Positions 1 through 64,000 of a stretch of 64,000 bases of DNA are shown here, piece by piece (positions within the stretch are counted from its first letter, which is position 1; each line of letters opens with the position of its first letter). The stretch spans positions 8,626 to 72,625 of the forward strand of contig JAEEYV010000052.1 of assembly GCA_016288295.1 (NCBI GenBank), written 5' to 3'. This DNA is from Alphaproteobacteria bacterium. Its GTDB lineage: Bacteria; Pseudomonadota; Alphaproteobacteria; RF32; CAG-239. The position numbers and the translations under genes were made by a program. Below the pieces are notes generated by a model. The model searched no databases. It was not told the DNA's origin and was given only the letters and a program-made list of their open reading frames with translations.

Positions 1-776
1 AGCTTACTGAAGATTTAAATAATTTTCGCTTTTCCGATTCGGCAAACGGAGTTTACCAGTTTGTTTGGGGATCATTCTGCGATTGGTATATTGAGATGAC
101 CAAACCTATTTTTTACGGTTCGGAAGAGGCTCTTAAAAATGAAACCAGAGCAACATTTGCTTGGGTTTTGGAACGCATTTTAATAATGTTGCATCCATTT
201 ATGCCCTTCGTTACAGCTGAACTGTGGAACAATTCACACTCAAACGATCAGGATATCATTACTGCCCAATGGCCTGAGATTGAAAAAATCAATGCCGATG
301 ATGTTATGAGTATTGACTGGGCAATTGAGCTGATTACGGTCATTCGTTCATTAAGAGCTGAGATGAATTTGCCGGCCGGAGCCAAATTGACAGCTTACCT
401 TAAAGGTTGCAATAACCAATCAGTTGCAAATTTGCAACAATTTAATGACATTATTTGCTCACTTGCCCGCCTTGAAAAAGCAGAGGTTTATAGTGGCGAA
501 GTTACCCCTGATATGGTTCAAACCGTCTGCAGAGAAAGTTCAATTTTAATTCCGCTTAAAGGGGTTGTTGATTTTGCTGCTGAACGTGAACGTCTGCAAA
601 AAGAACTTGATGGCTTGAACAAAAATCTTGAAGGCTATGCCCGCAAGCTGAGCAATCCCTCATTTGTTGACAAAGCTCCGGCTGCGGTGGTTGAAGAAGA
701 ACGTCGCCGCCAAGCTGAAGCCATGGAAAACAAAGCAAAAGTAGAAGAAGCACTTGCCCGCATTGTCGGTTTATAA
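1..776 (+). CDS. valS: valyl-tRNA synthetase, C-terminal fragment (5' end lies outside the window)
   Basis: Frame 3 is open from base 3. The translation LTEDLNNFRFSDSANGVYQFVWGSFCDWYIEM... plus a C-terminal coiled coil (QKELDGLNKNLEGYARKLSNPSFVDKAP) is typical of ValRS. Confidence 0.9.
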   Translation, partial: LTEDLNNFRFSDSANGVYQFVWGSFCDWYIEMTKPIFYGSEEALKNETRATFAWVLERILIMLHPFMPFVTAELWNNSHSNDQDIITAQWPEIEKINADDVMSIDWAIELITVIRSLRAEMNLPAGAKLTAYLKGCNNQSVANLQQFNDIICSLARLEKAEVYSGEVTPDMVQTVCRESSILIPLKGVVDFAAERERLQKELDGLNKNLEGYARKLSNPSFVDKAPAAVVEEERRRQAEAMENKAKVEEALARIVGL

Positions 777-787
777 ATTGTCAGAAT

Positions 788-819
788 CATTCAGGCCTGC
801 CAAACGGCAGGCCTGAATG
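788..819. terminator. Bidirectional hairpin between the convergent valS and lipoprotein genes
   Basis: cattcaggcctgcc-aaac-ggcaggcctgaatg forms a perfect 14-bp stem. The flanking U-tracts are weak. Confidence 0.55.
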
Positions 820-823
820 ATAT

Positions 824-1180
824 TTACTGCGTATAAATGACATGTATGGGAATAGGCGAAATTTCTCCATATTTATCACGCTCCATTTTGTAGATAAGAG
901 TATCCCCCGGTTGCAATAGCGTGAATGATTTATCATAATCACGGTCTATCCATTCAAGTACACTATCATTGTCCAACAGGACAACGGTAGTACTGTAAAC
1001 ATCTTTATAGGTATTCACATATCGTCCAACCCGCTTAATGCAATTTTTCTTGGTCACAGACGCCCCCTCATCAGTTGGAGATTGTTGCTCCGTAGGTGCA
1101 GTATTTGTGCTTCCATCAACACATGCCGTGACCAATATCGCCATAATGGTAACAGCCAGAATCAATAATAATTTTTTCAT
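824..1180 (-). CDS. hypothetical lipoprotein
   Basis: 118-aa ORF. MKKLLLILAVTIMAILVTAC is a signal peptide plus lipobox. A TTGACA-17-TATGAT promoter lies on the minus strand near 1215-1250. Confidence 0.65.
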   Translation of the reverse strand: MKKLLLILAVTIMAILVTACVDGSTNTAPTEQQSPTDEGASVTKKNCIKRVGRYVNTYKDVYSTTVVLLDNDSVLEWIDRDYDKSFTLLQPGDTLIYKMERDKYGEISPIPIHVIYTQ

Positions 1181-1267
1181 TCTTATAAAAATAAAATGTC
1201 AACAATAATCAATTATCACAACAATCATACTATTAGAAGAAAATTTTGTCAACAAAATTATCACAAT

Positions 1268-1296
1268 AAAAGCCACCCGATTTCGAGTGGCTTTTT
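1268..1296 (-). terminator. Hairpin terminator downstream of the 690-aa ORF
   Basis: aaagccacccgatttcgagtggcttt forms a hairpin with T-runs on both strands. Confidence 0.5.
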
Positions 1297-1327
1297 GTTG
1301 CTAATATGTTTCAATCTCCTATAAAAT

Positions 1328-3400
1328 TTAATACGTTTTTCCTTTATTTGTACCAAGGTAACTAGGATTAGTTTTAGAACCACCGCGTCCTTTCCCGGTT
1401 TTATAACGATATCCCCTCCGTTCAGCCTCTTCTTTTGCTGCTGCAAAGTCGTATTTTGGAGTATCTTTTCTTGCGAGAAAAATCTGCGGCAAGTTATAGT
1501 CAACTAACTGATCGTTCAAGCCGGTAATCATGGTATTAGCTCGAGAGAACATAGCACTGATTGCTCCGGCTTCAGGATCATCTTTTGACCCGTTCTCATG
1601 ATTACGACGAGCAATATTCAGATATTCTTCTTCAAGATCTTGCGTTACCACAGATTCTTGTGTTTTGCACATAGCATCATATATGGTCAACAAAGATGCA
1701 GGGGGCATATCACGTACTTTTGTATCTAACTTCAATCCGGTGTCATTTGCAAAAACTCGTAATGCAGCTTTTTCTTCCTTGGTTAATTCTTTACAACCAG
1801 CGCTTAACAAGTGCTTTACATCCTTAGAAGCATTATTGCTAAACATTTCAAACAGCGAATTTACTGCCATTTTAGCACCGATTACTTTTACTGCTCCGTT
1901 TTCAAGATCGGTGCATTGTGGGTCACTCGGAGAACCGGCAGCCAAGCGTTTTTCATATGCACTACGCAATCCAAAGTCTTCCCATAAATCACGGAATGGA
2001 TGCAACTCATAAGCTCCTATTGCCCATCTTATACGACGGCAAGAAGGATTATTCTTATTTGCAGGATTGCGCCAATCAATCCCCTTTTCTGTCTGCAAAT
2101 AATTAGCCATCTGTAAGGCCAAATCTTTTTTATAAGCATACAGTTTAGGACCATTAGGATCGTTTTTACCACCTGCGGCATTAACCATCTTATCAAAACG
2201 TTCTTGATCAAGTTTATGATTTGTGGGCACAAGTAACTTTTTAGCACATGCTGTGCGCATAACCGCCTGGTTAGGATTAGTCATTGCCTTAAAATCAACA
2301 TACTTAATTCCTGCATCTTCAAATATACCTGCAATCAAATCAGCCTGGTCATCGGTCAGATTCTTTCCGGGAGGGCAAGTATAACAAACTTCCAACTTTC
2401 CATTGCGCATGCGGGTATAAACTTTGAACTCATAATTTACCCTAATTTTACCATGTTTGTCTCTGGTAACCGGTTTAATATTTTGATTGCGATCTTCACC
2501 CGGATAGATAGTATAAGTATCCCATCCGCCTAGCACGGTACTTCCCTTAAACCAGCTATACCTTCTACGCTTGTTTCTATCGCACCATCCTTCTACCGAC
2601 TTATTTGCGGCTTTAAGAACATTTTTGGGTGCAGTATCACTCTTGCTTTTATTATCGGAAAAACCATCATTGGTTGCAAACCCTTGAAAGCCAACACTAT
2701 TGCTATTAGCACTTTGCCTTAGTTGCTCAATATCTTCAGAAGGTATACCATCATCATTATCGTCAACTTTATGAGGGCTATCTTCGGATAATCCTTCTAC
2801 TGATTCTTCTTTATCAGCACCTTCCTCAAACATTTCTTGCGCTTCATCAAAACAAGCTTGTGTTTGTTCATCAGCATTCTTAATTTCTAAATTTTCATCA
2901 TTATAGACCAGACCATGTTGCTCCAAAAATGCTATTGTATCATGCATCTTTTGAGCATCCATTCCTTCAGTATCAAGGCAGACTTTTCCGTCAACAACTT
3001 CCAACTTCGTTCCGACAGATTTGAGATCAATTTCGAGTTTGAATGGTTCACTGTCGAGATTTAATTTTGTTTCAACAACATTTTTGTCTTCCTGATCAAT
3101 ACTATCCTTAAAAGATAGCAACGCAACTACCTGTTCCGGATTTTCATCCAGAGCCGTAAGAACTTGATAATATTTTTGGATTTCTAATGTACGCTTATTT
3201 TGTTCAAGCTCGAACTGTTTTTCTTTTCTGCTAGCATCTTCGGTCTGTTCGCCGACCTTAAGATCACCAACTCTCTGTTCATCAACAGCAGAATCTAGCT
3301 CCCTTTTGTTTATTTTATCTTCATAACTTTCACGCAACCCCTCAACGGTATATCCATCGTTTAGCGGTTCTAATTCAAAATAAGGTCTTTTTTCTGCCAT
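1328..3400 (-). CDS. large hypothetical protein (about 690 aa; acidic N-half, basic C-tail)
   Basis: Long ORF. The start was moved to ATG 3400 (MAEKRPYFELEP), which has GGAG about 8 nt upstream. No family was recognised. It lies directly downstream of lexA on the same strand. Confidence 0.75.
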   Translation of the reverse strand: MAEKRPYFELEPLNDGYTVEGLRESYEDKINKRELDSAVDEQRVGDLKVGEQTEDASRKEKQFELEQNKRTLEIQKYYQVLTALDENPEQVVALLSFKDSIDQEDKNVVETKLNLDSEPFKLEIDLKSVGTKLEVVDGKVCLDTEGMDAQKMHDTIAFLEQHGLVYNDENLEIKNADEQTQACFDEAQEMFEEGADKEESVEGLSEDSPHKVDDNDDGIPSEDIEQLRQSANSNSVGFQGFATNDGFSDNKSKSDTAPKNVLKAANKSVEGWCDRNKRRRYSWFKGSTVLGGWDTYTIYPGEDRNQNIKPVTRDKHGKIRVNYEFKVYTRMRNGKLEVCYTCPPGKNLTDDQADLIAGIFEDAGIKYVDFKAMTNPNQAVMRTACAKKLLVPTNHKLDQERFDKMVNAAGGKNDPNGPKLYAYKKDLALQMANYLQTEKGIDWRNPANKNNPSCRRIRWAIGAYELHPFRDLWEDFGLRSAYEKRLAAGSPSDPQCTDLENGAVKVIGAKMAVNSLFEMFSNNASKDVKHLLSAGCKELTKEEKAALRVFANDTGLKLDTKVRDMPPASLLTIYDAMCKTQESVVTQDLEEEYLNIARRNHENGSKDDPEAGAISAMFSRANTMITGLNDQLVDYNLPQIFLARKDTPKYDFAAAKEEAERRGYRYKTGKGRGGSKTNPSYLGTNKGKTY

Positions 3401-3479
3401 TTTAAATCTCCATCTGCTACTTTTGTTAACGCCATTATAGCGCATTTATACAAAAAATCAAGCATATTTTGACAAAATG

Positions 3480-4133
3480 CTAATATTTTCGAATAATTCC
3501 GTTCAAAATTCCTTGAATTTTTACTTGTGAAGGGTGAAGTTTGCGAATTTCATAGTCTTTATTGCAAGGTTTGAGCCAGATTTCGTTCTCTTTTTTCTGC
3601 CAGATTTTAAGAGTCGCTTCACTATTATCAACCAAAGCCACAACTATCTGCCCGTTTTCGGCCACATCAGCTCTTTTGATAATTGCCAAATCTCCATCCA
3701 TAATTCCGGCTTCAATCATCGATTCGCCTTCGATTCGCAAAGCATAAAAATCGCCTCTTGTAACCAAATCAAAAGGCACTGAAACCGTTTCATTTTCATA
3801 AGCAATGGCCTCAATTGGCGTTCCGGCAGCAATTTTGCCATACAATGGAATTTGGGCTGATGAATTTTGTAGAGCCAATTTTATCTTTTTTTCTTCTTCA
3901 ATTATATCACGGGGCTTAAAACGAGGGATTTTCAAAACTTCTAATGCCCGCGCTTTATGTGGAAGTTTACGAATAAATTCACGCTCGACCAATTCTTCAA
4001 TCAAGGCATGAATACCTGATTTAGATTTAATTCCGACAGCACCTTTCATCTCTTCAAATGAGGGGCAGCATCCGGTTTCTTTAATTGTATTGTCAATAAA
4101 CATCAAGAGTTTATATTGCTTTGGTGTCAACAT
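3480..4133 (-). CDS. lexA: LexA repressor (S24 peptidase)
   Basis: 217 aa. It has an N-terminal winged helix (LTPKQYKLLMFIDNTIKETGCCPSFEEM) and a C-terminal S24 domain (RIEGESMIEAGIMDGDLAII, VVALVDNSEATLK). Confidence 0.95.
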   Translation of the reverse strand: MLTPKQYKLLMFIDNTIKETGCCPSFEEMKGAVGIKSKSGIHALIEELVEREFIRKLPHKARALEVLKIPRFKPRDIIEEEKKIKLALQNSSAQIPLYGKIAAGTPIEAIAYENETVSVPFDLVTRGDFYALRIEGESMIEAGIMDGDLAIIKRADVAENGQIVVALVDNSEATLKIWQKKENEIWLKPCNKDYEIRKLHPSQVKIQGILNGIIRKY

Positions 4134-4161
4134 GGCATTTTCTCCTTTAATCTATACAAAT

Positions 4162-4176
4162 GTTCTACTTTAGTTC
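4162..4176. promoter_or_regulatory. Alphaproteobacterial-type SOS box (GTTC-N7-GTTC)
   Basis: GTTCTACTTTAGTTC lies 29 nt upstream of the lexA start, in the lexA/lysS divergent spacer. Confidence 0.7.
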
Positions 4177-4278
4177 TTTTTGAACGTCAAGCGTTATTTT
4201 CGGTTGCAAGTTTTTAGATACTTGTATATATTAATCCGCAGTTTTATTGATAATTTTAGCAGAATAGGAACTACAATC

Positions 4279-5748
4279 ATGGCAAATGAAACCAATATTC
4301 ATAGAGAATCAAGACTTGCAAAGCTCAATGCTCTGCAGGAAAAAGGTTACAATCCTTATCCTTATTGCTTTAAACCCAATGCTTTTGCCGATGATTTACA
4401 AAAAAAATATGCGGACCTTGCCGCCGGTGTTGATACCGAGGATCGCGTTACAGTTGCCGGTCGTGCCATGGCTGTCCGCAACAGCGGTATGTTTATTGAC
4501 CTAAAAGACATTAGTGGCAAAATCCAAATTTTCTGCCATAAATCTCATCTTGATGAGACTGGTCTTGAACTCTTAAAAAGCCTTGATGTTGGTGATTTGG
4601 TCGGTGTCAGCGGTTTGGTTCGTCGCACCCCGCGCGGTGAGCTTTCGATTGCTGCCGAAAAATTTGATATTATCGGCAAATCCCTCCAACCCCTACCTGA
4701 AAAGTTTCATGGTCTGACTGATGTTGAAGCCCGTTATCGTCAACGTTATGTTGATTTTATCATGAACGATGACAGCCGTGAAATCTTCAAAAAACGTTGC
4801 CAAATTACCTCTGCAGTTCGCCACTATTTTGAGCAGCATAAATTTATGGAAGTTGAAACTCCGATGCTTCAAACCATTATGGGCGGTGCCAATGCCAAAC
4901 CATTTATTACCCACCATAATACGTTAGATATGGATTTGTACCTTCGTATTGCGCCGGAATTATTCCTCAAGCGTTTAGTAGTTGGAGGTTTTGATCGCGT
5001 GTTTGAAATCGGTCGCAACTTCCGCAATGAAGGCATTGATAAAAAACATAATCCTGAATTTACAGCATTGGAAGCTTATCAGGCTTACGCCGATTATAAT
5101 GATATGGCAGAGCTTATTCCTGACTTATTGCGCTTTGTCTGCAAAGAAGTCAACGGCACCGAAGTTATTACTGTCAATGGTACAGAAATTGATTTATCCA
5201 AGCCGTTTAAGCGTAAATCAATTGTTGAACTTGTTAACGAATATGCCGGTATTGACCTTATGAAAGCCGAAACAGTTGAAGCCGCCCGCGATATGGCCAA
5301 ATCTATAGGTGTTGATGCTTCTGATTGCAGCAATTGGGGCAAGGTTGTACAATTAGTATTTGATGAAAAAGTCGAACCCCACCTTATTCAGCCGATTTTG
5401 GTTATGGATATGCCTCGTGATGTATCGCCTTTGGCCAAAGTTCACCGTTCTAATCCGCGTTTGGTTGAGCACTTTGATGCTTATGTCGGCGGCATGGAAA
5501 TTGGTTGTGCTTATTCCGAGCTATCCAACCCGTTAGATCAAAAAGCACGTTTTGATGCCCAGTGTGCCGAACGCGAAGCCGGCGATGATGAAGCCCAAAT
5601 GCTTGATGAAGATTATGTCGTAGCTCTTGAAAATGCTCTTCCTCCGACCGGCGGTATGGGTATGGGTATTGATCGTCTAGCTATTTTGCTAACTGGTGCT
5701 GAAACCATTCGTGATGTAATAGCTTTTCCAACTCTGCGCAACAAGTAG
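4279..5748 (+). CDS. lysS: lysyl-tRNA synthetase, class II
   Basis: Start moved to ATG 4279 ([29 protein letters not shown]). Class II motifs are present ([25 protein letters not shown]). Confidence 0.95.
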
Positions 5749-5766
5749 ATTATAGAGGTTTTAGCT

Positions 5767-6885
5767 TTGCCGAAAAAAACTGGCTATCACAAAATTCAAA
5801 AACCGTCAAAGGTAAGAAAAAATACTCATCAAGTTGAACGGCAATTACAATTGCCGTTTCAACCGCTTTTTATGCGTATTAAAAACACAGACAACCGAGA
5901 TAAAACCAAGAGGTACGGTAATATTGCAATAAAGATACTGGCAGTATCAGTGCTTATCATTGCGACATTATTAATCTCCTCTGCCTACCATCGTTCGATT
6001 TTTGAAAACGCATCATCAAATCTATCGCTAAAATATAAGGAGGTTAATCCTTCTTCAATAGATGACATTATAGAAGCCCTTGAAATTGAAGAGCAAAATC
6101 TTTTTCAGGATGATAAGTCAACCTCAATTAATGATGAACTTTATGATTTATATGAAGAAGATTTACCTGAAGACAATCATGTTTCTGAAGATAAAACGGT
6201 TCATAAGCCTCAAAACACCTCTCCTTTAATCACGATTGTTATTGATGATATGGGTATCAATGTTAAACGCACCAAGGAAATCAGTAGTTTACAATATCCG
6301 ATAACAGCTTCATTTTTGACTTATGCCAATAATCTCAAAAGTCAAATTGCAGTCTCAAAAGCCAATGGCCAGGAAATTATGGCTCATTTGCCTATGGAGC
6401 CGCAAGTAATGCAAAACTTTACCTCAAAAATGCTGACCACAACAATGAGCGATACAGAAGTCAAACAAACCTTGAAAGAGATGCTTGACCTGTTTTCAAA
6501 TATTGTAGCAGTCAACAATCACATGGGCAGTAAGTTCACTGAAGACAAACATCGTATGTCCATAGTTATGGAAGAGCTAGCTGAGCGTAATTTAATATTT
6601 TTAGACTCCAAAACCACATCTCATTCTGCTAGTGCAGAAGAGGCTGCTCACTTTGGTGTCAAGCTTGTCGAACGCAATGTGTTTTTAGATAACAAGGATG
6701 ATTTTAACTATATTATGGGGCAACTTCGCCAAACAGAAGAAATTGCTCGTACTCGCGGTCATGCTATTGCAATCGGACATCCGAAGGAGCAGACGTATTT
6801 GACGCTCAAAGCCTGGCTTCCGACCCTGAAAGAAAAAGGTATTCGACTTGTGCCTCTGAGCAAGATGGTTAAGCTTATTCAATAA
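5767..6885 (+). CDS. divergent polysaccharide deacetylase family protein (YibQ-like), membrane anchored
   Basis: A TM helix is followed by ITIVIDDMG, NNHMGSKFT and FLDSKTT motifs. The start is uncertain (TTG 5767 or ATG 5872). Confidence 0.75.
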   Translation: MPKKTGYHKIQKPSKVRKNTHQVERQLQLPFQPLFMRIKNTDNRDKTKRYGNIAIKILAVSVLIIATLLISSAYHRSIFENASSNLSLKYKEVNPSSIDDIIEALEIEEQNLFQDDKSTSINDELYDLYEEDLPEDNHVSEDKTVHKPQNTSPLITIVIDDMGINVKRTKEISSLQYPITASFLTYANNLKSQIAVSKANGQEIMAHLPMEPQVMQNFTSKMLTTTMSDTEVKQTLKEMLDLFSNIVAVNNHMGSKFTEDKHRMSIVMEELAERNLIFLDSKTTSHSASAEEAAHFGVKLVERNVFLDNKDDFNYIMGQLRQTEEIARTRGHAIAIGHPKEQTYLTLKAWLPTLKEKGIRLVPLSKMVKLIQ

Positions 6886-6920
6886 TAACTTTAATATTTT
6901 ATATTGTTACGGAAAAGACA

Positions 6921-8237
6921 ATGAAATTAAGTACCAATCAATCACAAAGACCAGTAACAACAGCAATCAGTCAGAATGGAAATCTGATGATCGGCGGTTG
7001 TGATACGGTAGAATTGGCAAAAAAGTATTCAACACCGCTTTATGTTCTTGATGAAGCCACGATTCGCTCAACAATTGCTGACTATAAATCCGCATTTTCA
7101 TCATATCCTGACACAAATATTATGTATGCCTCAAAGGCTCTATGTACTAAAGCTGTTGCCACACTTTTGGACAGTGAAGGGTTGGGTTTTGATACTGTTT
7201 CTGCCGGTGAGTTTTACACATTTTATAAATCCGGTGTTAATATGGCAAAAGTGCTGTTTAACGGCAACAACAAGACAGCGGAAGAACTTGAACTTGCACT
7301 TGATCTTGGTGTCGGACGTATCTCTGTTGACAATTTTTACGAGCTGTCATTACTTAACACTATTGCCGAGCATAAAGGGAGAGTTGCCGATATTCTGCTT
7401 AGAGTAACTCCCGGTATTGAATGTCACACACATGAATATATTCAGACCGGGCATCTTGACTCAAAATTCGGTTTTGATTTAACACAAATTGACAGCGCCA
7501 TAGAACTTATATTGCAAAAATATAATCATTTAAAAATTCATGGACTTCATGCCCATATCGGCTCACAAATTTTTGAGACCAGCATTTACCCTGATGAAAT
7601 AGAAATATTGTGCTTTGAAATTTCCCGCATAGCCAAAAAATTCGGCTTAAGACTCAATGAAATAAATATGGGCGGTGGTTTTGGCGTAAAATATGTTGAT
7701 ACCGATGTTCCCCCCTCAATCTATGAAATCGGCAAACTTGTTACAGACAAATTAAAACAATGTATAGAAAAATACAATATTCCGCCGCCGACATTGTTTT
7801 TAGAACCCGGAAGGAGCATAATCTCTCCGGCAGGCGTAACATTGTATACAATCGGCAGTTCCAAACAGGTGCCGCATGGCAGAAAATTTGTTTCGGTAGA
7901 CGGAGGCATGGCTGATAACCCTCGTCCATCTTTATATCATGCGCAATATTCTGCCCAAATAGCCAATAAAAAATCATCATCAAAAACCGAGACGATTACC
8001 ATTTGCGGAAGATATTGCGAGTCAGGAGATGTACTGATTAAAGAAATAGAACTTCCAAAAACTGAGGCCGGCGACATTCTATGCGTTTATAACACCGGTG
8101 CATACAATTATTCCATGGCTTCAAATTATAACCGAGTTCCCAGACCGGCTATGGTTTTGGTAAAGGACGGTCATTCCGACTTAATAATCAAGCGAGAGAC
8201 TTGGGAAGACTTAATAAAAAACGATATAGTGCCTTAA
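6921..8237 (+). CDS. lysA: diaminopimelate decarboxylase
   Basis: 438 aa with YASKA (PLP Lys), HAHIGSQ, GGGFG, EPGRS and CESGD motifs. Confidence 0.95.
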   Translation: MKLSTNQSQRPVTTAISQNGNLMIGGCDTVELAKKYSTPLYVLDEATIRSTIADYKSAFSSYPDTNIMYASKALCTKAVATLLDSEGLGFDTVSAGEFYTFYKSGVNMAKVLFNGNNKTAEELELALDLGVGRISVDNFYELSLLNTIAEHKGRVADILLRVTPGIECHTHEYIQTGHLDSKFGFDLTQIDSAIELILQKYNHLKIHGLHAHIGSQIFETSIYPDEIEILCFEISRIAKKFGLRLNEINMGGGFGVKYVDTDVPPSIYEIGKLVTDKLKQCIEKYNIPPPTLFLEPGRSIISPAGVTLYTIGSSKQVPHGRKFVSVDGGMADNPRPSLYHAQYSAQIANKKSSSKTETITICGRYCESGDVLIKEIELPKTEAGDILCVYNTGAYNYSMASNYNRVPRPAMVLVKDGHSDLIIKRETWEDLIKNDIVP

Positions 8238-8287
8238 CAAACAACAATCCGCCGCTTCTGCAAGCGACGGATTTATGTTTGCTACGT

Positions 8288-8875
8288 TCAGAGATCATCT
8301 GCAGGCTCTATCTTGTGCTGCCTGTTGAATATTCGTTCAAACTCTTTGGCACCTTCCTCATCAGGCACAACCACGGTCATGGCTAACGGGGGAGCCTCCT
8401 TGCTCTGAAGCTTCAGTAAAACCGCTACCAGACATTTAGCCGATTCGGCATGAGATAAGCAACCATATTTATCACTGGTAGCGAGTGCCGGCACAACAAC
8501 ATCCTTGATTTTCTGTGCATTTGCACAGACAACAATGTTTGCCCATGCGCGCCTCACCAAAGACTCGCGTTCCTTCAGAGGCAATTCTTTATCAACGCCA
8601 AGGATCGTCGAGTTAATAATCCTTTTGCCATAAATAGTCTTGCTGACGCAGGCGTGTCCATAGGGGAGCTCTCCGCCGTTTTGGTCAAGTTCATCTTCGT
8701 AATCAAGAACCCCTTCGGCAAAAGGAGAATGTCGCAAATAGCTTGTTTGCTCGACAGCCTCGAATCGGTCAGAAAACCGTTCTGCAACAAAAGCGGACGC
8801 ATCAAACTTTAATAAGTTGTTACCCACAGCAATGGTTACTTCGTAACCACCTAAGTAATAAGTTACAGTACGCAT
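8288..8875 (-). CDS. hypothetical protein (195 aa)
   Basis: The ORF was trimmed to ATG 8875 (MRTVTYY) because the upstream codons overlap a TTGACA-17-TATATT promoter. VVVPALATSDKYGCLSHAESA is faintly macro-domain-like but this is unverified. Confidence 0.55.
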   Translation of the reverse strand: MRTVTYYLGGYEVTIAVGNNLLKFDASAFVAERFSDRFEAVEQTSYLRHSPFAEGVLDYEDELDQNGGELPYGHACVSKTIYGKRIINSTILGVDKELPLKERESLVRRAWANIVVCANAQKIKDVVVPALATSDKYGCLSHAESAKCLVAVLLKLQSKEAPPLAMTVVVPDEEGAKEFERIFNRQHKIEPADDL

Positions 8876-9099
8876 AATAATAAAGTTTAAAAATTTAAGA
8901 ACTGTCCCGAATATATCATCGTTCCTTTCATGTGTCAACATTTTTGTCAACAAAGGGTAATATTTTGCAATTTTTTGATTTTTTTTTACGATTTTTGTTG
9001 TTTTTTAGACGAAAACGTGTTACAATGCACATAACAAATGGAAAATATTGCAAAAATACAATAGACTAGTTAAGATTAAGACAATTGAGGGAGGTAGTT

Positions 9100-9984
9100 A
9101 TGACAACAAAAAAAACAGCAATAAAGAAAGCACGCATCTTGCATAAGATTCTTGATGGAAAAAAAGTGGCTGGACGTACAATGAGAAATGGATTGATTAA
9201 AATATTTGCTGTTGCCACCATAGCTACATCAATTGCTCCGGCTGCCAATGCTCAAAGTCGTGGAAATTCCAATCAAGGAAAAAGATATGAGTATGTGCAA
9301 CAACCGGATGGTTCTTTTCAAATGGTAGAAGTTACCAATAACCGTCAAGCTACAACCCAACAAAGCTACAGCAAAGCCTCATCCGGACAACAATCTGTCT
9401 ATGATATTTATAATAGTCTTCCTTCCTATACACGTGCCTTAATTCAAGAAAGAGGATATCAAATTTTGCCTGAATTTCAAGGGGGAAGAACCACCGGTCT
9501 TAATCGCCCTCAATCCGGTGTTGTCTATGCTTGTGCTGTACAAGATCCGTCTAACATAGATAATGTGCTCTTTCTACCGATATCCCAAGCTATTTATCCA
9601 GCCGGCAACAGAGATTTTGTAAATCTTCGTGTCCTCAGATCTTCAAAAGAGAATGCTTATAACATGATGGATCTCGGTTCAGGTCCATATGAAGCAAGAG
9701 TAGAATATGCCCAAACTCGTGAGAATGCTCAAAGAGAAAGATATAATGAACAGAGATCCAGACAGGATGATATTTATATGGATCAGAGAGATGTAAGACA
9801 AGACCGAGAGGAAACACATGTTAAAATCCAAAAAGATACTGGGTACGGCAAAGCTAATGGAGTTATGGATGGGATTGATGACGTAGATAGAACGATCAAT
9901 AGAGGAGTTCGAACAGTTGAGAATGGTGTAAATACTGTTAAAAGAAGCGTAAAAACTGTCAAACGTATATTTGGTCGTGATTAA
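9100..9984 (+). CDS. hypothetical secreted protein
   Basis: ATG 9100 is preceded by GAGGGAGG. The signal peptide ends APAANA|Q. The C-terminus carries short (R/K)xV(K/R)TV repeats. Confidence 0.65.
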   Translation: MTTKKTAIKKARILHKILDGKKVAGRTMRNGLIKIFAVATIATSIAPAANAQSRGNSNQGKRYEYVQQPDGSFQMVEVTNNRQATTQQSYSKASSGQQSVYDIYNSLPSYTRALIQERGYQILPEFQGGRTTGLNRPQSGVVYACAVQDPSNIDNVLFLPISQAIYPAGNRDFVNLRVLRSSKENAYNMMDLGSGPYEARVEYAQTRENAQRERYNEQRSRQDDIYMDQRDVRQDREETHVKIQKDTGYGKANGVMDGIDDVDRTINRGVRTVENGVNTVKRSVKTVKRIFGRD

Positions 9985-10152
9985 TACAGCCATATTTCAA
10001 ACCCTCAAAATACCGGCTTAAATACAGCCGGTATTTTTAGTTATGTCTCATTTATATTTTTGTCGAACCAAAACAAAATACTTGCAAATTTGTTTATATT
10101 GTGCTAACTTCCCCACCAATTAACATTATTAACCAATTATTCGTTTTGTTTT

Positions 10153-10464
10153 ATGAAAGTAAGATTATATCGAGTAGCACCGCCAACGATTCACATAATC
10201 AATGGACAAGCGGTGACAGTAGTAACCTTTGTCGCAAAAGAAGACAGGCATAATGCCAAACCACAGCAATTTTATGTCGTCTCCAGCCCAAACAATCTTC
10301 AGACGAATCGAGCATTTTCACACCTTTTGTTTGCAGAGTCTAATGATGAACTCGAAATAAGGACGAGTATATCTACCAGTGATTTAGGAGGTACTTCTTT
10401 GCCGGGATTTGGTGTTAGAGTTTTTGAGGTCGAGAACATCTCCTCTCCCGTCTACAATACCTAA
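10153..10464 (+). CDS. hypothetical small protein (paralog A)
   Basis: 103-aa ORF. It shares VT(V/M)VT..........(K/R)P..FY..V and (H/Y)LL.A segments with the next ORF. Confidence 0.45.
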   Translation: MKVRLYRVAPPTIHIINGQAVTVVTFVAKEDRHNAKPQQFYVVSSPNNLQTNRAFSHLLFAESNDELEIRTSISTSDLGGTSLPGFGVRVFEVENISSPVYNT

Positions 10465-10500
10465 CCGGTAGGTTTTACACCATCTAGCTTGTTAGTTTTT

Positions 10501-10779
10501 ATGGAACTCAAAAATGTCTACGTAACCGACCAGGCACAGACAATTAATCTACCGGTTGGCGAGAAAACAGTTACTATGGTGACCATCATGCTTCAACCAG
10601 AAGGTGATAAAAGGCCTAGGCCATTCTACGCCATTGTTGAACAATATGAACCGGAAAGAAAGCAGCCAGCTGTTTACTTGCTTCATGCGTTACGTGGTCA
10701 TCGTCTCAATTTTAAGGTTGACGAAGAGAATCCGTATCCCATGTTTGGTGATAAAATAGCTGATTTTCTGGATGAATAA
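10501..10779 (+). CDS. hypothetical small protein (paralog B)
   Basis: 92 aa from ATG 10501. Distant similarity to the preceding ORF. Confidence 0.45.
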   Translation: MELKNVYVTDQAQTINLPVGEKTVTMVTIMLQPEGDKRPRPFYAIVEQYEPERKQPAVYLLHALRGHRLNFKVDEENPYPMFGDKIADFLDE

Positions 10780-10816
10780 AGTCCATATCCGCCTCTTGCC
10801 GACTGCTACAAGTTTC

Positions 10817-10851
10817 AAAATCCCCGTTCTGCTTCTGCAGGCGGGGATTTT
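10817..10851 (+). terminator. Intrinsic terminator
   Basis: aaaatccccg...cggggatttt stem followed by a T-rich run. Confidence 0.7.
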
Positions 10852-11004
10852 GATTTATATTTTTTTTACTAACGAATCGTTTTTTTGCCCTCAATTAACC
10901 CTTTATTAGCTTATTTATACTATATTTAAACAAAATGGTTGCATTTTTAGACAAATTGTGTTATAAAATAACCATAAGCAATTTTTTTATGAAAGGAACG
11001 AGAT

Positions 11005-11349
11005 ATGACAGATCAAAAACAAGAAGAACGTCCATTAACCCCTAAAGAAAAAGCTAAAATTAATGATGTTATGAATCAGTCTGATGCTAAAGCCTGGTAT
11101 GGTGATAACAATAAGCGTATGGAGTTATTAAGGGAACGTGTTGAAGCAGAAGTCCGCAGTCTTACCGACGAACAACAAAAACGTGCAAACAATAATCAGC
11201 CCCCTCTAACTGCAACACAGCAGGAAATCGTCGTTACTAAATATGGTACTCCAAAATCCAAATTGCGGATTGAAAGCGAAGATGCTCTGGCTAAAGATGA
11301 ATTTAAAACATATCAGGATTCTGAGCGTAGTAATAGAGATAGAGCATAG
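11005..11349 (+). CDS. hypothetical protein (114 aa, charged)
   Basis: ORF with an AAAGGA RBS, its own promoter and its own terminator. Confidence 0.55.
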   Translation: MTDQKQEERPLTPKEKAKINDVMNQSDAKAWYGDNNKRMELLRERVEAEVRSLTDEQQKRANNNQPPLTATQQEIVVTKYGTPKSKLRIESEDALAKDEFKTYQDSERSNRDRA

Positions 11350-11374
11350 CCGTAAAACGTATATACTATATCAA

Positions 11375-11399
11375 AGAGGTCTTCGGACCTCTTTTTTTA
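11375..11399 (+). terminator. Intrinsic terminator
   Basis: agaggtc-ttcg-gacctct followed by T7. Confidence 0.8.
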
Positions 11400-11490
11400 T
11401 ACAATAATATTTTTTTGACAAAATGCTTGATTTTTCTCAAAAAAGGAATTATATTGCCCCAATAAAACATTATTTATAAATCATTGTAAT

Positions 11491-11919
11491 ATGAAAGACA
11501 GAATTTTAACTTTAATCTGCACAGCAATATTGGCAGTGTTCGGTGCTAACGTGGCATACTACTGCGTGTGCGATGTAGGCCTTGTGCCGGTTTGTATCTG
11601 TGTTGCTATCGTGGTGGCACTTGAGAGTGTTTATTCCGTAAAAAATGTGGAATTTTCGTGGATTGGATTAACATTTCATTTATGCGCGTTTTTGTGTTTT
11701 TTCTACATCGCATATAGCAATGGAACATTATTCCAAGACGTTGCCTACAGACCTCAAGGACCGGATCTTGCTGCAGGACTTTATCACAAACCTGCCGATT
11801 TCGGATGCGGTGTTTCACCGGCCTGGCAGTGGTGGCTATTCGTAGGGTTGATTTGCTTGCGAATATTCATTATTCAGCCAGTAATTTTATTCTGTGGACG
11901 CCGAAAAACAGAAAACTAA
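11491..11919 (+). CDS. hypothetical integral membrane protein
   Basis: 142 aa with about 4 hydrophobic helices. Confidence 0.5.
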   Translation: MKDRILTLICTAILAVFGANVAYYCVCDVGLVPVCICVAIVVALESVYSVKNVEFSWIGLTFHLCAFLCFFYIAYSNGTLFQDVAYRPQGPDLAAGLYHKPADFGCGVSPAWQWWLFVGLICLRIFIIQPVILFCGRRKTEN

Positions 11920-12304
11920 CAACAAGCCCTGTCTCCTCCTAAAGGAGCAGGGCTTAAAAATTACTTCATCCTTGTGAGTTAAGTCAATCAATTCGATCGA
12001 ATCAATCATTCCTCATTTTTGCTAGAAAACGTCCAGAGATTTTCAAATTTTAAAGGATATCGATATTTATAATCCAGAAGTATGTAATGACAATATGGGA
12101 TATATAATTATGGAAAGTTACGATATGTCTAGCCTTGGCCAATCATGCCAAACTAACGACAATACAAACACTATTACGATGCCCACAACTAAACAAATTT
12201 TTCATGAAAATAAGAAAAACGCCCTCCATTTGACATTTTTTTAAAAAAGAATTATGTAAAATCAATCTATTATTTAAAAAAATACAATATTTGTTATTTT
12301 TTTC

Positions 12305-12333
12305 TTGACATCTTGTTTTGATTTTGTTAAACC
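12305..12333 (+). promoter_or_regulatory. Sigma-70-like promoter of the GC-rich RNA unit
   Basis: TTGACA-17 nt-TAAACC. It is preceded by the same 14-mer, TTTTTTTCTTGACA, found at the tRNA-cluster promoter. Confidence 0.5.
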
Positions 12334-12339
12334 TCTCCC

Positions 12340-12769
12340 TACAAATTAATTATGCAGAAATTATTCACAATTATATAGCGAGAGCGCCAACACTTTCACC
12401 GAATATGGTGCCCCCGCACTTGAGAATCTCATAGCGCAAACTACGAGCCGGACCAACATCACCCGCTCAACATGGACAGGATCATGGGATAACCACGCCA
12501 TCTCCGCCGACACTAGCCGCGAAATGGATCATCGAGCCACCCACGTTTTCTTCCCGACGATTGACGACCACCAACGGACGCCGCTGCCTCATCGCAGACA
12601 CCGCCGCCCACTACGTCGAGAGAGCAAGCAGGTAGCAATAGAGGTACCAGTGTTTCACTTCAACACATCCAGGTGCCACCCAGGTAACATTCTGCAAACC
12701 GCTATGATATTCCAGCAGAGCCCCTCGTCACGCAATGTGACAGGGGCTCTGTGTTTTATATATTTTTTT
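12340..12769 (+). ncRNA. Candidate roughly 400-nt GC-rich, C-skewed non-coding RNA of unknown class
   Basis: It has its own promoter (12305-12333) and an intrinsic terminator (hairpin 12717-12750 plus T-run). The core at about 12380-12720 is far more GC-rich than the surrounding DNA. There is no credible ORF. Confidence 0.35.
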
Positions 12770-12770
12770 C

Positions 12771-12799
12771 TTGACAACATCATTTTTTAGTGTTTTACT
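12771..12799 (+). promoter_or_regulatory. Promoter of the tRNA cluster
   Basis: TTGACA-17 nt-TTTACT with the upstream T7C tract. Confidence 0.5.
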
Positions 12800-12885
12800 C
12801 ACCCCCACTAAAAAATAATTAAGAAATTATTCCATAAGACATATAAATATAAAGGTATTTTGATGTTAAAACAACGCAAACACGT

Positions 12886-12957
12886 GGAGAAATAGTTAAG
12901 TGGTCTAGAACGCACGCCATCTGGCGTAAGACCTGGGTTCGAATCCCGGTTTCTCTA
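12886..12957 (+). tRNA. tRNA-like gene with no canonical anticodon loop
   Basis: Acceptor GGAGAAA/TTTCTCT, D arm GTT-AAGTGGTCTAG-AAC and T arm CTGGG-TTCGAAT-CCCGG are intact. The anticodon arm is ACGCC-ATCT-GGCGT (4-nt loop, or a 6-nt loop CATCTG if one base pair opens). Confidence 0.5.
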
Positions 12958-12963
12958 CAAAAC

Positions 12964-13037
12964 GGATCACTAGCTCAATTGGTTAGAGCACTGCACTACG
13001 GATGCAGAGGTTTACAGTTCGAGTCTGTAGTGATTCA
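12964..13037 (+). tRNA. tRNA-Arg (anticodon ACG)
   Basis: Hand-folded cloverleaf: GGATCAC/GTGATTC acceptor, CTGCA-CTACGGA-TGCAG anticodon arm, TTCGAGT T-loop. No encoded CCA. Confidence 0.9.
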
Positions 13038-13045
13038 CAAAAAAA

Positions 13046-13115
13046 GATTGTGTAGCTCAGTGGTAGAGCAACGGATTCAAATCCGTGGTCCTCGGTTCAA
13101 ATCCGAGCACGATCT
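13046..13115 (+). tRNA. tRNA-like gene, class I body with a 6-nt anticodon loop (TTCAAA; CAA-like)
   Basis: GATTGTG/CACGATC acceptor with normal D and T arms. The anticodon arm ACGGA-TTCAAA-TCCGT has a perfect 5-bp stem but only 6 loop nucleotides. There is no long variable arm. Confidence 0.55.
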
Positions 13116-13121
13116 CAAGAC

Positions 13122-13194
13122 GAGGGTATAGCTCAGCAGGTAGAGCAGCGGATTCTTAATCTGTGTGTCCTCGGTTCGAGTCCGAGTACCCTCA
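13122..13194 (+). tRNA. tRNA-Lys (anticodon CTT)
   Basis: GAGGGTA/TACCCTC acceptor, GCGGA-TTCTTAA-TCTGT anticodon arm, TTCGAGT T-loop. Confidence 0.85.
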
Positions 13195-13196
13195 CA

Positions 13197-13271
13197 ACGT
13201 GTATAGCTCAGTTGGTTCAGAGCGCTGGAATATAGATCCAGAGGTCCCCAGTTCGAGTCTGGGTGCGCGTT
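13197..13271 (+). tRNA. Atypical class-I tRNA with anticodon ATA (formally Tyr)
   Basis: ACGTGTA/TGCGCGT acceptor (A1-U72) and CTGGA-ATATAGA-TCCAG anticodon arm (A32, U33, AUA, G37). The variable region is short, unlike bacterial tRNA-Tyr. Confidence 0.55.
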
Positions 13272-13351
13272 CTCAGATTTTGCGTTGAATTTTTAACATC
13301 TAGGATCAAGCGCCTATTTCACCTATGGCCCTCATCCGATACCATTCCCCC

Positions 13352-13383
13352 AGACCTCCTCGTGCCCAGAAGCCGGGAGGTCT
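13352..13383 (+). terminator. Probable terminator of the tRNA cluster
   Basis: agacctcc...ggaggtct stem followed by cttattt (weak U-tract). Confidence 0.4.
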
Positions 13384-13550
13384 CTTATTTGAGATAATTA
13401 ACCTTCTATACTATAACAAAACCTACAGTGTCGTGAGACACATTGTTTCCAAAGCCTCCCAAGCATCAAAGGACGCCTTGGAAACCAATAGTTAGAAAAT
13501 TTGACGTGCAGGCTCTCCACCAAGGAGTGCCTGTTTTTTTATTCGTTTTG

Positions 13551-13579
13551 TTGACATTTTTCCAGATTCGTACTAATAT
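13551..13579 (+). promoter_or_regulatory. Sigma-70-like promoter of the 13619 ORF
   Basis: TTGACA-17 nt-TAATAT. Confidence 0.5.
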
Positions 13580-13618
13580 TCTTATATGTTAATTTACACA
13601 GCCTAACGGGGGTATAAA

Positions 13619-14590
13619 ATGGGTACAGAATCTACACAATTTGAAGATGATAAACTCTGGATGCAAGACATAACAAAGGACAATCGTCGCACAATTAGCG
13701 TTGAAAATAAAGAAAAGGGCGATATGAAAATTCAATCGCTGACCATTAGTACTAAAGAAGAATATGTTGAATCGCATTATGAACCCGCCAAATATTCTTT
13801 TGACCATCCGGAACAAAATAAAGGTACAACTGCTAAAACTCGCATGACACGAGTAACTGTTTCGCTTTCAGAGACCGCTCCTAATGGTGAGTCTCGAAGC
13901 GATGCCAGAATATCTTTTCTCAAACCTGCTTCCCAAAATCCAGATGCTCCTATAGGCATAGAGCGAGATTTGGAAAATTTAGATGGTCTTATGGAAGTTT
14001 ATAAGGAAGTTGCAAAATCAAAACCGACAGTAGAAGGCTATAAAATCCAAAGTTTTTTAGATAAATATGTTTTTAATACAGATAATGGACGCTATGCACT
14101 GAATCAATATCTTTCCGAAAATCCCAGAACAGAAAAACCTGCAAAATATACAAATAATGTCAAGCTGATTCATAAAAAAGGTGAGCTTGTCGGTGCCGAA
14201 GTTATTGCTAAGGAATATTCCGGCGACAGACTTAAAGACAGCCCTGATGGTAGAGAATTTAGGGTCAGATTTAATGTTAAAAAAGATTCCAATGGCAATG
14301 ATGTTTTAGGAGTTGATATTGGAATTGCAAAACATGTCGGACCATTTAAGAGATATCTCTCTTTATGTAGTAAAGAAGCGGCAATGCAACATTCTAAATT
14401 GAAATCATTTTTTGACGACCCCAAGGCTATTCAGAAATTAATTACAGCAAAAGCCATTTCTTCAACAAACATAAATAGATTCAATATGCCGGACATTTTA
14501 GAAAATGCTCGTCAGGCAGCATTTGATGAGCTTAATAATAGAGAAGTTGCATTAATGCGTAGTATGCGAAATAAAAGAGCCAATGGATAA
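13619..14590 (+). CDS. hypothetical protein (323 aa)
   Basis: ORF with a GGGGG RBS, its own promoter and its own terminator. No family recognised. Confidence 0.6.
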   Translation: MGTESTQFEDDKLWMQDITKDNRRTISVENKEKGDMKIQSLTISTKEEYVESHYEPAKYSFDHPEQNKGTTAKTRMTRVTVSLSETAPNGESRSDARISFLKPASQNPDAPIGIERDLENLDGLMEVYKEVAKSKPTVEGYKIQSFLDKYVFNTDNGRYALNQYLSENPRTEKPAKYTNNVKLIHKKGELVGAEVIAKEYSGDRLKDSPDGREFRVRFNVKKDSNGNDVLGVDIGIAKHVGPFKRYLSLCSKEAAMQHSKLKSFFDDPKAIQKLITAKAISSTNINRFNMPDILENARQAAFDELNNREVALMRSMRNKRANG

Positions 14591-14609
14591 TTGATTTTAT
14601 TTTCAAATA

Positions 14610-14634
14610 ACTCATCCTTCGGGGTGAGTTTTTT
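14610..14634 (+). terminator. Intrinsic terminator
   Basis: actcatcc-ttcg-ggggtgagt followed by T5. Confidence 0.8.
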
Positions 14635-14658
14635 GATGTCCGCTTTCTAAAAAAAACA

Positions 14659-14687
14659 TTGACATATTTGGACAAATGTGTTACAAA
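14659..14687 (+). promoter_or_regulatory. Sigma-70-like promoter of the 14727 ORF, with a conserved spacer motif
   Basis: TTGACA-17 nt-TACAAA. The spacer contains TTGGACAAATGTGT. Confidence 0.5.
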
Positions 14688-14726
14688 CTACCCAATTCAC
14701 TATACTATTAATATTAATTATTCAAT

Positions 14727-15164
14727 ATGGAAAACCAAAGAAAAATCAAGGAACTTGCTGCCAAGTTCAAAGCTCTTCTTGCCAAAGGCGAGAACGTTAC
14801 TACCCCATGGGGTTATTGCTGCAAAGAGTGTCATGACTACACATCGATGTTTGCAAGGCTGCTCGCTTCACCGGAGTGTATTGCGGATCTGAAGATTAAG
14901 CACGATCCCCAGACAAACATAGTAACATTCCTTGGCACCGAGGAAATGTCGCAAGATGCCAAGCAAGGCAACCTTGACATGCTGGGCATCATTGCTTGCG
15001 GTTTACCGGAAGAAGTTCTTCCTCTTTATGCGAGAACTATCGCTAAGGATGCTGTCGGTGATATGCCTGGTGCGACCAGATCACAAAAAGCGCGCGAGCG
15101 CTACAAGGTGCGCCAGTACATCACTAAAATCTATCAGATGTATCAAAGAGCTCTCGCCGCATAA
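14727..15164 (+). CDS. hypothetical protein (145 aa)
   Basis: ORF bracketed by a promoter and a terminator. Confidence 0.55.
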   Translation: MENQRKIKELAAKFKALLAKGENVTTPWGYCCKECHDYTSMFARLLASPECIADLKIKHDPQTNIVTFLGTEEMSQDAKQGNLDMLGIIACGLPEEVLPLYARTIAKDAVGDMPGATRSQKARERYKVRQYITKIYQMYQRALAA

Positions 15165-15181
15165 ACCCGACACAGACAACA

Positions 15182-15217
15182 ACAAAGCCTCAAACTCACC
15201 AGAGTTTGGGGCTTTGT
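15182..15217. terminator. Bidirectional terminator hairpin
   Basis: acaaagcctcaaactc-acca-gagtttggggctttgt lies between convergent ORFs. Confidence 0.7.
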
Positions 15218-15219
15218 TG

Positions 15220-15975
15220 TTATTCAAATTGATGTCCTTTATATATAACTTTTGTTACGTAAAACTGCCTGCAATGTCCGGCTCCCGGCATACCGCCATA
15301 AAGTTGTTTGGTGTGAACTTCACCTTTTTGGGTTGCTGTCTCAATATGAAACCACGAAAACTTTCCGGTTCCGCGCCAGTCCATCAAATATCCCTCAAAC
15401 TCAGCAATATCTCCCTTTTTTAAAAGTGCAATTGCTCTCCTTACGGCCCGTGTTGCCGGAATAACGTGATTGTTATTAATTTCATCTCTGTTTATAATCG
15501 GGGCATCTGCGTACATATATTTGTAGTTCAACGCTCGTTCTTCATGGTCGAATTGAATTTTTTTCAAATTATTTTCATCAGAGGTTTTTCCGTGGACAAT
15601 CGAAACATCAACTGCTGCCACAGCATTGTAGAGTTTTGTTCCCTCTTTTCCGGCGGAATGATACCACGTATTAATTATCCCATCGTTCCAGTCCACCCAG
15701 ACCACACGTCCGCGCACTTTGTAATGCACACGCAGACGATACAATATGTCATAACCGCTGATGTTTACCGCCTGCCATGCTTGGTTGCCTAAATCTTCAA
15801 AACTCTCATTTAGGGGAGCATCTTTTTCAGCAACTTTTTGCCCCCAAATCAAATTGTATGTAACTGGTTTAAGCCAATGCCAACCGACAATAGCCACTGC
15901 CACAGCCAAATATATAGTTTGTTTTCTGGTTAAAGATATTTTCAAAGTTCTTATCTCTTCAATCTGTTCCACCAT
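15220..15975 (-). CDS. hypothetical membrane-anchored protein (251 aa)
   Basis: ORF with an N-terminal TM helix (IYLAVAVAIVGWHWL). It overlaps the upstream ORF by about 25 nt. Confidence 0.6.
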   Translation of the reverse strand: MVEQIEEIRTLKISLTRKQTIYLAVAVAIVGWHWLKPVTYNLIWGQKVAEKDAPLNESFEDLGNQAWQAVNISGYDILYRLRVHYKVRGRVVWVDWNDGIINTWYHSAGKEGTKLYNAVAAVDVSIVHGKTSDENNLKKIQFDHEERALNYKYMYADAPIINRDEINNNHVIPATRAVRRAIALLKKGDIAEFEGYLMDWRGTGKFSWFHIETATQKGEVHTKQLYGGMPGAGHCRQFYVTKVIYKGHQFE

Positions 15976-16487
15976 TCTTTAAACAGAGTTGCATAACTGT
16001 CTTTTTTAGCAACTTCAACCACATTGTTTTCGCAAGTCATATTCAAATTTTTTATAAAATCATTCAGTTCACTGATACTTTGCGGAGTATTAAAAACATT
16101 GTTGCTCATAAAATCTAAAAGTGCGGTACGTTTGGAATTATCCGCAGGAAGACAATGATTTTCGATTTTATATTTCAAATACATCAGCCCTTCGGCTCCC
16201 CGCATCCGATTATTAAAATCGAACCACTTATCAATCGCAAGCTTAACTTGAGTTGTTTCAGCATTTTTATAATTGATTAAAGTAACTTTAATATCGGTAC
16301 TGTCGCTATTTCCAGTTTTGCTTTTTGAAGCAATGGGCAGAACGTTAATTTCGCCTAAAGAATTACCTGGAATTTTATTCCTAAATCTGTAAGAAACCGC
16401 TCCCAACTTTTTTTTATCATGAGCATTGGACGTAGCCAGGCAGTTTATATTGCAAGTTCCACTTTCAAAATGCTCTAAACTGGTCAT
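15951..16487 (-). CDS. hypothetical protein (178 aa)
   Basis: Start moved to ATG 16487 (MTSLEHF), which is preceded by AGGAGGAG. Confidence 0.6.
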   Translation of the reverse strand: MTSLEHFESGTCNINCLATSNAHDKKKLGAVSYRFRNKIPGNSLGEINVLPIASKSKTGNSDSTDIKVTLINYKNAETTQVKLAIDKWFDFNNRMRGAEGLMYLKYKIENHCLPADNSKRTALLDFMSNNVFNTPQSISELNDFIKNLNMTCENNVVEVAKKDSYATLFKEWWNRLKR

Positions 16488-16833
16488 GTTTTCTCCTCCT
16501 AACAAACAGCACTAATATAATACAATTTATAATTTAAGAAAAGCTTAAAAATAACACAAAAGCAAAAACAACGCCACCACGTCATTTTTGCTTTTGTAAT
16601 TTTTCAGGTTATGCCGCTTATTACTTCGAGAATTTGGTTGTAAGTCGGAGCAGGGCGCCTACAACGTATGGGATTAGGCATGGGAGCAAAATTGATGTCC
16701 TTAAAAACTCGCCGCTCACCTCCATTTCTTACCTGTGGCAAAAGCATCAAATAGGCTTCAACTTTTTTTATTATAATCAAAGCATAAAAAAGACAGCCCA
16801 ACACGGGGATGCCTTTTGCTTGAGAATTTAAAA

Positions 16834-17580
16834 TTAGATACTTCTTATTTTACCATCTCTACCTACTCTATTAACGGGAATTCCTTTAGCTCGTTGCCCG
16901 CTAGTATCATTTCTAAGTCTATTCAACTCTTCTCGTGAGGGACCGTTGGTTGCTTGTGGTCTCCTTCTGGTAGAAGTTCTAGCTGTAGTTCGTTTGCGTT
17001 TGTCAAAAGTTCCTTTAGGTACTATTTCAATGCCGGGTTTTATGCTCTTTGAAGCAATAATATCGTTTCCCCATGCTTTTTTCATTTCTTGTATTGATTG
17101 TTTTAATTTGTCCGCATAGCCGCGATATCCGGTTGAATCAGTAAAAAGTCTAGGATTTTTATCCATTTCATCAAATATATATTGTGCATTACGCATGCTA
17201 TTATGAGCAGTTATATGGCATTTTTCTCGCATAAATTGAATACTGCTTTGTTCATCTAAATTATTTAATATGCGTTGTAAAGCATATTCGCAATCTTCTT
17301 GGTTTTTTCCTGGGATTTGCTTAAATGAATCAAAAATAACCATAACTTGTTGCCCACGCCTTCTGCAATCGGCTACCATGGCAATCAATCCCTCCCAACC
17401 GATATCGGGTTTGTTCTTATCACTAAAACATTTTTGATTATGCGTATCTTTGAACTTTTTGCCGGAAAATTTATCCCTAAACCAACCGACAAATTTTTCT
17501 TTTATTCCTTTTCTATCATAATCCAAACGATATCTCAGAAATAAAGGTTTTGCATTTTTTTGAAAATCTTCTAAATCCAT
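16834..17580 (-). CDS. hypothetical protein (248 aa, basic C-terminal tail)
   Basis: ORF with no recognised family. Confidence 0.55.
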   Translation of the reverse strand: MDLEDFQKNAKPLFLRYRLDYDRKGIKEKFVGWFRDKFSGKKFKDTHNQKCFSDKNKPDIGWEGLIAMVADCRRRGQQVMVIFDSFKQIPGKNQEDCEYALQRILNNLDEQSSIQFMREKCHITAHNSMRNAQYIFDEMDKNPRLFTDSTGYRGYADKLKQSIQEMKKAWGNDIIASKSIKPGIEIVPKGTFDKRKRTTARTSTRRRPQATNGPSREELNRLRNDTSGQRAKGIPVNRVGRDGKIRSI

Positions 17581-17645
17581 TTCTTTTCTCCCTCAACTAT
17601 CTTATTTTCTATATTATCATAATTTGTAGATTACATCAACAAAAT

Positions 17646-18335
17646 CTAAGGGCGTTCTTCACGCTTATATCCCATCCGCTCTTCGTCCTTGTAGGTAAAA
17701 TCAAAATATCTTTCATCAAAATTATTTACTTTACTCCGGCGACGATTATCTGATTTAATTTTTCTCAAGGCTTGGTTGTGCGCAAAATCATGGCTTCCCC
17801 CTTTTGTTCCGGTAACACCACCGGCCATAAAGGTTGTATCAACATAAATTTTTTTACCTCGATAATTAAAATAGTTCCAAGCATGACCAAAATTAGCTCG
17901 TTTTTGCCGATTCGTCAGATGTACTTTTTTCGGATAAGCATAGCCATGAACTTCTTCGGCCTGAATACCGGCTTTTTTGCACATTTCATTGAAGAGTTCA
18001 GCAAAATCTCCACAAATACCGACACGTGATTTCAATAGTTGTTGTGGCGTTTGTCCGTGGTATTTTCTGATTAACTTGCTGGTTTTGCCGTTGCTATAAA
18101 GATATTCGTCGTAATTAATATGACTCGCAATCCAAAATGCAATCATTTTTGCCTTGTCATAGTCATCATCAAGTGGTTTGACCAAATGCCTGGTCAAAAC
18201 GCTGACATCATTTTCAACTTTACGCGGCGTGTTCATCGCATAACGTTTAATCCGTTCTGACGAATAATTGGTTGCTTGAGCATAATTTATGCCTGCCAGC
18301 CAAAAAACAAATAAGAAATACCAAAGACGTTTCAT
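17646..18335 (-). CDS. secreted transglutaminase-like cysteine protease superfamily protein
   Basis: Signal peptide present. The Cys-His-Asp context is GICGDFAELF ... GHAWNYF ... YVDTT. Confidence 0.7.
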   Translation of the reverse strand: MKRLWYFLFVFWLAGINYAQATNYSSERIKRYAMNTPRKVENDVSVLTRHLVKPLDDDYDKAKMIAFWIASHINYDEYLYSNGKTSKLIRKYHGQTPQQLLKSRVGICGDFAELFNEMCKKAGIQAEEVHGYAYPKKVHLTNRQKRANFGHAWNYFNYRGKKIYVDTTFMAGGVTGTKGGSHDFAHNQALRKIKSDNRRRSKVNNFDERYFDFTYKDEERMGYKREERP

Positions 18336-18457
18336 TGCCGGTTTCCGATTCTAAATTCTGCTCAAAATTATATTTAAACCGGCTTAATTTTGCGTTAATG
18401 GTGATTAATGAATAAACTCCATAAAAAACTTGGCTCTAAGGCCAAGTTTTTTCAATT

Positions 18458-18543
18458 TGGTAGGGGTAGTCAGACTCGAACTGACACGGGCTGAGCCCAC
18501 AAGATTTTGAGTCTAGCGCGTCTACCAATTCCGCCATACCCCC
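18458..18543 (-). tRNA. tRNA-Leu (anticodon CAA), canonical class II with encoded CCA
   Basis: The reverse complement is GGGGGTATGGCGGAATTGGTAGACGCGCTAGACTCAAAATCTTGTGGGCTCAGCCCGTGTCAGTTCGAGTCTGACTACCCCTACCA, which has a long variable arm. A terminator hairpin lies at 18428-18450. Confidence 0.9.
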
Positions 18544-18647
18544 ACAAAGTGAGTAGATAAATAACCGAATATTTTTTGCTCGTCAATAGTTTTTTTACCA
18601 AAAAGATGATAATCTGCTAAAAAATGGTCTGATTAAGGAGAAAAAAT

Positions 18648-20156
18648 ATGTCGCAGCCGGATGAAAAGGCTCGTAATTTATATCAGAAAAAAAAATATTC
18701 TGCCGCTTTGAAAGAATTTTTAAAACTCGATAAATCGTTTTTTAAAAAAACAGATATATTAACTATGGTCGCCAACTGTTACGATTCTGTCGGGCAGAAA
18801 AAGGATGCTGTCAAATATTATAAAAAGGCTTTTCGACGTAATCCGAAATCTGAGACCATTAATGCCAATCTGGCGATTATTTATTATGAACTGAAAAAAT
18901 TTTTGCGCGCATATTTACATGCCAAGTTTACACTTTTTCTCAATAACAAAAATCCTTCCGCGATGGTTGTGCTTGGAAATATTGCTTACCGTCATAAAAA
19001 ATACCTGAAAGCTCTTTGCTACTACAAAAAAGCACTACAAATCAAACAGGATTTTTATACTGCCAACTTTAATACCGCCGGCATATACTTTGACATGAAG
19101 AATTATCCCGCCGCTTATTTTTACGGTTTACGTACCATACAACTTTATCCCGATTCGCAAGAAGCTTTAGTGCTTTTTGCAGACATTTGTTTAGAACAGA
19201 ATAAAGTTGATGAGGCTTTTGAAATCCTGACTAAAGTTTATGAGAAGAACAAAAAAAATTATTGGGTTTGTAATTCTCTCAGTCAGGTCTATCAACGTCA
19301 GCAAAAATATGCTGAAGCTCTGGATTTAGGTTGGAAGGCTATCTCTATGTCAAAAGGAGAAAATTCTCAACACATCAATTTTGGTTATTTGCTTTATGAA
19401 ATCGCTCTTGATAACAATACAATTGACATCCAGGGATATGCAAAAAAATGGTTGGCAAAATTTCCTGATAATGCAATTGTTCGACATATGTCCAATGCTA
19501 TCATTAACAACGAAAAAGTAAGTCATGTTGATAATATATTTGTGCGTGAAATTTTTGATGCATTTGCTGATGATTTTGAAGATGTTTTACACAATCTCGA
19601 CTACAAAGTTCCAACTTTGATATCAAAAAGTTTGGATTCTCTTTTTAGCAATTTAAAACTGAAAAAAATGAAAATTTTGGATGTCGGATGTGGCACCGGA
19701 TTGTGTGGAAAATATCTTAAAAAATATTCAAAATTTCGAGGTCTTGACGGTGTCGATATTTCTCCCAAAATGCTTAAAATTGCCAAGCAAAAAAAATTAT
19801 ATACTCATCTTTATAATCGAGATTTGAGAAAATTTTTAGATTCTCATACTTCCTCATATGACTTAATTGTTGCAGCTGACGTCTTTACTTATTTTGGAGA
19901 ACTCAATCCACTTTTTATTTTGCTTTATAATTCACTTCGAAAAGGAGGCAGAATATTATTTAGTATCAGCGAAAATAACTTTAATAATAATAACTATTTT
20001 TTGCATCAATCTGGGCGCTTTTTACACAATCGAAAATACGTTGAAAATTCACTCAACAGACAAGGATTTTTTATTGAAAAACTTAATCGTGCATGTCTTC
20101 GAAATGAGGGAGATAAAAAAGTTTACGGTTGGATTGTAATGGCTCAAAAACAATAA
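18648..20156 (+). CDS. TPR-repeat protein fused to a class I SAM-dependent methyltransferase domain
   Basis: N-terminal TPR-like repeats and a C-terminal ILDVGCGTGLCGKYL motif I. Confidence 0.75.
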   Translation: MSQPDEKARNLYQKKKYSAALKEFLKLDKSFFKKTDILTMVANCYDSVGQKKDAVKYYKKAFRRNPKSETINANLAIIYYELKKFLRAYLHAKFTLFLNNKNPSAMVVLGNIAYRHKKYLKALCYYKKALQIKQDFYTANFNTAGIYFDMKNYPAAYFYGLRTIQLYPDSQEALVLFADICLEQNKVDEAFEILTKVYEKNKKNYWVCNSLSQVYQRQQKYAEALDLGWKAISMSKGENSQHINFGYLLYEIALDNNTIDIQGYAKKWLAKFPDNAIVRHMSNAIINNEKVSHVDNIFVREIFDAFADDFEDVLHNLDYKVPTLISKSLDSLFSNLKLKKMKILDVGCGTGLCGKYLKKYSKFRGLDGVDISPKMLKIAKQKKLYTHLYNRDLRKFLDSHTSSYDLIVAADVFTYFGELNPLFILLYNSLRKGGRILFSISENNFNNNNYFLHQSGRFLHNRKYVENSLNRQGFFIEKLNRACLRNEGDKKVYGWIVMAQKQ

Positions 20157-20187
20157 TTTTCCAGATTCTTTTTTTGTGTTTAGCAAT

Positions 20188-20217
20188 AAAAAATCCTCTC
20201 GCTTGAGAGGATTTTTT
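20188..20217. terminator. Bidirectional intrinsic terminator
   Basis: aaaaatcctctc-gctt-gagaggattttt. Confidence 0.8.
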
Positions 20218-20239
20218 ATTGCTATATTGCTATAAAAAA

Positions 20240-20449
20240 TTACTTCTTAGAAGTTTTTTTGGTAGCAACTTTTTTCTTAGCTACAGTCTTTGTGCTAGAC
20301 TTTTTGCAGCAAGCAGAAGAAGAGCATTTTTTGCTGAATTGCTCAACTGCCATAGACCAGAAATATTCATCTTTTCCTTGAGGACAGCCGGCATTCTGCC
20401 AATTGTAGTATGCAGCTTCTCTGATAGCGTTTTCATTAAATTTTACCAT
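20240..20449 (-). CDS. DUF2934-like small protein with a Lys-rich tail
   Basis: IREAAYYNWQNAGCPQGKDEYFW resembles the DUF2934 signature. Confidence 0.55.
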   Translation of the reverse strand: MVKFNENAIREAAYYNWQNAGCPQGKDEYFWSMAVEQFSKKCSSSACCKKSSTKTVAKKKVATKKTSKK

Positions 20450-20636
20450 AACTTACTCCAAATAAAAAATTTTCGGTTAAACAATAACTAATATACATAC
20501 ATTTTTTTATACGTCAATATTAATATTGATAATTTTTTAATAAAATTGAAATAAGCTTGCATTTATCTCAATAAAATTTTATAGATAAAGAGTGTTAATC
20601 ACCCCTAAAAATTATCAATTTCAGAGGTTATATTAT

Positions 20637-22838
20637 ATGGAAAATTTATTATCAAAAGAAGAGATGGATGCTGTAATAAACGGCAATCATGATAACGTTT
20701 TCGCCGTACTCGGCATACATCGTGATAAGGGTAGCAAAAACGTTTTTATTCGTGCTTTTCAACCCCACGCAATATCAATTGAAATTATCCGCAAAGATGA
20801 CAATTTATCACTCGGAAAAATGACCAAATTAGATGATCGTGGATTCTTTCAAATTAACCTCAATGATGTCGGAAATTTTGCATACAAATTTAAAATAGAA
20901 AATGACCTTGAAAATTTTTATGAGGCTGAAGATGTCTATCGTTTCCTTCCAACTTTGGGAGATATAGATGTTTATCTTTTGGGTGAGGGAAACCACCTTG
21001 AAATGTATAAAAAATTAGGTGCTCATGTCATTACCATGGACGGTGTAAAAGGTGTTAGTTTTGCGGTCTGGGCTCCAAATGCAAAACGTGTTTCTGTGGT
21101 TGGAAATTTTAATAATTGGGATGGTCGATGCCATGTTATGCGCAAATATCCTTCTTGCGGAGTTTGGGATATTTTTATTCCCGGTCTTGGTGAGGGCGAA
21201 ATATATAAGTATGAAATCAAAACTCAGCAGGATTATATTTTGACCAAAGCTGATCCTGTCGGATTCTTTTCTGAACAAAGACCAAAAACCGCATCGGTAG
21301 TTTATGACCTTAATCATTATAACTGGGGTGACGATGATTGGATACAAAATAATCATACTCATAATGCTATGGACAAGCCGATGTCCATTTATGAAGTTCA
21401 TGCAGGATCGTGGCGTCGTAAAGGCGAAAACGGCAGTGAATTTCTGACCTACCGTGAACTCGCTGATACACTAGTCCCATACGTCGCAAACATGGGATAT
21501 ACTCATGTTGAATTTTTGCCGCTCTCCGAACATCCGTTGGATGCTTCTTGGGGCTATCAGGTTTTGGGTATGTTTGCTCCGACCAGTCGTTTTGGTACTC
21601 CGGATGATTTACGTTATTTAATTGATAAATTTCACCAAGCAGGTATTGCTGTAATTATGGATTGGGTGCCGGCACATTTTCCACGTGACGGACACGGTCT
21701 TTGTGAGTTTGATGGAACACATCTTTATGAACATGCCGATCCCCGCAAAGGTGAACACAAGGATTGGGGTACAAAAATTTATAATTATGGTCGTACCGAG
21801 GTATTTAATTATCTCTGCGCCAATGCACTTTATTGGATAAAAGAATATCATATTGACGGTTTGCGAGTTGATGCCGTTGCCTCAATGCTTTATCTTGATT
21901 ATTCCCGCAAATCTGGAGAATGGATTCCTAATATATATGGTGGTAACGAAAATTTGGAAGCCATAGCCTTTATCCGCAGAATGAATGAACTTGTTTATGG
22001 AGCCAATCCGGATGCCTGCACCTGTGCTGAAGAGTCAACTGCATGGCCGATGGTTTCACGTCCGACTTCTATGGGTGGTCTTGGTTTTGGTTATAAATGG
22101 AACATGGGTTGGATGAATGATACACTTAAATATATAAGTAAAGATCCAATTCATAGAAAATATCATCATGGTATGCTTACCTTTGGTCTTTTGTATGCTT
22201 TTAACGAGAATTTTATTTTACCGATTTCTCACGATGAAGTTGTTCATGGCAAAGGTTCAATGCTTTCCAAAATGCCCGGTGACGAGTGGCAAAAATTTGC
22301 TAATTTACGTGCTTATTATGGCTTTATGTATACCCACCCCGGCAAAAAACTTTTATTTATGGGATGTGAATTCGGACAAGATTGGGAATGGAATAGTGCC
22401 GAAAGTTTGCGTTGGCATCTTTTGCAATATCCTATGTATAAAGGTATGCAAAATTGCTTGCGTGATCTAAACCTAATGTATAAAGGTAACCCTGCACTGT
22501 ATGAGGTCGATTTTGATTATCACGGTTTTGAGTGGATTGAACATTCCAATGCTGCCGATAGTGTTATTTCTTACATTCGTAAAGGCAAAGAACCGGGAGA
22601 CTATTTGATTATTATTTGCAACTTTACTCCAGTTGTTCGCAACAATTATCGCATTGGCGTTCCTGAAAATTGTTCTTATCAAGAAATTTTTAATAGTGAT
22701 GATGTAAATTACTGGGGAAGCGGTGTCAAAAACGATGGTCCGCATCAGGCGCAAATGCAAAATTGGAATGATCGTCCGTTCTCAATTGAAATGACATTAC
22801 CTGCACTTTCGACCATTGTTATCAAACCCGTAAGATAA
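20637..22838 (+). CDS. glgB: 1,4-alpha-glucan branching enzyme
   Basis: Start taken at ATG 20637 (MENLLSKEEM). GH13 motifs are present: DWVPAHF, GLRVDAVASM, AEESTAWP, ISHDEVVHGK. Confidence 0.95.
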   Translation: MENLLSKEEMDAVINGNHDNVFAVLGIHRDKGSKNVFIRAFQPHAISIEIIRKDDNLSLGKMTKLDDRGFFQINLNDVGNFAYKFKIENDLENFYEAEDVYRFLPTLGDIDVYLLGEGNHLEMYKKLGAHVITMDGVKGVSFAVWAPNAKRVSVVGNFNNWDGRCHVMRKYPSCGVWDIFIPGLGEGEIYKYEIKTQQDYILTKADPVGFFSEQRPKTASVVYDLNHYNWGDDDWIQNNHTHNAMDKPMSIYEVHAGSWRRKGENGSEFLTYRELADTLVPYVANMGYTHVEFLPLSEHPLDASWGYQVLGMFAPTSRFGTPDDLRYLIDKFHQAGIAVIMDWVPAHFPRDGHGLCEFDGTHLYEHADPRKGEHKDWGTKIYNYGRTEVFNYLCANALYWIKEYHIDGLRVDAVASMLYLDYSRKSGEWIPNIYGGNENLEAIAFIRRMNELVYGANPDACTCAEESTAWPMVSRPTSMGGLGFGYKWNMGWMNDTLKYISKDPIHRKYHHGMLTFGLLYAFNENFILPISHDEVVHGKGSMLSKMPGDEWQKFANLRAYYGFMYTHPGKKLLFMGCEFGQDWEWNSAESLRWHLLQYPMYKGMQNCLRDLNLMYKGNPALYEVDFDYHGFEWIEHSNAADSVISYIRKGKEPGDYLIIICNFTPVVRNNYRIGVPENCSYQEIFNSDDVNYWGSGVKNDGPHQAQMQNWNDRPFSIEMTLPALSTIVIKPVR

Positions 22839-22864
22839 TATATGAAACATCGGGAGGATAGTGT

Positions 22865-24940
22865 ATGACAGAATATAAAATACAATCGGGAAAACCTTAT
22901 CCGCTCGGTGCGACTTATGATGGAAACGGTGTGAATTTTGCCTTGTTTTCTGCTAATGCCGAAAAAGTCGAATTGTGCCTTTTTGATCAATCAGGATCAC
23001 AAGAACAAATTCGTTTTACAATCAGCGAAAACGATAACAATATTTGGCATATTTATCTCCCGGATGTAAAACCCGGACAAGTCTACGGATATCGTGTTTA
23101 CGGTCCTTATAAACCTGAAGAAGGAAAACGTTTTAATCCAAACAAATTGCTACTTGATCCCTATGCGAAAAAATTGGTCGGAAAATTGATTTGGCACAAA
23201 GCAATTTTTGGTTATGATACGGACAGTCACGCTAAGGATTTATCTTTTAGTGAACTTGATAGTGCTCCTTATGTTCCGAAGTCAGTTGTGGTTGATAATG
23301 TACCGTTTGACTGGGGTGAAAAAACTTTTTCTCCAATACCTTGGACGGATACGGTTATTTATGAAATGCATGTCCGAGGGTATACCAAATTGCATCCGCA
23401 ACTTCCGGATTATCAGCGGGGCAGTTTTTTAGGAATGGCATCTTTGCCGGTTGTAAATTATCTCAAATGGCTTGGTATAAGTTCTGTTGAATTATTGCCA
23501 ATACATTCTTTCTTAGCTGACAAACATCAACCAGCCGGCAGTCGTCAAAATTACTGGGGATATGAAACATTTAATTTTTTTGCTCCCGAACAATTATATT
23601 TGACCTGTGATGATATCGATGAATTTAAGACTATGGTCAAGGTTTATCATGATGCTGGTTTAGAGGTTATTTTAGACGTTGTTTTCAACCACACCGGAGA
23701 AGGCAACCAAATGGGACCGACCCTGTGTTACAGGGGTATTGATAATCAATCATACTATACATTGGATCAAGAAAACCCTCGTTATTATTATGATAGTACC
23801 GGTTGTGGTGCATCGTTTAATGCTGAAAACCCGTATGTTACACGTCTTATTTTAGATTCTTTGCGCTACTGGGTAACAGAGATGCATGTTGATGGTTTCC
23901 GATTTGATTTAACGCCGACACTTTGCCGTCGCAAAAATAATTTTAGTCAGAATAATGGATTTCTATGCGCCGTTCAACAAGATCCGATTCTCCAAAAAGT
24001 AAAACTAATTGCCGAACCCTGGGATATAGGTGTTGGTGGTTATCAATTGGGGGCTTTTCCGTCTGGTTGGGTAGAATGGAACGACAGATATCGTGATGTT
24101 GTTCGTCGTTTTTGGAAAGGAGACCAGTACCAAACAGCTGAAATGGCCAGTCGTATATCTGGTTCTAGCGATGTGTTTAATTATGATAATAAAGATATCT
24201 GGAGCAGTGTAAATTTTATTACCGTTCATGATGGATTTTGCCTCCATGACCTTGTCAGCTATAATGCTAAACATAATTCTGCTAATGATGAGGACAATCG
24301 TGATGGTACCAATACCAATTGGAGTTGGAATTCGGGTTATGAGGGTGAAAGCAATGACAAAATAATCAATGCTAACCGTCTAACACGTGCACGTGCAATG
24401 TTAGCAACTTTGATGCTTTCTTTTGGTACCCCGATGTTATCTGCTGGTGATGAATTTTGGCATACAAAAATGGGTAACAACAACCCTTATTGCCAAGACA
24501 ACGTTCTTAATTGGTTGGCATGGTCAGCTATTGATAAAAGAGATACCGTCTTGGTTCGTTATGTAAAAAAACTTATTTCCCTGCGACATAAACTCAAAAT
24601 ATTTAATCAGAAAAAATTTTTTACCGGTAAATCCAATTATAATGGTATAAAAGATTTAAATTGGTATACCGAAAAAGGCAAAGAATTTGCAGATGCCGAT
24701 TGGTATGATGGCAACCGCAAAACCTTGTCATATTGTGTTTATCGCCCCAACCGCTTTATATTTTGCATACTCAACGGTGATAGTAGCAATATGGAATGGA
24801 AACTTCCATCACTTCCATATGAAAATTGGAATTTATTACTTGATAGTTCAGAGAATTTCGATTCATCTCAAAAACTCAAATCTGGTGGAGAAATAACAAT
24901 TCCGGCATGGAGTGTTTTGTTATTTGAAGTCAAAAAATAA
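22865..24940 (+). CDS. glgX: glycogen debranching enzyme
   Basis: 691 aa with DVVFNHT, GFRFDL, EPWD and FITVHDGF motifs. Confidence 0.9.
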   Translation: MTEYKIQSGKPYPLGATYDGNGVNFALFSANAEKVELCLFDQSGSQEQIRFTISENDNNIWHIYLPDVKPGQVYGYRVYGPYKPEEGKRFNPNKLLLDPYAKKLVGKLIWHKAIFGYDTDSHAKDLSFSELDSAPYVPKSVVVDNVPFDWGEKTFSPIPWTDTVIYEMHVRGYTKLHPQLPDYQRGSFLGMASLPVVNYLKWLGISSVELLPIHSFLADKHQPAGSRQNYWGYETFNFFAPEQLYLTCDDIDEFKTMVKVYHDAGLEVILDVVFNHTGEGNQMGPTLCYRGIDNQSYYTLDQENPRYYYDSTGCGASFNAENPYVTRLILDSLRYWVTEMHVDGFRFDLTPTLCRRKNNFSQNNGFLCAVQQDPILQKVKLIAEPWDIGVGGYQLGAFPSGWVEWNDRYRDVVRRFWKGDQYQTAEMASRISGSSDVFNYDNKDIWSSVNFITVHDGFCLHDLVSYNAKHNSANDEDNRDGTNTNWSWNSGYEGESNDKIINANRLTRARAMLATLMLSFGTPMLSAGDEFWHTKMGNNNPYCQDNVLNWLAWSAIDKRDTVLVRYVKKLISLRHKLKIFNQKKFFTGKSNYNGIKDLNWYTEKGKEFADADWYDGNRKTLSYCVYRPNRFIFCILNGDSSNMEWKLPSLPYENWNLLLDSSENFDSSQKLKSGGEITIPAWSVLLFEVKK

Positions 24941-24951
24941 GGGCTGTAACT

Positions 24952-27087
24952 ATGAACGACAAATTACATGAATTAGCTTATAAAATAGGTGTTGCTGCAG
25001 AATATAAAGATGCAGGATTGTATTCTGACAATCACCGTGTAAGTGATGACACATTAAAGTTTTTTTCTAATATTTTGGGTTTTAAGGTCGATACGGCAGC
25101 TGATGTGGAACAGTCCTTAAAAAGGTTTGAAAACAAACGGTGGCAACGCACGCTTGAAAGCATCTATGTCTGTCATCACAGCCACTTATGTTTTGATGCA
25201 ATAATTGATAGTTCAAAAGTCGAGAGTGATTTTTCGCTTTACCTGTTCAACCAACAAACTCGTAAAAATGAAGAAGTATCTTTCATCGTTAATGTTACGG
25301 ATGAAGTTCGAGGCAAATATTTAAAGTTAATAATTGAAATTACCTCACAACTTGATATTGGATATTACGATATCAAGTTTTGTGTCGGTAAAGAAGTCTA
25401 TAAATCCGTTTTGGCAGTAGCCCCCGATCAGTGTTATCAACCTGAAATTTTTGAGCATCAAAAATTATGGGGTTATGCATTACAACTCTATTCTTTGCGT
25501 AGCAAACGCAATTGGGGTATAGGAGATTTTACAGATTTACGTAATTTTGTAAAACTCTGTGGAAAATCCGGTGCGGATATCATCGGGCTGAATCCGATTA
25601 ATGTTCCCAATCATTGTTTTCCCGAAGAGGCAAGTCCATACCTTTCAATAAGCCGCCTGTTTTTAAATCCTATTTATATTGATGTTGAAAAAGTTCCGGA
25701 ATTTAAGTCTGCGGATATATCAGAATTTAAAGATGAAATTACCCGCCTTAATCAATCTGATACCATATGTTATAGTGATGTTTACAACCTCAAGATGAAA
25801 GTTTTGGAACAATTATATCCTCGTATGCTTAAGGACGAAAAAAGATTTTCTGCATACCAAAAATTCTGTGATGATAAAGGTGACGAACTTGATAACTTAG
25901 CCACATTTGAATGTTTATATGAACAAAAATGGCAAGACCATTGGGGGGGCTGGCGTGCTTGGGAAAAAGAATATCAAAACCCTCATACAGCCGCCATGCA
26001 AAAATATAAAAAAACGAATGCCAAACGTATAGGATTTTTCAAGTTTTTACAGTTTGAAGCCTGGCGTCAATTTAATCTGGTATCTTCAGAAGTTTCAAAA
26101 CAGGGCTTAAAAATCGGAATTTATCGTGATTTAGCTGTCGGTGTAGGACAAGACAGTGCTGAATTATGGGGCGATGATGGTGCCTATCTAAAATCTTGCG
26201 GTGCCGGGGCTCCGCCTGATGCCTTCTTTCCCGCCGGACAAAGGTGGAATTTGGGAGCTTTCCACCCGGTTGAACTCAAAGAGCGTGCCTATGTTCCTTT
26301 TATTAAAATTTTACGTGCTGCCGCTGAAGGGGCAGGAGCGTTGCGCATTGATCACGTTATGTGCTTGATGAGATTGTTTGTTCTTCCCGAAACGAACGGC
26401 AAAGAAGGTACTTATATTTATTATAATTTTGAAGATATGCTGAATATTGTGGCTATTGAGAGCCACCTTAACAAATGCGTTATTGTCGGTGAGAGCATTG
26501 GTAATGTGCCGGAAGGATTTTTGGATAAAATTGCCGCCAAAAACATTTATTCAATGTCAGTTTTGTGGGCAGAACGCTGGGATTCCGGTTGGGGTGATTT
26601 TAAGCAGCCGTATCAATATCCCGAAAACGTCTTTAGTTCTATTGGCACTCATGACATGGCCCCACTCAAAATGTGGTGGTTTGGTTATGATATTTCTTTG
26701 TCACGCAAACTCGGTATTATGAAAAATGACGAAGAAATGAACAATGCTTATCACAAACGCGAAACCGACCGTTGGAAACTGCTCAAGGCTCTTGATGAAG
26801 CAGGAGTATGGCCTGAGGACAATCCTCGCCATGGCGATTATATATATGGCGAAAATTACCCTGAAGGCATAGAAGAAGCGACTCATCGTTATATGGCAAA
26901 GAACAATTCTAAAGTTTTTTTAGTTCAGCCGGAAGACATCTTTCAGGTCGAACAATTACAAAATTTGCCTGGTACGGACAGAGATAAACATCCTAACTGG
27001 CGACGAAAGTTACCAATAGACATTGAGGATATGGAGTACGAAATAGCATATGTTCGTAATATTGCAGCAATAAAAAAAGAAAGATAA
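24952..27087 (+). CDS. malQ: 4-alpha-glucanotransferase (amylomaltase, GH77)
   Basis: 711 aa with LRIDHVMCLMRLF, GTHDMAP and KHPNWRRKL motifs. Confidence 0.9.
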   Translation: MNDKLHELAYKIGVAAEYKDAGLYSDNHRVSDDTLKFFSNILGFKVDTAADVEQSLKRFENKRWQRTLESIYVCHHSHLCFDAIIDSSKVESDFSLYLFNQQTRKNEEVSFIVNVTDEVRGKYLKLIIEITSQLDIGYYDIKFCVGKEVYKSVLAVAPDQCYQPEIFEHQKLWGYALQLYSLRSKRNWGIGDFTDLRNFVKLCGKSGADIIGLNPINVPNHCFPEEASPYLSISRLFLNPIYIDVEKVPEFKSADISEFKDEITRLNQSDTICYSDVYNLKMKVLEQLYPRMLKDEKRFSAYQKFCDDKGDELDNLATFECLYEQKWQDHWGGWRAWEKEYQNPHTAAMQKYKKTNAKRIGFFKFLQFEAWRQFNLVSSEVSKQGLKIGIYRDLAVGVGQDSAELWGDDGAYLKSCGAGAPPDAFFPAGQRWNLGAFHPVELKERAYVPFIKILRAAAEGAGALRIDHVMCLMRLFVLPETNGKEGTYIYYNFEDMLNIVAIESHLNKCVIVGESIGNVPEGFLDKIAAKNIYSMSVLWAERWDSGWGDFKQPYQYPENVFSSIGTHDMAPLKMWWFGYDISLSRKLGIMKNDEEMNNAYHKRETDRWKLLKALDEAGVWPEDNPRHGDYIYGENYPEGIEEATHRYMAKNNSKVFLVQPEDIFQVEQLQNLPGTDRDKHPNWRRKLPIDIEDMEYEIAYVRNIAAIKKER

Positions 27088-27094
27088 ATCCTGT

Positions 27095-27277
27095 CTAGCA
27101 GCTTTTTTCAATTTCTTTGAGCTGCTGTTTTGAAATTTTGTCGTGCAAAGTATCGGCTATATTTTCGATAGCAACAATCACTTTTTTATCGCCGATTTCT
27201 TGTAATTCGTCTTTATGCGTGGCTATAAAATTTCTTAAGCACTCACACTCGGAAGATTTTTTATCGTCCATATTCAC
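27095..27277 (-). CDS. hypothetical small protein (60 aa)
   Basis: ORF only; this is a weak call. Confidence 0.3.
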   Translation of the reverse strand: MNMDDKKSSECECLRNFIATHKDELQEIGDKKVIVAIENIADTLHDKISKQQLKEIEKSC

Positions 27278-27375
27278 CTCGTAACTTAATTGGCATAATC
27301 AACTATTATTATATATAAAAAAATAAATAAATCAATAGTTGTGTAAATAAAAATAAAAAAATAATAAAAAATTTC

Positions 27376-27404
27376 TTGACCAAATGTTTTTTTATCTGTA
27401 TATA
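27376..27404 (+). promoter_or_regulatory. Promoter of tRNA-Glu
   Basis: TTGACC-17 nt-TATATA, preceded by TTTC as at the other two stable-RNA promoters. Confidence 0.5.
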
Positions 27405-27422
27405 GTGTGCTAGTCATTTGAC

Positions 27423-27497
27423 GGTCCCATCGTCTAATGGTTAGGACATCACCCTTTCACGGTGGTAATATGGGTTCGAATCCCGTTGGGATCACCA
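27423..27497 (+). tRNA. tRNA-Glu (anticodon TTC), CCA encoded
   Basis: GGTCCCA/TGGGATC acceptor, CACC-CTTTCAC-GGTG anticodon arm, ATGGG-TTCGAAT-CCCGT T arm. Confidence 0.95.
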
Positions 27498-27538
27498 ATA
27501 CAAACAACCTCTCCTTGCGAGAGGTTTTTTGTATTGGT
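27495..27538 (+). terminator. tRNA-Glu terminator (long inverted repeat)
   Basis: accaatacaaacaacctctc-cttgc-gagaggttttttgtattggt. Confidence 0.75.
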
Positions 27539-27669
27539 AATGATAACAACAGAGATTTGAACCCATAGAAATGGGTTTGACTACCAGCGAAAGGCGGGCG
27601 GAAGAACGCCGGTCAGCGTTAGCTGATGAGCGCAGTGGAATAAGCATTGCTTTAAGCAATGTCGCAGAC

Positions 27670-27690
27670 AATCCCGTTGGGATCACCAAT
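27670..27690 (+). repeat. 21-nt perfect direct repeat of the tRNA-Glu 3' end (att-like)
   Basis: aatcccgttgggatcaccaat is identical to 27479-27499. It is followed by its own terminator hairpin at 27697-27726. Confidence 0.85.
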
Positions 27691-27747
27691 GCTAACAGCA
27701 GGCAGTAAAATGTCTGCTTTTTCTTTTAGTTGCAAGGCTTTCAGCGA

Positions 27748-27797
27748 GTTCGAATGTTTGTTTTTTAAGAAAGGATGTTTGGAGAAATTTTACGAAC
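27748..27797 (+). promoter_or_regulatory. Conserved cassette upstream module, copy A
   Basis: GTTCGAA...TTTGGAGAAATTTTACGAAC aligns with copies at 28920 and 31672. Confidence 0.45.
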
Positions 27798-27921
27798 CGG
27801 TTGTAGAAATAATGCAATACAATCAATGAGTTATTCAAATAAAGATTAACATATTGAAAATTATCTTTTTTAATGATAAAATAAATGCCATAGAGTGCAC
27901 TATATTAATATGAGGCCTTAG

Positions 27922-28827
27922 ATGTATAATGACGCTAGAAGAAAGATTCAAGATGTACGAAATAATGTGAATGAGCAACAAGAAAACATCAGAAAGGAGA
28001 AAGGTTACGTTTCTCCTCAGTTTGTTGTGCATGCAACTCATGTTTCTCAAGAAGAATATAGAAAATCTGCTCCGAACATTTTTGAAGGAACTTCTTCAGA
28101 AACAGAAATTGTGCCTGCGTTTTCTAAAGATACTCAAAATGAGTTAAATGCTTTTAAGATATTATTTTCAACATTGACTTTAGAAGAATTGAAAGCCTTA
28201 AAATCAAATACACCCGAAGCTCCTAAACGTGTTTTTGCAATGTCATCAAAACAAGATGATAAAGGAAATACTGTTTTTGATGAAAAAGGTATTCCTGTTC
28301 CTTATGATGGAAGTTATGCTTTTGCTTTTAAGCCGTGTAGTAAATGTATTTGTTTTCTTGACGATAGTAATACTCCTTTATTGATAGGTTTAAGAGATGC
28401 CTACGATGGTTTTGAAAAAGGAAAACAAAGCGGACATTTGTATATAGGTCGAGGAGATACTTTTAAACCGGAATATGATAGTCAAGGTAACATCACGGAG
28501 TGGACTTCATCAGAGAATATGGAAGTCGTATACCATATAAAAACAACTCCACAAGAAGCTATGCAACATAATGTGCAGTTTGTTGTGTTTAATAATGCAG
28601 AAGATTACGATAAATGGTCTAAAAAAGTACATGAAAAGGAAAAAGATTTTAATAGGTTTATTTCTTCTGATAATTATAGGGTCACTTCTTTACATGAGGA
28701 GATTTTGAACGGACGGGCAACGTATATAAATGCGACGTCTAAAGGTAGCAATCCTAAAATTTCTGGTCTTACAAAAGCAACAGCTGAATATTGTAAGCTT
28801 ATAAATTCAAATCGTATCAGAGTGTGA
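27922..28827 (+). CDS. hypothetical protein (301 aa), cassette 1
   Basis: ORF with no recognised family. Confidence 0.6.
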   Translation: MYNDARRKIQDVRNNVNEQQENIRKEKGYVSPQFVVHATHVSQEEYRKSAPNIFEGTSSETEIVPAFSKDTQNELNAFKILFSTLTLEELKALKSNTPEAPKRVFAMSSKQDDKGNTVFDEKGIPVPYDGSYAFAFKPCSKCICFLDDSNTPLLIGLRDAYDGFEKGKQSGHLYIGRGDTFKPEYDSQGNITEWTSSENMEVVYHIKTTPQEAMQHNVQFVVFNNAEDYDKWSKKVHEKEKDFNRFISSDNYRVTSLHEEILNGRATYINATSKGSNPKISGLTKATAEYCKLINSNRIRV

Positions 28828-28854
28828 ATTTAGCTTGTAACTTGCTTACTCAGC

Positions 28855-28872
28855 ATCACCAATACAAACAAC
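28855..28872 (+). repeat. 18-nt repeat of the tRNA-Glu 3' end and flank
   Basis: atcaccaatacaaacaac is identical to 27491-27508. It runs into a terminator hairpin aaacaaca...tgttgttt plus T-run (to about 28900). Confidence 0.8.
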
Positions 28873-28919
28873 AATCTGCAAAATGGCTGTTGTTTCTTTT
28901 TAAATCAAGCACTTAACCG

Positions 28920-28971
28920 AGTTCGTAAGTTTGTTTTCTGAAATTGGCAGTTTTGGGAAATTTTACGAACT
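28920..28971 (+). promoter_or_regulatory. Conserved cassette upstream module, copy B (perfect 9-bp inverted repeat)
   Basis: AGTTCGTAA-34 nt-TTACGAACT. Confidence 0.5.
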
Positions 28972-29119
28972 ATGTATGGCAACAATATAGCAATATCAAG
29001 TAATTCTGGAAATTTTCTATTTTTGCGGGAAATACTTGACAAAATATCGAAGAGAGGGATAAAATGAAAGCATAAGAAGCGATTCTTTATAATAAGAAGT
29101 TTTACCAAGGATAAAGGCG

Positions 29120-30958
29120 ATGAACGAGTTTGAGATAGTTAATGAATCTCCACGGTGGACAAACGATGGCCAGGGAAGTGTGGATATTATTCATGCAAGT
29201 GATGCAAAAAAAGATTTAAGTATCAGACAGTCAAATTGTACTCTCAGCAATGAAGAGATTGTCAGTATATATGCTTATTGTCAAGAACACTCTATTTATA
29301 GGGTATCTGCGCATAGAAAAAAAGAAGGGATAGAAATTAGTTATTATAAAAACAATAATGACACAAAAGTAACAGTAACATTTGATGACTTACCTAAAAA
29401 ATCCAATGCTGAATTATCTGAAGCTTTAGCTAAAGAAGATAAAATATCACTTTCGTGGGTAGCCAGTTTAAAAAGAGCTGCGCGTGATGGAGAATATGTT
29501 TGCATAGGCTCTCCTTTGTCACCGGAAAGCAGATTGCAATATGCTGATTTATTTGAAAAAAATTTTGAAAATTGGGCTAAAAAAAGTCGCACACAAAAAA
29601 TGACCCTAGGTAAGTATGATTATAATTCTATTTGCTATGTGGGACCGAATGATCAGTTGGAACTTAATCGGTATGGAGTAGAAGGAAACGGTGTTTACAA
29701 CCCATTATTAAAAGGACAGGTAGTGGCATCGGGCAGTGCCAAAAGTGATTTCGCCGAGCGTTTGGCAGAAGTGCTTAAAGAGGGAAATTTGGAATATGTT
29801 GAAATAGGTAAAAGATTTGAGTGCAATGGCGTGATGATTTGTACTTTTGATGAAAAACAAATGGCTGAAATGCAATCAGCATTACCAAGTTCGTTTTCTC
29901 AAAAAGAAATAGGTAAGTATGACAGAGAATTTTGTTTTATGAATTTTAAGGACTTTGATTTTGGTAAAACAGATAAAGAAAAGTTTGAGGCATTTAACAC
30001 TGCTTGGCGTTACAATCGACCTGACGTGGCGACGGAAATTATTAAAAAAAATCCGCAATTGTTGGAGTCTGAAGTAATGCGGAAAGCTCTTAGTCCTTAT
30101 GATAAAATGAACGCACATTGCGCAACGGGTAAATATCAATTTGAAGATGCGCTTGAAATGGTTGATAGGCTAAAGACACTACGCGATAAAAATGTTATAA
30201 GCGAGGAGCAATTTAATAAGGCTGTAAATGCTCAATCGCCGGATATTGGAGAAACGTTTTTGACTCATGCTATTAAGTTAGCTGTTCAAGAAGCAAGTAA
30301 ATCACCTTATTATGGCTCAAATTATCTTGAAGTTATAGACAGAGCATTGTCTGCCGGATTAGATTGCAATGTAGCAAATGCGCGAGGTCAATATCCGTTG
30401 GAGCTGATTAAAGAAGTTGATATAGAAGCTCATCAGATGGGAGTAGCAAGCATCAAAAATTCGATAATGAAGGCAGAATTTGATAGTAAACCGACATTTG
30501 CAAGCATTGCGGCAAAAATACATAAACTTACCAATCGGGTAACAAAAGCAAGAATTGATATATTGCCTCCTAATCCTAAAAGGCAGGTTGGTATTGTTAA
30601 CGATAGAAATGTCCCAAAAACCAACGCAAAAGTCACTCAATATGATGTTGGTGATGTTATTGAAGACAAAAGGCATTATAGCGAATCCCCAGTTTGGATG
30701 GTAAGAGTTGAGCGCCCGTCATATTTGGCATCAGATATTAAAAAGCCTACTGATATTGCGTGGATTTTGCCTAAAGGTGAATATGTTATAGCGCAACAGC
30801 CATTTGATCATATTTCATCTTTGAAAGAATTTGAGGAAGGAAAAAAGAATTTCTATACTACTTATAAAAACGGTACTATCAGAAAAGTTTCTCCGGATCA
30901 GATTGTAAGCACGATATTAAATAATAATGGAAGAACCGGAGAAGCTAATAGCTTGTAA
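29120..30958 (+). CDS. hypothetical protein (612 aa) with a possible ankyrin-like repeat, cassette 2
   Basis: GETFLTHAIKL...VIDRALSAGLDCNVANARGQYPLELI resembles an ANK repeat, judged by eye only. Confidence 0.6.
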   Translation: MNEFEIVNESPRWTNDGQGSVDIIHASDAKKDLSIRQSNCTLSNEEIVSIYAYCQEHSIYRVSAHRKKEGIEISYYKNNNDTKVTVTFDDLPKKSNAELSEALAKEDKISLSWVASLKRAARDGEYVCIGSPLSPESRLQYADLFEKNFENWAKKSRTQKMTLGKYDYNSICYVGPNDQLELNRYGVEGNGVYNPLLKGQVVASGSAKSDFAERLAEVLKEGNLEYVEIGKRFECNGVMICTFDEKQMAEMQSALPSSFSQKEIGKYDREFCFMNFKDFDFGKTDKEKFEAFNTAWRYNRPDVATEIIKKNPQLLESEVMRKALSPYDKMNAHCATGKYQFEDALEMVDRLKTLRDKNVISEEQFNKAVNAQSPDIGETFLTHAIKLAVQEASKSPYYGSNYLEVIDRALSAGLDCNVANARGQYPLELIKEVDIEAHQMGVASIKNSIMKAEFDSKPTFASIAAKIHKLTNRVTKARIDILPPNPKRQVGIVNDRNVPKTNAKVTQYDVGDVIEDKRHYSESPVWMVRVERPSYLASDIKKPTDIAWILPKGEYVIAQQPFDHISSLKEFEEGKKNFYTTYKNGTIRKVSPDQIVSTILNNNGRTGEANSL

Positions 30959-30993
30959 TTAAGATATCGGTTCGTGAACTGCAAACTTTGCAC

Positions 30994-31031
30994 CACCAAT
31001 ACAAACAACCTCTCCTTGTGAGAGGTTTTTT
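30994..31031 (+). repeat. 38-nt repeat of the tRNA-Glu flank and terminator (1 mismatch)
   Basis: caccaatacaaacaacctctccttgtgagaggtttttt compared with 27493-27530. Confidence 0.85.
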
Positions 31032-31122
31032 ATTAGTTCAAAGCTTTCAGGCTATAAATTAGCTAAAATTTAAATATTTGATGATACAATATAGCATATT
31101 TTGTGCATTAGAGGATTTTCTT

Positions 31123-31578
31123 ATGAATAATTATATAATCAGAAACGCTCAAATTAAAGATTGGCCGACGCTACTGCTGATATTTGACAAGTCTTTACGC
31201 TCTATTGAACAGTATGAAAAATATTCAGAAGAAGACTATAAGCAATTTTACAAATGCCTGATGAATCACTCATTTCCTCTATATGATATATACGTATATA
31301 TAATTGATAATAACATATTGGGCTTTATATGTTATCACGAACACAAAATAGAAATGTTGTACGTATTGCCTCAATATATGAACAATGGGATAGGTTCTAC
31401 CCTTTTGGAATATGTTTTGGATAAATATCATGAGACCTTAGAAATAGGTGTATCAAAAACTAATCCCGTTTCTATGCATATATATCAAAAGCATGGTTTT
31501 GTTGTTGTGAGGACCGAAGATTATGATGTCTCCGGAGTTTATTGTCCACATTATATCATGGTACGAGAGTATAAATAA
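31123..31578 (+). CDS. GNAT family N-acetyltransferase
   Basis: Start at ATG 31123 after GAGGA. The Q/RxxGxG/A-like segment is YMNNGIGSTLLEYVL, and the C-terminal motif is IYQKHGF. Confidence 0.7.
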   Translation: MNNYIIRNAQIKDWPTLLLIFDKSLRSIEQYEKYSEEDYKQFYKCLMNHSFPLYDIYVYIIDNNILGFICYHEHKIEMLYVLPQYMNNGIGSTLLEYVLDKYHETLEIGVSKTNPVSMHIYQKHGFVVVRTEDYDVSGVYCPHYIMVREYK

Positions 31579-31671
31579 AAATTTGAAGTTGAAATATCCT
31601 TGATATATAGCATTGGTATTTTATAATAACACAAACAGATAGCACATGTAATTTCACAAGAGGTTAAACAA

Positions 31672-31719
31672 ATTCGAATTTTGAATTTTAAAACCAGAAT
31701 TTGGAAAATTTTTACGAAT
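31672..31719 (+). promoter_or_regulatory. Conserved cassette upstream module, copy C (degenerate)
   Basis: ATTCGAA...TTTGGAAAATTTTTACGAAT. Confidence 0.4.
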
Positions 31720-31820
31720 CAAGTTTTTAAACTGATCATACTTAATTTGTTACATTAAATAAATTTAAATATTCAAGGTTCAACATAAATAAGAATCATT
31801 TTAATTTTGGGAGACTGAGG

Positions 31821-32474
31821 ATGATTAAAAAAATATTGTATATCTTTTTATTAGGAATACTTTTTATAAAGCCCGTGAATGCGAGTGATATAAACGGTTA
31901 CGGTCATCCTAGTGATATGATGACATATTATTATCAAAATAAAGATCTCGGTCAGGCCCTTGATATAATACAAAAAATGTCAGATTCTCAAATTTTGGAA
32001 CACAATGAGCATAGCTTTACGCCCATGATTGGATTTGTTCTCGGTATTATCGGGGAAAATGAAGGATCAGAAGAAAAAATACATCAACTCTTGTTATCAC
32101 CCGAAATGAAAAAATGTGTTCATGTCGCAGAAAGTTTGTTAGAACAATACTCTTTTGAAGTTATATTGACTGATCCTGATAAAATACAGGATGAGCGAGG
32201 GTTAGATTTGCTTTGGGGTGTATTTGCTGCAACAGGCAATCCCAAAATTCCGGAAACAATTCATAATTTTGTAGAAAATAATAAAATATCAAAAGCACCG
32301 GCTGGAGAAAAAAACAGACAAGATGTTGTTGTAATGTCTGCTATATGGTCCCTAGAGAGTAATGCCGAACAACATGATATTGTAAAGCCATATGCAGAAT
32401 TTCCGGTTCAAAGCGATGGTAAAGGGGACCAAAATATTATTACTTTTTATAAAGAAATTCGTAAAAATAAATAA
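31821..32474 (+). CDS. hypothetical secreted protein (217 aa)
   Basis: GGGAGACTGAGG RBS. The signal peptide ends VNA|S. Confidence 0.6.
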   Translation: MIKKILYIFLLGILFIKPVNASDINGYGHPSDMMTYYYQNKDLGQALDIIQKMSDSQILEHNEHSFTPMIGFVLGIIGENEGSEEKIHQLLLSPEMKKCVHVAESLLEQYSFEVILTDPDKIQDERGLDLLWGVFAATGNPKIPETIHNFVENNKISKAPAGEKNRQDVVVMSAIWSLESNAEQHDIVKPYAEFPVQSDGKGDQNIITFYKEIRKNK

Positions 32475-32542
32475 TAACTTCTTTAAGCGATAACATATAA
32501 AAATCCACCGTAACAGCAAGATGCTACGATGGATTTTTAAGA

Positions 32543-33274
32543 TTAGTTTTTTGATGGAAGAATAAATTGTTCAACGCTGAGGAAAACTTTATCTTCAATC
32601 AACAGTTCTGTCAAACATTTCAGTGATTCAAAAATAGTGACTGGAATATTTTCAATAACTTTAGGAACAGCCGAGGCATCATAAGATTCTCTAGGATTAT
32701 GCTTGCCATGATTAACTGCATCAATAAAAATAGCATCAATCCAGGTCCTTTTATGTTGTAACTGATGTATTATTTTGCCCATCAACTTCCATTGCTCATT
32801 ACGAGGCACATCATTAGTGGCCAATTGAGATGTGGGATAATACTCTAACAGATAAGGCAATGGAAATGCCGATTTCGGTACCAAAGAATTGATCTCTTTT
32901 TGTATGCGAGGGTGTTTGCTGATATCTTGCCCCGGTAAAGGATGGATATCCGGAAGGCTCTTCATAACTGCTGATAGCAGCTCATCATAATGCCTACATT
33001 TTTCTTCTCCTACAGGCTGTATTTTTGAGAAAGGATTAGTACCCCTATCTGTATCGATATTCCATTCATCAATGTAAACCCACTGAAATCCCTTCCTTCC
33101 CCAACCGGTACCATAAACCTGCTCTACCGCACTAAAGAAAGAAGTATAAATCGCTTCATGCTGTTCCGCCGTACTAGCATCACTAATAATCAAAATGACG
33201 GGAACTTTGTATAGTTTGCCGTCTTCCGCTTTAATATTTTGCATGAGTACTGAAAAATTGAATAATAAACACAT
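32543..33274 (-). CDS. hypothetical protein (243 aa; start uncertain)
   Basis: ORF followed by a hairpin at about 32500-32540. Confidence 0.55.
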   Translation of the reverse strand: MCLLFNFSVLMQNIKAEDGKLYKVPVILIISDASTAEQHEAIYTSFFSAVEQVYGTGWGRKGFQWVYIDEWNIDTDRGTNPFSKIQPVGEEKCRHYDELLSAVMKSLPDIHPLPGQDISKHPRIQKEINSLVPKSAFPLPYLLEYYPTSQLATNDVPRNEQWKLMGKIIHQLQHKRTWIDAIFIDAVNHGKHNPRESYDASAVPKVIENIPVTIFESLKCLTELLIEDKVFLSVEQFILPSKN

Positions 33275-33484
33275 TGTAATTTAACTGTTGAAGCAAATAA
33301 TAAACGAATTTTATGAAATAAACAAGTAAAAATTATAGCTCATAAATTACAAAACAAGTACCTTCTGACATAAACAGCAGGCCTTCAAAAGCTGCCTCTT
33401 TATGCATGCCGTCTATTGACATGTGCAAAGCCATTTGCTACCATTATAGACGTATAATTAACACTATCCTGGGAAAGATTAAGA

Positions 33485-34276
33485 ATGGCTATAAACAAGT
33501 ATAAAAAACTTATTATTAATAAATATTCGGAATATGATGAAGAAACTCGCCTGGTTAGCAATCGTGGTCACAATGTAGAGTTTCTGACCACTATGCATTA
33601 TATTCAAAAATTTCTAAAACCCAGCGATAAAATACTAGAAATTGGAGCTGCGACTGGACGCTATTCCATTGCTTTAGCAAAAATGGGATATGACATTACA
33701 GCTGTTGACTTGGTCCCTCAGCACGTTGAAAAAATGAGATCTAAAACTCGTCGATTGAAAAACTTCAAATGTATAACGGCTGATGCCTTGGATTTAAGCA
33801 TATTCGAGGATAAAAGTTTTGATATGGTTCTAAACTTGGGACCAATGTATCATTTATTTAATAAAAAAGATAAAAATCAAGCAATTAAAGAAACATTGCG
33901 CGTTGCTAAGAAAAATGCAATTTGTATGTTTGCCTACATACCATGTGCATCATTTGTAACCGGTAACGGGTTGCGTCATCAAGGAATGTCCCATTTATAC
34001 GCTGCAATGGACAATATGGGACGAATTAAAGATGTTCCCTCAGAAGTTTTTACCTGTTTCTACATAGAAGACTTCAAAAAACTATTTGATAAAACAAGTA
34101 GTAAATATGTCACAAATGTAGCAACAGATGGAATAGCATATGCTATGCAGGAGTGGGTTGAACAGCTGCCTAAAAAAGACTATGAAGCATTTCTAAGATG
34201 GCACTTTATGACCTGTGAAAGACTTGATCAGCAGGGCTATAGCACACATTTGCTTTATATCTGTAAGAAAAAATAG
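33485..34276 (+). CDS. class I SAM-dependent methyltransferase
   Basis: ILEIGAATGRYSIALAKMGYDITAVDL (motif I plus the acidic post-I residue). Confidence 0.75.
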   Translation: MAINKYKKLIINKYSEYDEETRLVSNRGHNVEFLTTMHYIQKFLKPSDKILEIGAATGRYSIALAKMGYDITAVDLVPQHVEKMRSKTRRLKNFKCITADALDLSIFEDKSFDMVLNLGPMYHLFNKKDKNQAIKETLRVAKKNAICMFAYIPCASFVTGNGLRHQGMSHLYAAMDNMGRIKDVPSEVFTCFYIEDFKKLFDKTSSKYVTNVATDGIAYAMQEWVEQLPKKDYEAFLRWHFMTCERLDQQGYSTHLLYICKKK

Positions 34277-34451
34277 GCTATCGATAAAAACAATAAATTT
34301 TATAGAAAAATCAGCAAAAGTAATAATAGATCACTTAAAGGAAAGCGGCCGTTTGATTCTGCTTCATGCTTTTACCTCAAATAAATAATTGACTTATTCC
34401 ATTTTGCGTATACAATCCACACCGATTACCACATAATTATCTGGAGGCAAC

Positions 34452-35156
34452 ATGTTTTTTGACTTCGCTTGGATTTTAGTTACACTCTGTGTCGTTGTTT
34501 TAATTTGTTATCTTTCTAAAGATAAAAACCAGGGATACATTACCTTAACCGCTCTTTATTGCACAATGGCTGTTTCGTCGGCTGTTGCTGCCACAAAAAT
34601 GATTTCTATGTTTGGATTTTATGTTCCCGGCGGAGTCATAATCTACGCAGCATCATTTTTAATTACAGATTTAATATCCGAAGTTTATAGCAAACAGTCA
34701 GCAGTAAGAACGGTTTACTGTGGTTTTGCGGCAATGTTGATTTTTGCGGGATACTCTCTTTTAATTGTACATTGGGAATCGGCTCCTTTCTATACTCAAC
34801 AAGCCGCCTTTGAAACGGTCGTTGGCCTGTCTTTCCGCATAACCATGGCCGGTTGGATATCATTTATGGTCAGCCAATATTGGGATGTAATTGTTTTCCA
34901 TTGTCTAAAAGAGTCAAAAAAACGCTTTATCAGCAAACACTTATGGATTCGCAACTGCGGATCAACAATTACGAGTCAATTTATAGATTCGGTTCTTTTT
35001 ATCTTTATTGCGTTTTATGGCATTTATGATATTTTACCGATGATATTTGCACAATATATTGTAAAAGTCATAATTGCTCTTATGGATACGCCGTTTGCTT
35101 ACTGGGGACGATATATTTTAACCCTCAATCAAAAGCCTGGAAAAACTAAATTGTAG
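34452..35156 (+). CDS. queuosine-precursor transporter family protein (YhhQ/DUF165-like)
   Basis: FLITDLISEVYS, SQYWDVIVFHCLK and WIRNCGSTITSQFIDSVLFIFIAF align with conserved YhhQ blocks. Confidence 0.75.
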   Translation: MFFDFAWILVTLCVVVLICYLSKDKNQGYITLTALYCTMAVSSAVAATKMISMFGFYVPGGVIIYAASFLITDLISEVYSKQSAVRTVYCGFAAMLIFAGYSLLIVHWESAPFYTQQAAFETVVGLSFRITMAGWISFMVSQYWDVIVFHCLKESKKRFISKHLWIRNCGSTITSQFIDSVLFIFIAFYGIYDILPMIFAQYIVKVIIALMDTPFAYWGRYILTLNQKPGKTKL

Positions 35157-35270
35157 TTATCTATCATACTGCATAAAAAAAATGCATCAAAACATATTTT
35201 TTTAATGAAAAATAAAACAAATTACTGTATAATCACGAAGAATTGATAATATAAGGTTTGTTTTTTTCAG

Positions 35271-36140
35271 ATGTTACTACATTTACTACTTAATACTTTG
35301 ATCGTTGGAGCCGGATACGGCTTAACGGCTATGGCGTTTCGCTTGATGTATTCTGTCTCACCGTTTTTTAATATGACATTAGGTGCTGTTGCTGCGCTAG
35401 GTGCTTATACTGCTTATGGATTAATCTCTTTGTGCGGATTGCCTATGTGGGTTGGGGTTATCGGCGCAATAGCCGCCTGTGCTTTGTTTTCATACTTTTT
35501 GGAGGCCGGAATTTATACGCCGATGCGTAATCATGGTGCATCATCAATGGTATTGATGGTAGCATCATTAGGCGTTTATACAATATTTGAGTCAATAATT
35601 TTACTGGTTTTTGGTCCGCAATACCAAAATTTGGGTTCTATTCAATCAGCAACAACCGTCAATTTAGGTTTCGCAAGTATTCCTTTGGTTCAAGCTTTAA
35701 CAATTGTTGCTTATTTTGTTTGTTTTGGCTTCTTAAACTACTTATTGCACCATACATTTATTGGTCTAAAAATCCGTGCCGTTCACGATAGTGCCTCTCT
35801 GGCCAACACAATCGGGATGAAAAACAACCAAATTATTTTATTGGTATCGGTTTTAACCGGAGTGGTGCTGGGTGTCAACGGGGTTTTAATCGGTTATGAT
35901 ACTGGTATGGTGCCTACAATGGGATTTAATCTGTTGTTCAAAGGTATGATTGGTGCGATCATCGGTGGATTAGCCAATATGCGTGGTGCATTCTTTGGGG
36001 CGCTGTTCCTGGCATTTGCAGAAAATGTCGGTGTGCTGATTTTTGCATCAGAATGGCGTGATTTGATAGCCTTTGTTATCTTTATTACATTTTTATCTTT
36101 ACGTCCGAAAGGGATTTTTCAAAAAAAGGAGATTAATTAA
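35271..36140 (+). CDS. livH: branched-chain amino acid-type ABC transporter permease
   Basis: 289-aa polytopic protein with a LivH-like N-terminus (LNTLIVGAGYGLTAMAFRLMY). Its stop overlaps the next ATG (TAATG). Confidence 0.85.
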   Translation: MLLHLLLNTLIVGAGYGLTAMAFRLMYSVSPFFNMTLGAVAALGAYTAYGLISLCGLPMWVGVIGAIAACALFSYFLEAGIYTPMRNHGASSMVLMVASLGVYTIFESIILLVFGPQYQNLGSIQSATTVNLGFASIPLVQALTIVAYFVCFGFLNYLLHHTFIGLKIRAVHDSASLANTIGMKNNQIILLVSVLTGVVLGVNGVLIGYDTGMVPTMGFNLLFKGMIGAIIGGLANMRGAFFGALFLAFAENVGVLIFASEWRDLIAFVIFITFLSLRPKGIFQKKEIN

Positions 36141-37231
36141 TGAAAAAACTGATTTTAGGTTTATGTGCTGTACTTGCATTATCAGCTTGTAAGGATGAAA
36201 AAAAGAACGTTGTGCAAGCAGACACCAGACCTGTGATAAAAGTGGGTGCAAGCCTTCCGTTGACAGGTAATATGTCAGATATTGGTATTTCTGCACAAAG
36301 ATCTCTACAACTAGCGCTGGATGAATGGAATCAAAGAGATACAAAAAATAAATATGAGCTTATTGTAGAAGATGATGGCTTTGATGCCAAAAAAGTAGCA
36401 ATGATTACGCATAAATTGGTTAATCAGGACAAAGTAAAAGCTGTTTTTACTGTTTTTTCAATAGGAGCTAATGTTGTTAGCCCGATTACTCAACAGGATA
36501 AAATTATTCATATGACTTGCGCATACGGTTCACAACCGGCAGAAGGGTTTTACAATTTTAACAATATTACACAGTACGAAAATCAAACAGAATTAATGCT
36601 TAAAGAACTTAAAAAAAGAGGTATTAAGTCAATAGGAATGTTGATTTCTAATAATATTGGTTCGACACAGCAAGCAGAAATTTTGGAAAACAAAATTAAG
36701 CAAGATGGAACAATAAAAATTATCGGAAAAGAAATTTTTAATCCTGGAACAATAGATTTTAGGATGATTATTCAAAAAATAGTTGCCAATGGTGAGCCGG
36801 ATATTTTTTATGTTGATGGTATTACTCCTGATGCCACTCTTGTTTCTAAGTATTTGAAAGAAGTCACGGGAAAAATAAATTTGACAACGATTAATGATTT
36901 TATTGAAACGCCAAAAAGAGAAAGTTTTGAAGGATTATGGTTTGTTGAATCTGCATCAGGAACAGATGAGTTTAATAATAAGTTTGAAAATAAGTATGGA
37001 GAACCGGTCTTTTTGTGCGGTGCCAATACTTATGATAATTTAGATTTATTTATAGAAGCATGTGAAAAATCAGAACATTGCGATAGTGACGAGGTTGTAA
37101 ACAACTTGCTTTCTGTTAACAATAGGAATGGAGCCATTGGAAAATTTTCTATTGATGATCAGGGGATAGTGCAATCCGAAGCTAGCGTTAAAAAAATTGA
37201 AAACGGTAAAGCTATCAAAGTAGAGGAGTAA
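36140..37231 (+). CDS. Liv-type (PBP type 1) substrate-binding lipoprotein, paralog 1 of 14
   Basis: MKKLILGLCAVLALSAC lipobox, followed by RPVIKVGASLPLTGNMSDIG. Confidence 0.85.
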   Translation: MKKLILGLCAVLALSACKDEKKNVVQADTRPVIKVGASLPLTGNMSDIGISAQRSLQLALDEWNQRDTKNKYELIVEDDGFDAKKVAMITHKLVNQDKVKAVFTVFSIGANVVSPITQQDKIIHMTCAYGSQPAEGFYNFNNITQYENQTELMLKELKKRGIKSIGMLISNNIGSTQQAEILENKIKQDGTIKIIGKEIFNPGTIDFRMIIQKIVANGEPDIFYVDGITPDATLVSKYLKEVTGKINLTTINDFIETPKRESFEGLWFVESASGTDEFNNKFENKYGEPVFLCGANTYDNLDLFIEACEKSEHCDSDEVVNNLLSVNNRNGAIGKFSIDDQGIVQSEASVKKIENGKAIKVEE

Positions 37232-37235
37232 AAGT

Positions 37236-38342
37236 ATGAAAAAACTGATTTTGAGTTTATGTGTAATTCTGACATTAACAGCCTGCAAAGATGAAAAAAA
37301 GAACGTTGCCCAAGCAGACACAAGACCTGTGATCAAGATCGGTGCGACATTACCATTGTCCGGAGATTTGTCTTATGTCGGTATTGGAGCACAGAATGCA
37401 TTGCAGATGCTATTAGAAAAATGGCAAAATCAGAATACAAAATATAAATATGAGTTGCTTTTTGAAAATGATATGGTTAAGCCTCAACAAGCAGCTATAA
37501 ATACTCAAAAGTTCATTAATATGGATAAAGCAAGAGTTGTTGTTTCGGTTTTTGGTATTGTTGATAGGCCGGTTGATGAAATTGCCAATCAGAATAAAAT
37601 TATTTCACTGTCATGTTCGCATGGAAAAAGAAATATTCCTGAATATGGACTTAATACCGGAATGCAAAATGAAGAAAATTATGCTGAAGCTCTGAGACAA
37701 TTGAAAAAAAGAAATGTCAAAACAGTCGCTTTAGTAGGAAGCCATGCGGCAGTTAGTAATGTCATTCTGGACTATATGGCAGAGCATCTACCTCAAGATA
37801 ATATCCAAGTTTTAGCTAACGAACGATATGCTATTGGTGAAACTGATTATCGGCTATCCATCCAAAAAATCGAAGATATGAAACCTGATTATTATCTTGT
37901 TTTCGGAGTTGAGCCGATGAATAGTATTTTTGTTAAGCAATATAATGAATTAACCGGTAAAAACAATATCGCGGGACTGGGAACTTTTTGTAATATAGAT
38001 TCAAAGGTTTTTCCCGCAATTGAAGGAGTTTGGTCTACTGATTTTGTAGGAAATAATGAAACTTTTGTAAAGGAGTACTCAAATAAATATCATACCCGCG
38101 TAGAAGTTTGTTCTGCTAATCTTTATGATGGATTAGACATGATAATAACAGCATTTGAAAATACGCCTGTTGAAGGAAATGCGACTATTCCCAATAACTT
38201 TGCAGTTATGAAAAACATAAAAGAACAGAAAGTTTGGAACGGAGCCAGTGGTAAGATTAAAATTGAAGAAAATGGAATTGTACGGTCTGAAGTAAAATCC
38301 CGTATATATAAAAATGGTCAATGGGTAAAAACTGAGGAGTAA
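37236..38342 (+). CDS. Liv-type substrate-binding lipoprotein, paralog 2
   Basis: LTAC lipobox, followed by RPVIKIGATLPLSGDLSYVG. Confidence 0.85.
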   Translation: MKKLILSLCVILTLTACKDEKKNVAQADTRPVIKIGATLPLSGDLSYVGIGAQNALQMLLEKWQNQNTKYKYELLFENDMVKPQQAAINTQKFINMDKARVVVSVFGIVDRPVDEIANQNKIISLSCSHGKRNIPEYGLNTGMQNEENYAEALRQLKKRNVKTVALVGSHAAVSNVILDYMAEHLPQDNIQVLANERYAIGETDYRLSIQKIEDMKPDYYLVFGVEPMNSIFVKQYNELTGKNNIAGLGTFCNIDSKVFPAIEGVWSTDFVGNNETFVKEYSNKYHTRVEVCSANLYDGLDMIITAFENTPVEGNATIPNNFAVMKNIKEQKVWNGASGKIKIEENGIVRSEVKSRIYKNGQWVKTEE

Positions 38343-38346
38343 AAGC

Positions 38347-39447
38347 ATGAAAAAGCTGATTTTGAGTTTATGTGTAATTCTGACATTAACAGCCTGCAAA
38401 GATGAAAAAAAGAACGTTGCCCAAGCAGACACAAGACCTGTGGTCAAGCTTGGTGCAATTTTACCGCTAACTGGTTCTCAAGCTCCTATGGGAGAAGCCG
38501 CAAAAGCAGGTATGCAAAAAGCATTGAAAGAGAACACTAATCCAAATCAGCACTATGATTATCAGCTTGTTTTTGAAGATAACCAAGCAAAACTGCCATC
38601 CATGCCGACAATCGCCAATAAAATGGTTATGCAGGATAATATTGATGTTTTAGGAACTATAACGACCGCTATGGCAAGGGTTATTGCGCCGATTTCCGAC
38701 CAAAAAGAAAAAGTGTTATATGCTTTTTCTATCGAGCAAGAAAAATATCAACGTTTTGGTAAATATGCTTTTACTCAAGGTACATCTATTGAAGCACTTA
38801 GCGACAAATTTGTGGAATCATTTGCCAAGAACAATCAAGATAATATCTCGATTTTTGTTGAAAATATAGGTGTACTTGGTCCTCTAACTTCCTATTTGAA
38901 AACAAAATTAAATGAAAAAGGTATTAACCATAAAATCAATGAATTTAACCCGGGTGAAACTGATTTTCGTATTGCCATTGAAAAAACAAAAGCTGACGGA
39001 TACACAAATTTTGGTGTTTTTGCTTTTCCACCTGAAAGAAATATCATTATGAAACAGCTCTTGGAAGCAGGCATTTCATATAATAATTTCTATTCCTTTA
39101 GTTTAGATATGGATTATGTCGCAGAAAATTATGATGGAATAAAAACTATTACTTATAACTGCGGAACAGAAGATTTTGTAGAAAGTATTCAAAAAGAATA
39201 TAATATTGACAGTACCTACGGTTCAGCGGAATTTTATGATTTTGTTAGCATGATGATTGAAGCTTATGAAGCTCTTTATAAAGAGGGACAGAAACCAACG
39301 GCTGAAGAAATTGTTTCATATATTCATAATAAAAAAGAGTTTCCTTGTATGAGCGGTCAATGTGTTGTTCATTCCAATGGCTTTATAATTAATGATCCGA
39401 TTCTCAGAATTTATACAAATAATAAATGGAAAACTATTGAAGAATAA
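38347..39447 (+). CDS. Liv-type substrate-binding lipoprotein, paralog 3
   Basis: LTAC lipobox, followed by RPVVKLGAILPLTGSQAPMG. Confidence 0.85.
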   Translation: MKKLILSLCVILTLTACKDEKKNVAQADTRPVVKLGAILPLTGSQAPMGEAAKAGMQKALKENTNPNQHYDYQLVFEDNQAKLPSMPTIANKMVMQDNIDVLGTITTAMARVIAPISDQKEKVLYAFSIEQEKYQRFGKYAFTQGTSIEALSDKFVESFAKNNQDNISIFVENIGVLGPLTSYLKTKLNEKGINHKINEFNPGETDFRIAIEKTKADGYTNFGVFAFPPERNIIMKQLLEAGISYNNFYSFSLDMDYVAENYDGIKTITYNCGTEDFVESIQKEYNIDSTYGSAEFYDFVSMMIEAYEALYKEGQKPTAEEIVSYIHNKKEFPCMSGQCVVHSNGFIINDPILRIYTNNKWKTIEE

Positions 39448-39477
39448 AATTAAATGTTCAATAAAGGAAAATAAAAT

Positions 39478-40200
39478 ATGTATGACAGCGAATTTTGGGA
39501 TGATGTTTATAAAAAAGGATTTATTCCATGGTCAGATGAGAATAAGGATAACTTTTTTGTTAAAAAAATCATACAGGATGTAGAGCCGGAACGATCTGCC
39601 GAAATTTTAGATTATGGTTGTGGTGAAGGAATACTCGGAAAATATTTTTTAGAACGTGGTTTTAAGGTAGATTTTGCTGAAATATCAAAAATCCAAGTTA
39701 ATGCGTTAAGAAAAAAATTTGGTAATCGAAGTACAGTGTATGCCGTTAATGAGCCACAAGACATTGAACACAAATATGATCTCATTATATGCAGCTCTGT
39801 GATGCATCACATTGAACCGCAAAGATGGGGAAGTTTTCTAAAACAATTTAGGGAATTACTCAAAAAAGGCGGTGTTCTATGGGTATCCGGTCTTGATGAA
39901 AATGATAAAATATTTGAACAATATCATGGTATTGCTCCGGCGACAGGGCACAAATGTTGGACTATTAATGATTTGGGAAGAATTGCTGAAAAGAACGGTT
40001 TTGAAATTTCAGCAAGCTATGTTCAAGATATTAAAATTGATGCTTTTGAAACCCCTCGAATGACGCGTGTTTTTTGCTTAAAACCTAAAACTAAGCAATT
40101 AAAGGATAAAAGTAGGCCTGCGAGTGAGGGAAATAATGACGATTTATCTTCACAAATTACAACACAAAGTATCTTAGATAAAAAAAGGCTACAAAGATGA
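39478..40200 (+). CDS. class I SAM-dependent methyltransferase embedded in the liv operon
   Basis: ILDYGCGEGILGKYFLERGFKVDFAEIS. The N-terminal FWDDVYKKGFIPW is TPMT/TehB-like, judged by eye. Confidence 0.7.
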   Translation: MYDSEFWDDVYKKGFIPWSDENKDNFFVKKIIQDVEPERSAEILDYGCGEGILGKYFLERGFKVDFAEISKIQVNALRKKFGNRSTVYAVNEPQDIEHKYDLIICSSVMHHIEPQRWGSFLKQFRELLKKGGVLWVSGLDENDKIFEQYHGIAPATGHKCWTINDLGRIAEKNGFEISASYVQDIKIDAFETPRMTRVFCLKPKTKQLKDKSRPASEGNNDDLSSQITTQSILDKKRLQR

Positions 40201-40245
40201 AACATAATCTATTATTAAAGCAAATATAATATGGAGAACTAATCT

Positions 40246-41112
40246 ATGGAATATTTAATAAATCTGGCAATACTTTTTGGCATATACAGCATGTTGGCAT
40301 TGTCGCTTAATATGCTCATCGGCATGAGCGGGTTGGTATCTTTGGCGCAGGCCGCTTTTTATGGTATCGGTGCTTATGCTACGGCAATCGGCATGACCAC
40401 ATTTGGATTAGGATTTTTTACTACCATTATTTTAGGTATTGTCGTCAATGCAATATTGGCCTTTGTAGTCGGTAAGATTTTAGCTCGTTTCCAAGGAGAT
40501 TATTATGCCATTGTTTCCGCCGGATTATCAATTATCGTATTTTCAATCCTGCAAAACTGGAAAACTGTTACACACGGCCCGCTGGGCATTTTTGGAATTG
40601 GTAAACCTGCAATTGGCTCATATACTTTTTATTCCAATACTGCGTTTTTAGGTTTGGTTGTAATATTCACAATTGTTTTATACGCATTGTATCAGTGGAT
40701 AAACCATTCTTCTTTCGGCCGAGTTTTAAAAGCTCTGCGCGAAGATGAAAAATTGGCGCAATCTATGGGATACAAAACTAAACACTTTAAGAGTGTGATT
40801 TTTGTATTGTCGGCCTCCTTATCAGGTATCGCCGGTGCATTTTTTGCTAGTTATATTGCTTTTATTGATCCCTCAAGTTTCCAACTTAAAGAAGGTATTT
40901 TCTTATTCACTATTATTATTGTCGGGGGACTATCTTCGGCAAGAGGAAGTGTGGTCGGAGCATTGATCCTGATCTCCTTGCCGGAAGTATTACGTTTTAT
41001 TGGGTTGCCATATGAAACAGCTGCCCAACTTCAGCAAATGATATACGGCGCAATGCTGTTGTTGATGATGATTTTCAAACCGCAAGGTTTGTTTGGTAAA
41101 TATCGGATGTAA
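40246..41112 (+). CDS. livM: branched-chain amino acid-type ABC transporter permease
   Basis: 288 aa with a LivM-like segment SMLALSLNMLIGMSGLVSLAQAAFYGIGAY. Confidence 0.85.
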   Translation: MEYLINLAILFGIYSMLALSLNMLIGMSGLVSLAQAAFYGIGAYATAIGMTTFGLGFFTTIILGIVVNAILAFVVGKILARFQGDYYAIVSAGLSIIVFSILQNWKTVTHGPLGIFGIGKPAIGSYTFYSNTAFLGLVVIFTIVLYALYQWINHSSFGRVLKALREDEKLAQSMGYKTKHFKSVIFVLSASLSGIAGAFFASYIAFIDPSSFQLKEGIFLFTIIIVGGLSSARGSVVGALILISLPEVLRFIGLPYETAAQLQQMIYGAMLLLMMIFKPQGLFGKYRM

Positions 41113-41114
41113 CT

Positions 41115-41933
41115 ATGATGAAAAAGATTAAAGACATACTAAATTTTAGAAAACAGCAAACTGTGCCGGTGTGTGATATCAATCCGCCGTCGGCCTACGG
41201 TTCGAACATAATCACCATTAAAGACCTTACCAAGCAATTTATGGGGATTAGAGCGATTGACGACCTTTCGGTCAACATTCCTCAAGCGATGACCATCGGT
41301 CTTATTGGTTCCAACGGTTCCGGAAAAACGACACTTGTTAACATCTTAACCGGAATGTTACGTCCCGACGCCGGAGAGATAACTGTTCGCGACAAAAAAC
41401 GTTCGCATATTAAAGCCAACGAACTCCGCAAATATCGTATTGCTCGCACTTTTCAAGATGGTCGCTTGATTGAACAAATATCTGTCGTTGATAACTTATT
41501 ATTATCTGTAGCAGAAAATGATTTAGTCGACAGCCTCAAAGAGGTTTCTATCAAAGACTATCAGGATCGTCTAGAAAAAGTACTGGAAATGACATCTTTA
41601 ACCGAACATCGTCATAAGAATGCCGAAGAACTGTCTTATGGTCTGCGAAAACTTTTGGAAATTGGCCGTGTGTTGATGCAAGATGCAGATATATACTTTT
41701 TCGATGAACCATTTTCCGGCTTGTTCCCAGAAATTGTTGAGCAAGTCTGTGAAATCATTTGCGGACTGCAGAAACAAGGCAAAACAATAGTGATTATTGA
41801 ACATAATATGGGGTTAATCCGCCGGTTGTGCAATTATACAATAGTGCTTAATCACGGTAAATTATTAGCAGAGGGAAATCCTGAAGAAGTTCTGCAAAGC
41901 AAAGCTGTTCGAGAGTCTTATTTAGGAGTTTAA
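41115..41933 (+). CDS. livG: ABC transporter ATP-binding protein
   Basis: Walker A GSNGSGKTT, signature LSYGLRK, Walker B IYFFDEP. Confidence 0.85.
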   Translation: MMKKIKDILNFRKQQTVPVCDINPPSAYGSNIITIKDLTKQFMGIRAIDDLSVNIPQAMTIGLIGSNGSGKTTLVNILTGMLRPDAGEITVRDKKRSHIKANELRKYRIARTFQDGRLIEQISVVDNLLLSVAENDLVDSLKEVSIKDYQDRLEKVLEMTSLTEHRHKNAEELSYGLRKLLEIGRVLMQDADIYFFDEPFSGLFPEIVEQVCEIICGLQKQGKTIVIIEHNMGLIRRLCNYTIVLNHGKLLAEGNPEEVLQSKAVRESYLGV

Positions 41934-41948
41934 ACGAAAGGAAAAACA

Positions 41949-43037
41949 ATGAGAAAATGGTTGTTGGTTTTATGTGCTGTTTTAGCACTCACGGCTTGCG
42001 ATAACAAAAAGGAAGCAACGGAAGCTGATAATAAACCTGTTGTTAAGATTGGTGTAATGTTGCCGTTGAGTGGCGAAATGGCAGAGTTTGGTCAAAACAG
42101 TCTTTATGCGGTTGAGTTTGCTGCAGAAGACCACAAAGATTCTCCCATAAAGTTTGATATTATTTTTGAAGATGATACATTTACTCCCTCAAGAGCTGCG
42201 GTGATAGCAAATAAATTCATCAGTGTTGATAAAGTTGATGCCATTGTCACCAGTTTTTCGCCGGTTGGTTCAGCGGTGTCGCCGATTGCAGATAAAGCCA
42301 AAGTATTACACATTGGCTTATCTAATGCGGCTAATATTGCCGAAGGAGAGTTGAATTTTACTGATTGGCAAGAATTAGATATTGCTGCTAAAAAATTGGT
42401 AGATTATTTGGTGTCGCAAAATTGCAAAAAAGTAGTGTCTTTCAATATGGAAACAGTAGGCAACGAAGAAATGCGCGTAAAAACCAACCAGTTTTTGGAT
42501 GAACGTGGCATAGAGTATAAAGAATTTTACTTCAACCCAGATAATAGTGATTTTGCACTTATGATTCAAAAAGCTCTGGATTTTGATGCGGATTATTGGA
42601 TTTTAAACAGCTTTTCTCCAGGACAGGATATTTTGCGCAAAAAAATGATTGAACAAAAAATCGATATTCCTGTAGTTAATATCCAGTGTATGAAGTTATC
42701 GAAAAATCTGCAATTGTTTGAAAATCAAGCTTTTGTTGATGCACCAGACGGCAGTAAAGAGTTTAGAGAGCGTATGGCAAAAAAGACTACATCAAAAGTT
42801 TTGAATATACCTGCATATGCTTATGATATAGTAGATCTTATCATGAAAGCCAACGAAGATTTTTATGTCAAGAATGGCAGAGTTCCTAATGATTATGAAC
42901 TGGCCGATACATTAAAGAAAACAAAATTTTATGATGGTATCGTTGGAAAGTTGGAGATTCAGGATAATGGAGTCATAAAATCGCCGTCAGTTATAAAAAA
43001 GATTATTGATGGTAATGCTGTAATAATTGATGATTAA
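41949..43037 (+). CDS. Liv-type substrate-binding lipoprotein, paralog 4
   Basis: LTAC|D lipobox, followed by KPVVKIGVMLPLSGEMAEFG. Confidence 0.85.
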   Translation: MRKWLLVLCAVLALTACDNKKEATEADNKPVVKIGVMLPLSGEMAEFGQNSLYAVEFAAEDHKDSPIKFDIIFEDDTFTPSRAAVIANKFISVDKVDAIVTSFSPVGSAVSPIADKAKVLHIGLSNAANIAEGELNFTDWQELDIAAKKLVDYLVSQNCKKVVSFNMETVGNEEMRVKTNQFLDERGIEYKEFYFNPDNSDFALMIQKALDFDADYWILNSFSPGQDILRKKMIEQKIDIPVVNIQCMKLSKNLQLFENQAFVDAPDGSKEFRERMAKKTTSKVLNIPAYAYDIVDLIMKANEDFYVKNGRVPNDYELADTLKKTKFYDGIVGKLEIQDNGVIKSPSVIKKIIDGNAVIIDD

Positions 43038-43061
43038 TCTAGATAATAGGGGGATTAAGTA

Positions 43062-44153
43062 ATGAAAAAACTGTTTTTGGAATTATGCATAATCTTAGCA
43101 CTCATTGCCTGTAAAGATGAGAAGAAAGAAGTTGCGCAGGCAACAACCAAGCCTGTTGTTAAAATCGGGGTCTTGTACCCTTTGTCTGGCGACGGTGCAA
43201 GCCTGGGTGAGGCTGGCAAAGCTACTGCAAACATGTTTTTTGAAGAATTTAATCGCCAACCCCATAAGTTTGATTATGAAGTTATTTTTGAAGATAATCA
43301 AAACGAGCTGTCCAAGCAGGCAATATTAGCGCGAAAGTTGATTGATGCAAATAAGGCAGACGTATTAATTACAGCCATGTCTAATTTTGGTGCTGTTGTT
43401 TCTCCATTGGCTGAACAGCATAAAGTTATGCATGTTTCAGTAGCTACTGATCCGACAGTAGCAAACGGAAAATATAATATTATTACATCTTCTGATCCGG
43501 CAGGAGAGGCCGAATTATTGTATACACAATTGAAAAAACGTGGCGCAGAAAATATTGATATTATTGTTATGAACGCTACTGGCTCCCAAACAATGCTTGA
43601 TTATTTTCAAACAAAAGTCAAAAATGGGCAAGATCTAAAAATCGGACAGATATACCATGTTAATCCCGATGAAAAAGATTTTCGCACAATGCTAATCAAA
43701 ATAAAGGAAAATAATCCTGATTACATTGTTGCTTTTCTATTTATGCCGGTAATTGATGTGTTTATGAAACAATATCAAGAGTCTGGTATTAATATTCCCG
43801 TAACCGGTATCGAAACTTTTACTTATCTGCAAAATCGAGAATGGGCTGAAGGTGTATGGTATGTAGACGCCGCATCAGCAACAGATGATTTTATAACTAA
43901 ATACCGAGCTAAAACTGGAAAAACATCAACGGATTATGCTGAATATATGGATTTTGCTCTGCAAATGATAACTTTCGGTTATGAAGGAGCCGGCACAACC
44001 GACAAAGAAAAAGTGATAAATTACATCCAGGACAATAGTGCTGGACAGATAACCGCCGTTGGTCAAATAACCACCGAACCAGACGGCATCTTAAACGGTC
44101 AACCGGTTATTAAAAAAATTATCAATGGCGAACCAGTTATTGTCAAGGAGTAA
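43062..44153 (+). CDS. Liv-type substrate-binding lipoprotein, paralog 5
   Basis: LIAC lipobox, followed by KPVVKIGVLYPLSGDGASLG. Confidence 0.85.
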   Translation: MKKLFLELCIILALIACKDEKKEVAQATTKPVVKIGVLYPLSGDGASLGEAGKATANMFFEEFNRQPHKFDYEVIFEDNQNELSKQAILARKLIDANKADVLITAMSNFGAVVSPLAEQHKVMHVSVATDPTVANGKYNIITSSDPAGEAELLYTQLKKRGAENIDIIVMNATGSQTMLDYFQTKVKNGQDLKIGQIYHVNPDEKDFRTMLIKIKENNPDYIVAFLFMPVIDVFMKQYQESGINIPVTGIETFTYLQNREWAEGVWYVDAASATDDFITKYRAKTGKTSTDYAEYMDFALQMITFGYEGAGTTDKEKVINYIQDNSAGQITAVGQITTEPDGILNGQPVIKKIINGEPVIVKE

Positions 44154-44157
44154 AAAC

Positions 44158-45243
44158 ATGAAAAAGCTGATTTTGGGTTTATGTATGATCCTAGCGTTGA
44201 ACGCCTGCAAAGACGAAAACAAACAAATGGCACAAGCAAATACGAAGCCTGTCGTTAAAATCGGAGCCATTTTACCTTTGAGTGGAGATTTAGCTGTTTG
44301 GGGAAACAGTGAAAAACAAGGTCTTATTTTGGCACAAGAAAATCTGCCAACCACTCTTAAAAACAAATATGAGCTTGTTATTGAAGATTCTTCAAATGCC
44401 AATAAAAATATTCAACATCTTACGCAAAAAATGATAAGCGTTGATAAAGTAGATGCCATTATCACAATGTTTGACCCTGCCGCTAATATTGTTGGCCCAA
44501 TGGCAACGACTAACAAAATCATACATTTTGGGCAATCTTGGTTTCCTCAATATGTGACTGATGAATATAATTATAATGTATATGCGGACATGAAACAAGA
44601 GGCCCACTTAATTGCTGATTATCTTGCACATAAGGGGATTAAAAAAGTTTATTTGTTTACGGTTAATCAAACAGGGTTTATTGGTGGAACCGATATTTTG
44701 AAACAACTGCTTGAAGAACAAAAAATAGAATATCGAGAATCAAACTTTAATTTCGGGCAAACTGATTTTAGAACAGATATCGTTAAAGCCGGGTCTTTTA
44801 ATGCGCAAGCCTATATAATAGGAGCTTTCGCGCCGGAAGCAGATATTTTAACAAAACAACTAAAACAAATTAATGGTGAAGATATCATCATTACAGGACT
44901 GGACCTAGGACTTAATATTGCTAACAAAAGTCTTTATGAGGGGAGTGTTTTTGGATCTCCCGCCATTCCTGGAAACTCTTTTTTGAGCGGTTATAAAACA
45001 AAATATAATGATGAAAACTATCTGTTTGGGGCAACAGTCGGTTATATTTCATTTAATGCAATTGTTCACGCCTTTGAAAACAGTCAGACAAAGGATAAAC
45101 AATCCGTCGCAAAATTTTTGAGTACGGATAATAATATTCCGACGATTTATGATGAAAAAATTATTAAAGATAAAGGATTGATTTATATTCCATCAGAGTT
45201 GTTGACAATTGTTAATGACAAACTCGTTACTTTTGAGGAGTAA
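44158..45243 (+). CDS. Liv-type substrate-binding lipoprotein, paralog 6
   Basis: Start at ATG 44158 (MKKLILGLCMILALNAC), 4 nt after the preceding stop. Confidence 0.85.
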   Translation: MKKLILGLCMILALNACKDENKQMAQANTKPVVKIGAILPLSGDLAVWGNSEKQGLILAQENLPTTLKNKYELVIEDSSNANKNIQHLTQKMISVDKVDAIITMFDPAANIVGPMATTNKIIHFGQSWFPQYVTDEYNYNVYADMKQEAHLIADYLAHKGIKKVYLFTVNQTGFIGGTDILKQLLEEQKIEYRESNFNFGQTDFRTDIVKAGSFNAQAYIIGAFAPEADILTKQLKQINGEDIIITGLDLGLNIANKSLYEGSVFGSPAIPGNSFLSGYKTKYNDENYLFGATVGYISFNAIVHAFENSQTKDKQSVAKFLSTDNNIPTIYDEKIIKDKGLIYIPSELLTIVNDKLVTFEE

Positions 45244-45247
45244 AAAT

Positions 45248-46321
45248 ATGAAAAAACTACTTTTAAGTCTTTGTATAATTTTGGCTCTCTCCGCCTGTGA
45301 CAACAAAAAAGACGTAAAACATGCGACGCCCAAACCTGTGATTAAAATTGGTTTAATTGCGCCGATGTCCGGAGAATACGCCCATTTTGGAGCATCAATG
45401 AAAATTGCCGTTAAAATGTTCGAAGAAGACAAGCAAACAAAAGATTCTGCATATCAATATAAATTTTTTATTGAGGATAACGCCTTTAGTACATCGAGAA
45501 GTGCAGTCATCGCAAAAAAGCTTATAGATATAGACAAAGTCGATGTAATTGTAACTCTTAGCTCCGATATAGGTTCCGTTGTCTCTCCGATTACTCAAGA
45601 TAACCACATAATTCATTTGTCAATGGCAACAGAGCCAACCGTTGCCAAAGGAGAATATAATTTTACTGCCAGCACTCCTCCAAATAAAAACACCGGAAAA
45701 ATGGTTGAAGAATTAAAAAAATTAAATCTTGATCGAATAGCCTTTGTTATTCAAAATACTGCCATGATGCAATCGGTTGCCGAATATATCCGCAAGGCCG
45801 GGCGTAATGGTGATATTAATATTATATCGGATAACGCCATCAACAGTGGGGAAAGAGATTTCAGAATACTGATTTATAAGATATTGGAAGATAAGCCGAA
45901 TGCCATGATTGTGCAATTACAACCACCTGAATTGCAAATTTTTGTAAAACAATTGCGCGAGATCAATAAAGATATTTTGATCACAAGTGTTGAGTCATTC
46001 GGTTATCCGGAAGATAAAACCTTGTTCGAAGGTACGTGGTTTTCCGGCGCTGTCGTGCCTACAAAGCCTTATTTGAATAAGTACAAACAAATCACCGGTT
46101 CCGATGCAACCAATTATTCTGAAATATTCTATGCTGCCTTCGAGGTTATAAGGGCTGCCTATACCTCAAATGATAAATTAGAAGTTATAAATAATATTAC
46201 CAATCTTAAAATGAACAGCTTTTCAATTGGTAATATATCGTTTAATCAAGAAGGTATGATGCAGACCGATGCTTACTTATACACCATCAAAAATGGTCAA
46301 ATTGAAGCGATTGAAGAATAA
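45248..46321 (+). CDS. Liv-type substrate-binding lipoprotein, paralog 7
   Basis: Start at ATG 45248 (MKKLLLSLCIILALSAC|D). Confidence 0.85.
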   Translation: MKKLLLSLCIILALSACDNKKDVKHATPKPVIKIGLIAPMSGEYAHFGASMKIAVKMFEEDKQTKDSAYQYKFFIEDNAFSTSRSAVIAKKLIDIDKVDVIVTLSSDIGSVVSPITQDNHIIHLSMATEPTVAKGEYNFTASTPPNKNTGKMVEELKKLNLDRIAFVIQNTAMMQSVAEYIRKAGRNGDINIISDNAINSGERDFRILIYKILEDKPNAMIVQLQPPELQIFVKQLREINKDILITSVESFGYPEDKTLFEGTWFSGAVVPTKPYLNKYKQITGSDATNYSEIFYAAFEVIRAAYTSNDKLEVINNITNLKMNSFSIGNISFNQEGMMQTDAYLYTIKNGQIEAIEE

Positions 46322-46341
46322 AACAAAAAGGGAGTAATAAT

Positions 46342-47433
46342 ATGAAAAAACTACTTTTAAGTTTATGCATGATTTTAGCACTAACGGCCTGTAAGGATGA
46401 AAACCAACAAACCGCACAAGCAACCACGAAGTCTGTTGTTAAAATTGGTGCATCTTTTCCATTAACCGGAAATATGGCTTCGATTGGTAATGCTGCACAT
46501 AAGGCCTTAACAGCAGCTATCAACGACGCTAATTCAAATCCTGATAATAAGTATCATTATGAATTGACGATTGAAAATGACCAGATGGATCCTAAAGCAA
46601 TTAACAATATAGCAAATAAATTTCTGTTTTCTGATAAAGTTAACGTGATTGTTTCATATTTTTCAGTTGCAAATCGTATTGTAGCCCCTCTGGCAGCTAA
46701 ACATAAGATTATTAACTTTATGTTTGGTTTTGGTGACGATTCGCTACTGAGTATATATAATTTTCAAAATTTCTTAACAGTTGAAGCTGAAAATGCCGCA
46801 GTTATTGACTTTCTAAAATCAAAGAATGTATCAAATGTTGATTTAATATACCAAAATATTGGTGCAGCAGATGAGTTTTTAAAACCGCTTTTACCACTAT
46901 TAGATGCTGAAAATATTGCATATACCATACATCGCTTTAATAAAGAGGAGCGAGATTTTTCCACTTTGATTTTCAAAATCAAGAATTCCCCATCTCAAGC
47001 AGTCTTTATCTATGCTTTTGAACCGGAAGCTGATATTTTAACCAAAGAACTTAAACAGCAGAAGGTTGATAAAATAGTTGCTTATAATGATGGTTTACCG
47101 ATGACTACTAATTATGCATTATATGAAGGATATTATAATGTTGGTTCAATTTTAACTCCTGCCATATATCAAAAGGCTTGGGGATTAGAAGGACAAAATG
47201 CCGCGTATGCTACATATTTATATGATTCCGGAAAAATTATAGTTGATGCCTTTGAAAATGCACCAACAGCAAATAAAATTCCTACATCTGATGAAGTCGC
47301 TGAGTACCTGTTAAGCAGAACGAAATACCAAGGTATTACCGGAAAATATACGTTAGACAGCAAAGGGCAGTTCCACTCAAAGGGACAAACAAGTATTGTC
47401 AAAAACGAACAAATGGTAGTTTATGAGGAGTAA
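46342..47433 (+). CDS. Liv-type substrate-binding lipoprotein, paralog 8
   Basis: LTAC lipobox, followed by KSVVKIGASFPLTGNMASIG. Confidence 0.85.
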   Translation: MKKLLLSLCMILALTACKDENQQTAQATTKSVVKIGASFPLTGNMASIGNAAHKALTAAINDANSNPDNKYHYELTIENDQMDPKAINNIANKFLFSDKVNVIVSYFSVANRIVAPLAAKHKIINFMFGFGDDSLLSIYNFQNFLTVEAENAAVIDFLKSKNVSNVDLIYQNIGAADEFLKPLLPLLDAENIAYTIHRFNKEERDFSTLIFKIKNSPSQAVFIYAFEPEADILTKELKQQKVDKIVAYNDGLPMTTNYALYEGYYNVGSILTPAIYQKAWGLEGQNAAYATYLYDSGKIIVDAFENAPTANKIPTSDEVAEYLLSRTKYQGITGKYTLDSKGQFHSKGQTSIVKNEQMVVYEE

Positions 47434-47436
47434 GAC

Positions 47437-48534
47437 ATGAAAAAACTACTTTTAAGTCTATGCATACTTTTAGCACTAACGGCCTGTAAGGATGAAAACC
47501 AACAAACCGCACAAGCAACCACGAAGCCTGTTGTTAAAATCGGAGCCATGTTACCGATGACCGGTGGTATTGCTCATATTGGGGAAGGTGGCAGAAACGG
47601 AGCTTTGATGGCTATTGAAAAACTTAACTCTTTGCCTGACAATAAATACAAGTACGAGTTTGTTTATGAAGATATAGGCTATTCTCCTGACAAAACATTA
47701 GCAATTTATAACAAACTCACATATATTGATAAGGTAGTAGCTCTTACATCATTTAATACCGCAGCTGGTAAGATTATTAAACCATTAGCCGCAAAAGATA
47801 AAATTATACATATATCTTCCGCCGTAGATAACACAATAAGTGACAATGTTTTTAATTATGTTAATAGTTATTCCATAAAAGAGACTTCAGAACGCCTGGT
47901 TGAATATATGAAAACTCACCAGATGAAAACCATCAGCCTTGTTGCATTTAATCATCTTTCCACAGAATCCGTATTACAAGAATTAGAGCCGATTTTAAAA
48001 TCTAATGGGATAGAGATATTATCAGTAAATCGATTTAACATGGAACAACTTGATTTCAAGATGGAAGCATTGAAAATTAAACAAGAAAATCCTGATATGG
48101 TTTTTATGCATTTGGTTGAGCCCAGCATGACTTTGTTTTCAAAACAATTGCTAGATTACGGTTACACCGGCAAGTTGAGCTCATTTCTGCTGTTTATATA
48201 CAGCAATAATCCCGAACTGTTTAATGGTCAAATTGTTGTTGATTTGAAAGATGCAACTGAAGACTTTAATCAGAGATATCGTGATAAATTTGGGATTGAA
48301 GCTCAGGCCGCCAGCATCAATACTTATGACAATGTAATGATTATAGGTACATTTATTGAAAAATATGGTATACCGCAAAAAGTAGATGCAACAACTATGG
48401 GAACACTTATGAAAAATGTTATCGAAAATTATGAAAGCCCGAGAGGGAAAATGTTATTAGATAACGGACTAATTTATTCAAATACTATTGTTAAAACAAT
48501 TAATTCCGGCAAACCAGTTAACATTGAGGAGTAA
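47437..48534 (+). CDS. Liv-type substrate-binding lipoprotein, paralog 9
   Basis: LTAC lipobox, followed by KPVVKIGAMLPMTGGIAHIG. Confidence 0.85.
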   Translation: MKKLLLSLCILLALTACKDENQQTAQATTKPVVKIGAMLPMTGGIAHIGEGGRNGALMAIEKLNSLPDNKYKYEFVYEDIGYSPDKTLAIYNKLTYIDKVVALTSFNTAAGKIIKPLAAKDKIIHISSAVDNTISDNVFNYVNSYSIKETSERLVEYMKTHQMKTISLVAFNHLSTESVLQELEPILKSNGIEILSVNRFNMEQLDFKMEALKIKQENPDMVFMHLVEPSMTLFSKQLLDYGYTGKLSSFLLFIYSNNPELFNGQIVVDLKDATEDFNQRYRDKFGIEAQAASINTYDNVMIIGTFIEKYGIPQKVDATTMGTLMKNVIENYESPRGKMLLDNGLIYSNTIVKTINSGKPVNIEE

Positions 48535-48538
48535 AAAT

Positions 48539-49618
48539 ATGAAAAAACTACTTTTAAGTTTATGTATGATTTTAGCACTTGTTGCGTGTAAAGATGAGAA
48601 AAAACAAACCGCACAAGCCCAAAATAAGCCCGTTGTTAAAATCGGTGTTAGTTTGCCATTGACAGGTGATATGAGTAATATTGGTACGGTACTAAAAGGA
48701 AGTGTCGATATTGCAAATCAGGATTTAACAAAAAGAAACTTAAGAAATCAATATCAATTTATCATAGAGGATAATGCCTTTGACCTTAAAAGGGTAGCAC
48801 TGGTTAATCAAAAACTTTTGAACGTGGATAAAGTTGATGCAATTATTGATTTTGCTTCTAAAATTGGTCTTGCTACTTCACCAATTGCAGAACAAAATAA
48901 AATTCTACATATTTCATCTTGCGCTTCAGACCCTAAAGTGGCTGAAGGAAAATATAATTTTATTCATTGGACCCAGACACCAAGCGAAGTTAAAAAACTT
49001 GTTGAGAAAATAGTTAATGAAAAGTTGGATAACATAGTTATTTTCACGGCAGTAGATCAAGCAACTCTAGAAATCTCAAGGAATTTACAACATTTACTAC
49101 AAATGAATGGTATTAATTTTAAGGAGATTAAAACAAATCCTAAAGAGTTGGACTTAAATTTGGTTTTGAATAATATTTCTTCTTATAATCCTGGCTTATA
49201 TGTACTGTTGGAATATTCTCCTACATTAGATGTTATTCTGAAAAGACTCGAAGAAAATCAAAACACTGTTCCAGTAACATCTATTGAAACATTTAGTTTT
49301 CTTGATGATAAAAAAGTTATAGAGGGATTCTGGTTTGTTGATGCTGCGGAACTGAATGATGATAACTACAAGAAATTTACTTCTTACAATAAATCCGAGA
49401 ACATTTTTGCCGTAGGTAATACGTATGATGCAATTATGCTATTGGTTGACGCTTTTGAAAAAGCCGAGACTAAAGAAAAAGCCGTAGAGAAATTATCTGA
49501 AATAAAAACATATCAAGGCGTTGTTGGACAGCTCTATCAGGATGATGATGGAATATTTAATTCTGAAGCAATTTTGAAGAAAATAGTTAATGGCAAACCA
49601 GTTAACATTAAGGAGTAA
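48539..49618 (+). CDS. Liv-type substrate-binding lipoprotein, paralog 10
   Basis: Start at ATG 48539 (MKKLLLSLCMILALVAC). Confidence 0.85.
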   Translation: MKKLLLSLCMILALVACKDEKKQTAQAQNKPVVKIGVSLPLTGDMSNIGTVLKGSVDIANQDLTKRNLRNQYQFIIEDNAFDLKRVALVNQKLLNVDKVDAIIDFASKIGLATSPIAEQNKILHISSCASDPKVAEGKYNFIHWTQTPSEVKKLVEKIVNEKLDNIVIFTAVDQATLEISRNLQHLLQMNGINFKEIKTNPKELDLNLVLNNISSYNPGLYVLLEYSPTLDVILKRLEENQNTVPVTSIETFSFLDDKKVIEGFWFVDAAELNDDNYKKFTSYNKSENIFAVGNTYDAIMLLVDAFEKAETKEKAVEKLSEIKTYQGVVGQLYQDDDGIFNSEAILKKIVNGKPVNIKE

Positions 49619-49622
49619 TAAT

Positions 49623-50702
49623 ATGAAAAAACTACTTTTAAGTTTATGTATGATTTTAGCACTTACTGCCTGCAAGGATGAAAACAAACAAACTGCACAA
49701 ACAAATAGCAAACCTGTTATTAAGATTGGTATTATTGCGCCATTAACCGGCAATGTGGCCATGGTCGGTGAGGGAATTAAGAGCTCTATTGTTTTGGCCG
49801 AAGAAGATTTGAAGACGAAAAATCTCAAAAATAAATACGAATTTGTTATTGAGGATGACGGTTACGAAGCCCGCAAAACTGCAGCAGTTTATCCCAAGTT
49901 AAAGTCACTGGATAAAGTTGATGCCATTTTGAGTACTTTCTCCCAAACCGGAAAAATTATTGCTCCTCGCGCTGAAGCCGACAAGATACTTCACATAAGC
50001 TTGTCATCTGATGCCGAAATTGCAAACGGCAAATATAACTTTTTGGACTGGACAATGCCTAAATACACTTCCGGTCGTATGGTTGAGTTTTACAAAAAGC
50101 ATGGATTCAAAAACATTATAGCCATTATACCTAACAATGATGGTACATTGAGTGTTGAAGAAAAATTTATGGAGTGGATAAACCAAAACAAAGATATGCA
50201 TGTAACCCGTTTTTTAGTTTCGCCGACAGAAACTGATTTTAGAACGATTCTTGCCAAAGCAGCTCAGAAAAAAGCAGATGTTTATCTGGCTATGGTGTAT
50301 GGCAATATAGCTGCTTCATTTTTTAAGCAATACAAAGAAAGCGGAGAAACAGCGCCAATCACGAGTATTGAAACTTTTGCCACTTTGTCTGATCCCTCAA
50401 TCGCTGAAGGTGCATATTATACAGATGCCGCTGTTGCTAACGATGATTTCATGGAAAGGCATCAGCAACGTTTCGGTCAAATTTCTCGATATGGTGTAGG
50501 TACAATGTATGACATGATTATGCTGACAGTTGAAGCTTTTGAAAATGCCAAAGATAAAAGTTCTGCTGTTGATGAATTGGCAAAGATAAAACAATACAAT
50601 GGCGTTGTCGGCACACTAACGCAAGATGATGAAGGTATTTTCAATTCTGAAGCGGTTTTGATGAAAATCGAAAACGGAAAAGTAATAAAGGTTGAGGAGT
50701 AA
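49623..50702 (+). CDS. Liv-type substrate-binding lipoprotein, paralog 11
   Basis: Start at ATG 49623 (MKKLLLSLCMILALTAC). Confidence 0.85.
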   Translation: MKKLLLSLCMILALTACKDENKQTAQTNSKPVIKIGIIAPLTGNVAMVGEGIKSSIVLAEEDLKTKNLKNKYEFVIEDDGYEARKTAAVYPKLKSLDKVDAILSTFSQTGKIIAPRAEADKILHISLSSDAEIANGKYNFLDWTMPKYTSGRMVEFYKKHGFKNIIAIIPNNDGTLSVEEKFMEWINQNKDMHVTRFLVSPTETDFRTILAKAAQKKADVYLAMVYGNIAASFFKQYKESGETAPITSIETFATLSDPSIAEGAYYTDAAVANDDFMERHQQRFGQISRYGVGTMYDMIMLTVEAFENAKDKSSAVDELAKIKQYNGVVGTLTQDDEGIFNSEAVLMKIENGKVIKVEE

Positions 50703-50706
50703 TAAT

Positions 50707-51801
50707 ATGAAAAAACTACTTTTAAGTCTGTGCGTACTTTTAGCACTCATCGCCTGCAAAGATGAGAAAAAAGAAGCTACACAAGCAAATATAAAACCAA
50801 TAGTAAAAATCGGCGCCTCGTTACCTCTGAGCGGAGATATGGCTGAAACAGGTAAAAACCTGCAATCAGCAATGTCTTTAGCATTAAAAGATGAGCAAGC
50901 CAGACAAAATCTGAAATATGAATACCAGCTTGTTTTTGAAGATGACCAATATGATGTTAAGAAGGCACTTAGTAATTGGAACCTGTTTAAATCAGTCAAA
51001 AATGTTGATGCAATATTTACTTTATGGGGGACGATGGGGCGCATTGCTTCTGATTTTGCGGAAAAAAATAAGATTATCCATATGAGTTGTGGCTTGTCTT
51101 CAGATGTTGCTAAAGGATTTTATAATTTTAATAATGCAACAAAACCGATTACTCATGCGGAAAAGATTGCAACTTTTTACCAAAGTAAAGGTGTCAAGAA
51201 TTTGGCTTTATTTTATTATAACTGCGCTGAGTTCGATGACTTTTTACCGCTCTTTCGCCAAAAACTGCAAGAAAAGGGAATTAATATCATATCAGAAACT
51301 GCCGTTAACTCCACGGACACTGATTTAACAATTCCGATGGCAAAAGTTAAAGAGCTTAATCCAGACATGTTACATGTTCAGCTTATTCCACCACAAGCAG
51401 GAATTTTTGCTAAAACCTTAAAAAAATTGGATTGGAACATAGAAATTGGTAATTTAAATGATTTGCTTTTAAGTGCAGATTATTTTGATGGAGCCTATAT
51501 TTTTCAAGATGACACTGGAACACCTGAATTTGGTAAGCATTTTGAAGAAACAACCGGACAACGCGTTATTGGTTGCTCCGCCAATTTCTACGATAATGTT
51601 CGCATGATTATTGATGCGTATGAGCATATCAGTAATGGCAAAACTTTGCCGACAAGAGAAGAAGTTGTATCTTATATTTTGAATAACAAGAATTTCAAAT
51701 CTTCGTTCAGACAATCCAACATTGATAATGAAGGACATATTGATACACCATCAATCGTTAAACAGCTAGAGAATGGAAAGCTAAAGGAAATAGAGGAATA
51801 A
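50707..51801 (+). CDS. Liv-type substrate-binding lipoprotein, paralog 12
   Basis: Start at ATG 50707 (MKKLLLSLCVLLALIAC). Confidence 0.85.
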   Translation: MKKLLLSLCVLLALIACKDEKKEATQANIKPIVKIGASLPLSGDMAETGKNLQSAMSLALKDEQARQNLKYEYQLVFEDDQYDVKKALSNWNLFKSVKNVDAIFTLWGTMGRIASDFAEKNKIIHMSCGLSSDVAKGFYNFNNATKPITHAEKIATFYQSKGVKNLALFYYNCAEFDDFLPLFRQKLQEKGINIISETAVNSTDTDLTIPMAKVKELNPDMLHVQLIPPQAGIFAKTLKKLDWNIEIGNLNDLLLSADYFDGAYIFQDDTGTPEFGKHFEETTGQRVIGCSANFYDNVRMIIDAYEHISNGKTLPTREEVVSYILNNKNFKSSFRQSNIDNEGHIDTPSIVKQLENGKLKEIEE

Positions 51802-51805
51802 ATAA

Positions 51806-52828
51806 ATGAAAAAAATACTTTTAAGCTTATGCGTAGTTTTGGCACTTACTGCTTGCAAAGATGAAAATAAAGAGCTCCAAGCAAATGAAAAGCCAGTTGT
51901 CAAAATTGGAATTATACTACCTCTTACAGGAGCAAATTCATATATGGGAAAACAAATGCAAGAGGGATATGAATTTGTTAAAGAATATGAACATCCTGAT
52001 GTTAATTATGAACTGATTTATTTTGATGACCAACAATCTGCTTCAAAAGCAGCGGTGGGGGTTAAAAAATTAATTGATGTTGATAAGGTAGATGCTCTGT
52101 TAACCGGAACTTCTCAAACTGCCAGTATTGCCGCAGATATTGCCGAAAAAACTAAAACAATTCATCTTGGAATATCAAGTGATACACGTTTTACTGAAAA
52201 AGACTATAATTATACCATGGCACCTGCCGCACAAGATGAGTCTGCTGTGTTGTTAAAATACATGCAAGATTTGGGATATCGCAACATTGCATTGATAACT
52301 GCCAACGAAATGTATGCCAATTTGGTTGAAGAGAATGTTACCAAATTAGCCGAAGAATATGGTATGCATATAGTTTTTAATGAAAAGTTTGTTCCCGGAG
52401 CCACAGATTATCGATTGTTGTTGCACAAAGCTGCACAAACTGAGCCGGATATCTTCTTTATAGAAACATTTCCACCGGAAATAGATATTTTAACCAAACA
52501 GTTGTTAGAAATTGATCCATCTGCCAAAATAACTTCTCAATATGCATTTTTTATATCTTCCAATCCTGACTTATACAAGGGGCGTTTCTGCCTAAATGTT
52601 GGAAGCAAAGACGAAGTGTTTAAAAAAGCCTTTTATCAAAAGTATGGTAAGGGACTTGAACAAATGTCGGCTACTGCTTATGCCCAGTTATCACTTATAT
52701 TAGATATTCTAAAGCGAAAAAATGATAGCTTAAATAAGATTGTTACAGAAAACAAAAGCATTTTTGGTCAATTGTCTTTGGATAATCGATCTGTAAGATA
52801 CCAACCCATTGTAGAAGTACTGGAGTAA
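51806..52828 (+). CDS. Liv-type substrate-binding lipoprotein, paralog 13 (shorter, 340 aa)
   Basis: LTAC lipobox, followed by KPVVKIGIILPLTGANSYMG. Confidence 0.85.
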   Translation: MKKILLSLCVVLALTACKDENKELQANEKPVVKIGIILPLTGANSYMGKQMQEGYEFVKEYEHPDVNYELIYFDDQQSASKAAVGVKKLIDVDKVDALLTGTSQTASIAADIAEKTKTIHLGISSDTRFTEKDYNYTMAPAAQDESAVLLKYMQDLGYRNIALITANEMYANLVEENVTKLAEEYGMHIVFNEKFVPGATDYRLLLHKAAQTEPDIFFIETFPPEIDILTKQLLEIDPSAKITSQYAFFISSNPDLYKGRFCLNVGSKDEVFKKAFYQKYGKGLEQMSATAYAQLSLILDILKRKNDSLNKIVTENKSIFGQLSLDNRSVRYQPIVEVLE

Positions 52829-52830
52829 TA

Positions 52831-53529
52831 ATGCTTGAACTAAAAAACATAAAAGCCGGATATGGTAAAAAGGTTGTACTGGACGATGTTTCCGTAACAT
52901 TGAAGGATAACACCATTACCGTAATTATGGGTGCAAACGGAGCCGGAAAATCAACACTGCTCAAAACAGCGTATGGCTTGTTAAAACCTATGGCGGGAGA
53001 TATTTTGCTCGATGATAAAAAAATTACCGCTTCTCCGCAATCATATGTAGAACAAGGTATTTTCTGTGTTCCGCAAGGAAAGCGTGTTTTTCGCAATCTT
53101 ACGGTTATGGAAAACCTTGAACTGGCAACCCATTTTTGGAAAGATAGATCGGCTTTTCCCCAACGTCTGGAAGAAATATTGATCCATTTTCCTGATTTGA
53201 AATCACGTTTAAGTGATTTGGCGGGAAATCTCTCCGGTGGCCAACAACAAATGGTTGCTTTGGCTCGCGGTCTGATTAACAAACCGCGTATGGTGTTTAT
53301 GGATGAACCTTCAATCGGTCTGGCTCCCAAGCTGACATCAGATACTTTTCATAAAATCAAAGAACTGAAAGATGCCACTGGAACCGCCTTTGTAATTGTG
53401 GAGCATAATCTCAAAACTTTACTTCCATTGACCGACTGGGCATATATCTTGGAGCAAGGTCAAGTTGTCTATGACGGCAAGTCGTCAGGCAAAACCCTGG
53501 AAAAAATGCTTTCCTCGGTGTTTAAATAA
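52831..53529 (+). CDS. livF: ABC transporter ATP-binding protein
   Basis: Walker A GANGAGKST, signature LSGGQQQ, Walker B VFMDEP. Confidence 0.85.
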   Translation: MLELKNIKAGYGKKVVLDDVSVTLKDNTITVIMGANGAGKSTLLKTAYGLLKPMAGDILLDDKKITASPQSYVEQGIFCVPQGKRVFRNLTVMENLELATHFWKDRSAFPQRLEEILIHFPDLKSRLSDLAGNLSGGQQQMVALARGLINKPRMVFMDEPSIGLAPKLTSDTFHKIKELKDATGTAFVIVEHNLKTLLPLTDWAYILEQGQVVYDGKSSGKTLEKMLSSVFK

Positions 53530-53558
53530 AATAGTTGAACTCAATGAAAGGTATTCAG

Positions 53559-54635
53559 ATGAAAAAAATTTTGCTAACATTGCTTATGATTTTAACGATA
53601 GCCGCCTGTGATGATAAAAAAGAAACAGCTAAGCCGATTATTAAAATAGGGGTAGTAGATGCTTTGAGCGATAAATATGCGGAAAACGGGCAGAACGTAC
53701 GACAAGTTATCGAATTTGCCAAAGAAAATTTTGCCTCTTCCGGTCTTGATTTTGAGTTCATATTTGAAGACTATGGATATGAAACAAAGCGCGCTGCAGT
53801 TGCGGCAAATAAACTAATTAATGCCGATAGGGTAGATGCGCTGATAAGCTGGAGCTCTATGGCCGGGAACGTAGTTTCGCCATTGGCAGACAGAGCAAAA
53901 AAGGTCCATTTAGCTATTTGTAATGATGAAAATGTTGCTAAAGGAAAGTATAATTTCACTCACTTTACGCCTTCTCAAATTCTGGCTCAAAAGTTGGTTA
54001 AGCAAATAGAAGATACAAAGGCACAAAAAGTTGCTTTGTTTGCAGTATATCAACCGGCATTACAAAAACATACCGATGCCGTTGAAAAAATACTGCAGGA
54101 AAAGGGGATCGCTACCGAACGTTTTAACTTCAGTATGGATAATTTGGATTTTGACCTAATGTTGGAAAAAGCTCAACAACATAATTTTGATGTTTGGTAT
54201 ATATGCGCTTTGCCACCTAGCTTAGATGTTTTCTTAAAAACATATTTTTCAAAAAAGATTGATACACCGCTAGTTGCAATTGATTCATTGCTTTTTGCTC
54301 AAGACAAAGCTTCTGTAGAAGGAATGAAATTTGTTACAACTCCTGACGGCAATAAAGAATTATTACAAAAACTGACAGCCACCAATGGTTCAACCAACTA
54401 TTTTTCAGTTGGATATGCTTATGATGTTGCCAACCTTTTAATGATGGCATATACAAATCTGTATAAAGAAAATAAACGTGTTCCGACATCCGATGAAGTT
54501 GCGGATTATTTGCTTCAACTCAAAGGATATAACGGAGCTGTAGGCGAACTGGTTATAGGTTCTGACGGCGTCATTATGTCGCCGGCCGTTGTAAAACAAA
54601 TGAAAAATGGACAACCTGTTGAAGTGGATGAATAA
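53559..54635 (+). CDS. Liv-type substrate-binding lipoprotein, paralog 14
   Basis: Start at ATG 53559 (MKKILLTLLMILTIAAC|D). Confidence 0.8.
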   Translation: MKKILLTLLMILTIAACDDKKETAKPIIKIGVVDALSDKYAENGQNVRQVIEFAKENFASSGLDFEFIFEDYGYETKRAAVAANKLINADRVDALISWSSMAGNVVSPLADRAKKVHLAICNDENVAKGKYNFTHFTPSQILAQKLVKQIEDTKAQKVALFAVYQPALQKHTDAVEKILQEKGIATERFNFSMDNLDFDLMLEKAQQHNFDVWYICALPPSLDVFLKTYFSKKIDTPLVAIDSLLFAQDKASVEGMKFVTTPDGNKELLQKLTATNGSTNYFSVGYAYDVANLLMMAYTNLYKENKRVPTSDEVADYLLQLKGYNGAVGELVIGSDGVIMSPAVVKQMKNGQPVEVDE

Positions 54636-54638
54636 AAA

Positions 54639-55145
54639 ATGAAAAAACTTATTGTTTTATTATGCTGTTTTGTAACCGGAATTGCCCACGCCTCTATCAA
54701 AGGTGAGGGGATCCATTTTGATGCTGATGAAGAATTTTTGTCGGCATTTGAAAATTGTATTCCTTATACTCCTATGGTTCGCAGTCGGGAAGAAATTACC
54801 CCAAAAGAGTTAGGCCCTGACTATGCGTACATTGAGGTTATCGGCCAACAGGGAGATAAATGTATTTTCAACTGGATTGGGCAGATGTCAACTCCGAGGT
54901 TATATTCAAAAGTAGTTAAACGTTGTACCATTACAATGGGTGAACAATTACCGATAATAGAGGGAATACAAAATATTCCCAATGATAAGGGTAGTAAATA
55001 CATGCATGCCTTAGATAAAGTTATGGATAATTGTAAAATGATAGAAGATATCACACTGCCAAATTCTGACGAAGATATTGATACAGGTTATATAACACTG
55101 CCGGAAAAAGACGGAAAAGTACAATTACCTGAAGGCTGCAGGTGA
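54639..55145 (+). CDS. hypothetical secreted protein; last gene of the liv-type operon
   Basis: The signal peptide is MKKLIVLLCCFVTGIAHA|S. It starts 3 nt after the preceding stop. Confidence 0.6.
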   Translation: MKKLIVLLCCFVTGIAHASIKGEGIHFDADEEFLSAFENCIPYTPMVRSREEITPKELGPDYAYIEVIGQQGDKCIFNWIGQMSTPRLYSKVVKRCTITMGEQLPIIEGIQNIPNDKGSKYMHALDKVMDNCKMIEDITLPNSDEDIDTGYITLPEKDGKVQLPEGCR

Positions 55146-55168
55146 TTTATAAATAACTACAAGACACA

Positions 55169-55204
55169 AAAATCCCCTTCAGGCGCTGAGCCGGAAGGGG
55201 ATTT
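55169..55204. terminator. Bidirectional terminator at the end of the liv-type operon
   Basis: aaatcccctt...aaggggattt stem. Confidence 0.7.
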
Positions 55205-55216
55205 CTGTAAAAGAGT

Positions 55217-55615
55217 TCACTTATAGTTAAGAAAAGTGATATTTTCGTTCAGTTTGATAAGTTTGGAAACGCGTTTATCCATGAACCATAACACAATAAA
55301 TAATATTCCCAATGCAATCCAATAGGATATACCGGCTATGCAAAGCGGATTCCAAAAGTTTTGGTATATGAACAATGAAACAAAGGAAGTTGTCAAAGCA
55401 ACAGCAAGTTGGATTAAATACCAAGACATCACCCAACGTCTAATGTTTTGTTGTTTTTTATAAGCTTTTACCACCTCATGATCGCAGGCATACAAAAATG
55501 CACGTTGTCGCTCATACTTATCAATTACGACATAACCATGGTCCGCCGGCTTCATATTAAATTTCTGTTGAAACAGATCAATGGCGTCACGCCTTTCTTT
55601 TTCTTCCATATACAA
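55217..55615 (-). CDS. hypothetical membrane protein (132 aa)
   Basis: ORF with two TM helices in the C-terminal half. Confidence 0.5.
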   Translation of the reverse strand: MYMEEKERRDAIDLFQQKFNMKPADHGYVVIDKYERQRAFLYACDHEVVKAYKKQQNIRRWVMSWYLIQLAVALTTSFVSLFIYQNFWNPLCIAGISYWIALGILFIVLWFMDKRVSKLIKLNENITFLNYK

Positions 55616-55784
55616 TAATATTTAGATAGTTAATAATTTAGTCATAATTCTCTTACAATCTGCACAATAAATAAAAAAACATCTAAAGTCAAGCGCTACT
55701 CTTGACAAAAATATAAAAAATGCTATAGTCAATGCAGATTTTAATTTTTTATTTATTTTTAATTTTCTTATTTATTTTTACCTT

Positions 55785-56093
55785 ATGGAACCTTTATTAT
55801 TAATAGAGTTGATAGTTGTAGTACTGGTGATTATCTGCTACATTGTTGCATTTTGGCTTCATTATGACAACATAATCGAGATGACGCATGGCAGTGAATA
55901 TGCCGATGATCACGAGGCTGGCATTATGCGAATCTTCAGAAATGTGGGTATTATACTGAACATTGGATTATTCCTACTATGCTTATTCTATGGTCAGATC
56001 ATCTTTGCAGTACTATCAGTTTTCGTTCCTGTTGTAGCTGCGTTTTTCATTTATATGTTCATAGACTTCATACTATGCATGATATTTGGTTGA
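55785..56093 (+). CDS. hypothetical membrane protein (102 aa)
   Basis: ORF with three hydrophobic helices. Confidence 0.45.
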   Translation: MEPLLLIELIVVVLVIICYIVAFWLHYDNIIEMTHGSEYADDHEAGIMRIFRNVGIILNIGLFLLCLFYGQIIFAVLSVFVPVVAAFFIYMFIDFILCMIFG

Positions 56094-56112
56094 AAAATGA
56101 CCTCTGGTTATA

Positions 56113-56153
56113 CAAACACCCCGTTGGTTCGTCCGGCGAGGTGTTTGATTTTT
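56113..56153 (+). terminator. Intrinsic terminator
   Basis: caaacaccccg...cgaggtgtttg stem followed by a T-run. Confidence 0.65.
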
Positions 56154-56262
56154 AAAAAACTTACAAAGTTAGAGTATGTTAGTATGTCGTTACAATTATC
56201 TCTCTTGTAATTATCACAATTTGGTTTATACTCTCTGCAATAGAGCTAAAACGGAGCGCACA

Positions 56263-57525
56263 ATGCCAAAATATACAATCATCGGCAACATGACAGGCAA
56301 TTCTATGGATGCGGTTGACTTGGTTTTGACTGAGTTTGATGGTGAAAATATGAGCGATATTTGCTCCTATACAAGTCCGTACTCCAAAGATATGCAAAAT
56401 GAAGTTGAACACCTGAGGAAACTTGTACATAACAAGACCGCTGCAGAAATTGACTCTTTTCCGGCGTTTCAAAAAATTCATGATGAATATATAGAACAGA
56501 TTGCCGAATGCATAAATTCTCTTTGCGCAGAAAATCATATTGATAAAAAGGCTATTGATGCCATAGGTTTCCACGGCAAAACATTGGATCACAATCCGCC
56601 GTCAAAAGCACTTAAAGAAGGTACAGAACCATATACATTACAAATCGGTTCTGGGCAGATGTTGGCTGATTTAACCGGTATTCCGGTTATTTATGATTTT
56701 CGTTCTGATTTTATAATGGCCGGATTTGATGGTGCGCCACTGGTCCCTCCACACAACGCCCTGATTGCCGGACTTGAGGGTGACGGCTGTTATTATAATG
56801 GTGGCAACACTTCTAATTTTGCAATTGTAGTCAATGAACAGCCACTTTTTGCAGCCGATGCCGGTCCTTTTAATGAATATACAGATAACTATATCCGCCG
56901 TCATACCGATCACTCGTTTGATAAAGATGGACAATTTGGAAAAGCCGGAAAACTCAACCGTCAAATGTTACAAAAACTTTTTGACTTCGGGCGTGTATAT
57001 TATGAAACAGCACTACCTAAATCAGGTGACCCCGCATACTACCATAAAGAAGAAATCTTCAACTATGTCGAAAGTCAAAATATCTCTTTTGCAGATGCCG
57101 TTTATACTTTTGAGTATTTTGCAGCCTACATTGCCGCGCAGGCTTTGACTCTTGTACCGAATAATATTCCGCTCCCATTTGACATGATTTTGTTTGGCGG
57201 TGGTTGGAAAAATCCGATTGTTCGCGATACCTTTGCTACTCTACTTGACAATAAGGCTTTTGTTTTACCTGAACATGAAGCACAATTTAGTCACATGACC
57301 TCTCGTTTTTTCCGTCATCCGACCTTACGCTTTTCAAAATTTGGCGACTATATGGAAGCCAGATTATTTGCCGACCTTGCCCGCTATAAGTTAGAAGGTA
57401 AGCCTTGGCCCATTCCTGAAACAGACAAAATTGTATGCGGAGTTTTAGCACGTCCGCAAAAACCACGCTCCAAATATTCAGACTGCGTTAGCCGAGCCGC
57501 AAAAGGCTGGCAGAAAGAGCTCTAA
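56263..57525 (+). CDS. anmK: anhydro-N-acetylmuramic acid kinase
   Basis: Start at ATG 56263 after GGAG. GNMTGNSMDAVD, GFHGKTL, DFRSDFIMAGFDGAPLVP and LFGGGWKNP align with AnmK blocks. Confidence 0.8.
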   Translation: MPKYTIIGNMTGNSMDAVDLVLTEFDGENMSDICSYTSPYSKDMQNEVEHLRKLVHNKTAAEIDSFPAFQKIHDEYIEQIAECINSLCAENHIDKKAIDAIGFHGKTLDHNPPSKALKEGTEPYTLQIGSGQMLADLTGIPVIYDFRSDFIMAGFDGAPLVPPHNALIAGLEGDGCYYNGGNTSNFAIVVNEQPLFAADAGPFNEYTDNYIRRHTDHSFDKDGQFGKAGKLNRQMLQKLFDFGRVYYETALPKSGDPAYYHKEEIFNYVESQNISFADAVYTFEYFAAYIAAQALTLVPNNIPLPFDMILFGGGWKNPIVRDTFATLLDNKAFVLPEHEAQFSHMTSRFFRHPTLRFSKFGDYMEARLFADLARYKLEGKPWPIPETDKIVCGVLARPQKPRSKYSDCVSRAAKGWQKEL

Positions 57526-57528
57526 TTC

Positions 57529-58194
57529 CTACCTTATCGTTGTATTTTTATATAACCAGTCCTTAAATTCTACTACATCTTTAACCTCGGGTATCCAATT
57601 CAGTTCCTCTGGCAAATCGGTTGTAAACTCACATCTCATACGCACCGGATAAGCTCCGGCGTTGATTGTTGCATATTGATTATAAATTCGGTCATCTACA
57701 AGCACAGTTTCATCGGCTTTTAAACCGTATTTTTCAAAACACGATTTCAACATATCTTCTTTGGCGGAATCATGCATAAATTTTCCATGCTGAACACATT
57801 CTATGGTCAAGAAGTCCGTAACTTCATGTAACAACTCTTTCAAAAATTTCTTTTTGACTTCAACATTCCACGTCGCTGACAACGTAAACTGGCGATATCC
57901 TTTTTGGTGCAATTCTTTCAAAACCTCAATTACATGAGGGTAAAGCGGTCGATTGCAAAAAAACTCAGGACTGTGGCAAAAGTCATAATCCATATCGGTA
58001 CCATGTTGGGGATGAGTTTTTAACTCCAATGCGCCATAGGTTGGCACAATCGGCAAAACTTTGGGTAAATCTTCCCATTTTATATTGCCGTACATTGGGG
58101 CATATTTCGGGTGCTTGGTCAAAAAGTTATAATATGCAAAGTTCAGATTGGCCAAAACACCGTCAATATCCCAAAAAATATTTTTTATAATCAT
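57529..58194 (-). CDS. HAD-superfamily hydrolase (5'(3')-deoxyribonucleotidase-like)
   Basis: The N-terminal WDIDGVLA is the DxDxV motif. Confidence 0.5.
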   Translation of the reverse strand: MIIKNIFWDIDGVLANLNFAYYNFLTKHPKYAPMYGNIKWEDLPKVLPIVPTYGALELKTHPQHGTDMDYDFCHSPEFFCNRPLYPHVIEVLKELHQKGYRQFTLSATWNVEVKKKFLKELLHEVTDFLTIECVQHGKFMHDSAKEDMLKSCFEKYGLKADETVLVDDRIYNQYATINAGAYPVRMRCEFTTDLPEELNWIPEVKDVVEFKDWLYKNTTIR

Positions 58195-58331
58195 CTTTAC
58201 CTCCGCATTATGTATAACGTCTTTGTAGCATGTTTGTACTTTTGTTGCAATATCAAAATTACGACAATAAAACTTGATTTTTTGAGTATTTATTACTACA
58301 ACAAAATGAGAAATACTTTATTGAGGTCATC

Positions 58332-59213
58332 ATGTCACACGAACACCATCATCATGAAATCAGCGAAAAAACAGTTTTATATTTGTTGATATCATTTTTC
58401 ATAAATATGCTTTTGAGCGCAGTTGAAATAGTCGGCGGTATAATTGCCGGCAGTCTATCTTTGATTGGTGATGCCTTGCACAACACTTCTGATGCTTTTT
58501 CGATTTTAATTGCGGTGTTTGCTTTTAAAATCGGTCGTCGCAAAGCAGGAGGACGTTATACTTACGGTTTTAAGAGAGCTGAAATTATAGGTGGTTTTGT
58601 AAATCTTATTTTACTTTTCATTGCCGGTGTTTATTTGGCATTTGAAGGCATAAGCAAACTGATTACTCCTCAACCCGTTGACGGTTGGATTATTATTTGG
58701 GTTTCTATTGTTGCATTGATTATTGATGCTTTTACTGCCAAACTTTCTCATCACGGTTCCAAACACAATACCAATATGCGCATGGTATTTTTACACAACC
58801 TTGCTGACGCTTTCGGTTCACTAGGAGTCATCATTGCCGGTTTAAGTGCGGTTTATTTTGGTATTTATCGAGTTGATGGCATAATTGCTTTGCTGATTTC
58901 TGTTTATATGATTTATCAATCAATTCTTTCTTTTCCCAAAGTAGTGGCTATTTTGATGAATGCCGCTCCTGATGGTATGGATTTAGAACAAATCAAACGT
59001 GAACTCAAAAAAGTTTCAGGCGTTAAAGATGTTCATCACCTTCATGTTTGGTGCATAAGTGAAGACGCTGTTTCTGCCGAATGCCATATTATTGCAGATG
59101 ATACCAACATAATCCGCGATGTTACCGAACTGCTTCACAGCAAATTCGGCATTGGACATTGCAACATTCAGATTGAAAAACGCTGTCACGATTGCAAAGA
59201 TTGTAAACTCTAA
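58332..59213 (+). CDS. cation diffusion facilitator family transporter (CzcD/ZitB-like)
   Basis: His-rich N-terminus, [12 protein letters not shown] in TM2, and a C-terminal cytoplasmic domain with HHLHVW. Confidence 0.85.
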
Positions 59214-60880
59214 AACAGTCCGGAGATTTTACCGTCATCGTCGACATCAATTTGCTCTGCGGCAGGTTTTGCCGGCAGTCCGGGCATGGTCATAATATTG
59301 CCGGTTAAAACCACAACAAAGCCGGCTCCGGCAGACAACCTGACATCTTTTACCGGAAGCACAAAACCGCTCGGTGCTCCAATTAATTTTGCATCTGCCG
59401 AAATGGAATTTTGAGTTTTGGCAATACAAACCCGAAGTTTTCCATACCCGTTAGCTTCATATTCGGCAAGTTTATCTGCGGCCGTCGGCTCAAACTCTAC
59501 TTTTCCTGCATGATAAATTTTGGTAGCAATGGTTTCAATTTTGTTTTTTAAAGGCATATCCTCGGTATATAGCGGCGCATAATTATTCGCTTTTTGAGCC
59601 AGTTCAACAACTTTTTGAGCAAGATCAGTCGCGCCTTTTCCGCCGTTTTCCCAAGCCGAAACCAAAATAGCTTCCGCTCCGCAATCTGCACATAATTCTT
59701 TGACGACATTTATTTCGTCATTGCTGTCGCTGACAAATTGATTGATTGCCACAACCGCCGGCACGCCGAATTTACGAACATTTTCAATGTGTGCTTCCAA
59801 GTTTTCAAACCCTTTTCGCACCGCATCGACATTTTCCGACTTGAGGTTATCCTTGGCAACAGCGCCGTGCATTTTAAGAGCGCGTATGGTTGCCACAATC
59901 ACAACCGCATCAGGTGTTAGTCCAGCAATAGGGCATTTGATGTCCAAAAACTTTTCGGCTCCCAAATCAGCACCGAAACCGGCCTCAGTTACCACATAAT
60001 CAGCTAGTTTAAGAGCCGTTTTGGTTGCAATAATACTGTTACAGCCATGGGCGATGTTGGCAAAAGGTCCGCCATGTACAAAGGCAGGGGTTTTCTCTAA
60101 CGTTTGTACCAGATTGGGTTTTATTGCATCTCGAAGAAGAGCTGCCATAGCTCCATGTGCATTAATTTCTTCAGCTCGTACATATCTTCCATCTTTAGTT
60201 TTGCCGATTATAATTTTTTTCAGACGTTGTTTCAAATCAGCAATATCTTTTGCCAAACAAAAGATTGCCATAATCTCGCTTGCAACACTTATATTGAAAT
60301 GATCGGTTCGCGGTGTACCATTAATAGTTCCTCCCAATCCGATATTGACTTCACGTAAGGCTCTGTCATTTAGGTCAACGCAACGCTGCCAAAAAATATT
60401 ATTTTCATCAAGATTAAGCTGATTTCCCTGTTTGATATGATTATCAATCATTGCTGCCAAAAGGTTGTTTGCGGCTGTAATAGCGTGGATATCTCCGGTA
60501 AAGTGTAAATTAATTTCTTCCATTGGCACTACTTGAGCATACCCTCCGCCGGTTGCTCCGCCCTTAAGACCAAAACATGGTCCCATTGAAGGCTCACGCA
60601 GAGCGAGCATTGCTTTTTTGCCGATGGCTTGCAATCCATCTGCCAATCCGATAGATATAGTCGATTTTCCTTCACCTGCCGAAGTTGGTGTAAGTGCTGT
60701 TACCAAAACCAGTTTTCCCTCATGTGATAATGTTTCGATTCTTTTTAATCCCTCAAAGCTTATTTTGGCTTTGTAAGGTCCGTACATTTCAAGTTCGTTA
60801 GCCTTGATACCGATTCTTTTTGCAATATCAGCGATTGGTTCAGGCTTGTTTTTTTGTGAAATCTCAATATCTGAAAGCAT
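59210..60880 (-). CDS. fhs: formate-tetrahydrofolate ligase
   Basis: Start moved to ATG 60880 (MLSDIEISQ) after GGGAG. The P-loop region is [16 protein letters not shown]. The length (556 aa) is typical. Confidence 0.95.
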
Positions 60881-60941
60881 TTTTTTCTCCCACGGACATA
60901 ATTTAACGGCTATTATCAATAAAATATAAGAAAAAGCAACA

Positions 60942-60968
60942 AAAAAAGACCTCACCATGTGGTGAGGC
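60942..60968 (-). terminator. Intrinsic terminator after the glycine-zipper lipoprotein gene
   Basis: cctcacc-atgt-ggtgagg hairpin followed by U7 on the minus strand. Confidence 0.7.
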
Positions 60969-60990
60969 CTCAACTAAAACAAACGAATTA

Positions 60991-61464
60991 TCAGTATCCG
61001 TTATAAGGAATTACACGGGCGCGAGATGAACCGTTTCCGTATAATACCATGCAACGTTGACCATTAGCGAGCAATACATCATTACCTTGAGTAACGGTAA
61101 CAACTCCGCCTTGGTCGAGTTGAACGACATATTCATAACCATTTTGGCTGCTCAAACCTTTCTGAGCCAAGTTGCCGGCCGCACCACCGAGCAATGCACC
61201 GCCTGTTGCACCCAACAAAGCGGCGGTACTGCCACTACCGATTTGTGAACCACCGATACCACCGGCAATTGCGCCGACAGCAGTTCCCGCTGATCTGTCG
61301 CTATCCCGGACAGTAATACTGCGAACTGAAACTACCGTACCTTTCAATGCTTTTGTAACAGATCCGACAGATGACGAGTCGTATTGATTAGCTCCGATAT
61401 CTGCCGCACAAGCAGCCAACAACATCAAAGCCGGTACAATCAAAAATAACGCTATTTTCTTCAT
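60991..61464 (-). CDS. glycine-zipper 2TM lipoprotein (17-kDa surface antigen-like)
   Basis: LLAAC lipobox and the Gly-zipper GAIAGGIGGSQIGSGSTAALLGATGGALLGGAAG. Confidence 0.75.
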   Translation of the reverse strand: MKKIALFLIVPALMLLAACAADIGANQYDSSSVGSVTKALKGTVVSVRSITVRDSDRSAGTAVGAIAGGIGGSQIGSGSTAALLGATGGALLGGAAGNLAQKGLSSQNGYEYVVQLDQGGVVTVTQGNDVLLANGQRCMVLYGNGSSRARVIPYNGY

Positions 61465-61599
61465 TTTTCGCTCCTTATAAGTAATATTTTACTGATTATA
61501 ATAACAACAGTTCACTTTTTGTCAATGGCATACTGGACAATTAAAGATAAGTATTATATATTGCCCTTGGTTAAAATTTTTTAATAGGAAAAGGCTAAA

Positions 61600-62988
61600 A
61601 TGTTAAAACGAACAAAAATTGCTCAACTTCTCAAGTCGGATACTACACTTGATGAAGTTTTAGTTAAAGGTTGGGTAAAGACCCGCCGTGATTCAAAAGA
61701 TTTTATGTTTATTGAGCTCAATGACGGCTCCTGCTTAAAAAACATGCAGGTAATAGCCAATAACACCTTAGCCAATTATAATGAACTTAAAAAATTAACC
61801 ACCGGTTCATCGGTTGCGGTTACCGGAGCTCTTGTTGAGTCTCTCGGTGGCAACCAAAAATATGAGATTAAAGCTTCAGACGTTCTGATATACGATATTG
61901 CTAATGAAGATTATCCGTTACAAAAGAAAAAACATACAGATGAATATTTACGTACGATTGCCCACCTGCGTCCTCGTACCAACAAGTATGGCGCAGCTTT
62001 TCGCATTCGTTCTGAACTTTCTTATGCAATTCATGAATTTTTTCATTCAAGGGGATTTAACTATGTCCATACACCGATTATCACCGGTTCAGATTGCGAA
62101 GGTGCCGGTGAGATGTTTCAGGTTACTACTCTTGATTTGAATAATGTACCTAAAACTAAAGACGGCAAAGTTGATTATTCTCAAGACTTTTTCGGCAAAG
62201 AAGCACATTTGACTGTTTCCGGCCAATTAAATGGTGAAATGTATGCGATGGCATTAGGCGATATTTATACTTTTGGTCCGACATTTCGTGCTGAAAACTC
62301 AAATACTACCCGTCATGCAGCTGAATTCTGGATGATAGAACCAGAGATGGCTTTTGCTGATATTTTTGATGACATGGATTTGGCCGAAGACATGATAAAA
62401 TATTGCGTTAAACATGTTATTGAACATTGTCCTGAAGACATTGAGCTGTTTGAAAAATTTGTTGCTCCGGGCTTGCAGGATACATTGAATACCATCATCA
62501 ACGAGCCGTTTGCTCGCATTACATATACTGAAGCCATGGAGATTATGAAAAATTCCGGCCAGGAATTTGAGTATAAGCCGGAGTACGGTGTTGATATGCA
62601 AACCGAGCACGAACGCTTTTTGGCTGAAAAGCATTTTAAGCGCCCTGTCATTGTTCGTGATTATCCAAAAGAAATCAAAGCATTTTATATGCGCATGAAT
62701 GACGATAACAAAACTGTTGCCGCTATGGATGTTTTGGTTCCGGGTATTGGTGAATTGATAGGGGGGTCCCAACGTGAAGAACGCTATGATCGTCTGGTCG
62801 CTCGCATAGAAGAACTCGGTATGAATGTTGAAGATTACTCTTGGTATCTCGATTCGCGTCGTTACGGTTCAGTTCCTCATGCCGGATTCGGACTCGGTTT
62901 TGAACGTATGATGCTTTTGCTCACCGGTATCGGTAACATTCGCGATGTTTTACCGTTCCCGAGAACACCAAAATCAATAAGTTTCTAG
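61600..62988 (+). CDS. asnS: asparaginyl-tRNA synthetase
   Basis: 462 aa with [21 protein letters not shown] and [11 protein letters not shown] motifs. Confidence 0.9.
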
Positions 62989-62997
62989 GAGAAACAA

Positions 62998-63558
62998 ATG
63001 CATTATTGTCTGTGTTTATTGTTACTTTTATTGCCATTTAACGTTTTTGCGCAAGAAGTTGATGATGTTGCTGAAAGCAAAGACCCGATTATGATTATAT
63101 ATCCAAATGACAACGAAAATTACCTAAACACAGACAATATGCCTGGATGTAATGATGCCAAGCTCGTATCTGAAGTTAAGGAGGTCGTATCTCAATATCT
63201 TTCGAAGGTCCCTGAAGTTTCGATATTTGAAAATCGTAAGCGCAATTTGGTCATGAAAAACATTAATACATACAAAGAAATTGCCGTTAGCGAGTTTAAC
63301 AAAAGTGACAATTACCAAGTTGCAGATGAGTTGATTATGACTAAGATAAACCAGAATATGACAGACAATAATTTTCGTATCTGCGTCGGCACAGGCAAAA
63401 AACCTGTTTATCTGCTGATTTATCCCGAGGACTTCAGTTATCGCGTAAAGATTATAAACTTTATCCCCCCGAAAGCAAACGGCAATGACTTTTCAATACT
63501 TTATACTCCCGAGGTAAAACATTACGAACCGCTTGATGATAAAGAATGGCAAAATTAG
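62998..63558 (+). CDS. hypothetical secreted protein (186 aa)
   Basis: The signal peptide ends NVFA|Q. No family recognised. Confidence 0.55.
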   Translation: MHYCLCLLLLLLPFNVFAQEVDDVAESKDPIMIIYPNDNENYLNTDNMPGCNDAKLVSEVKEVVSQYLSKVPEVSIFENRKRNLVMKNINTYKEIAVSEFNKSDNYQVADELIMTKINQNMTDNNFRICVGTGKKPVYLLIYPEDFSYRVKIINFIPPKANGNDFSILYTPEVKHYEPLDDKEWQN

Positions 63559-63620
63559 TCTTGAAATTTTGTATAAAAAGACTATAATTCGCATTTAGTG
63601 TAAAAGAAAGAAGGTTTATT

Positions 63621-64000
63621 TTGAGTAGTAATTCTTCAGTTGTGGTTATCAAGCCATCTTCTAACTTACCATTGGTGGTTGAAAGCAATGGCCTTATTGC
63701 TTACTTTGAAAAAATAAAGACTTTTCCTGTTTTGAGCGAGGAAGAAGAAAAGGCTCTTGTTATTGACTTTAAGGAAAATAACAATCTTCAAGCAGCGCAT
63801 AACCTGGTGTTATCGCATTTGCGCTTAGCTGCTAAAATTGCCTTAACATATCGTCGTTACGGTTTGCCGTTGGCTGACCTTATTTCTGAGGCCAATATTG
63901 GTCTTATGCAAGCTGTTAAAAAATTTGATTTAAGCAAAAAAGTTCGCCTTTCTACATATGCTATTTGGTGGATAAAAGCGGCGATTAATGATTTTATTTT
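63621..64000 (+). CDS. rpoH: RNA polymerase sigma-32 (heat-shock) factor, N-terminal fragment running off the window
   Basis: The frame is open from TTG 63621 (RBS AGAAAGAAGG) to the window end. Region 2 reads LVLSHLRLAAKIALTYRRYGLPLADLISEANIGLMQAVKKFD...STYAIWWIKAAI, after only about 40 residues of N-terminus. The start codon is uncertain. Confidence 0.8.
   Translation, partial: MSSNSSVVVIKPSSNLPLVVESNGLIAYFEKIKTFPVLSEEEEKALVIDFKENNNLQAAHNLVLSHLRLAAKIALTYRRYGLPLADLISEANIGLMQAVKKFDLSKKVRLSTYAIWWIKAAINDFI

Follow-up and report, generated by a model that had tools for sequence, protein, structure and literature searches.

The GC-rich segment between promoter A and the intrinsic terminator upstream of the tRNA array (Table 1) looks like a self-contained non-coding RNA gene, with a promoter of the type found at the neighbouring tRNA genes. 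We put at about even odds that it is a genuine, lineage-restricted and strain-variable non-coding RNA unit of a gut/rumen alphaproteobacterium, in which it would be one cassette of a bounded variable region. Any function is unproven, because the unit exists in only two, very different versions in one species, matches no known RNA or protein, and has an interior that drifts at approximately the neutral rate.

Architecture and composition of the unit

The unit is a GC-rich stretch with an excess of C over G and of A over T, located between a TTGACA promoter and a strong intrinsic terminator. Within the window (the whole 64-kb stretch of DNA that was analysed), positions 12380-12716 contain the 300-nt stretch of highest GC content, 0.563 compared with a mean of 0.371 (sd 0.046), confirming that the core is richer in GC than its surroundings. 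The core contains 115 C, 93 A, 72 G and 57 T, and an earlier count for positions 12541-12600 (24 C, 12 G, 13 A and 11 T) was exact on recounting. C exceeds G along essentially the entire 260-nt core, by as much as 22 per 78 nt, a value that surpasses the 99.9th percentile for the window. This skew is not unique: the antisense strands of genes in the window reach equal values, for example that of the glycine-zipper gene at 61 kb. The recurrence of CCACC/CGCC-type motifs noted earlier is weak, as CCACC occurs three times in each of the two known alleles (see below), a count reached by 53/500 and 32/500 shuffled sequences, respectively; CCGC is enriched over shuffles in the window allele only. 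No iterons or tandem repeats were found within the island. A G-quadruplex on the G-rich strand was rejected because the C-runs, as read from the sequence, are 50-70 nt apart.

Table 1. Features of the unit and its surroundings, in window coordinates.
Feature	Position	Strand	Description
Variable cassette region	11964-13428		Left edge, conserved terminator 11925-11957; right edge, conserved element from 13429
Promoter A	12297-12333	+	T-rich upstream run, -35 CTTGACA 12304-12310, 14-nt spacer; layout from sequence
Promoter A, extended -10	TG 12325-12326; -10 TAAACC 12328-12333	+	Layout from sequence
Conserved leader	12334-12377	+	CCCTACAAATTAATTATGCAGAAATTATTCACAA; AT-rich near-palindrome AATTAAT / ATTATT
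5' hairpin H1	12378-12417	+	GCGAGAGCGCC, loop, GGUGCCCCCGC
Closing helix, 5' arm	12422-12436	+	GAGAAUCUCAUAGCG; inverted repeat with 12700-12712 (13 nt, 92% complementary)
Variable interior	12437-12699	+	C-rich, G-poor, sparsely structured; length 263 nt in the window allele and ~220 nt in allele 2
Closing helix, 3' arm	12700-12714	+	CGCUAUGAUAUUCC; from inverted repeat, RNAalifold and allele 2 fold
Intrinsic terminator	12716-12758	+	9-bp stem, bulged C, 5-bp stem, loop GCAAU, then GUGUUUUAU
146-codon open frame	12350-12790	+	Judged non-coding; no start codon before 12524
Promoter B and leader of tRNA array	12763-12885	+	Paralogue of promoter A; context, outside the transcript

The earlier note had proposed an independent transcription unit with a promoter of the tRNA-cluster type, and the paralogy of promoters and leaders supports this. 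The 14-mer TTTTTTTCTTGACA occurs exactly twice in the window, at 12297 and 12763, as had been reported, and TTTCTTGACC is indeed located upstream of tRNA-Glu. When up to two mismatches are allowed, the 14-mer is not rarer than expected by chance (six matches, a number reached by 12/100 shuffles). The resemblance of the promoters is significant because the extended paralogy recurs, in seven promoter-leader copies at five loci, and not because of the 14-mer alone. The 14-mer is part of a 72-nt direct repeat (12295-12366 and 12761-12832, 71% identity), and CTTGACA, TG and the T..A of the -10 element are invariant in the seven aligned copies, two of the A type and five of the B (tRNA) type. Promoter A is thus of the sigma-70 type with an extended -10; its -10 element is non-canonical, which is why a generic sigma-70 scan missed it. 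Transcription would start near position 12340. At all loci, the leaders of the unit and of the tRNA operon are paralogous; the near-palindrome in the leader of the unit may serve as an operator or form a weak 5' hairpin, and the unit is probably co-regulated with the tRNA array through this common leader.

The predicted RNA is about 420 nt long (about 365 nt in allele 2). It would consist of a 5' hairpin (H1) and a long-range helix closing a C-rich, G-poor and largely single-stranded interior of 220-263 nt, followed by the terminator. H1 was predicted separately in each allele and by RNAalifold. Its 8 pairs are all present in the two alleles, one of them having changed from G-U to A-U, and the loop accommodates a 9-nt indel. 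The 7-bp core of the closing helix, UCAUAGC/GCUAUGA, is invariant and is used in both minimum-energy folds. The strong intrinsic terminator described in the earlier note is real: its hairpin (12716-12751) and T-run dominate the fold. In the terminator of allele 2 the inner stem GUCAC/GUGAC is changed to UCAUC/GAUGA, and one G-C pair is replaced by A-U. Comparing the helix pairs across the two alleles, 24/26 are invariant, one is changed on one side and one shows a compensatory change (in the terminator). No covariation outside the terminator was observed among the two distinct sequences; as there are only these two, the helices are backed by conservation rather than covariation. Folds of the body are no more stable than those of shuffled sequence (z = -0.98 for the window allele and -1.85 for allele 2, not significant), which bears out the expectation that the plus-strand RNA is not heavily base-paired. 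A conserved promoter and a conserved Rho-independent terminator thus bracket a non-coding segment, the generic hallmark of a small-RNA gene.

Searches for known RNAs, DNA relatives and coding capacity

Rfam 15, which besides RNase P, tmRNA, SRP and 6S RNA covers GOLLD, ROOL, ribozymes, riboswitches and known alphaproteobacterial small RNAs, gave no match on either strand of either allele, in agreement with the absence of RNase P, tmRNA, SRP and 6S signatures reported earlier. Inside 12300-12715 there was no match at the gathering threshold or at E<=10, and the same was true of the allele 2 body. Weak sub-threshold matches on the minus strand lie over the terminator and promoter B. A tRNA or decayed tRNA array was also considered and rejected: the Rfam tRNA model gave nothing at E<=10 and ARAGORN nothing at a threshold of 80%. 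A profile built from the local tRNAs and run with nhmmer --max recovered 5/5 positive controls and had no match at E<=100 in the window allele or in allele 2.

A blastn search of the island against phages and plasmids revealed no homologue, and in GTDB genomes neither an exact 34-mer nor a degenerate block pattern had a genuine match. Four patterns searched in IMG/VR likewise gave nothing real, the 13 matches to CCCGACGATTGACNACC being due to chance. A 20-mer had ten matches in JGI metagenomes; these were rejected as chance, lying within unrelated genes on contigs of 56-72% GC (nine of them at 66-72%).

Could the island be a protein-coding gene or a recent pseudogene, whether through its plus-strand frame or a gene on the minus strand? 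We regard this as very improbable and, as far as sequence can show, refuted. The earlier statement that there is no credible open reading frame holds in that there is no usable start before 12524 and the frame is not conserved, but the frame is open for 146 codons and not 88. Such a length is reached by only 12/2000 shuffled sequences, and C is slightly over-represented at third codon positions (0.39-0.41); both observations favour coding. Against it, there is no start codon or ribosome-binding site, codon periodicity is weak, and G at codon position 1 has a frequency of only 0.22-0.25, compared with 0.31-0.36 in real genes. Furthermore, allele 2 has stop codons in all six frames and most of the indels are not multiples of three; thus, the frame is not conserved but destroyed.

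No protein homologue of the island was found in any of the six frames among about 15 billion proteins. The searches included a word search of 5.8 billion proteins, using frame +2 and then the other five frames concatenated, and an exhaustive phmmer search of 1.84 billion representatives. The lone phmmer match (P0001) is an artefact, in which 17 residues are aligned with an 18-fold tandem-repeat ORF. In Pfam, the three plus frames and two minus-strand ORFs had no significant match, the best E-value being 0.17 (11.9 bits, compared with a cutoff of 27 bits). A resemblance to the C-terminus of integrases ('TAAHYVE') extends over 18 residues only and is a chance match, the Pfam integrase family not being detected. 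A remnant of the glycine-zipper gene on the minus strand was tested and rejected. Among the findings that would speak against its proposal, the earlier note had named a confident Rfam match and an origin as a protein-gene fragment from a high-GC donor; neither was found.

A second allele and the rate of change

The sole relative of the unit, which we call allele 2, was found on five contigs from ruminant-gut metagenomes. These belong to the same species-level clade, and their flanks are 97-99.8% identical. The allele 2 sequence is identical in the five independent assemblies, and look-ups by exact protein sequence yielded no further alleles. The description of the unit as an orphan therefore holds only with the qualification that one diverged allele exists.

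The two alleles differ strongly in some parts and little in others. Promoter and leader are conserved (about 83-92%): taken together they are about 83% identical, and in the leader 37/40 aligned positions (92.5%) are identical, compared with 64% in the body. Over the body as a whole, which extends from H1 up to the terminator, the identity is 63.8% in 271 aligned nucleotides and there are 13 indels (9, 1, 1, 2, 31, 5, 6, 3, 3, 7, 5, 2 and 4 nt). The best-conserved parts of the body are its 5' 70 nt and a 13-nt block in the interior, CCCGACGAUUGAC (12553-12565); the conserved blocks are GUGCCCCCGC, GAGAAUyUCAUAGC and CCCGACGAUUGAC. The differences comprise 30 T/C, 19 A/G, 16 A/C, 15 A/T, 12 C/G and 6 G/T. 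The interior has diverged (36% mismatches plus indels) at least as fast as the neighbouring gene has at its synonymous sites (pS 0.288, dS 0.36); this gene lies in the same haplotype block. Composition is nevertheless retained: the host genomes have a GC content of 0.37-0.38, and both alleles have a GC content of 0.56 with C>G and A>T skews (allele 2: C 92, G 62, A 70, T 52).

These data bring in a serious rival, a transcribed and decaying remnant. According to this explanation, which we consider possible but less probable, foreign or formerly functional GC-rich DNA came to lie behind a duplicated tRNA promoter and leader, and its interior is now in neutral decay towards the AT-rich composition of the genome; its RNA would be inert, and the terminator would have been kept so that read-through spares the downstream tRNA promoter. 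An interior that is rich in indels and changes no more slowly than local synonymous sites is what a remnant would show, as is a body without folding stability beyond that of shuffled sequence. The variable columns have a GC content of 0.47-0.50, compared with 0.60 for the identical columns, and this AT enrichment agrees with a decaying GC-rich insert. The C skew of the plus strand, equal to that of the antisense strand of an ordinary gene, also fits, and so does the distribution of the element, which is limited to one species-level clade, other lineages having a pilin gene in its place.

Three observations argue against decay. Searches of ~15 billion proteins and of phage, plasmid, GTDB, IMG/VR and JGI DNA, covering all frames and both strands, revealed no donor. 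The promoter, the leader, H1, both 7-8-bp arms of the long-range helix and the terminator are all clearly better conserved than the interior, which would not be expected of pure junk. Finally, both alleles have kept their GC content of 0.56 despite about 0.4-0.5 substitutions per site. The AT-rich variable columns agree with the earlier suggestion of a foreign DNA remnant. The alternative suggestion of an unrecognised RNA class was too strong, given two alleles in one species-level clade and an interior that evolves at or above the local synonymous rate.

Possible modes of action and known systems

If the unit is functional, its RNA most likely acts through the exposed single-stranded C/A-rich region, because the ends are conserved and the interior retains its composition rather than its sequence. 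As a conjecture, this region could sequester a single-stranded-RNA-binding protein or a G-rich RNA partner. In size (about 180-420 nt), in having its own terminator and in the proposed action through exposed single-stranded sequence, the unit resembles the sponge RNAs CsrB/RsmZ, CrcZ and 6S RNA; unlike these, it has no conserved repeated motifs, no A-rich boxes of the CrcZ type and no Rfam match. A sponge of the CsrA/RsmE type is not indicated: GGA occurs six times in the window allele (shuffle mean 4.4) and once in allele 2, and there is no CCUCC.

A more elaborate version, which we think unlikely, is that the unit encodes a new kind of stem-closed, single-stranded, C-rich decoy RNA that is selected for composition and transcribed from the regulated promoter and leader that also drive the array of non-canonical tRNAs. 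It would be an alternative cassette to the type IVb pilin gene in a bounded, strain-variable conflict locus, and its rapid change would reflect the turnover of an arms race and not drift. Phage or toxins are examples of what the opponents might be.

Composition could also be selected if the transcript were a loading platform for Rho, recruiting or titrating the factor and so controlling read-through into the tRNA operon or acting as a Rho decoy. In Rho-dependent termination, rut sites are defined by an excess of C over G and a lack of structure. The unit has at least 78 nt of C>G sequence with little structure that is untranslated, the composition being one that many antisense stretches have as well. 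C exceeds G across ~260 nt (by as much as 22 per 78 nt), structure in the body is sparse, the two alleles have composition but not sequence in common, and, for lack of an ORF, the RNA would not be covered by ribosomes. In being G-poor, unstructured and untranslated, with composition conserved above sequence, the unit is like rut regions and C-rich leaders; unlike rut leaders, it is free-standing and ends in a conserved intrinsic terminator instead of preceding a gene. That terminator and the 3' helix arm would be pointless if Rho released the RNA before they were transcribed. YC dinucleotides are not enriched over shuffles, and the antisense strands of genes commonly contain stretches with as strong a C skew. 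On balance, we judge a role in Rho loading to be quite improbable.

Nor does it seem likely that the unit is a base-pairing small RNA, of which the 5' 100 nt (the leader, the CCCCC run of H1 and GAGAAUyUCAUAGC), and possibly CCCGACGAUUGAC, are functional and the rest is a spacer. In favour of such an RNA, conservation within the body is highest in its 5' 70 nt and in the 13-nt block, and a promoter combined with a Rho-independent terminator is the architecture typical of small-RNA genes. However, no antisense target of the unit exceeding chance complementarity was found within the 64-kb window, a perfect run of 13 nt is unsurprising (~0.3 expected in 271 aligned positions at 64% identity), and 365-420 nt is long for an RNA acting through a seed.

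Among known systems, the unit is close to lineage-specific small or long RNA genes of bacteria that have a sigma-70 promoter and an intrinsic terminator. Such genes are found by screens for GC-rich intergenic regions in AT-rich genomes, which usually yield structured RNAs with covariation and a wide distribution. Like these RNAs, the unit is a GC-rich island in an AT-rich genome that lacks an ORF, has conserved ends and is delimited by a promoter of its own and a Rho-independent terminator; unlike them, it has a little-structured interior that evolves at a neutral-like rate and is represented by two alleles in one species. If functional, it would be a non-coding RNA in which composition and end structure are selected but sequence is not. 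Should it be a decaying insert, it would warn against equating GC-rich intergenic regions with structured RNAs in screens of AT-rich genomes.

The inverted repeat that closes the interior resembles the a1/a2 repeats enclosing the variable region of retron msr-msd elements, and the 5' arm ends in UAGC. This 13-nt repeat (12424-12436 and 12700-12712) is conserved, and the branching G is not assignable from the sequence. In contrast to retrons, the enclosed region is far longer than any known msd and there is no Rfam or retron-type match. A retron was rejected, as Pfam detected no reverse transcriptase (RT) domain in 20 ORFs of the window (1.3-37 kb), including all flanking ORFs of at least ~100 aa between 9 and 17.6 kb. 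A diversity-generating retroelement was rejected on the grounds that the window contains no second copy, the differences affect all bases and no RT was found.

The bounded variable region and its other contents

The boundaries of the variable region are both conserved in L096, L108, L126 and L101, and the contents differ: a pilin gene, the GC island, or 0-5 tRNAs. In sister lineages, a type IVb pilin gene occupies the position of the unit. A decayed pilin gene as the source of the island was rejected after tblastn with three full pilins gave no match. Upstream of the unit, a 29-nt remnant of the pilin 5' region survives at 12102-12131.

Long tRNA arrays on variable islands have been described (PMC8421152), and tRNAs of phages and mobile elements with altered anticodon loops escape anticodon nucleases (PMC11464382). 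The unit has the same type of promoter and leader as the tRNA-array operon, adjoins the array and lies in the same strain-variable segment; unlike tRNA arrays, the island has no tRNA-like sequence or fold on either strand. A functional unit would add an RNA co-regulated with unusual tRNAs at a strain-variable locus of a little-known, uncultured gut/rumen alphaproteobacterial lineage. In practical terms, the analysis has defined the bounded region, and follow-up would be better directed at this region than at the island by itself.

Ten flanking ORFs were searched with PADLOC, PHROGs and NCBIfam and gave no match. The AlphaFold model of a neighbouring 323-aa protein was unusable (pLDDT 42). Metagenome assemblies break in the variable region (11964-13428).

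Transcription unit and coding potential

The region is as the earlier note had described it, and the core of the unit holds the 300-nt GC maximum of the 64-kb window (0.563; mean 0.371, s.d. 0.046). The base tally given in the note for 12541-12600 (24 C, 12 G, 13 A, 11 T) is exact. The whole core contains 115 C, 93 A, 72 G and 57 T. Its C skew is extreme, peaking above the 99.9th percentile, and equal values occur on the antisense strands of genes. After the core, the most GC-rich and C-skewed patch in the window lies antisense to a gene for a glycine-zipper protein (Rick_17kDa_Anti), which shows that this kind of composition does not by itself point to an RNA gene. The recurring motifs of the note are marginal: three copies of CCACC are present in each of the two alleles compared below, but CCGC is enriched in the window allele only. 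A GGA motif is not conserved between the alleles and CCUCC is absent.

The 14-mer TTTTTTTCTTGACA, reported at both 12297 and 12763, is present exactly at both positions and proves to be the tip of a 72-nt direct repeat with 71% identity. The same layout, from CTTGACA to the AT-rich leader, recurs in seven aligned copies at five loci. In its promoter and leader, the unit is a paralogue of the adjoining tRNA operon, with which it is probably co-regulated. At the other end, the strong intrinsic terminator consists of a hairpin followed by a T-run.

The unit spans promoter to terminator and does not encode a protein. On the plus strand, 146 codons from 12350 onwards are free of stops, a length reached by only 12 of 2000 shuffles. 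Neither a start codon nor a ribosome-binding site precedes 12524 in this frame, and its codon periodicity is weak (G at position 1 is 0.22-0.25, versus 0.31-0.36 in real genes). Stop codons interrupt every frame of the second allele; this settles the coding question and upholds the earlier view that there is no credible ORF. Nor is the island a gene fragment or a known RNA: no protein homologue was found in any of the six frames, and no Rfam family matched either strand of either allele, at the gathering threshold or at E≤10. The sole protein match from an exhaustive search was an artefact, 17 residues multiplied by an 18-fold tandem repeat, and ten metagenome matches to a 20-mer were due to chance, lying in unrelated genes on high-GC contigs. 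We detected no tRNA remnant on either strand of the island, and no pilin remnant inside it.

Second allele and predicted fold

Using the adjacent 323-aa protein as an anchor, we found five ENA contigs from ruminant-gut metagenomes, three covering the unit completely (L096, L097, L110) and two partially (L098, L099). All carry one identical second allele (allele 2), the only relative of the unit found. These genomes belong to the species-level clade of the window: they are 97.8-99.5% identical in nucleotides to the left of the unit and 99.8% in the upstream 142-aa gene, while lysA, the 251-aa gene and the genes for the transglutaminase and the TPR-methyltransferase all have a dS of 0-0.12. Haplotype divergence begins at 11967. 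The 323-aa gene lies in the divergent block, with a dS of 0.36 (dN/dS 0.18) against L096, compared with 0-0.12 for surrounding genes. Its close alleles at two related loci (L105, L108) show dN/dS of about 0.9-1.0 with few substitutions; an AlphaFold model of this orphan protein was unusable. A second replaced patch lies further upstream, where a 114-aa ORF gives way to an unrelated 146-aa ORF in the three complete contigs, between flanks more than 97% identical.

Allele 2 has the same composition as the window allele (GC 0.56; 92 C, 62 G, 70 A, 52 T). The leaders are 92.5% identical, promoter and leader together about 83% (counted from the alignment), and the body 63.8% over 271 aligned nucleotides, with 13 indels, mostly not multiples of three. 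At 0.36, the interior mismatch fraction is no lower than that at synonymous sites of the neighbouring gene (0.288), and there is therefore no detectable sequence constraint on the interior. The main rival explanation, that the unit is a transcribed but decaying remnant, accounts for this neutral-like interior and for the narrow distribution. Differing columns are AT-richer than identical ones (GC 0.47-0.50 versus 0.60), as expected of a GC-rich insert ameliorating towards an AT-rich genome, but this is equally expected if constraint sits in G/C-rich helices.

Folded separately, both alleles give the same architecture: a 5' hairpin (H1), a long-range helix and the terminator. Of 26 pairs tested, all of which form in each allele, 24 are invariant; one in H1 has a one-sided change (G-U to A-U), and the sole compensatory pair (G-C to A-U) is in the terminator, whose hairpin is kept in allele 2 with its inner stem replaced. 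Helix support thus comes from conserved complementary blocks, not from covariation. Interior stability shows no excess over shuffles (z = -0.98 for the window, -1.85 for allele 2, -0.54 for the window minus strand). On this evidence a new structured RNA class is not supported.

Control elements and end structures are maintained in two diverged alleles, and decay does not readily account for the conserved H1, closing helix and promoter or the compensated terminator. A Rho-loading role would suit the composition, but is a poor match for the features conserved downstream of the C-rich stretch. The unit is best classed as a new non-coding RNA candidate, restricted to this lineage and with two known alleles. 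The predicted RNA of about 365-420 nt would expose a stem-closed, single-stranded C/A-rich stretch, with which it might sequester a protein or a G-rich RNA.

Coordinates of the unit and related features (L-numbers denote loci or contigs from other assemblies)
Feature	Source	Position	Details
Core of unit	window	12380-12716	
72-nt direct repeat	window	12295-12366 / 12761-12832	CTTGACA, 14-nt spacer, TGn (extended -10), weak -10 hexamer, CCCnAC start region, AT-rich near-palindromic leader
H1	window	12378-12417	loop takes up 9-nt indel
Long-range helix	window	12422-12436 with 12700-12714	7-bp invariant core UCAUAGC/GCUAUGA; encloses 220-263-nt interior
Terminator hairpin	window	12716-12751	
Left-edge terminator	window	11925-11957	conserved
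tRNA array	window	12886-13272	
tRNA-array counterparts	L096; L084; L101; L108	7267-7574; 566-716; 647-797; 3510-3586	
Pilin gene	L084; L105; L108; L102; L126	8-436; 3237-3776; 2845-3384; 1478-2017; 606-1145	L084 truncated, apparent
Pilin 5' remnant	window	12102-12131	29 nt
Right-edge element	window	13429-13587	hairpins GTGTCGTGAGACAC and GTTTCCAAAGCC...GGCGCCTTGGAAAC; terminator GCAGGCTCTCC...GGAGTGCCTG then T7; 3' of it TTGACA-17-TAATAT promoter of 323-aa gene
323-aa gene	window	13619-14590	
Second replaced patch	window	11001-11374	
Antisense C-rich patch	window	60991-61464	minus strand
Lipoprotein array	window	35271-54635	

Variable segment and its neighbours

The window comes from the chromosome of an uncultured alphaproteobacterium of the gut/rumen. 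Proteins encoded in MAGs that carry the label "Alphaproteobacteria bacterium" or "uncultured Azospirillum sp." match its LysRS with up to 89% identity. Between lysA and tRNA-Leu (about 9.0-17.6 kb) lie some ten orphan ORFs without a Pfam, PHROG, NCBIfam or PADLOC match. In more distant relatives this block is absent and LysRS is only 1.3-3 kb from tRNA-Leu, making the block clade-specific. In some relatives it also includes an AAA ATPase.

The variable cassette region around the unit is a more interesting object than the unit itself. It spans 11964-13428, between a conserved terminator on the left and a conserved element on the right, and its content differs by strain or species. The GC island is found in the window, L096, L097 and L110; its position is occupied in sister lineages (L102, L103, L105, L106, L108, L126) by a gene for a 179-aa type IVb pilin (PilS/Bundlin domains; class III signal peptide), and upstream ORFs of L084, L101 and L104, cut short by the contig ends, appear to be this gene too. 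A remnant of the pilin 5' region is present in the window. Pilin gene or GC island is followed by a promoter of the tRNA-array type and zero to five tRNAs, except in L105, which has neither promoter nor tRNAs. Independent metagenome assemblies (L001, L003, L098, L099) stop inside or at the edges of the segment (compared with 12042-13474), consistent with within-sample strain heterogeneity at the locus.

The adjoining tRNA array is non-canonical and strain-variable. Two of its tRNAs have 6-nt anticodon loops (CATCTG, TTCAAA), one reads 'Tyr-ATA', and Arg-ACG and Lys-CTT are also present; one orthologous slot holds Lys-CTT in the window and Glu-TTC in L096. The non-coding element at the right edge is 93% identical in L101-L104, where the downstream protein is only 59% identical. 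As a small-RNA or regulatory candidate it is better conserved than the GC island.

Elsewhere in the window, paralogous lipoprotein genes of about 1.1 kb stand in a tandem array of 14 or more. A periplasmic-binding-protein domain (Peripla_BP_6) is present in the single member that was scanned (36140-37231), whose repeated N-terminal signal-peptide-like sequence recurs in the others.

Follow-up and report, generated by a model that had tools for sequence, protein, structure and literature searches.

The tRNA cluster of phage T4 includes small stable RNAs, and in rRNA operons leader and trailer sequences form helices, the processing stalks, that are cut by RNase III. In the tRNA clusters of phages and mobile elements, changes in the anticodon loop evade tRNA-targeting defences (PMC10264068, PMC11555353). 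A long bacterial tRNA array is defined by a minimum of 20 tRNA genes and of 2 genes per kb (PMC4758250); such arrays hold from 20 to more than 40 genes and cover most amino acids (PMC4758250, PMC8421152). In Bacillus cereus, the pseudo-tRNA called tRNAOther has a role in regulation and not in translation (PMC3399842), and mascRNA is a tRNA-like small RNA of eukaryotes (PMC8128908).

Here we describe an uncultured cow-rumen bacterium in which five tRNA-shaped RNA genes form one small operon (12886-13271, + strand; positions are those of the window, the whole stretch of 64,000 nucleotides that was analysed). The operon shares with ordinary bacterial tRNA operons the cloverleaf of 7/4/5/5 bp, the elbow nucleotides, the short spacers, a promoter and terminator of its own, and two canonical anticodon loops. 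It differs from them in its loops of 4 and 6 nt, in the placement of AUA on a class-I body and in U20 of the Arg member, and also in the missing CCA (which the tRNA genes of the host encode), the strain-variable content and a stalk formed between leader and trailer.

Like phage tRNA clusters, the cluster is compact, accessory and fast-evolving, with variation centred on the anticodon loop, and its isotypes (Arg, Lys, Tyr-like and Ile-like) are typical nuclease targets, as in the phage clusters. However, it lies on a chromosome and not in the phage or prophage genome that defines a phage-encoded cluster; phage genes and viral matches were not found. Moreover, phage clusters carry substitutions that keep decoding, whereas here there is also loop shortening that is predicted to abolish it. 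Long tRNA arrays are similar in being accessory, horizontally mobile and expressed as operons, and they may hold aberrant members, but the cluster described here has 2-5 mostly non-canonical genes (5, 4 or 2 per allele) and does not reach the size of an array. tRNAOther is likewise tRNA-like, lies in an accessory region and is inactive in translation yet seemingly biologically active; the likeness is one of description, with no sequence relationship expected. It is one gene beside an island, and the present locus is a multi-gene operon with tetraloops, a stalk and allelic diversity. RNAs of its kind are defined by function, through inactivity in translation and a deletion phenotype; the sequence here shows the structural inability of g1 and g3 to decode. 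As in rRNA operons, a long helix formed by the flanking sequences encloses the RNAs, here tRNA-shaped modules rather than rRNA. Finally, mascRNA and the small stable RNAs of T4 resemble the modules in being tRNA-sized and tRNA-shaped, and in the non-decoding role and the release by the tRNA processing machinery that are proposed here, but the organisms and contexts are unrelated and there is no sign of common ancestry.

Organization of the operon

The operon is known in three alleles of a single narrow lineage: that of the window and two related rumen-metagenome alleles (L003 and L009), which are syntenic with it, share its promoter, leader and trailer, and have 4 and 2 genes. The genes of the window are designated g1-g5 and those of the other alleles h and k. 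The window holds the following elements.

12771-12799, + strand: promoter-like element, read from the sequence, conserved in L003 and L009
12807-12885, + strand: leader of ~79 nt, with a 31-nt block identical in all three alleles
12886-12957, + strand: g1, tRNA-shaped, anticodon helix capped by the tetraloop ATCT (ARAGORN, RF00005, own parse, folding)
12964-13037, + strand: g2, tRNA-Arg(ACG)-type, canonical 7-nt loop CTACGGA (ARAGORN, RF00005, own parse)
13046-13115, + strand: g3, tRNA-shaped, 6-nt loop TTCAAA (ARAGORN, RF00005, own parse, folding)
13122-13194, + strand: g4, tRNA-Lys(CTT)-type, canonical loop TTCTTAA, A73 (ARAGORN, RF00005, own parse)
13197-13271, + strand: g5, tRNA-shaped, 7-nt loop ATATAGA, anticodon AUA (ARAGORN, RF00005, own parse)
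13272-13351, + strand: trailer, its 5' part being the 3' strand of the stalk
13352-13390, + strand: terminator-like hairpin AGACCTCC...GGGAGGTCT followed by CTTATTT, read from the sequence

The promoter consists of a perfect -35 element (TTGACA, 12771-12776), a 17-nt spacer, a TG (12791-12792) and a weak -10 element (TTTACT, 12794-12799), and a paralogous copy of it lies upstream of the non-coding unit A described below. The first-pass annotation had given the cluster a strong promoter of its own. The element is indeed present and conserved in all alleles, but with its weak -10 it is not strong by consensus, and for this reason a consensus promoter scan did not list it. Transcription would start at the leader, which contains a palindrome (AATAATT-AAGA-AATTATT, 12814-12831).

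Further along the leader is the 5' strand of the stalk (12862-12880, GATGTTAAAA + CAACGCAAA), which pairs with the trailer (13279-13287, TTTGCGTTG; 13291-13300, TTTTAACATC) over ~19 bp and thereby encloses the tRNA array. Its RNAduplex energy is -25.7 kcal/mol, equalled by 1 of 500 shuffles, and across the alleles 96.5% of its cells are paired, with two compensatory pairs. An outer helix is formed by GGTAT of the leader and ATACC of the trailer; judged by eye, it covaries, as the window has GGTAT/ATACC where L003 and L009 have GGTAC/GTACC. The terminator hairpin is retained in L003 and L009 with differing sequences; a simple terminator scan did not list the window's copy. Rfam in E-value mode gave no family for leader or trailer.

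Structure of the tRNA-like modules

ARAGORN and Rfam RF00005 each place five genes on the + strand at 12886-13271, the ARAGORN bounds being 12886-12958, 12964-13038, 13046-13116, 13122-13195 and 13197-13272. ARAGORN labels g2 as Arg-ACG, g4 as Lys-CTT and g5 as 'Tyr'-ATA, and g1 and g3 as tRNA-??? with the two-base anticodons 'tc' and 'ca'. The RF00005 scores of g1-g5 are 48.5, 62.3, 62.2, 65.9 and 59.2 bits (gathering score 29), with E-values of 3e-7 to 4e-12 that are well past chance. Among the tRNA-like families of Rfam (tmRNA, YrlA and others) only RF00005 passes; the threshold of YrlA is 69 bits and its scores are 18-24, and ARAGORN found no tmRNA in the cluster search.

These programs and our own parse agree with the tightly packed five-gene cluster with three odd anticodon arms that had first been described. 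The spacers measure 6, 8, 6 and 2 nt in order, within the 2-8 nt reported, and the class-II tRNA-Leu(CAA) noted at 18458-18543 is present. Our parse also reproduces the three arms as they were drawn: the tetraloop arm of g1, the perfect stem of g3 around its 6-nt loop (a loop length taken from a single assembly) and the loop of g5 with an AUA anticodon that does not fit bacterial tRNA-Tyr.

The bodies of the modules are those of tRNAs. Over ten distinct cluster sequences, 97.5% of the acceptor, D and T cells hold standard pairs, a value reached by 0 of 500 shuffles, and in our parse U8, A14, GG, TTC and A58 are maintained. Each of g1-g5 has the cloverleaf together with the elbow nucleotides U8, A14, G18G19, T54-C56 and A58. 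A 5-bp anticodon stem with a 7-nt loop, U33 and a purine at 37 is found in g2, g4 and g5 but not in g1 and g3. By the rules of model organisms, the identity elements are consistent with the anticodon in g4 and disagree with it in g2 and g5. None of ten cluster genes encodes CCA, as opposed to all three canonical tRNA genes of the clade. The modules are 57-78% identical among themselves and are not repeats.

In g1, the anticodon arm is ACGCC-ATCT-GGCGT, which gives 5 bp and an outer C.A; the first pair is G1.U72 and the discriminator A73. Such an arm is unable to present an anticodon. The counterparts of g1 have tetraloops as well (ATAT in h1, found in four assemblies, and AAAT in k2), with covarying stems. 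BLAST of g1 against phage and plasmid records gave no match whatever.

The members g2 and g4 had been taken as ordinary tRNAs. This holds for their loops, which are canonical, but position 20 of g2 is U rather than A20, the chief ArgRS determinant for tRNA-Arg (PMC9976931), g4 is missing from the sister allele L003, and neither gene encodes CCA.

The anticodon arm of g3 is ACGGA-TTCAAA-TCCGT with a perfect 5-bp stem, the discriminator is U73 and the variable region has 4 nt. Its minimum free energy fold is the cloverleaf (z=-3.5). The 6-nt loop of g3, like the tetraloop of g1, cannot present a normal anticodon. Because this loop adjoins a run of three A and is known from one assembly alone, a 1-nt indel error is conceivable for g3, and only for g3. 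We regard an assembly or sequencing artefact, with a real loop of TTCAAAA or TTTCAAA, as improbable. Short homopolymers do border the loop, the window's allele (11968-13195) was found in no second assembly, and the orthologue h3 has 7 nt (ATTTCAG). On the other hand, the large ORFs of the window are free of frameshifts, and for the other alleles 3-4 assemblies agree on the tetraloop genes, so that short loops are real at this locus. Furthermore, the 4-nt variable region makes g3 unusual whatever the length of its loop.

The last member, g5, is built on a class-I body; its first pair is A1-U72, its discriminator U73, and its variable region 5 nt long. With AUA as anticodon, the absence of a long variable arm and of G34 and the presence of U73 separate it from bacterial tRNA-Tyr. 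Its loop is formally canonical (7 nt, U33, purine at 37) and all bodies of the cluster are intact, features that would suit unusual decoding, whether doublet or frameshift reading through the 6-nt loop or recoding or suppression by an A34/I34 tRNA that reads UAU, UAC and UAA. Nevertheless, a tetraloop leaves no place for an anticodon, the loops of g3 and h3 are conserved in neither sequence nor length, and g5 fits no identity set. In addition, every large ORF of the window is read without anomaly under table 11, and the neighbouring genes have no excess codon demand. Unusual decoding is thus a very improbable explanation of the odd members.

Conservation of the tRNA body

The substitutions between alleles follow the cloverleaf. 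Between g3 and h3 there are 15, which leave 21 of 21 stem pairs intact, with three compensated and none disrupted (P=0.0004). Between g2 and h2 there are nine transitions, and three pairs are changed on both sides (P=0.0006): two are compensated stem pairs and the third is the tertiary pair G19-C56, which becomes A19-U56. The canonical Arg-ACG loop is identical in the two genes. Pairing is also preserved between g1 and h1 (P=0.04). Thus, stems covary while the anticodon loop varies in length (4, 6 or 7 nt), and a tetraloop member with covarying stems is present in each of the three alleles (ATCT, ATAT, AAAT).

Under neutral decay, substitutions would ignore pairing and oddities would not be shared; the P values for g3/h3 and g2/h2 and the tetraloop common to three alleles are at variance with both. 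The evolution of the cluster therefore appears to differ from neutral decay, and selection appears to act on the L-shaped body with the anticodon loop exempt. This agrees with the earlier view that intact acceptor, T and D arms with altered loops argue against random decay. The orthologous clusters bear out the compensatory changes looked for there, but not a conserved 6-nt loop, since h3 has 7 nt.

An alternative is that the tRNA cluster was acquired horizontally, from a phage or mobile element, and is now a remnant in decay, its odd members being pseudogenes so recent that they still score well. This would explain why the cluster genes lack the CCA that host tRNAs have, why the spacers are as short as in phage clusters and why gene content differs between alleles. 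A decaying gene might likewise show the broken anticodon loops, the lack of A20 seen in g2 and the two basal U.U mismatches in the acceptor stem of h1. However, the substitutions between orthologues are compensatory far above the neutral expectation, the tetraloop is present in each of three alleles on stems that covary fully, and promoter, leader-trailer stalk and terminator are all maintained. Together with the genomic surroundings (below), these features make a remnant unlikely.

A second alternative is that the modules scaffold processing or stability, or are blocks of one stalk-closed RNA, and so recruit RNase P/Z or shape the transcript. The active part would be the leader, the trailer or the assembly as a whole. 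No part of the operon is more conserved across alleles than leader and trailer (31 nt exactly), which also pair with each other, and the modules vary in number. The acceptor/T/D body is all that RNase P and RNase Z require, and hence the anticodon loop would be free to vary, as is observed. Nevertheless, the stalk and the promoter region suffice to explain the conservation of leader and trailer, a pure cleavage signal would not need the compensatory upkeep of the anticodon stems, and g2 and h2 retain an identical, canonical Arg-ACG loop. We consider a scaffold role quite unlikely.

Allelic diversity and recombination

The flanking genes are 98-100% identical between strains and ~100% identical at 4-fold sites. 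In the locus itself, blocks of 100% identity alternate with blocks of 56-88%, and one block is common to the window and L009 but not L003. Thus, the locus is a recombination mosaic within nearly identical strain backgrounds. The L003 copy of g5 is 100% identical to that of the window. We dropped an initial reading of this identity as constraint once the block structure was seen, because g5 lies within a recombination block that is 100% identical throughout and its identity is not a sign of constraint. As gene content varies among the alleles, no member is indispensable on its own.

The h and k alleles are identical in 3-4 assemblies each, which excludes sequencing error for them. For the window's allele (11968-13195) no second assembly was found; contigs encoding the flanking proteins end at the edges of the locus, and ORF88 is unrecorded. 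Metagenome contigs break on either side of the locus. A metagenome scan with the leader pattern gave no match, and a protein-guided scan gave one short contig that stops before the cluster. Pattern scans of the GTDB representative genomes with the g3 arm and the conserved leader were also negative, which we read as meaning that neither the source species nor the locus is part of that collection, or that the locus fails to assemble in metagenome-assembled genomes. The LysRS of the bacterium resembles the enzymes of E. coli and Geobacillus to an equal degree.

Neighbouring RNAs and proteins

The operon is flanked by two further non-coding units and an orphan gene.

12305-12757, + strand: unit A, a non-coding, GC-rich transcription unit of ~400 nt (z=-2.5)
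13420-13545, + strand: unit C, a small structured RNA of ~120 nt (z=-5.6, 0 of 200 shuffles as good)
13619-14590, + strand: ORF323, an orphan protein of 323 aa directly 3' of the RNA units

Unit A has a promoter and leader paralogous to those of the tRNA operon and a terminator of its own. It varies strongly between alleles, and the L009 lineage lacks it. Unit C, which has a CCUCCC-containing loop and its own terminator, is conserved in all three lineages and is 93% identical to its L009 copy. Rfam in E-value mode assigned neither unit to a family. ROOL and GOLLD, suspected from the rumen origin and the tRNA neighbourhood, are absent among the Rfam results.

In a set of 5.8 billion proteins ORF323 forms only three clusters and is confined to the locus; hypervariability marks its C-terminal half. 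It has no match in Pfam, PHROG or PADLOC; its AlphaFold model is poor (pLDDT 55), and a Foldseek search with it against the PDB returned nothing at E<=0.001. A resemblance to RNA-phage coat proteins was too faint to use. A type III toxin-antitoxin (ToxIN-like) arrangement, in which near-identical RNA repeats in tandem precede the gene of a ToxN-type endoribonuclease, does not fit either, as the modules are not near-identical and ORF323 is without a PADLOC or Pfam match.

For the neighbouring proteins, no match in Pfam, PHROG or PADLOC reached threshold and none named a tRNA-using, phage or defence family; those to DALR_2, Cas9_a and BrxA are below threshold and were taken as chance. Non-proteinogenic tRNAs of other bacteria have intact acceptor and T arms and relaxed anticodon use, as seen here, and the modules could accordingly be dedicated substrates of an aminoacyl-tRNA-dependent transferase acting on cell wall, lipid or a peptide natural product. 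However, no Fem, MprF, L/F-transferase, CDPS or LanB-type protein is encoded nearby, where the genes are orphans without Pfam matches. Charging would also need an anticodon-independent identity such as G3.U70 or a long variable arm, which all members lack. This role seems scarcely probable. Supplementation of codons by the cluster was rejected as well, the neighbouring genes showing no excess demand; in the orphan genes, CGT, CGC and CGA codons are rarer than in core genes and the share of AAG is equal.

The first-pass annotation had considered a phage or island origin. In weak support of it, and of a remnant, the ~10 kb of orphan genes (8.3-18.4 kb) is not found beside lysA in family-level relatives. 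Other features speak against both. The codon usage of the region is host-like, there is no integrase and, at tRNA-Leu(CAA), no att-like repeat, and PHROG matches none of ten neighbouring proteins. No similar cluster occurs in 50,697 phage records, four scans of viral contigs (g3, g5, leader and unit C) gave no match, and BLAST of the cluster against phage and plasmid records found generic tRNA similarity only.

Proposed function of the operon

In at least two members the anticodon loop is too short to read codons, and these are probably tRNA look-alikes rather than translation adaptors. We tentatively favour an accessory operon whose products are in part non-decoding tRNA mimics, which would be recognised via the tRNA body, possibly as decoys.

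The conserved promoter would give one precursor, whose leader and trailer are predicted to pair as the ~19-bp stalk and outer helix around the array. RNase P, together with an RNase Z-type 3' endonuclease, would then most likely excise the modules, to which CCA would be added, because each has the full acceptor/T/D elbow and none encodes CCA. The Arg-ACG and Lys-CUU members could still decode. The others probably could not: g1 and g3 have no normal anticodon to present, and g5 (AUA) matches no bacterial identity set. As the body, but not the anticodon loop, seems to be under selection, these odd members are most likely non-decoding tRNA mimics.

In a conflict involving tRNA-binding proteins, for example tRNA-targeting toxins or nucleases, such mimics might be decoys or spare targets. 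The one observation that suggests conflict is the hypervariability of the locus, as a mosaic with differing gene content in almost identical strains would favour a decoy role. Precedents exist for a pseudo-tRNA that works outside translation (PMC3399842) and for tRNA variants in conflicts over tRNA cleavage (PMC10264068, PMC11555353). A more elaborate and rather doubtful version is a diversifying 'tRNA-mimic cassette', a stalk-enclosed chromosomal operon in which anticodon-less look-alikes and variant Arg and Lys tRNAs would be decoys or replacements against tRNA toxins and nucleases, shuffled by recombination in the rumen population, possibly with ORF323 and the two structured RNAs.

Aberrant tRNA genes are common in the output of gene finders and are usually dismissed as pseudogenes. 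The comparison of alleles suggests that here selection maintains bodies with anticodon loops of 4 or 6 nt, the loop itself being free, in a locus that recombines among strains. If expressed, the operon would be a bacterial case of tRNA-shaped RNAs doing something besides decoding, and a testable system for functions of the tRNA body alone, such as decoy, sponge or processing platform. The stalk round the tRNA array and the two unclassified structured RNAs would then be new RNA elements of a poorly known rumen lineage.

Architecture of the tRNA-like operon

The window carries five tRNA-type genes (g1-g5) on the + strand at 12886-13272, as called by ARAGORN, which labels two of them 'tRNA-???' with two-base anticodons and the rest Arg-ACG, Lys-CTT and 'Tyr'-ATA. 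All five are well above the gathering score of Rfam RF00005 (29 bits), scoring 48.5, 62.3, 62.2, 65.9 and 59.2 bits from g1 to g5. Each retains U8, A14, the D-loop GG, TTC and A58, with no more than two mismatches among its 21-22 stem positions, and the spacers between genes measure 6, 8, 6 and 2 nt. A segment-by-segment parse gave the following anticodon arms.

Anticodon arms of the window genes
g1: helix ACGCC/GGCGT plus an outer C.A, capped by ATCT
g2: loop CTACGGA (Arg-ACG)
g3: perfect helix ACGGA/TCCGT enclosing TTCAAA
g4: loop TTCTTAA (Lys-CTT)
g5: loop ATATAGA, with A1-U72 and U73

The first-pass annotation had described a five-gene cluster with non-canonical anticodon arms in three members, an account with which ARAGORN, RF00005 and the parse all agree. 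The genes belong to the tRNA structural family, but the 7-nt loop that defines the family is missing in g1 and g3, whose anticodon arms are unable to present a normal anticodon, while g2 and g5 fail tRNA identity elements.

Alleles in related contigs

Immediately 3′ of the cluster lies ORF323, an orphan protein of 323 aa for which 5.8 billion proteins yielded just two further clusters at 90% identity. The contigs of both, represented here by L003 and L009, carry a tRNA operon in the equivalent position. Four assemblies carry the L003 type in identical form, and three the L009 type.

Genes of the other alleles
h1 (L003): 70 nt, tetraloop ATAT; matched by Rfam, missed by ARAGORN
h2 (L003): Arg-ACG
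h3 (L003): called 'Glu-TTC'; loop ATTTCAG, body non-Glu
h5 (L003): same sequence as g5
k1 (L009): Ile-GAT-like; 6-bp anticodon stem, C37, loop TTGATCA
k2 (L009): tetraloop AAAT

The Arg member has U20 in both g2 and h2 and lacks A20, the usual base in bacterial tRNA-Arg and the strongest ArgRS determinant (PMC9976931). CCA is encoded by none of the cluster genes in any allele; two ordinary tRNAs of the window, tRNA-Leu(CAA) and tRNA-Glu(TTC), do encode it, as does tRNA-Leu(CAG) of a relative. Directly after the discriminator of every internal gene of the three alleles stands CA, mostly CAA, and the last gene of each is followed by CTCAG (window 12957-13196; L003 7336-7498; L009 2218-2223). These flanks may be a 3′-processing signal or a degenerate CCA.

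In L004, lysS and lysA are fragmented (844-2326, 3620-4822), whereas both are whole in L003 and the window; the splits are probably indel errors of that assembly. Its tRNA cluster is nonetheless identical to that of L003.

Selection on the body rather than the loop

The g2 and h2 genes differ by nine transitions, six of which are accounted for by three pairs that changed on both sides: G29-C41 to A-U, A50-U64 to G-C and the elbow tertiary pair G19-C56 to A19-U56. Random placement reached this pattern in 0.06% of trials. Leaving aside the loop and variable region, g3 and h3 differ by 15 substitutions, yet 21 of 21 pairs are still standard, three of them compensated (P=0.0004 in a neutral simulation that used the transition/transversion mix observed). 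For g1 and h1 (P=0.04) one pair is compensated and the outer C.A was deleted as a pair, although h1 has two U.U mismatches. In all ten distinct sequences taken together, 97.5% of acceptor, D and T stem cells pair and 47 cells are changed on both sides, a level of pairing that none of 500 shuffles reached.

Orthologous anticodon loops, meanwhile, vary in length and sequence, as in g3 (TTCAAA) and h3 (ATTTCAG). The loop is ATCT in g1 and ATAT in h1, and k1 bears TTGATCA on a similar 6-bp stem. Every allele has a single member with a tetraloop (g1, h1 and k2), and although nearly every stem pair differs among the three, the stems remain paired. A 1-nt assembly error behind the 6-nt loop of g3 alone is quite improbable, and it could not account for the tetraloops, reproduced in several assemblies.

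Neutral decay of the cluster does not fit the structure-keeping substitutions and the covarying tetraloop stems. That an acquired cluster is in decay, as the missing CCA, variable gene content and h1 mismatches might indicate, is unlikely because compensatory evolution contradicts it. The pattern fits RNAs that would require an L-shaped body and a closed anticodon helix, not the anticodon.

Leader, trailer and neighbouring RNAs

The operon has a promoter-like element that is conserved, a leader and trailer that are complementary, and a hairpin resembling a terminator. The promoter, leader and trailer start are common to all three alleles, including one identical 31-nt leader block.

Leader and trailer elements
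12814-12831: leader palindrome, AATAATT-AAGA-AATTATT
12862-12880: leader stalk strand, GAUGUUAAAA, CAACGCAAA, complementary to the trailer at 13279-13300
13279-13300: trailer stalk strand, UUUGCGUUG, 3-nt bulge, UUUUAACAUC

The complementary strands thus enclose the array in a stalk, with duplex energies of -25.7, -26.8 and -23.7 kcal/mol in the three alleles, equalled by 1, 0 and 30 of 500 shuffled trailers, respectively. Stalk cells are 96.5% paired, compared with 27-52% when the partner is slid, and two pairs are changed on both sides. By eye, the outer helix covaries (leader GGUAU/trailer AUACC in the window, GGUAC/GUACC in the other alleles). Ribosomal RNA operons have processing stalks, and the stalk described here is alike in enclosing its array. 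The conserved leader and trailer would suit processing scaffolds or one large stalk-closed RNA, but this alternative, which we consider rather unlikely, leaves the maintained anticodon stems unexplained.

A 10-codon ORF at 12868-12900 (ATG TTA AAA CAA CGC AAA CAC GTG GAG AAA TAG, with AAAGG upstream) shares sequence with the leader stalk strand and runs into the beginning of g1; its frame is lost in L009 and it is probably due to chance.

Two non-coding RNA units flank the operon. Unit A (12305-12757; ~400 nt, about 55% G+C in a 37% genome) is driven by a promoter/leader paralogous to that of the tRNA operon, the promoter having TTGACA, and contains a strong terminator and the stem AUAGCG...CGCUAU, which closes the unit. 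Its identity to the equivalent L003 unit is 56-69%, with several indels; the L009 lineage lacks it, and it matches no Rfam family; an 88-aa ORF within it is not conserved. Unit C (13420-13545), a ~120-nt RNA that follows the operon terminator and precedes the ORF323 promoter, has a folding z-score of -5.6, a hairpin with the anti-Shine-Dalgarno-like motif CCUCCC in its loop and a terminator of its own. The most distant allele retains 93% identity in the core, and in L003 the terminator hairpin is swapped for a different one. Unit C may act on the ORF323 SD (ACGGGGG).

A recombination mosaic in a lineage-specific region

The window and L003 represent essentially one species: the deacetylase, TPR-methyltransferase and GlgB proteins are 100% identical and LysA 97.7%, identity at four-fold degenerate sites is 93-100%, the two share the same tRNA-Leu, and the strain flanks are 98-100% identical. 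Between window 11950-15000 and L003 6580-9350, identity in 50-nt windows switches sharply between blocks of 100% and 56-88%.

Blocks of the window compared with L003
Divergent: unit A, promoter, g1-g4; later trailer, unit C; ORF323 C-terminal half (from ~14150), ORF145 start
Identical: g5 and first 30 nt of trailer; ORF323 N-terminal half

That g5 is 100% identical therefore stems from a shared block, not from constraint. The unit C terminator of the window matches that of L009, not L003, and the L008/L009 lineage shows 75-93% identity throughout. The locus is a recombination mosaic and hot spot. In the metagenome assembly GCA_016295295.1, contigs with window-identical flanks end on both sides of it (L013 ends at ~12040, L001 starts at 13474), as expected from strain differences. 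This suggests that co-existing alleles break assembly here, which would explain the absence of the locus from MAG collections.

The window is bacterial chromosome (~37% G+C) with genes including valS (partial), lexA, lysS, lysA, glgB/glgX/malQ and the FTHFS gene. About 10 kb separate the end of lysA (8237) from tRNA-Leu(CAA) (18458-18543). The twelve ORFs in between (8288-18335) have no Pfam, PHROG or PADLOC match save one transglutaminase-core protein (17646-18335, by a precomputed match of its L003 orthologue). Their codon usage is host-like, and the region lacks an integrase as well as any att-type repeat of tRNA-Leu. LysA homologues fall from 93% identity straight to 76% or less; in family-level relatives (71-76%), cdaA and further housekeeping genes come after lysA. 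The tRNA cluster and orphan region are absent beside lysA there, and the region is therefore restricted to a narrow lineage. Related contigs come from cow-rumen metagenomes (PRJEB23561, PRJEB21624).

Elsewhere in the window, ~14 tandem ORFs of 340-376 aa (36140-54635) adjoin a branched-chain amino-acid ABC permease gene (35271-36140). Both ORFs checked are Peripla_BP_6 (LivJ-type) substrate-binding proteins, and the paralogue array is unusually large.

Proposed working and known systems

The operon would be transcribed as a single precursor and its members excised by RNase P and an RNase Z-type enzyme before CCA addition, a route proposed because the elements recognised by these enzymes are exactly those conserved. 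The short-loop members may be tRNA-body mimics, and we tentatively read the whole as an accessory operon of partly non-decoding mimics, a possibility we hold at somewhat below even. Locus hypervariability and published tRNA variants that counter tRNA-targeting systems (PMC10264068, PMC11555353) raise the idea of a conflict over tRNAs, in which members could act as decoys or spare targets and the Arg and Lys members might serve as replacement tRNAs; the specific decoy role is conceivable but doubtful. Unusual decoding, one of the guesses of the first-pass annotation, is very improbable and finds no positive support; the same holds for transferase substrates, likewise a most unlikely role.

The cluster does not qualify as a long tRNA array or a type III toxin-antitoxin, is not demonstrably a phage-borne tRNA cluster, and matches no other Rfam tRNA-like family. 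One bacterial pseudo-tRNA is known to have a role other than in translation (PMC3399842), and the most similar working would be that of accessory tRNA sets and pseudo-tRNAs outside normal decoding. The alleles have diversified through recombination, and the tRNA bodies are well maintained. On comparative sequence evidence, from three alleles of one uncultured lineage, the cluster is real and unusual.

Follow-up and report, generated by a model that had tools for sequence, protein, structure and literature searches.

The usual picture of an ABC importer is of a transporter served by one or two receptors, or by scattered orphan receptors. Among the HAAT importers (TC 3.A.1.4), which include the LivJ/LivK-LivHMGF system of Escherichia coli and the Bra system of Rhizobium with BraC/BraC3, classical liv loci encode one or two binding proteins. 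In the GlnPQ importer of Lactococcus lactis, each permease subunit carries a tandem fusion of two substrate-binding domains, and in Borrelia the oppA1-A2-A3 genes lie upstream of oppBCDF. Borrelia burgdorferi also carries tandem lipoprotein substrate-binding protein (SBP) paralogs, bmpD-C-A-B (PMC13325309). The locus considered here occupies positions 35271–55145 on the forward strand of a 64-kb window, the whole stretch of DNA that was analysed, and combines one LivH/LivM/LivG/LivF translocator with 14 Peripla_BP_6 lipoprotein genes (Table 1), an arrangement proposed in the first-pass annotation and confirmed by ORF layout and Pfam.

The genes are ordered livH, SBP1–3, a SAM-methyltransferase, livM, livG, SBP4–13, livF, SBP14 and a small ORF, and when the whole window is searched with profiles, each of H, M, G and F turns up just once, with no SBP beyond the 14. 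All 14 receptors match Peripla_BP_6 in Pfam (E 3e-15 to 2e-38), scoring 57–134 bits against a gathering cut-off of 31.7 bits. The previously noted close spacing holds, but the gaps range from -1 to 45 nt rather than from 0 to 30 nt, the widest separating the methyltransferase gene from livM. Several mechanically listed ORFs start 5' of the true MKK start. The translocator has the HAAT composition of two BPD_transp_2 permeases and two separate ATPases, the LivG-like one with a BCA_ABC_TP_C tail. Neither its four components nor the SBPs reach an equivalog cut-off for Liv or Urt in NCBIfam, the best scores (for example LivM 162 vs 366; UrtD 190 vs 304; UrtE 191 vs 286) lying so far under them that the locus is to be regarded as a member of the HAAT family and not as an orthologue of a characterised system. 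Among the loci compared, the methyltransferase in the H–M slot recurs only in L086, L005 and L008. The 168-aa ORF at the 3' end has no family match in Pfam or NCBIfam, and probably lies outside the conserved system.

Table 1. Features of the receptor-array locus, in window coordinates.
Feature	Position	Strand	Evidence or remark
Candidate sigma-70-like promoter, ATGAAA-17-TATAAT	35205..35233	+	10/12 consensus match; motif class not enriched over shuffles
livH-type permease	35271..36140	+	Pfam BPD_transp_2 (PF02653) 1e-28; below NCBIfam LivH/UrtB equivalog cut-offs
SBP1 (type 1), predicted lipoprotein	36140..37231	+	Peripla_BP_6 4e-33; L001 orthologue 80% identical
SBP2 (type 2)	37236..38342	+	Peripla_BP_6; body shared with L001_S7 of another species
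87-nt exact direct repeat	37245..37331 (SBP2 leader); second copy 38356..38442 (SBP3 leader)	+	Exact match
SBP3 (type 3)	38347..39447	+	Peripla_BP_6 3e-15; orthologues 63–79% identical
Class I SAM-dependent methyltransferase, H–M slot	39478..40200	+	Methyltransf_23 6e-21
livM-type permease	40246..41112	+	BPD_transp_2 (PF02653) 5e-46; closest species 82–93% identical
livG-type ATPase	41115..41933	+	ABC_tran (PF00005) and BCA_ABC_TP_C (PF12399, residues 249–272)
SBP4 (type 4)	41949..43037	+	Peripla_BP_6; orthologue comparison
SBP5 (type 5)	43062..44153	+	Peripla_BP_6; LivJ-like S79/A100/T102/E226 apparently retained, by alignment
SBP6 (type 6)	44158..45243	+	Peripla_BP_6; orthologue and pocket comparison
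SBP7 (type 7)	45248..46321	+	Other allele, 70% identical, in conspecific L086
SBP8 (type 8)	46342..47433	+	First ~100 nt inside block exchanged in L086
SBP9 (type 9)	47437..48534	+	Type 9 is the sole receptor of the L003 single-SBP operon
SBP10 (type 10)	48539..49618	+	Body exchanged in conspecific L085/L086
SBP11 (type 11)	49623..50702	+	Peripla_BP_6; orthologue comparison
SBP12 (type 12)	50707..51801	+	Missing in conspecific L085
SBP13 (type 13), 340 aa	51806..52828	+	Short length also kept in orthologues
livF-type ATPase	52831..53529	+	ABC_tran (PF00005) 2e-31
SBP14 (type 14), slot 3' of livF	53559..54635	+	Peripla_BP_6; orthologue comparison
168-aa ORF with signal peptide	54639..55145	+	Among compared loci only in conspecific L085

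The candidate promoter lies in a 114-nt AT-rich gap upstream of livH, although promoter-like matches at the locus are no more numerous than in shuffled controls (79 vs 78.8 +/- 7.9). Terminator-like matches are likewise at the level of shuffled controls (15 vs 12.8 +/- 3.1), in agreement with the earlier observation that no internal terminator was apparent. The absence of an excess of either signal is consistent with one operon, without proving it, and a single transcript would then cover all genes of the locus. At nine of ten SBP–SBP junctions a Shine-Dalgarno sequence falls in the last two codons, followed by a gap of 3–4 nt, and this built-in element is a putative translational coupling signal between neighbouring SBP genes.

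Large receptor arrays are typical of one clade of uncultured rumen/gut Alphaproteobacteria, whose operons contain 0, 1, 3, 4, 6, 7, 8, 12, 13 and up to 20 SBP genes distributed over five slots (before H, H–M, M–G, G–F and after F). Loci outside the clade, sampled by LivM match, have between zero and two SBPs; most often there is a single one, and the gene order is then S-H-M-G-F. The possibility raised in the first-pass annotation, that equally large arrays might be common and already characterised in close relatives, is thus borne out for their frequency; a literature search found no published characterisation of such in-operon arrays. The receptor types of the window recur in other species at 63–92% identity, in scrambled order and in varying sets. 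The paralogs date back as far as the clade itself, and hence the 14 genes represent old receptor types rather than recent duplicates.

Comparison with relatives further reveals a cassette structure, concerted leader evolution and exchange, extending well beyond the earlier claims. The first ~100 nt of each gene, encoding signal peptide, lipobox and tether, evolves in concert within each genome, uncoupled from the body. Over the first 99 nt, identity is 73% among same-genome paralogs, 69% among cross-genome orthologues and 69% among non-orthologues, while for the mature protein the corresponding figures are 30%, 73% and 30%. For 58 of 95 genes, against 11 expected, the most similar leader comes from their own genome, and for only six of the 95 does it belong to a gene of the same receptor type. 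The longest exact repeats between junctions measure 87, 59 and 45 nt, and the longest exact body–body match is 18 nt. An ordinary history of tandem duplication and divergence, in which purifying selection keeps the leaders alike and no cassettes are exchanged, would be in keeping with same-orientation tandem paralogs, the usual product of duplication, with the functional constraint on leader peptides, and with the slightly closer resemblance of adjacent leaders (75.0% identical vs 72.4% for non-adjacent ones). Such a history is nonetheless unlikely, given the age of the paralogs, the extension of the 87-nt exact match across synonymous sites next to bodies only 30% identical, and the attachment of orthologous bodies to non-orthologous, genome-specific leaders.

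Strain- and species-level replacements, which break exactly at the junction or the leader/body boundary, also speak against duplication without exchange. In the conspecific locus L086, identity to the window is 100% up to the SBP7 ATG (45248), drops to ~70% over SBP7 plus the initial ~100 nt of SBP8, and returns to 100% from ~46444. In L085 and L086 identity to the window stops at 48670, 132 nt into SBP10, and types i and 5' stand in place of type 10; at the point where L085 lacks SBP12, the junction matches both the SBP12 and SBP13 leaders. Between species, the bodies of SBP2 and L001_S7 agree at 92–98% of nucleotides between +107 nt and the stop codon (pS 0.24), although the two leaders are only 62–76% identical and the transporter genes of the same species pair are saturated at synonymous sites (pS 0.67–0.81).

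Reordering and variable content could alternatively reflect short-read assembly and binning artefacts across ~100-nt repeats, since the loci compared are nearly all metagenome assemblies, every one of them a MAG or metagenome contig unless the window is an exception, and junction repeats of up to 87 nt might give mis-joins. This explanation is very unlikely. Exact sharing of at least 25 nt occurs in only 9 of 91 junction pairs, so that what most pairs share exactly is far shorter than the final assembly k-mers of 105–141, and species differ in which receptor types are present, not just in their order. Furthermore, assemblies from independent samples and assemblers agree (L001 = L002 = L088; L085 = L086, the latter pair with a 100% identical novel cassette), and a mis-join is unable to create a 70% allele between flanks of 100% identity, such as that seen in L086. 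An integron cassette array was considered and rejected: the gaps are mostly 3–4 nt, and the scanned neighbours are housekeeping genes with no integrase among them.

Counted from the MKK start, the 14 receptors are 340–368 aa long, and their strong divergence, previously judged by eye, corresponds to pairwise identities of 21–43%. All are predicted to be lipid-anchored lipoproteins: in each of the 14, L-x-A-C or I-A-A-C occupies residues 14–17 behind MKK and a hydrophobic stretch, in accord with [LVI][ASTVI][GAS]-Cys and with the Cys at residue 17 (slightly shifted in SBP14). The residue after the Cys is K in 11 receptors and D in SBP4, SBP7 and SBP14, which had suggested that paralogs might be sorted to different membranes. 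This suggestion finds no support in the comparison across species, in which orthologues of types 4, 7 and 14 mostly have K, and D or G also occurs in other types; the residue travels with the interchangeable leader, and so provides no evidence for paralog-specific sorting. In E. coli, Lys after the Cys sends a lipoprotein to the outer membrane, and inner-membrane tethering is therefore an assumption here. In sister lineages an N-terminal hydrophobic anchor takes the place of the lipobox. The AF2 model of SBP1, the one receptor modelled (pLDDT 90), has the two-lobed alpha/beta fold of solved LivJ/LivK-type structures, with Foldseek TM-scores of 0.80 to Thermotoga maritima LivK (3TD9) and 0.77–0.80 to 4GNR, 4N0Q and 4EY3, and its residues 18–30 are disordered, consistent with a tether. 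Purifying selection acts on all 14 genes (pN/pS 0.07–0.2 for window orthologue pairs; median 0.22 over 386 pairs), each of which is intact, and hence they are not decaying.

The columns aligned with LivJ ligand contacts are 93% conserved within orthologous types and 16% identical between types (permutation test, p<1e-4), in a mapping by sequence alignment to E. coli LivJ at ~20% identity, where single residues may be off by one position. On that alignment, S79, A100, T102 and E226 of LivJ are kept in types 5 and 7, and S79, Y202 and E226 in types 10 and 11; the other ten types have replaced these amino-acid-binding residues. This type-specificity makes different ligands likely for different receptor types, as had been presumed. 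The earlier picture of one translocator with many divergent tethered receptors holds for its architecture; we infer that all the receptors dock on the one translocator and differ in their ligands. Passage of very different substrates through one translocator is plausible from Rhizobium Bra.

A role of these proteins as variable surface or envelope lipoproteins, with host or phage pressure acting on them as adhesins or antigens and not as transport receptors, would draw on the Lys at +2, which might direct them to the outer membrane, and on repertoires that differ between strains. The combination of a conserved leader and a variable body, moreover, recalls the variable lipoprotein families Vlp and Vsa of Mycoplasma. 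The location of the Borrelia Bmp paralogs is itself disputed (PMC13325309). We consider this role quite unlikely, for selection within types is strongly purifying with no diversifying change detected by pN/pS, the pocket positions are the most type-specific and best conserved, and the genes alternate with those for permeases and ATPases, to which they are coupled in translation. Furthermore, the hydrophobic anchor of the sister lineages would keep their receptors at the inner membrane, and the analysis turned up neither an invertase nor silent cassettes nor simple-sequence switches. As a separate matter, a phase- or antigenic-variation locus was set aside, all genes being full-length, in one orientation and with their own start codons, at the pN/pS values given above for the window. 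That many of the receptors instead act as sensors for chemotaxis, two-component systems or transporter regulation, and not in delivery, is highly improbable: type-I binding proteins do serve as sensor modules elsewhere, with AmiC and the GABA-B receptor among the fold matches of the SBP1 model, but a gene family scan finds no signalling genes in or beside the operon, and the tether and the coupling to transporter genes are common to all copies.

The locus is probably best explained as an HAAT importer of an uncultured rumen/gut alphaproteobacterium with an expandable cassette array of tethered receptors, in which leader-mediated recombination gives strain-customised uptake. Each cassette would consist of a shared junction module and a body of ~950 nt encoding the ligand-binding domain. 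The module would comprise a conserved 3' tail of ~40 nt with the Shine-Dalgarno sequence in its last codons (GAGGAG-TAA), a 3–4 nt spacer, and a further ~100–130 nt for the signal peptide, the Cys of the lipobox and a tether, disordered and ending in KPVVKIG. Bodies would fall into at least 25 old receptor types, and gene conversion would keep the modules alike within a genome. Serving as in-frame sites for homologous recombination, the modules would allow bodies to be duplicated, deleted, reordered, replaced by other alleles or brought in from related species, leaving export signals and coupling undisturbed. Tethered receptors with different pockets would feed different small nitrogen or carbon compounds to LivHM-GF, types 5, 7, 10 and 11 presumably taking amino acids and the remaining types something else, and many receptors on one pump would give each strain a customised uptake spectrum. 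A bolder extension can be entertained tentatively, in which the rumen and gut Alphaproteobacteria of this clade have in common a pan-genomic stock of bodies, at least 25 in number and each specific for its ligand, that moves between strains and species by homologous recombination at the conserved in-frame leader, an "integron without integrase" that re-tools one importer, and in which leader and ribosome-binding site are selected as a docking sequence. Leader recombination could, however, be a by-product of conserved export signals and not a selected design.

One pump is here associated with 14–20 tethered receptors, in a set rebuilt by recombination at the strain level. If the proposed function holds, small-genome host-associated bacteria could widen or change their nutrient range fast with no duplication of membrane machinery, and nature would have supplied a collection of 25 or more related binding domains, each with its own conserved pocket, of use in ligand discovery and biosensor design. 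Modular gene exchange driven by coding repeats could likewise be studied here in a manageable system, in which the number of receptors that share and compete for one translocator could be tested.

The system shares with E. coli Liv and the HAAT importers the families of all five component types and their fold, and would share with Liv and Rhizobium Bra the principle of several binding proteins feeding one LivHM-GF. It differs from Liv in having 14 (up to 20) receptors rather than one or two, in their predicted lipid anchor where Liv receptors are soluble, in receptor genes that are scattered among H, M, G and F instead of preceding them, and in the apparent restriction of LivJ amino-acid-binding residues to types 5 and 7 and, in part, 10 and 11. 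Borrelia is likewise a host-dependent diderm with tandem lipoprotein SBPs of complementary specificities, thought to serve one ABC transporter, but its three or four paralogs, against 14–20 here, belong to the PnrA-like and cluster C families; to our knowledge, there are no reports of cassettes being shuffled or leaders homogenised between its strains. As in GlnPQ, tethered receptors of different specificity would compete for one translocator, with tethering raising local concentration, although GlnPQ relies on covalent fusion of two domains and the present system on separate and far more numerous lipoproteins. Like integron arrays, the locus is made up of co-oriented, promoterless single-gene units that vary in number, order and content and are shared across species. 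Unlike them, its cassettes all come from one protein family, neither attC nor integrase was seen among the window genes scanned, the 3–4 nt gaps leaving no room for attC sites, and exchange would proceed by homologous recombination in coding leader repeats. Finally, a conserved 5' signal peptide and lipobox on divergent tandem genes, with recombination among members, are shared with Vlp/Vsa, where phase switching, repeat expansion and diversifying selection prevail in place of the purifying selection on enzyme-like binding domains and the transporter operon found here.

In this clade of uncultured Alphaproteobacteria, one set of Liv-type translocator genes accompanies many type-specific, selected and tethered receptors, and the receptor genes recombine at their junctions and are exchanged. 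In the window, the ORF list and translations confirm the proposed order of the transporter genes and of the 14 genes for substrate-binding proteins (SBPs), all on the forward strand, but the intergenic gaps, first given as 0-30 nt, measure -1 to 45 nt. With SBP starts re-set to MKK codons preceded by good Shine-Dalgarno sequences, the 14 proteins are 340-368 aa long and share 21-43% pairwise identity. All 14 exceed the Pfam gathering score for Peripla_BP_6 (57-134 bits), both permeases belong to BPD_transp_2, LivG carries a BCA_ABC_TP_C tail and LivF is a plain ABC ATPase. Searched with a profile built from the 14 SBPs, the 64-kb window yields no further SBP gene, and livH, livM, livG and livF occur once each, in agreement with the reading of the first-pass annotation that a single translocator stands beside 14 solute-binding proteins. 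None of the parts qualifies in NCBIfam as an equivalog of characterised Liv or Urt proteins; they are members of the HAAT/LivHMGF family and of the LivJ-like binding-protein family. The reported absence of internal terminators holds insofar as terminator-like and promoter-like matches show no excess over shuffled controls, and a single operon is therefore likely, rather than shown. No riboswitch or leader RNA precedes the operon, the Rfam matches in the window being tRNAs only. The locus is chromosomal, and is flanked by housekeeping genes (ValRS, LysRS, LexA, LysA, glycogen enzymes, AnmK and FTHFS).

Coordinates of the array, its junctions and breakpoints, and neighbouring genes (window positions unless stated)
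Feature	Position (strand)	Details
tRNA array	12886-13272 (+)	five head-to-tail genes, 5-8 nt apart; all Rfam tRNA, 48-66 bits
Second class I SAM-methyltransferase	33485-34276 (+)	upstream of livH, same strand
Queuosine-precursor transporter	34452-35156 (+)	YhhQ family (TIGR00697, 1e-42); directly upstream of livH
Candidate promoter	near 35205-35233	putative start of co-transcription
Receptor array with transporter genes	35271-55145 (+)	livH, 3 SBP, methyltransferase, livM, livG, 10 SBP, livF, 1 SBP, 168-aa ORF
Example junctions with GAGGAG then TAA	37223-37238; 48526-48541; 50694-50709	
Class I SAM-methyltransferase	39478-40200 (+)	Methyltransf_23; within the operon, between SBP3 and livM
Type-7 swap, upstream edge	45248	ATG; 100% identity to L086 up to here
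Type-7 swap, downstream edge	~46444	100% identity to L086 from here
Type-10 replacement, breakpoint	48670	+132 nt into SBP10; window identity stops
168-aa ORF	54639-55145 (+)	Cys-containing, with signal peptide; 3 nt after SBP14
Stretch between small ORF and anmK	55146-56145	~1 kb
Same stretch in locus L085 (L085 positions)	8816-11038	three extra genes: 186-aa ORF, LicD-family, IspD/NTP-transferase-like

The closest metagenome protein to SBP9 in a homology search is 99% identical, followed by a series at 52-77% in which the named entries are labelled "MAG: Alphaproteobacteria bacterium". Scanning the species genomes of GTDB with an alignment of LivM recovered a clade of uncultured Alphaproteobacteria with LivM 65-93% identical to that of the window, from roe-deer, yak and cattle rumen, human gut (CAG:495, MGYG-HGUT-00610), chickens and farm animals ("Ca. 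Enterousia") and termite gut; the other matches are distant LivM relatives in other phyla. Contigs conspecific with the window originate from bovine metagenomes, and the comparative data consist almost entirely of metagenome-assembled genomes. The related Rs-D84/Enterousia genomes have been described as strongly reduced and auxotrophic (PMC12306168).

Stop-to-stop ORFs of every locus were classified with the SBP profile and the window LivH, LivM, LivG and LivF proteins. Clade members carry 0, 1, 3, 4, 6, 7, 8, 12, 13 or at least 16 SBP genes in the operon; when extended, L017 + L087 hold 20 (8 between livH and livM, 12 between livG and livF), as do L001 + L088 (9 + 11). Arrays are thus the rule in this clade and may exceed the size seen in the window. 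Single-receptor operons of the clade have the orders livH-SBP-livM-livG-livF (L003, L020) or livH-livM-livG-SBP-livF (L022, L027), layouts that may represent the ancestral form, and across loci SBP genes occupy five different slots relative to the transporter genes. In two loci (L023, L052) the transporter order itself is rearranged, with livH downstream of livM and livG, SBP genes in between and livF last. Non-clade LivM relatives sampled show the classical SBP-livH-livM-livG-livF order with 0-2 SBP genes, usually one; since the census comprised 80 LivM-matched loci, with a small outside-clade part, rarity outside the clade is indicated, not proven. Large arrays, of up to 20 SBP genes, are common among close relatives, and no earlier description of such arrays was found in the literature searched, which excluded subscription journals.

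Receptor types were defined by all-against-all BLAST and single-linkage clustering at >=55% identity, giving 29 clusters with at least two members. Nearly every window SBP groups with orthologues in other species (63-92% identity), and types missing from the window (a-j and more) are present in other species. By this clustering, the 14 window SBPs represent long-established receptor types and not young duplicates. Their positions are not kept: with slots separated by slashes, the window reads 1-2-3 / 4-5-6-7-8-9-10-11-12-13 / 14, against a-h-7-b-i-5-2-9-3 / 6-8-4-c-5-1-12... in L001, a locus of another species. Orthologue pairs of window SBPs have pN/pS of 0.07-0.2, the median over 386 pairs is 0.22, and the SBP genes are therefore maintained by selection. 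Pseudogene decay is ruled out by this low ratio, by the intactness of all 14 ORFs and by the short length of SBP13, which is kept in orthologues.

The profile of the 14 SBPs matches solved HAAT-type binding proteins, including Thermotoga maritima LivK (3TD9, 4e-37), Rhodopseudomonas palustris aromatic-acid binders (4EY3), Brucella and pneumococcal Leu/Ile binders and Escherichia coli LivJ. The AlphaFold model of SBP1 (pLDDT 90) superposes on HAAT-type structures at TM 0.77-0.80, its structural neighbours binding amino acids, urea, aromatic acids, pyroglutamate, GABA or amides. For an approximate, alignment-based mapping of the pocket, 139 clade SBPs were compared with E. coli LivJ, with the numbering verified on its known positions Y18/C78/S79/T102/Y202/E226. 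In this mapping, the ten columns of ligand contacts have a conservation of 0.93 within types and an identity of 0.16 between types, against 0.85 and 0.28 for all core columns; of 10,000 column sets drawn at random, none attained this contrast. Types 5 and 7 keep the alpha-amino-acid residues S79, A100, T102 and E226, and types 10 and 11 keep S79, Y202 and E226; the remaining types have different yet type-invariant contact residues, such as W/M/F/D/S/W/G/F/D/F for type 6 in 7/7 species. This pattern supports the original proposal that the receptor types presumably bind different ligands.

In the junction alignment, a strongly conserved stretch of DNA begins ~40 nt upstream of each stop codon and reaches ~100-130 nt past the start of the following gene; the bodies, which encode the ligand-binding domain, are unconserved. 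At 9/10 SBP-SBP junctions, the last two codons and stop read GAGGAGTAA, AAGGAGTAA or GAGGAATAA, with the ATG 3-4 nt further; most SBPs end in Glu-Glu, encoded by GAGGAG ahead of a TAA stop. These C-terminal "EE" (or "KE"/"LE") codons thus contain the Shine-Dalgarno sequence for the gene downstream, an arrangement that suggests translational coupling between neighbouring SBP genes and in which the C-terminus of most SBPs is constrained by the translation of the neighbouring gene. Exact junction matches reach 87 nt (SBP2/3), 59 nt (SBP8/9) and 45 nt (SBP10/11), and 17/91 junction pairs share at least 20 nt exactly, whereas the longest exact body-body match is 18 nt. Among 95 genes from nine genomes, the first 99 nt and the mature protein are, respectively, 73% and 30% identical in same-genome paralogs, 69% and 73% in orthologues from different genomes, and 69% and 30% in non-orthologues from different genomes. 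The leader, comprising signal peptide, lipobox and tether, is visibly genome-specific: its best match lies within the same genome for 58/95 genes (11 expected) and is of the same receptor type for only 6/95. Leader similarity follows genome, not type: leaders of one genome evolve in concert, uncoupled from their bodies.

Strain and species comparisons reveal how bodies and leaders part. The conspecific loci L085 and L086 match the window at 95-99% identity, with three differences in receptor content. In both, type i and a second type-5 gene take the place of type 10, the novel cassette being 100% identical between these two independent assemblies. Type 12 is missing from L085, where the junction matches both the SBP12 and SBP13 leaders, and type 7 of L086 is a replacement allele, only 70% identical, with ~70% identity across the whole of SBP7 and on into SBP8 for its first ~100 nt. 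Between species, livH, livM and livG of the window and L001 have pS of 0.67-0.81, against 0.24 for the SBP2 body, which is 92-98% nucleotide-identical from +107 nt to the stop, while its leader is only 62-76% identical and its flanks are unrelated. In L024, a more distant rumen lineage, LivM and LivG are 66% and 58% identical to those of the window and several SBP types still 70-80%. Bodies therefore move and leaders stay resident. That the array grew by plain tandem duplication, that it is an artefact of assembly, that its variation is surface variation or that it serves sensing would each leave these breakpoints and synonymous-site differences unaccounted for; junction-mediated recombination and exchange of receptor genes is the reading retained. 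The conserved tail/Shine-Dalgarno/ATG core and the KPVVKIG-encoding leader end serve as the recombination anchors and, since the junction repeats share one reading frame, complete genes are restored at each crossover. A second strain-level difference adjoins the array, between the small ORF and anmK (see table).

The N-termini of all 14 window SBPs consist of MKK, a hydrophobic stretch and L-x-A-C, so that each carries a lipobox, and residues ~18-30 are disordered in the SBP1 model, consistent with a tether. The more distant arrays L021, L023, L025, L038 and L052 (termite-gut and other MAGs) encode SBPs lacking the lipobox Cys, which begin with MKKK, a ~20-residue hydrophobic segment and R/P-rich residues, suggesting an uncleaved membrane anchor in place of the lipid anchor. 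Tethering thus accompanies arrays in two chemical forms, in keeping with receptors that would be anchored at the inner membrane. In the Micavibrio locus L028, with its single SBP, the signal peptide is of the ordinary cleavable kind. The residue after the lipobox Cys is K in 11 SBPs and D in SBP4, 7 and 14, from which paralog-specific membrane sorting had been suggested; this is not supported, given that the residue (K, D or G) varies within receptor types.

The methyltransferase within the operon has weak TehB/TPMT/UbiG-like matches and occupies the same slot in L086 (100%), L005 (62%) and L008 (52%), being absent from other arrays; it might modify an imported substrate. The 168-aa ORF matches nothing in Pfam or NCBIfam, and was set aside as a part of the system, its counterpart being found only in L085 (99%). 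The tRNA array is unusual for a chromosome: ARAGORN assigns non-standard anticodon loops to two of its genes (2-nt "anticodons", and one 6-nt loop TTCAAA), and the remainder are Tyr with anticodon ATA (A34), Arg-ACG and Lys-CTT.

In the proposed mechanism, the operon would be transcribed from the candidate promoter, neighbouring receptor genes would be translated in a coupled manner and all receptor types would dock on LivHM, yielding a presumably strain-specific uptake spectrum. ABC importers served by several receptors include LivJ/LivK, Borrelia OppA1-3 and GlnPQ, with its fused tandem domains. Another reported case is the tandem set of four Bmp lipoproteins, whose specificities complement each other (PMC13325309). 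The operons of this clade differ from these systems in their larger scale, with 14-20 receptors in one operon, in the interleaving of receptor and transporter genes, in a junction module that evolves in concert, and in cassette shuffling and exchange between species, features for which no description was found in the literature searched. Integron arrays behave similarly, but an integron-like mechanism was discarded, as the gaps are too short to accommodate attC sites and no integrase is present among the genes scanned; unlike an integron, the array works by homologous recombination.
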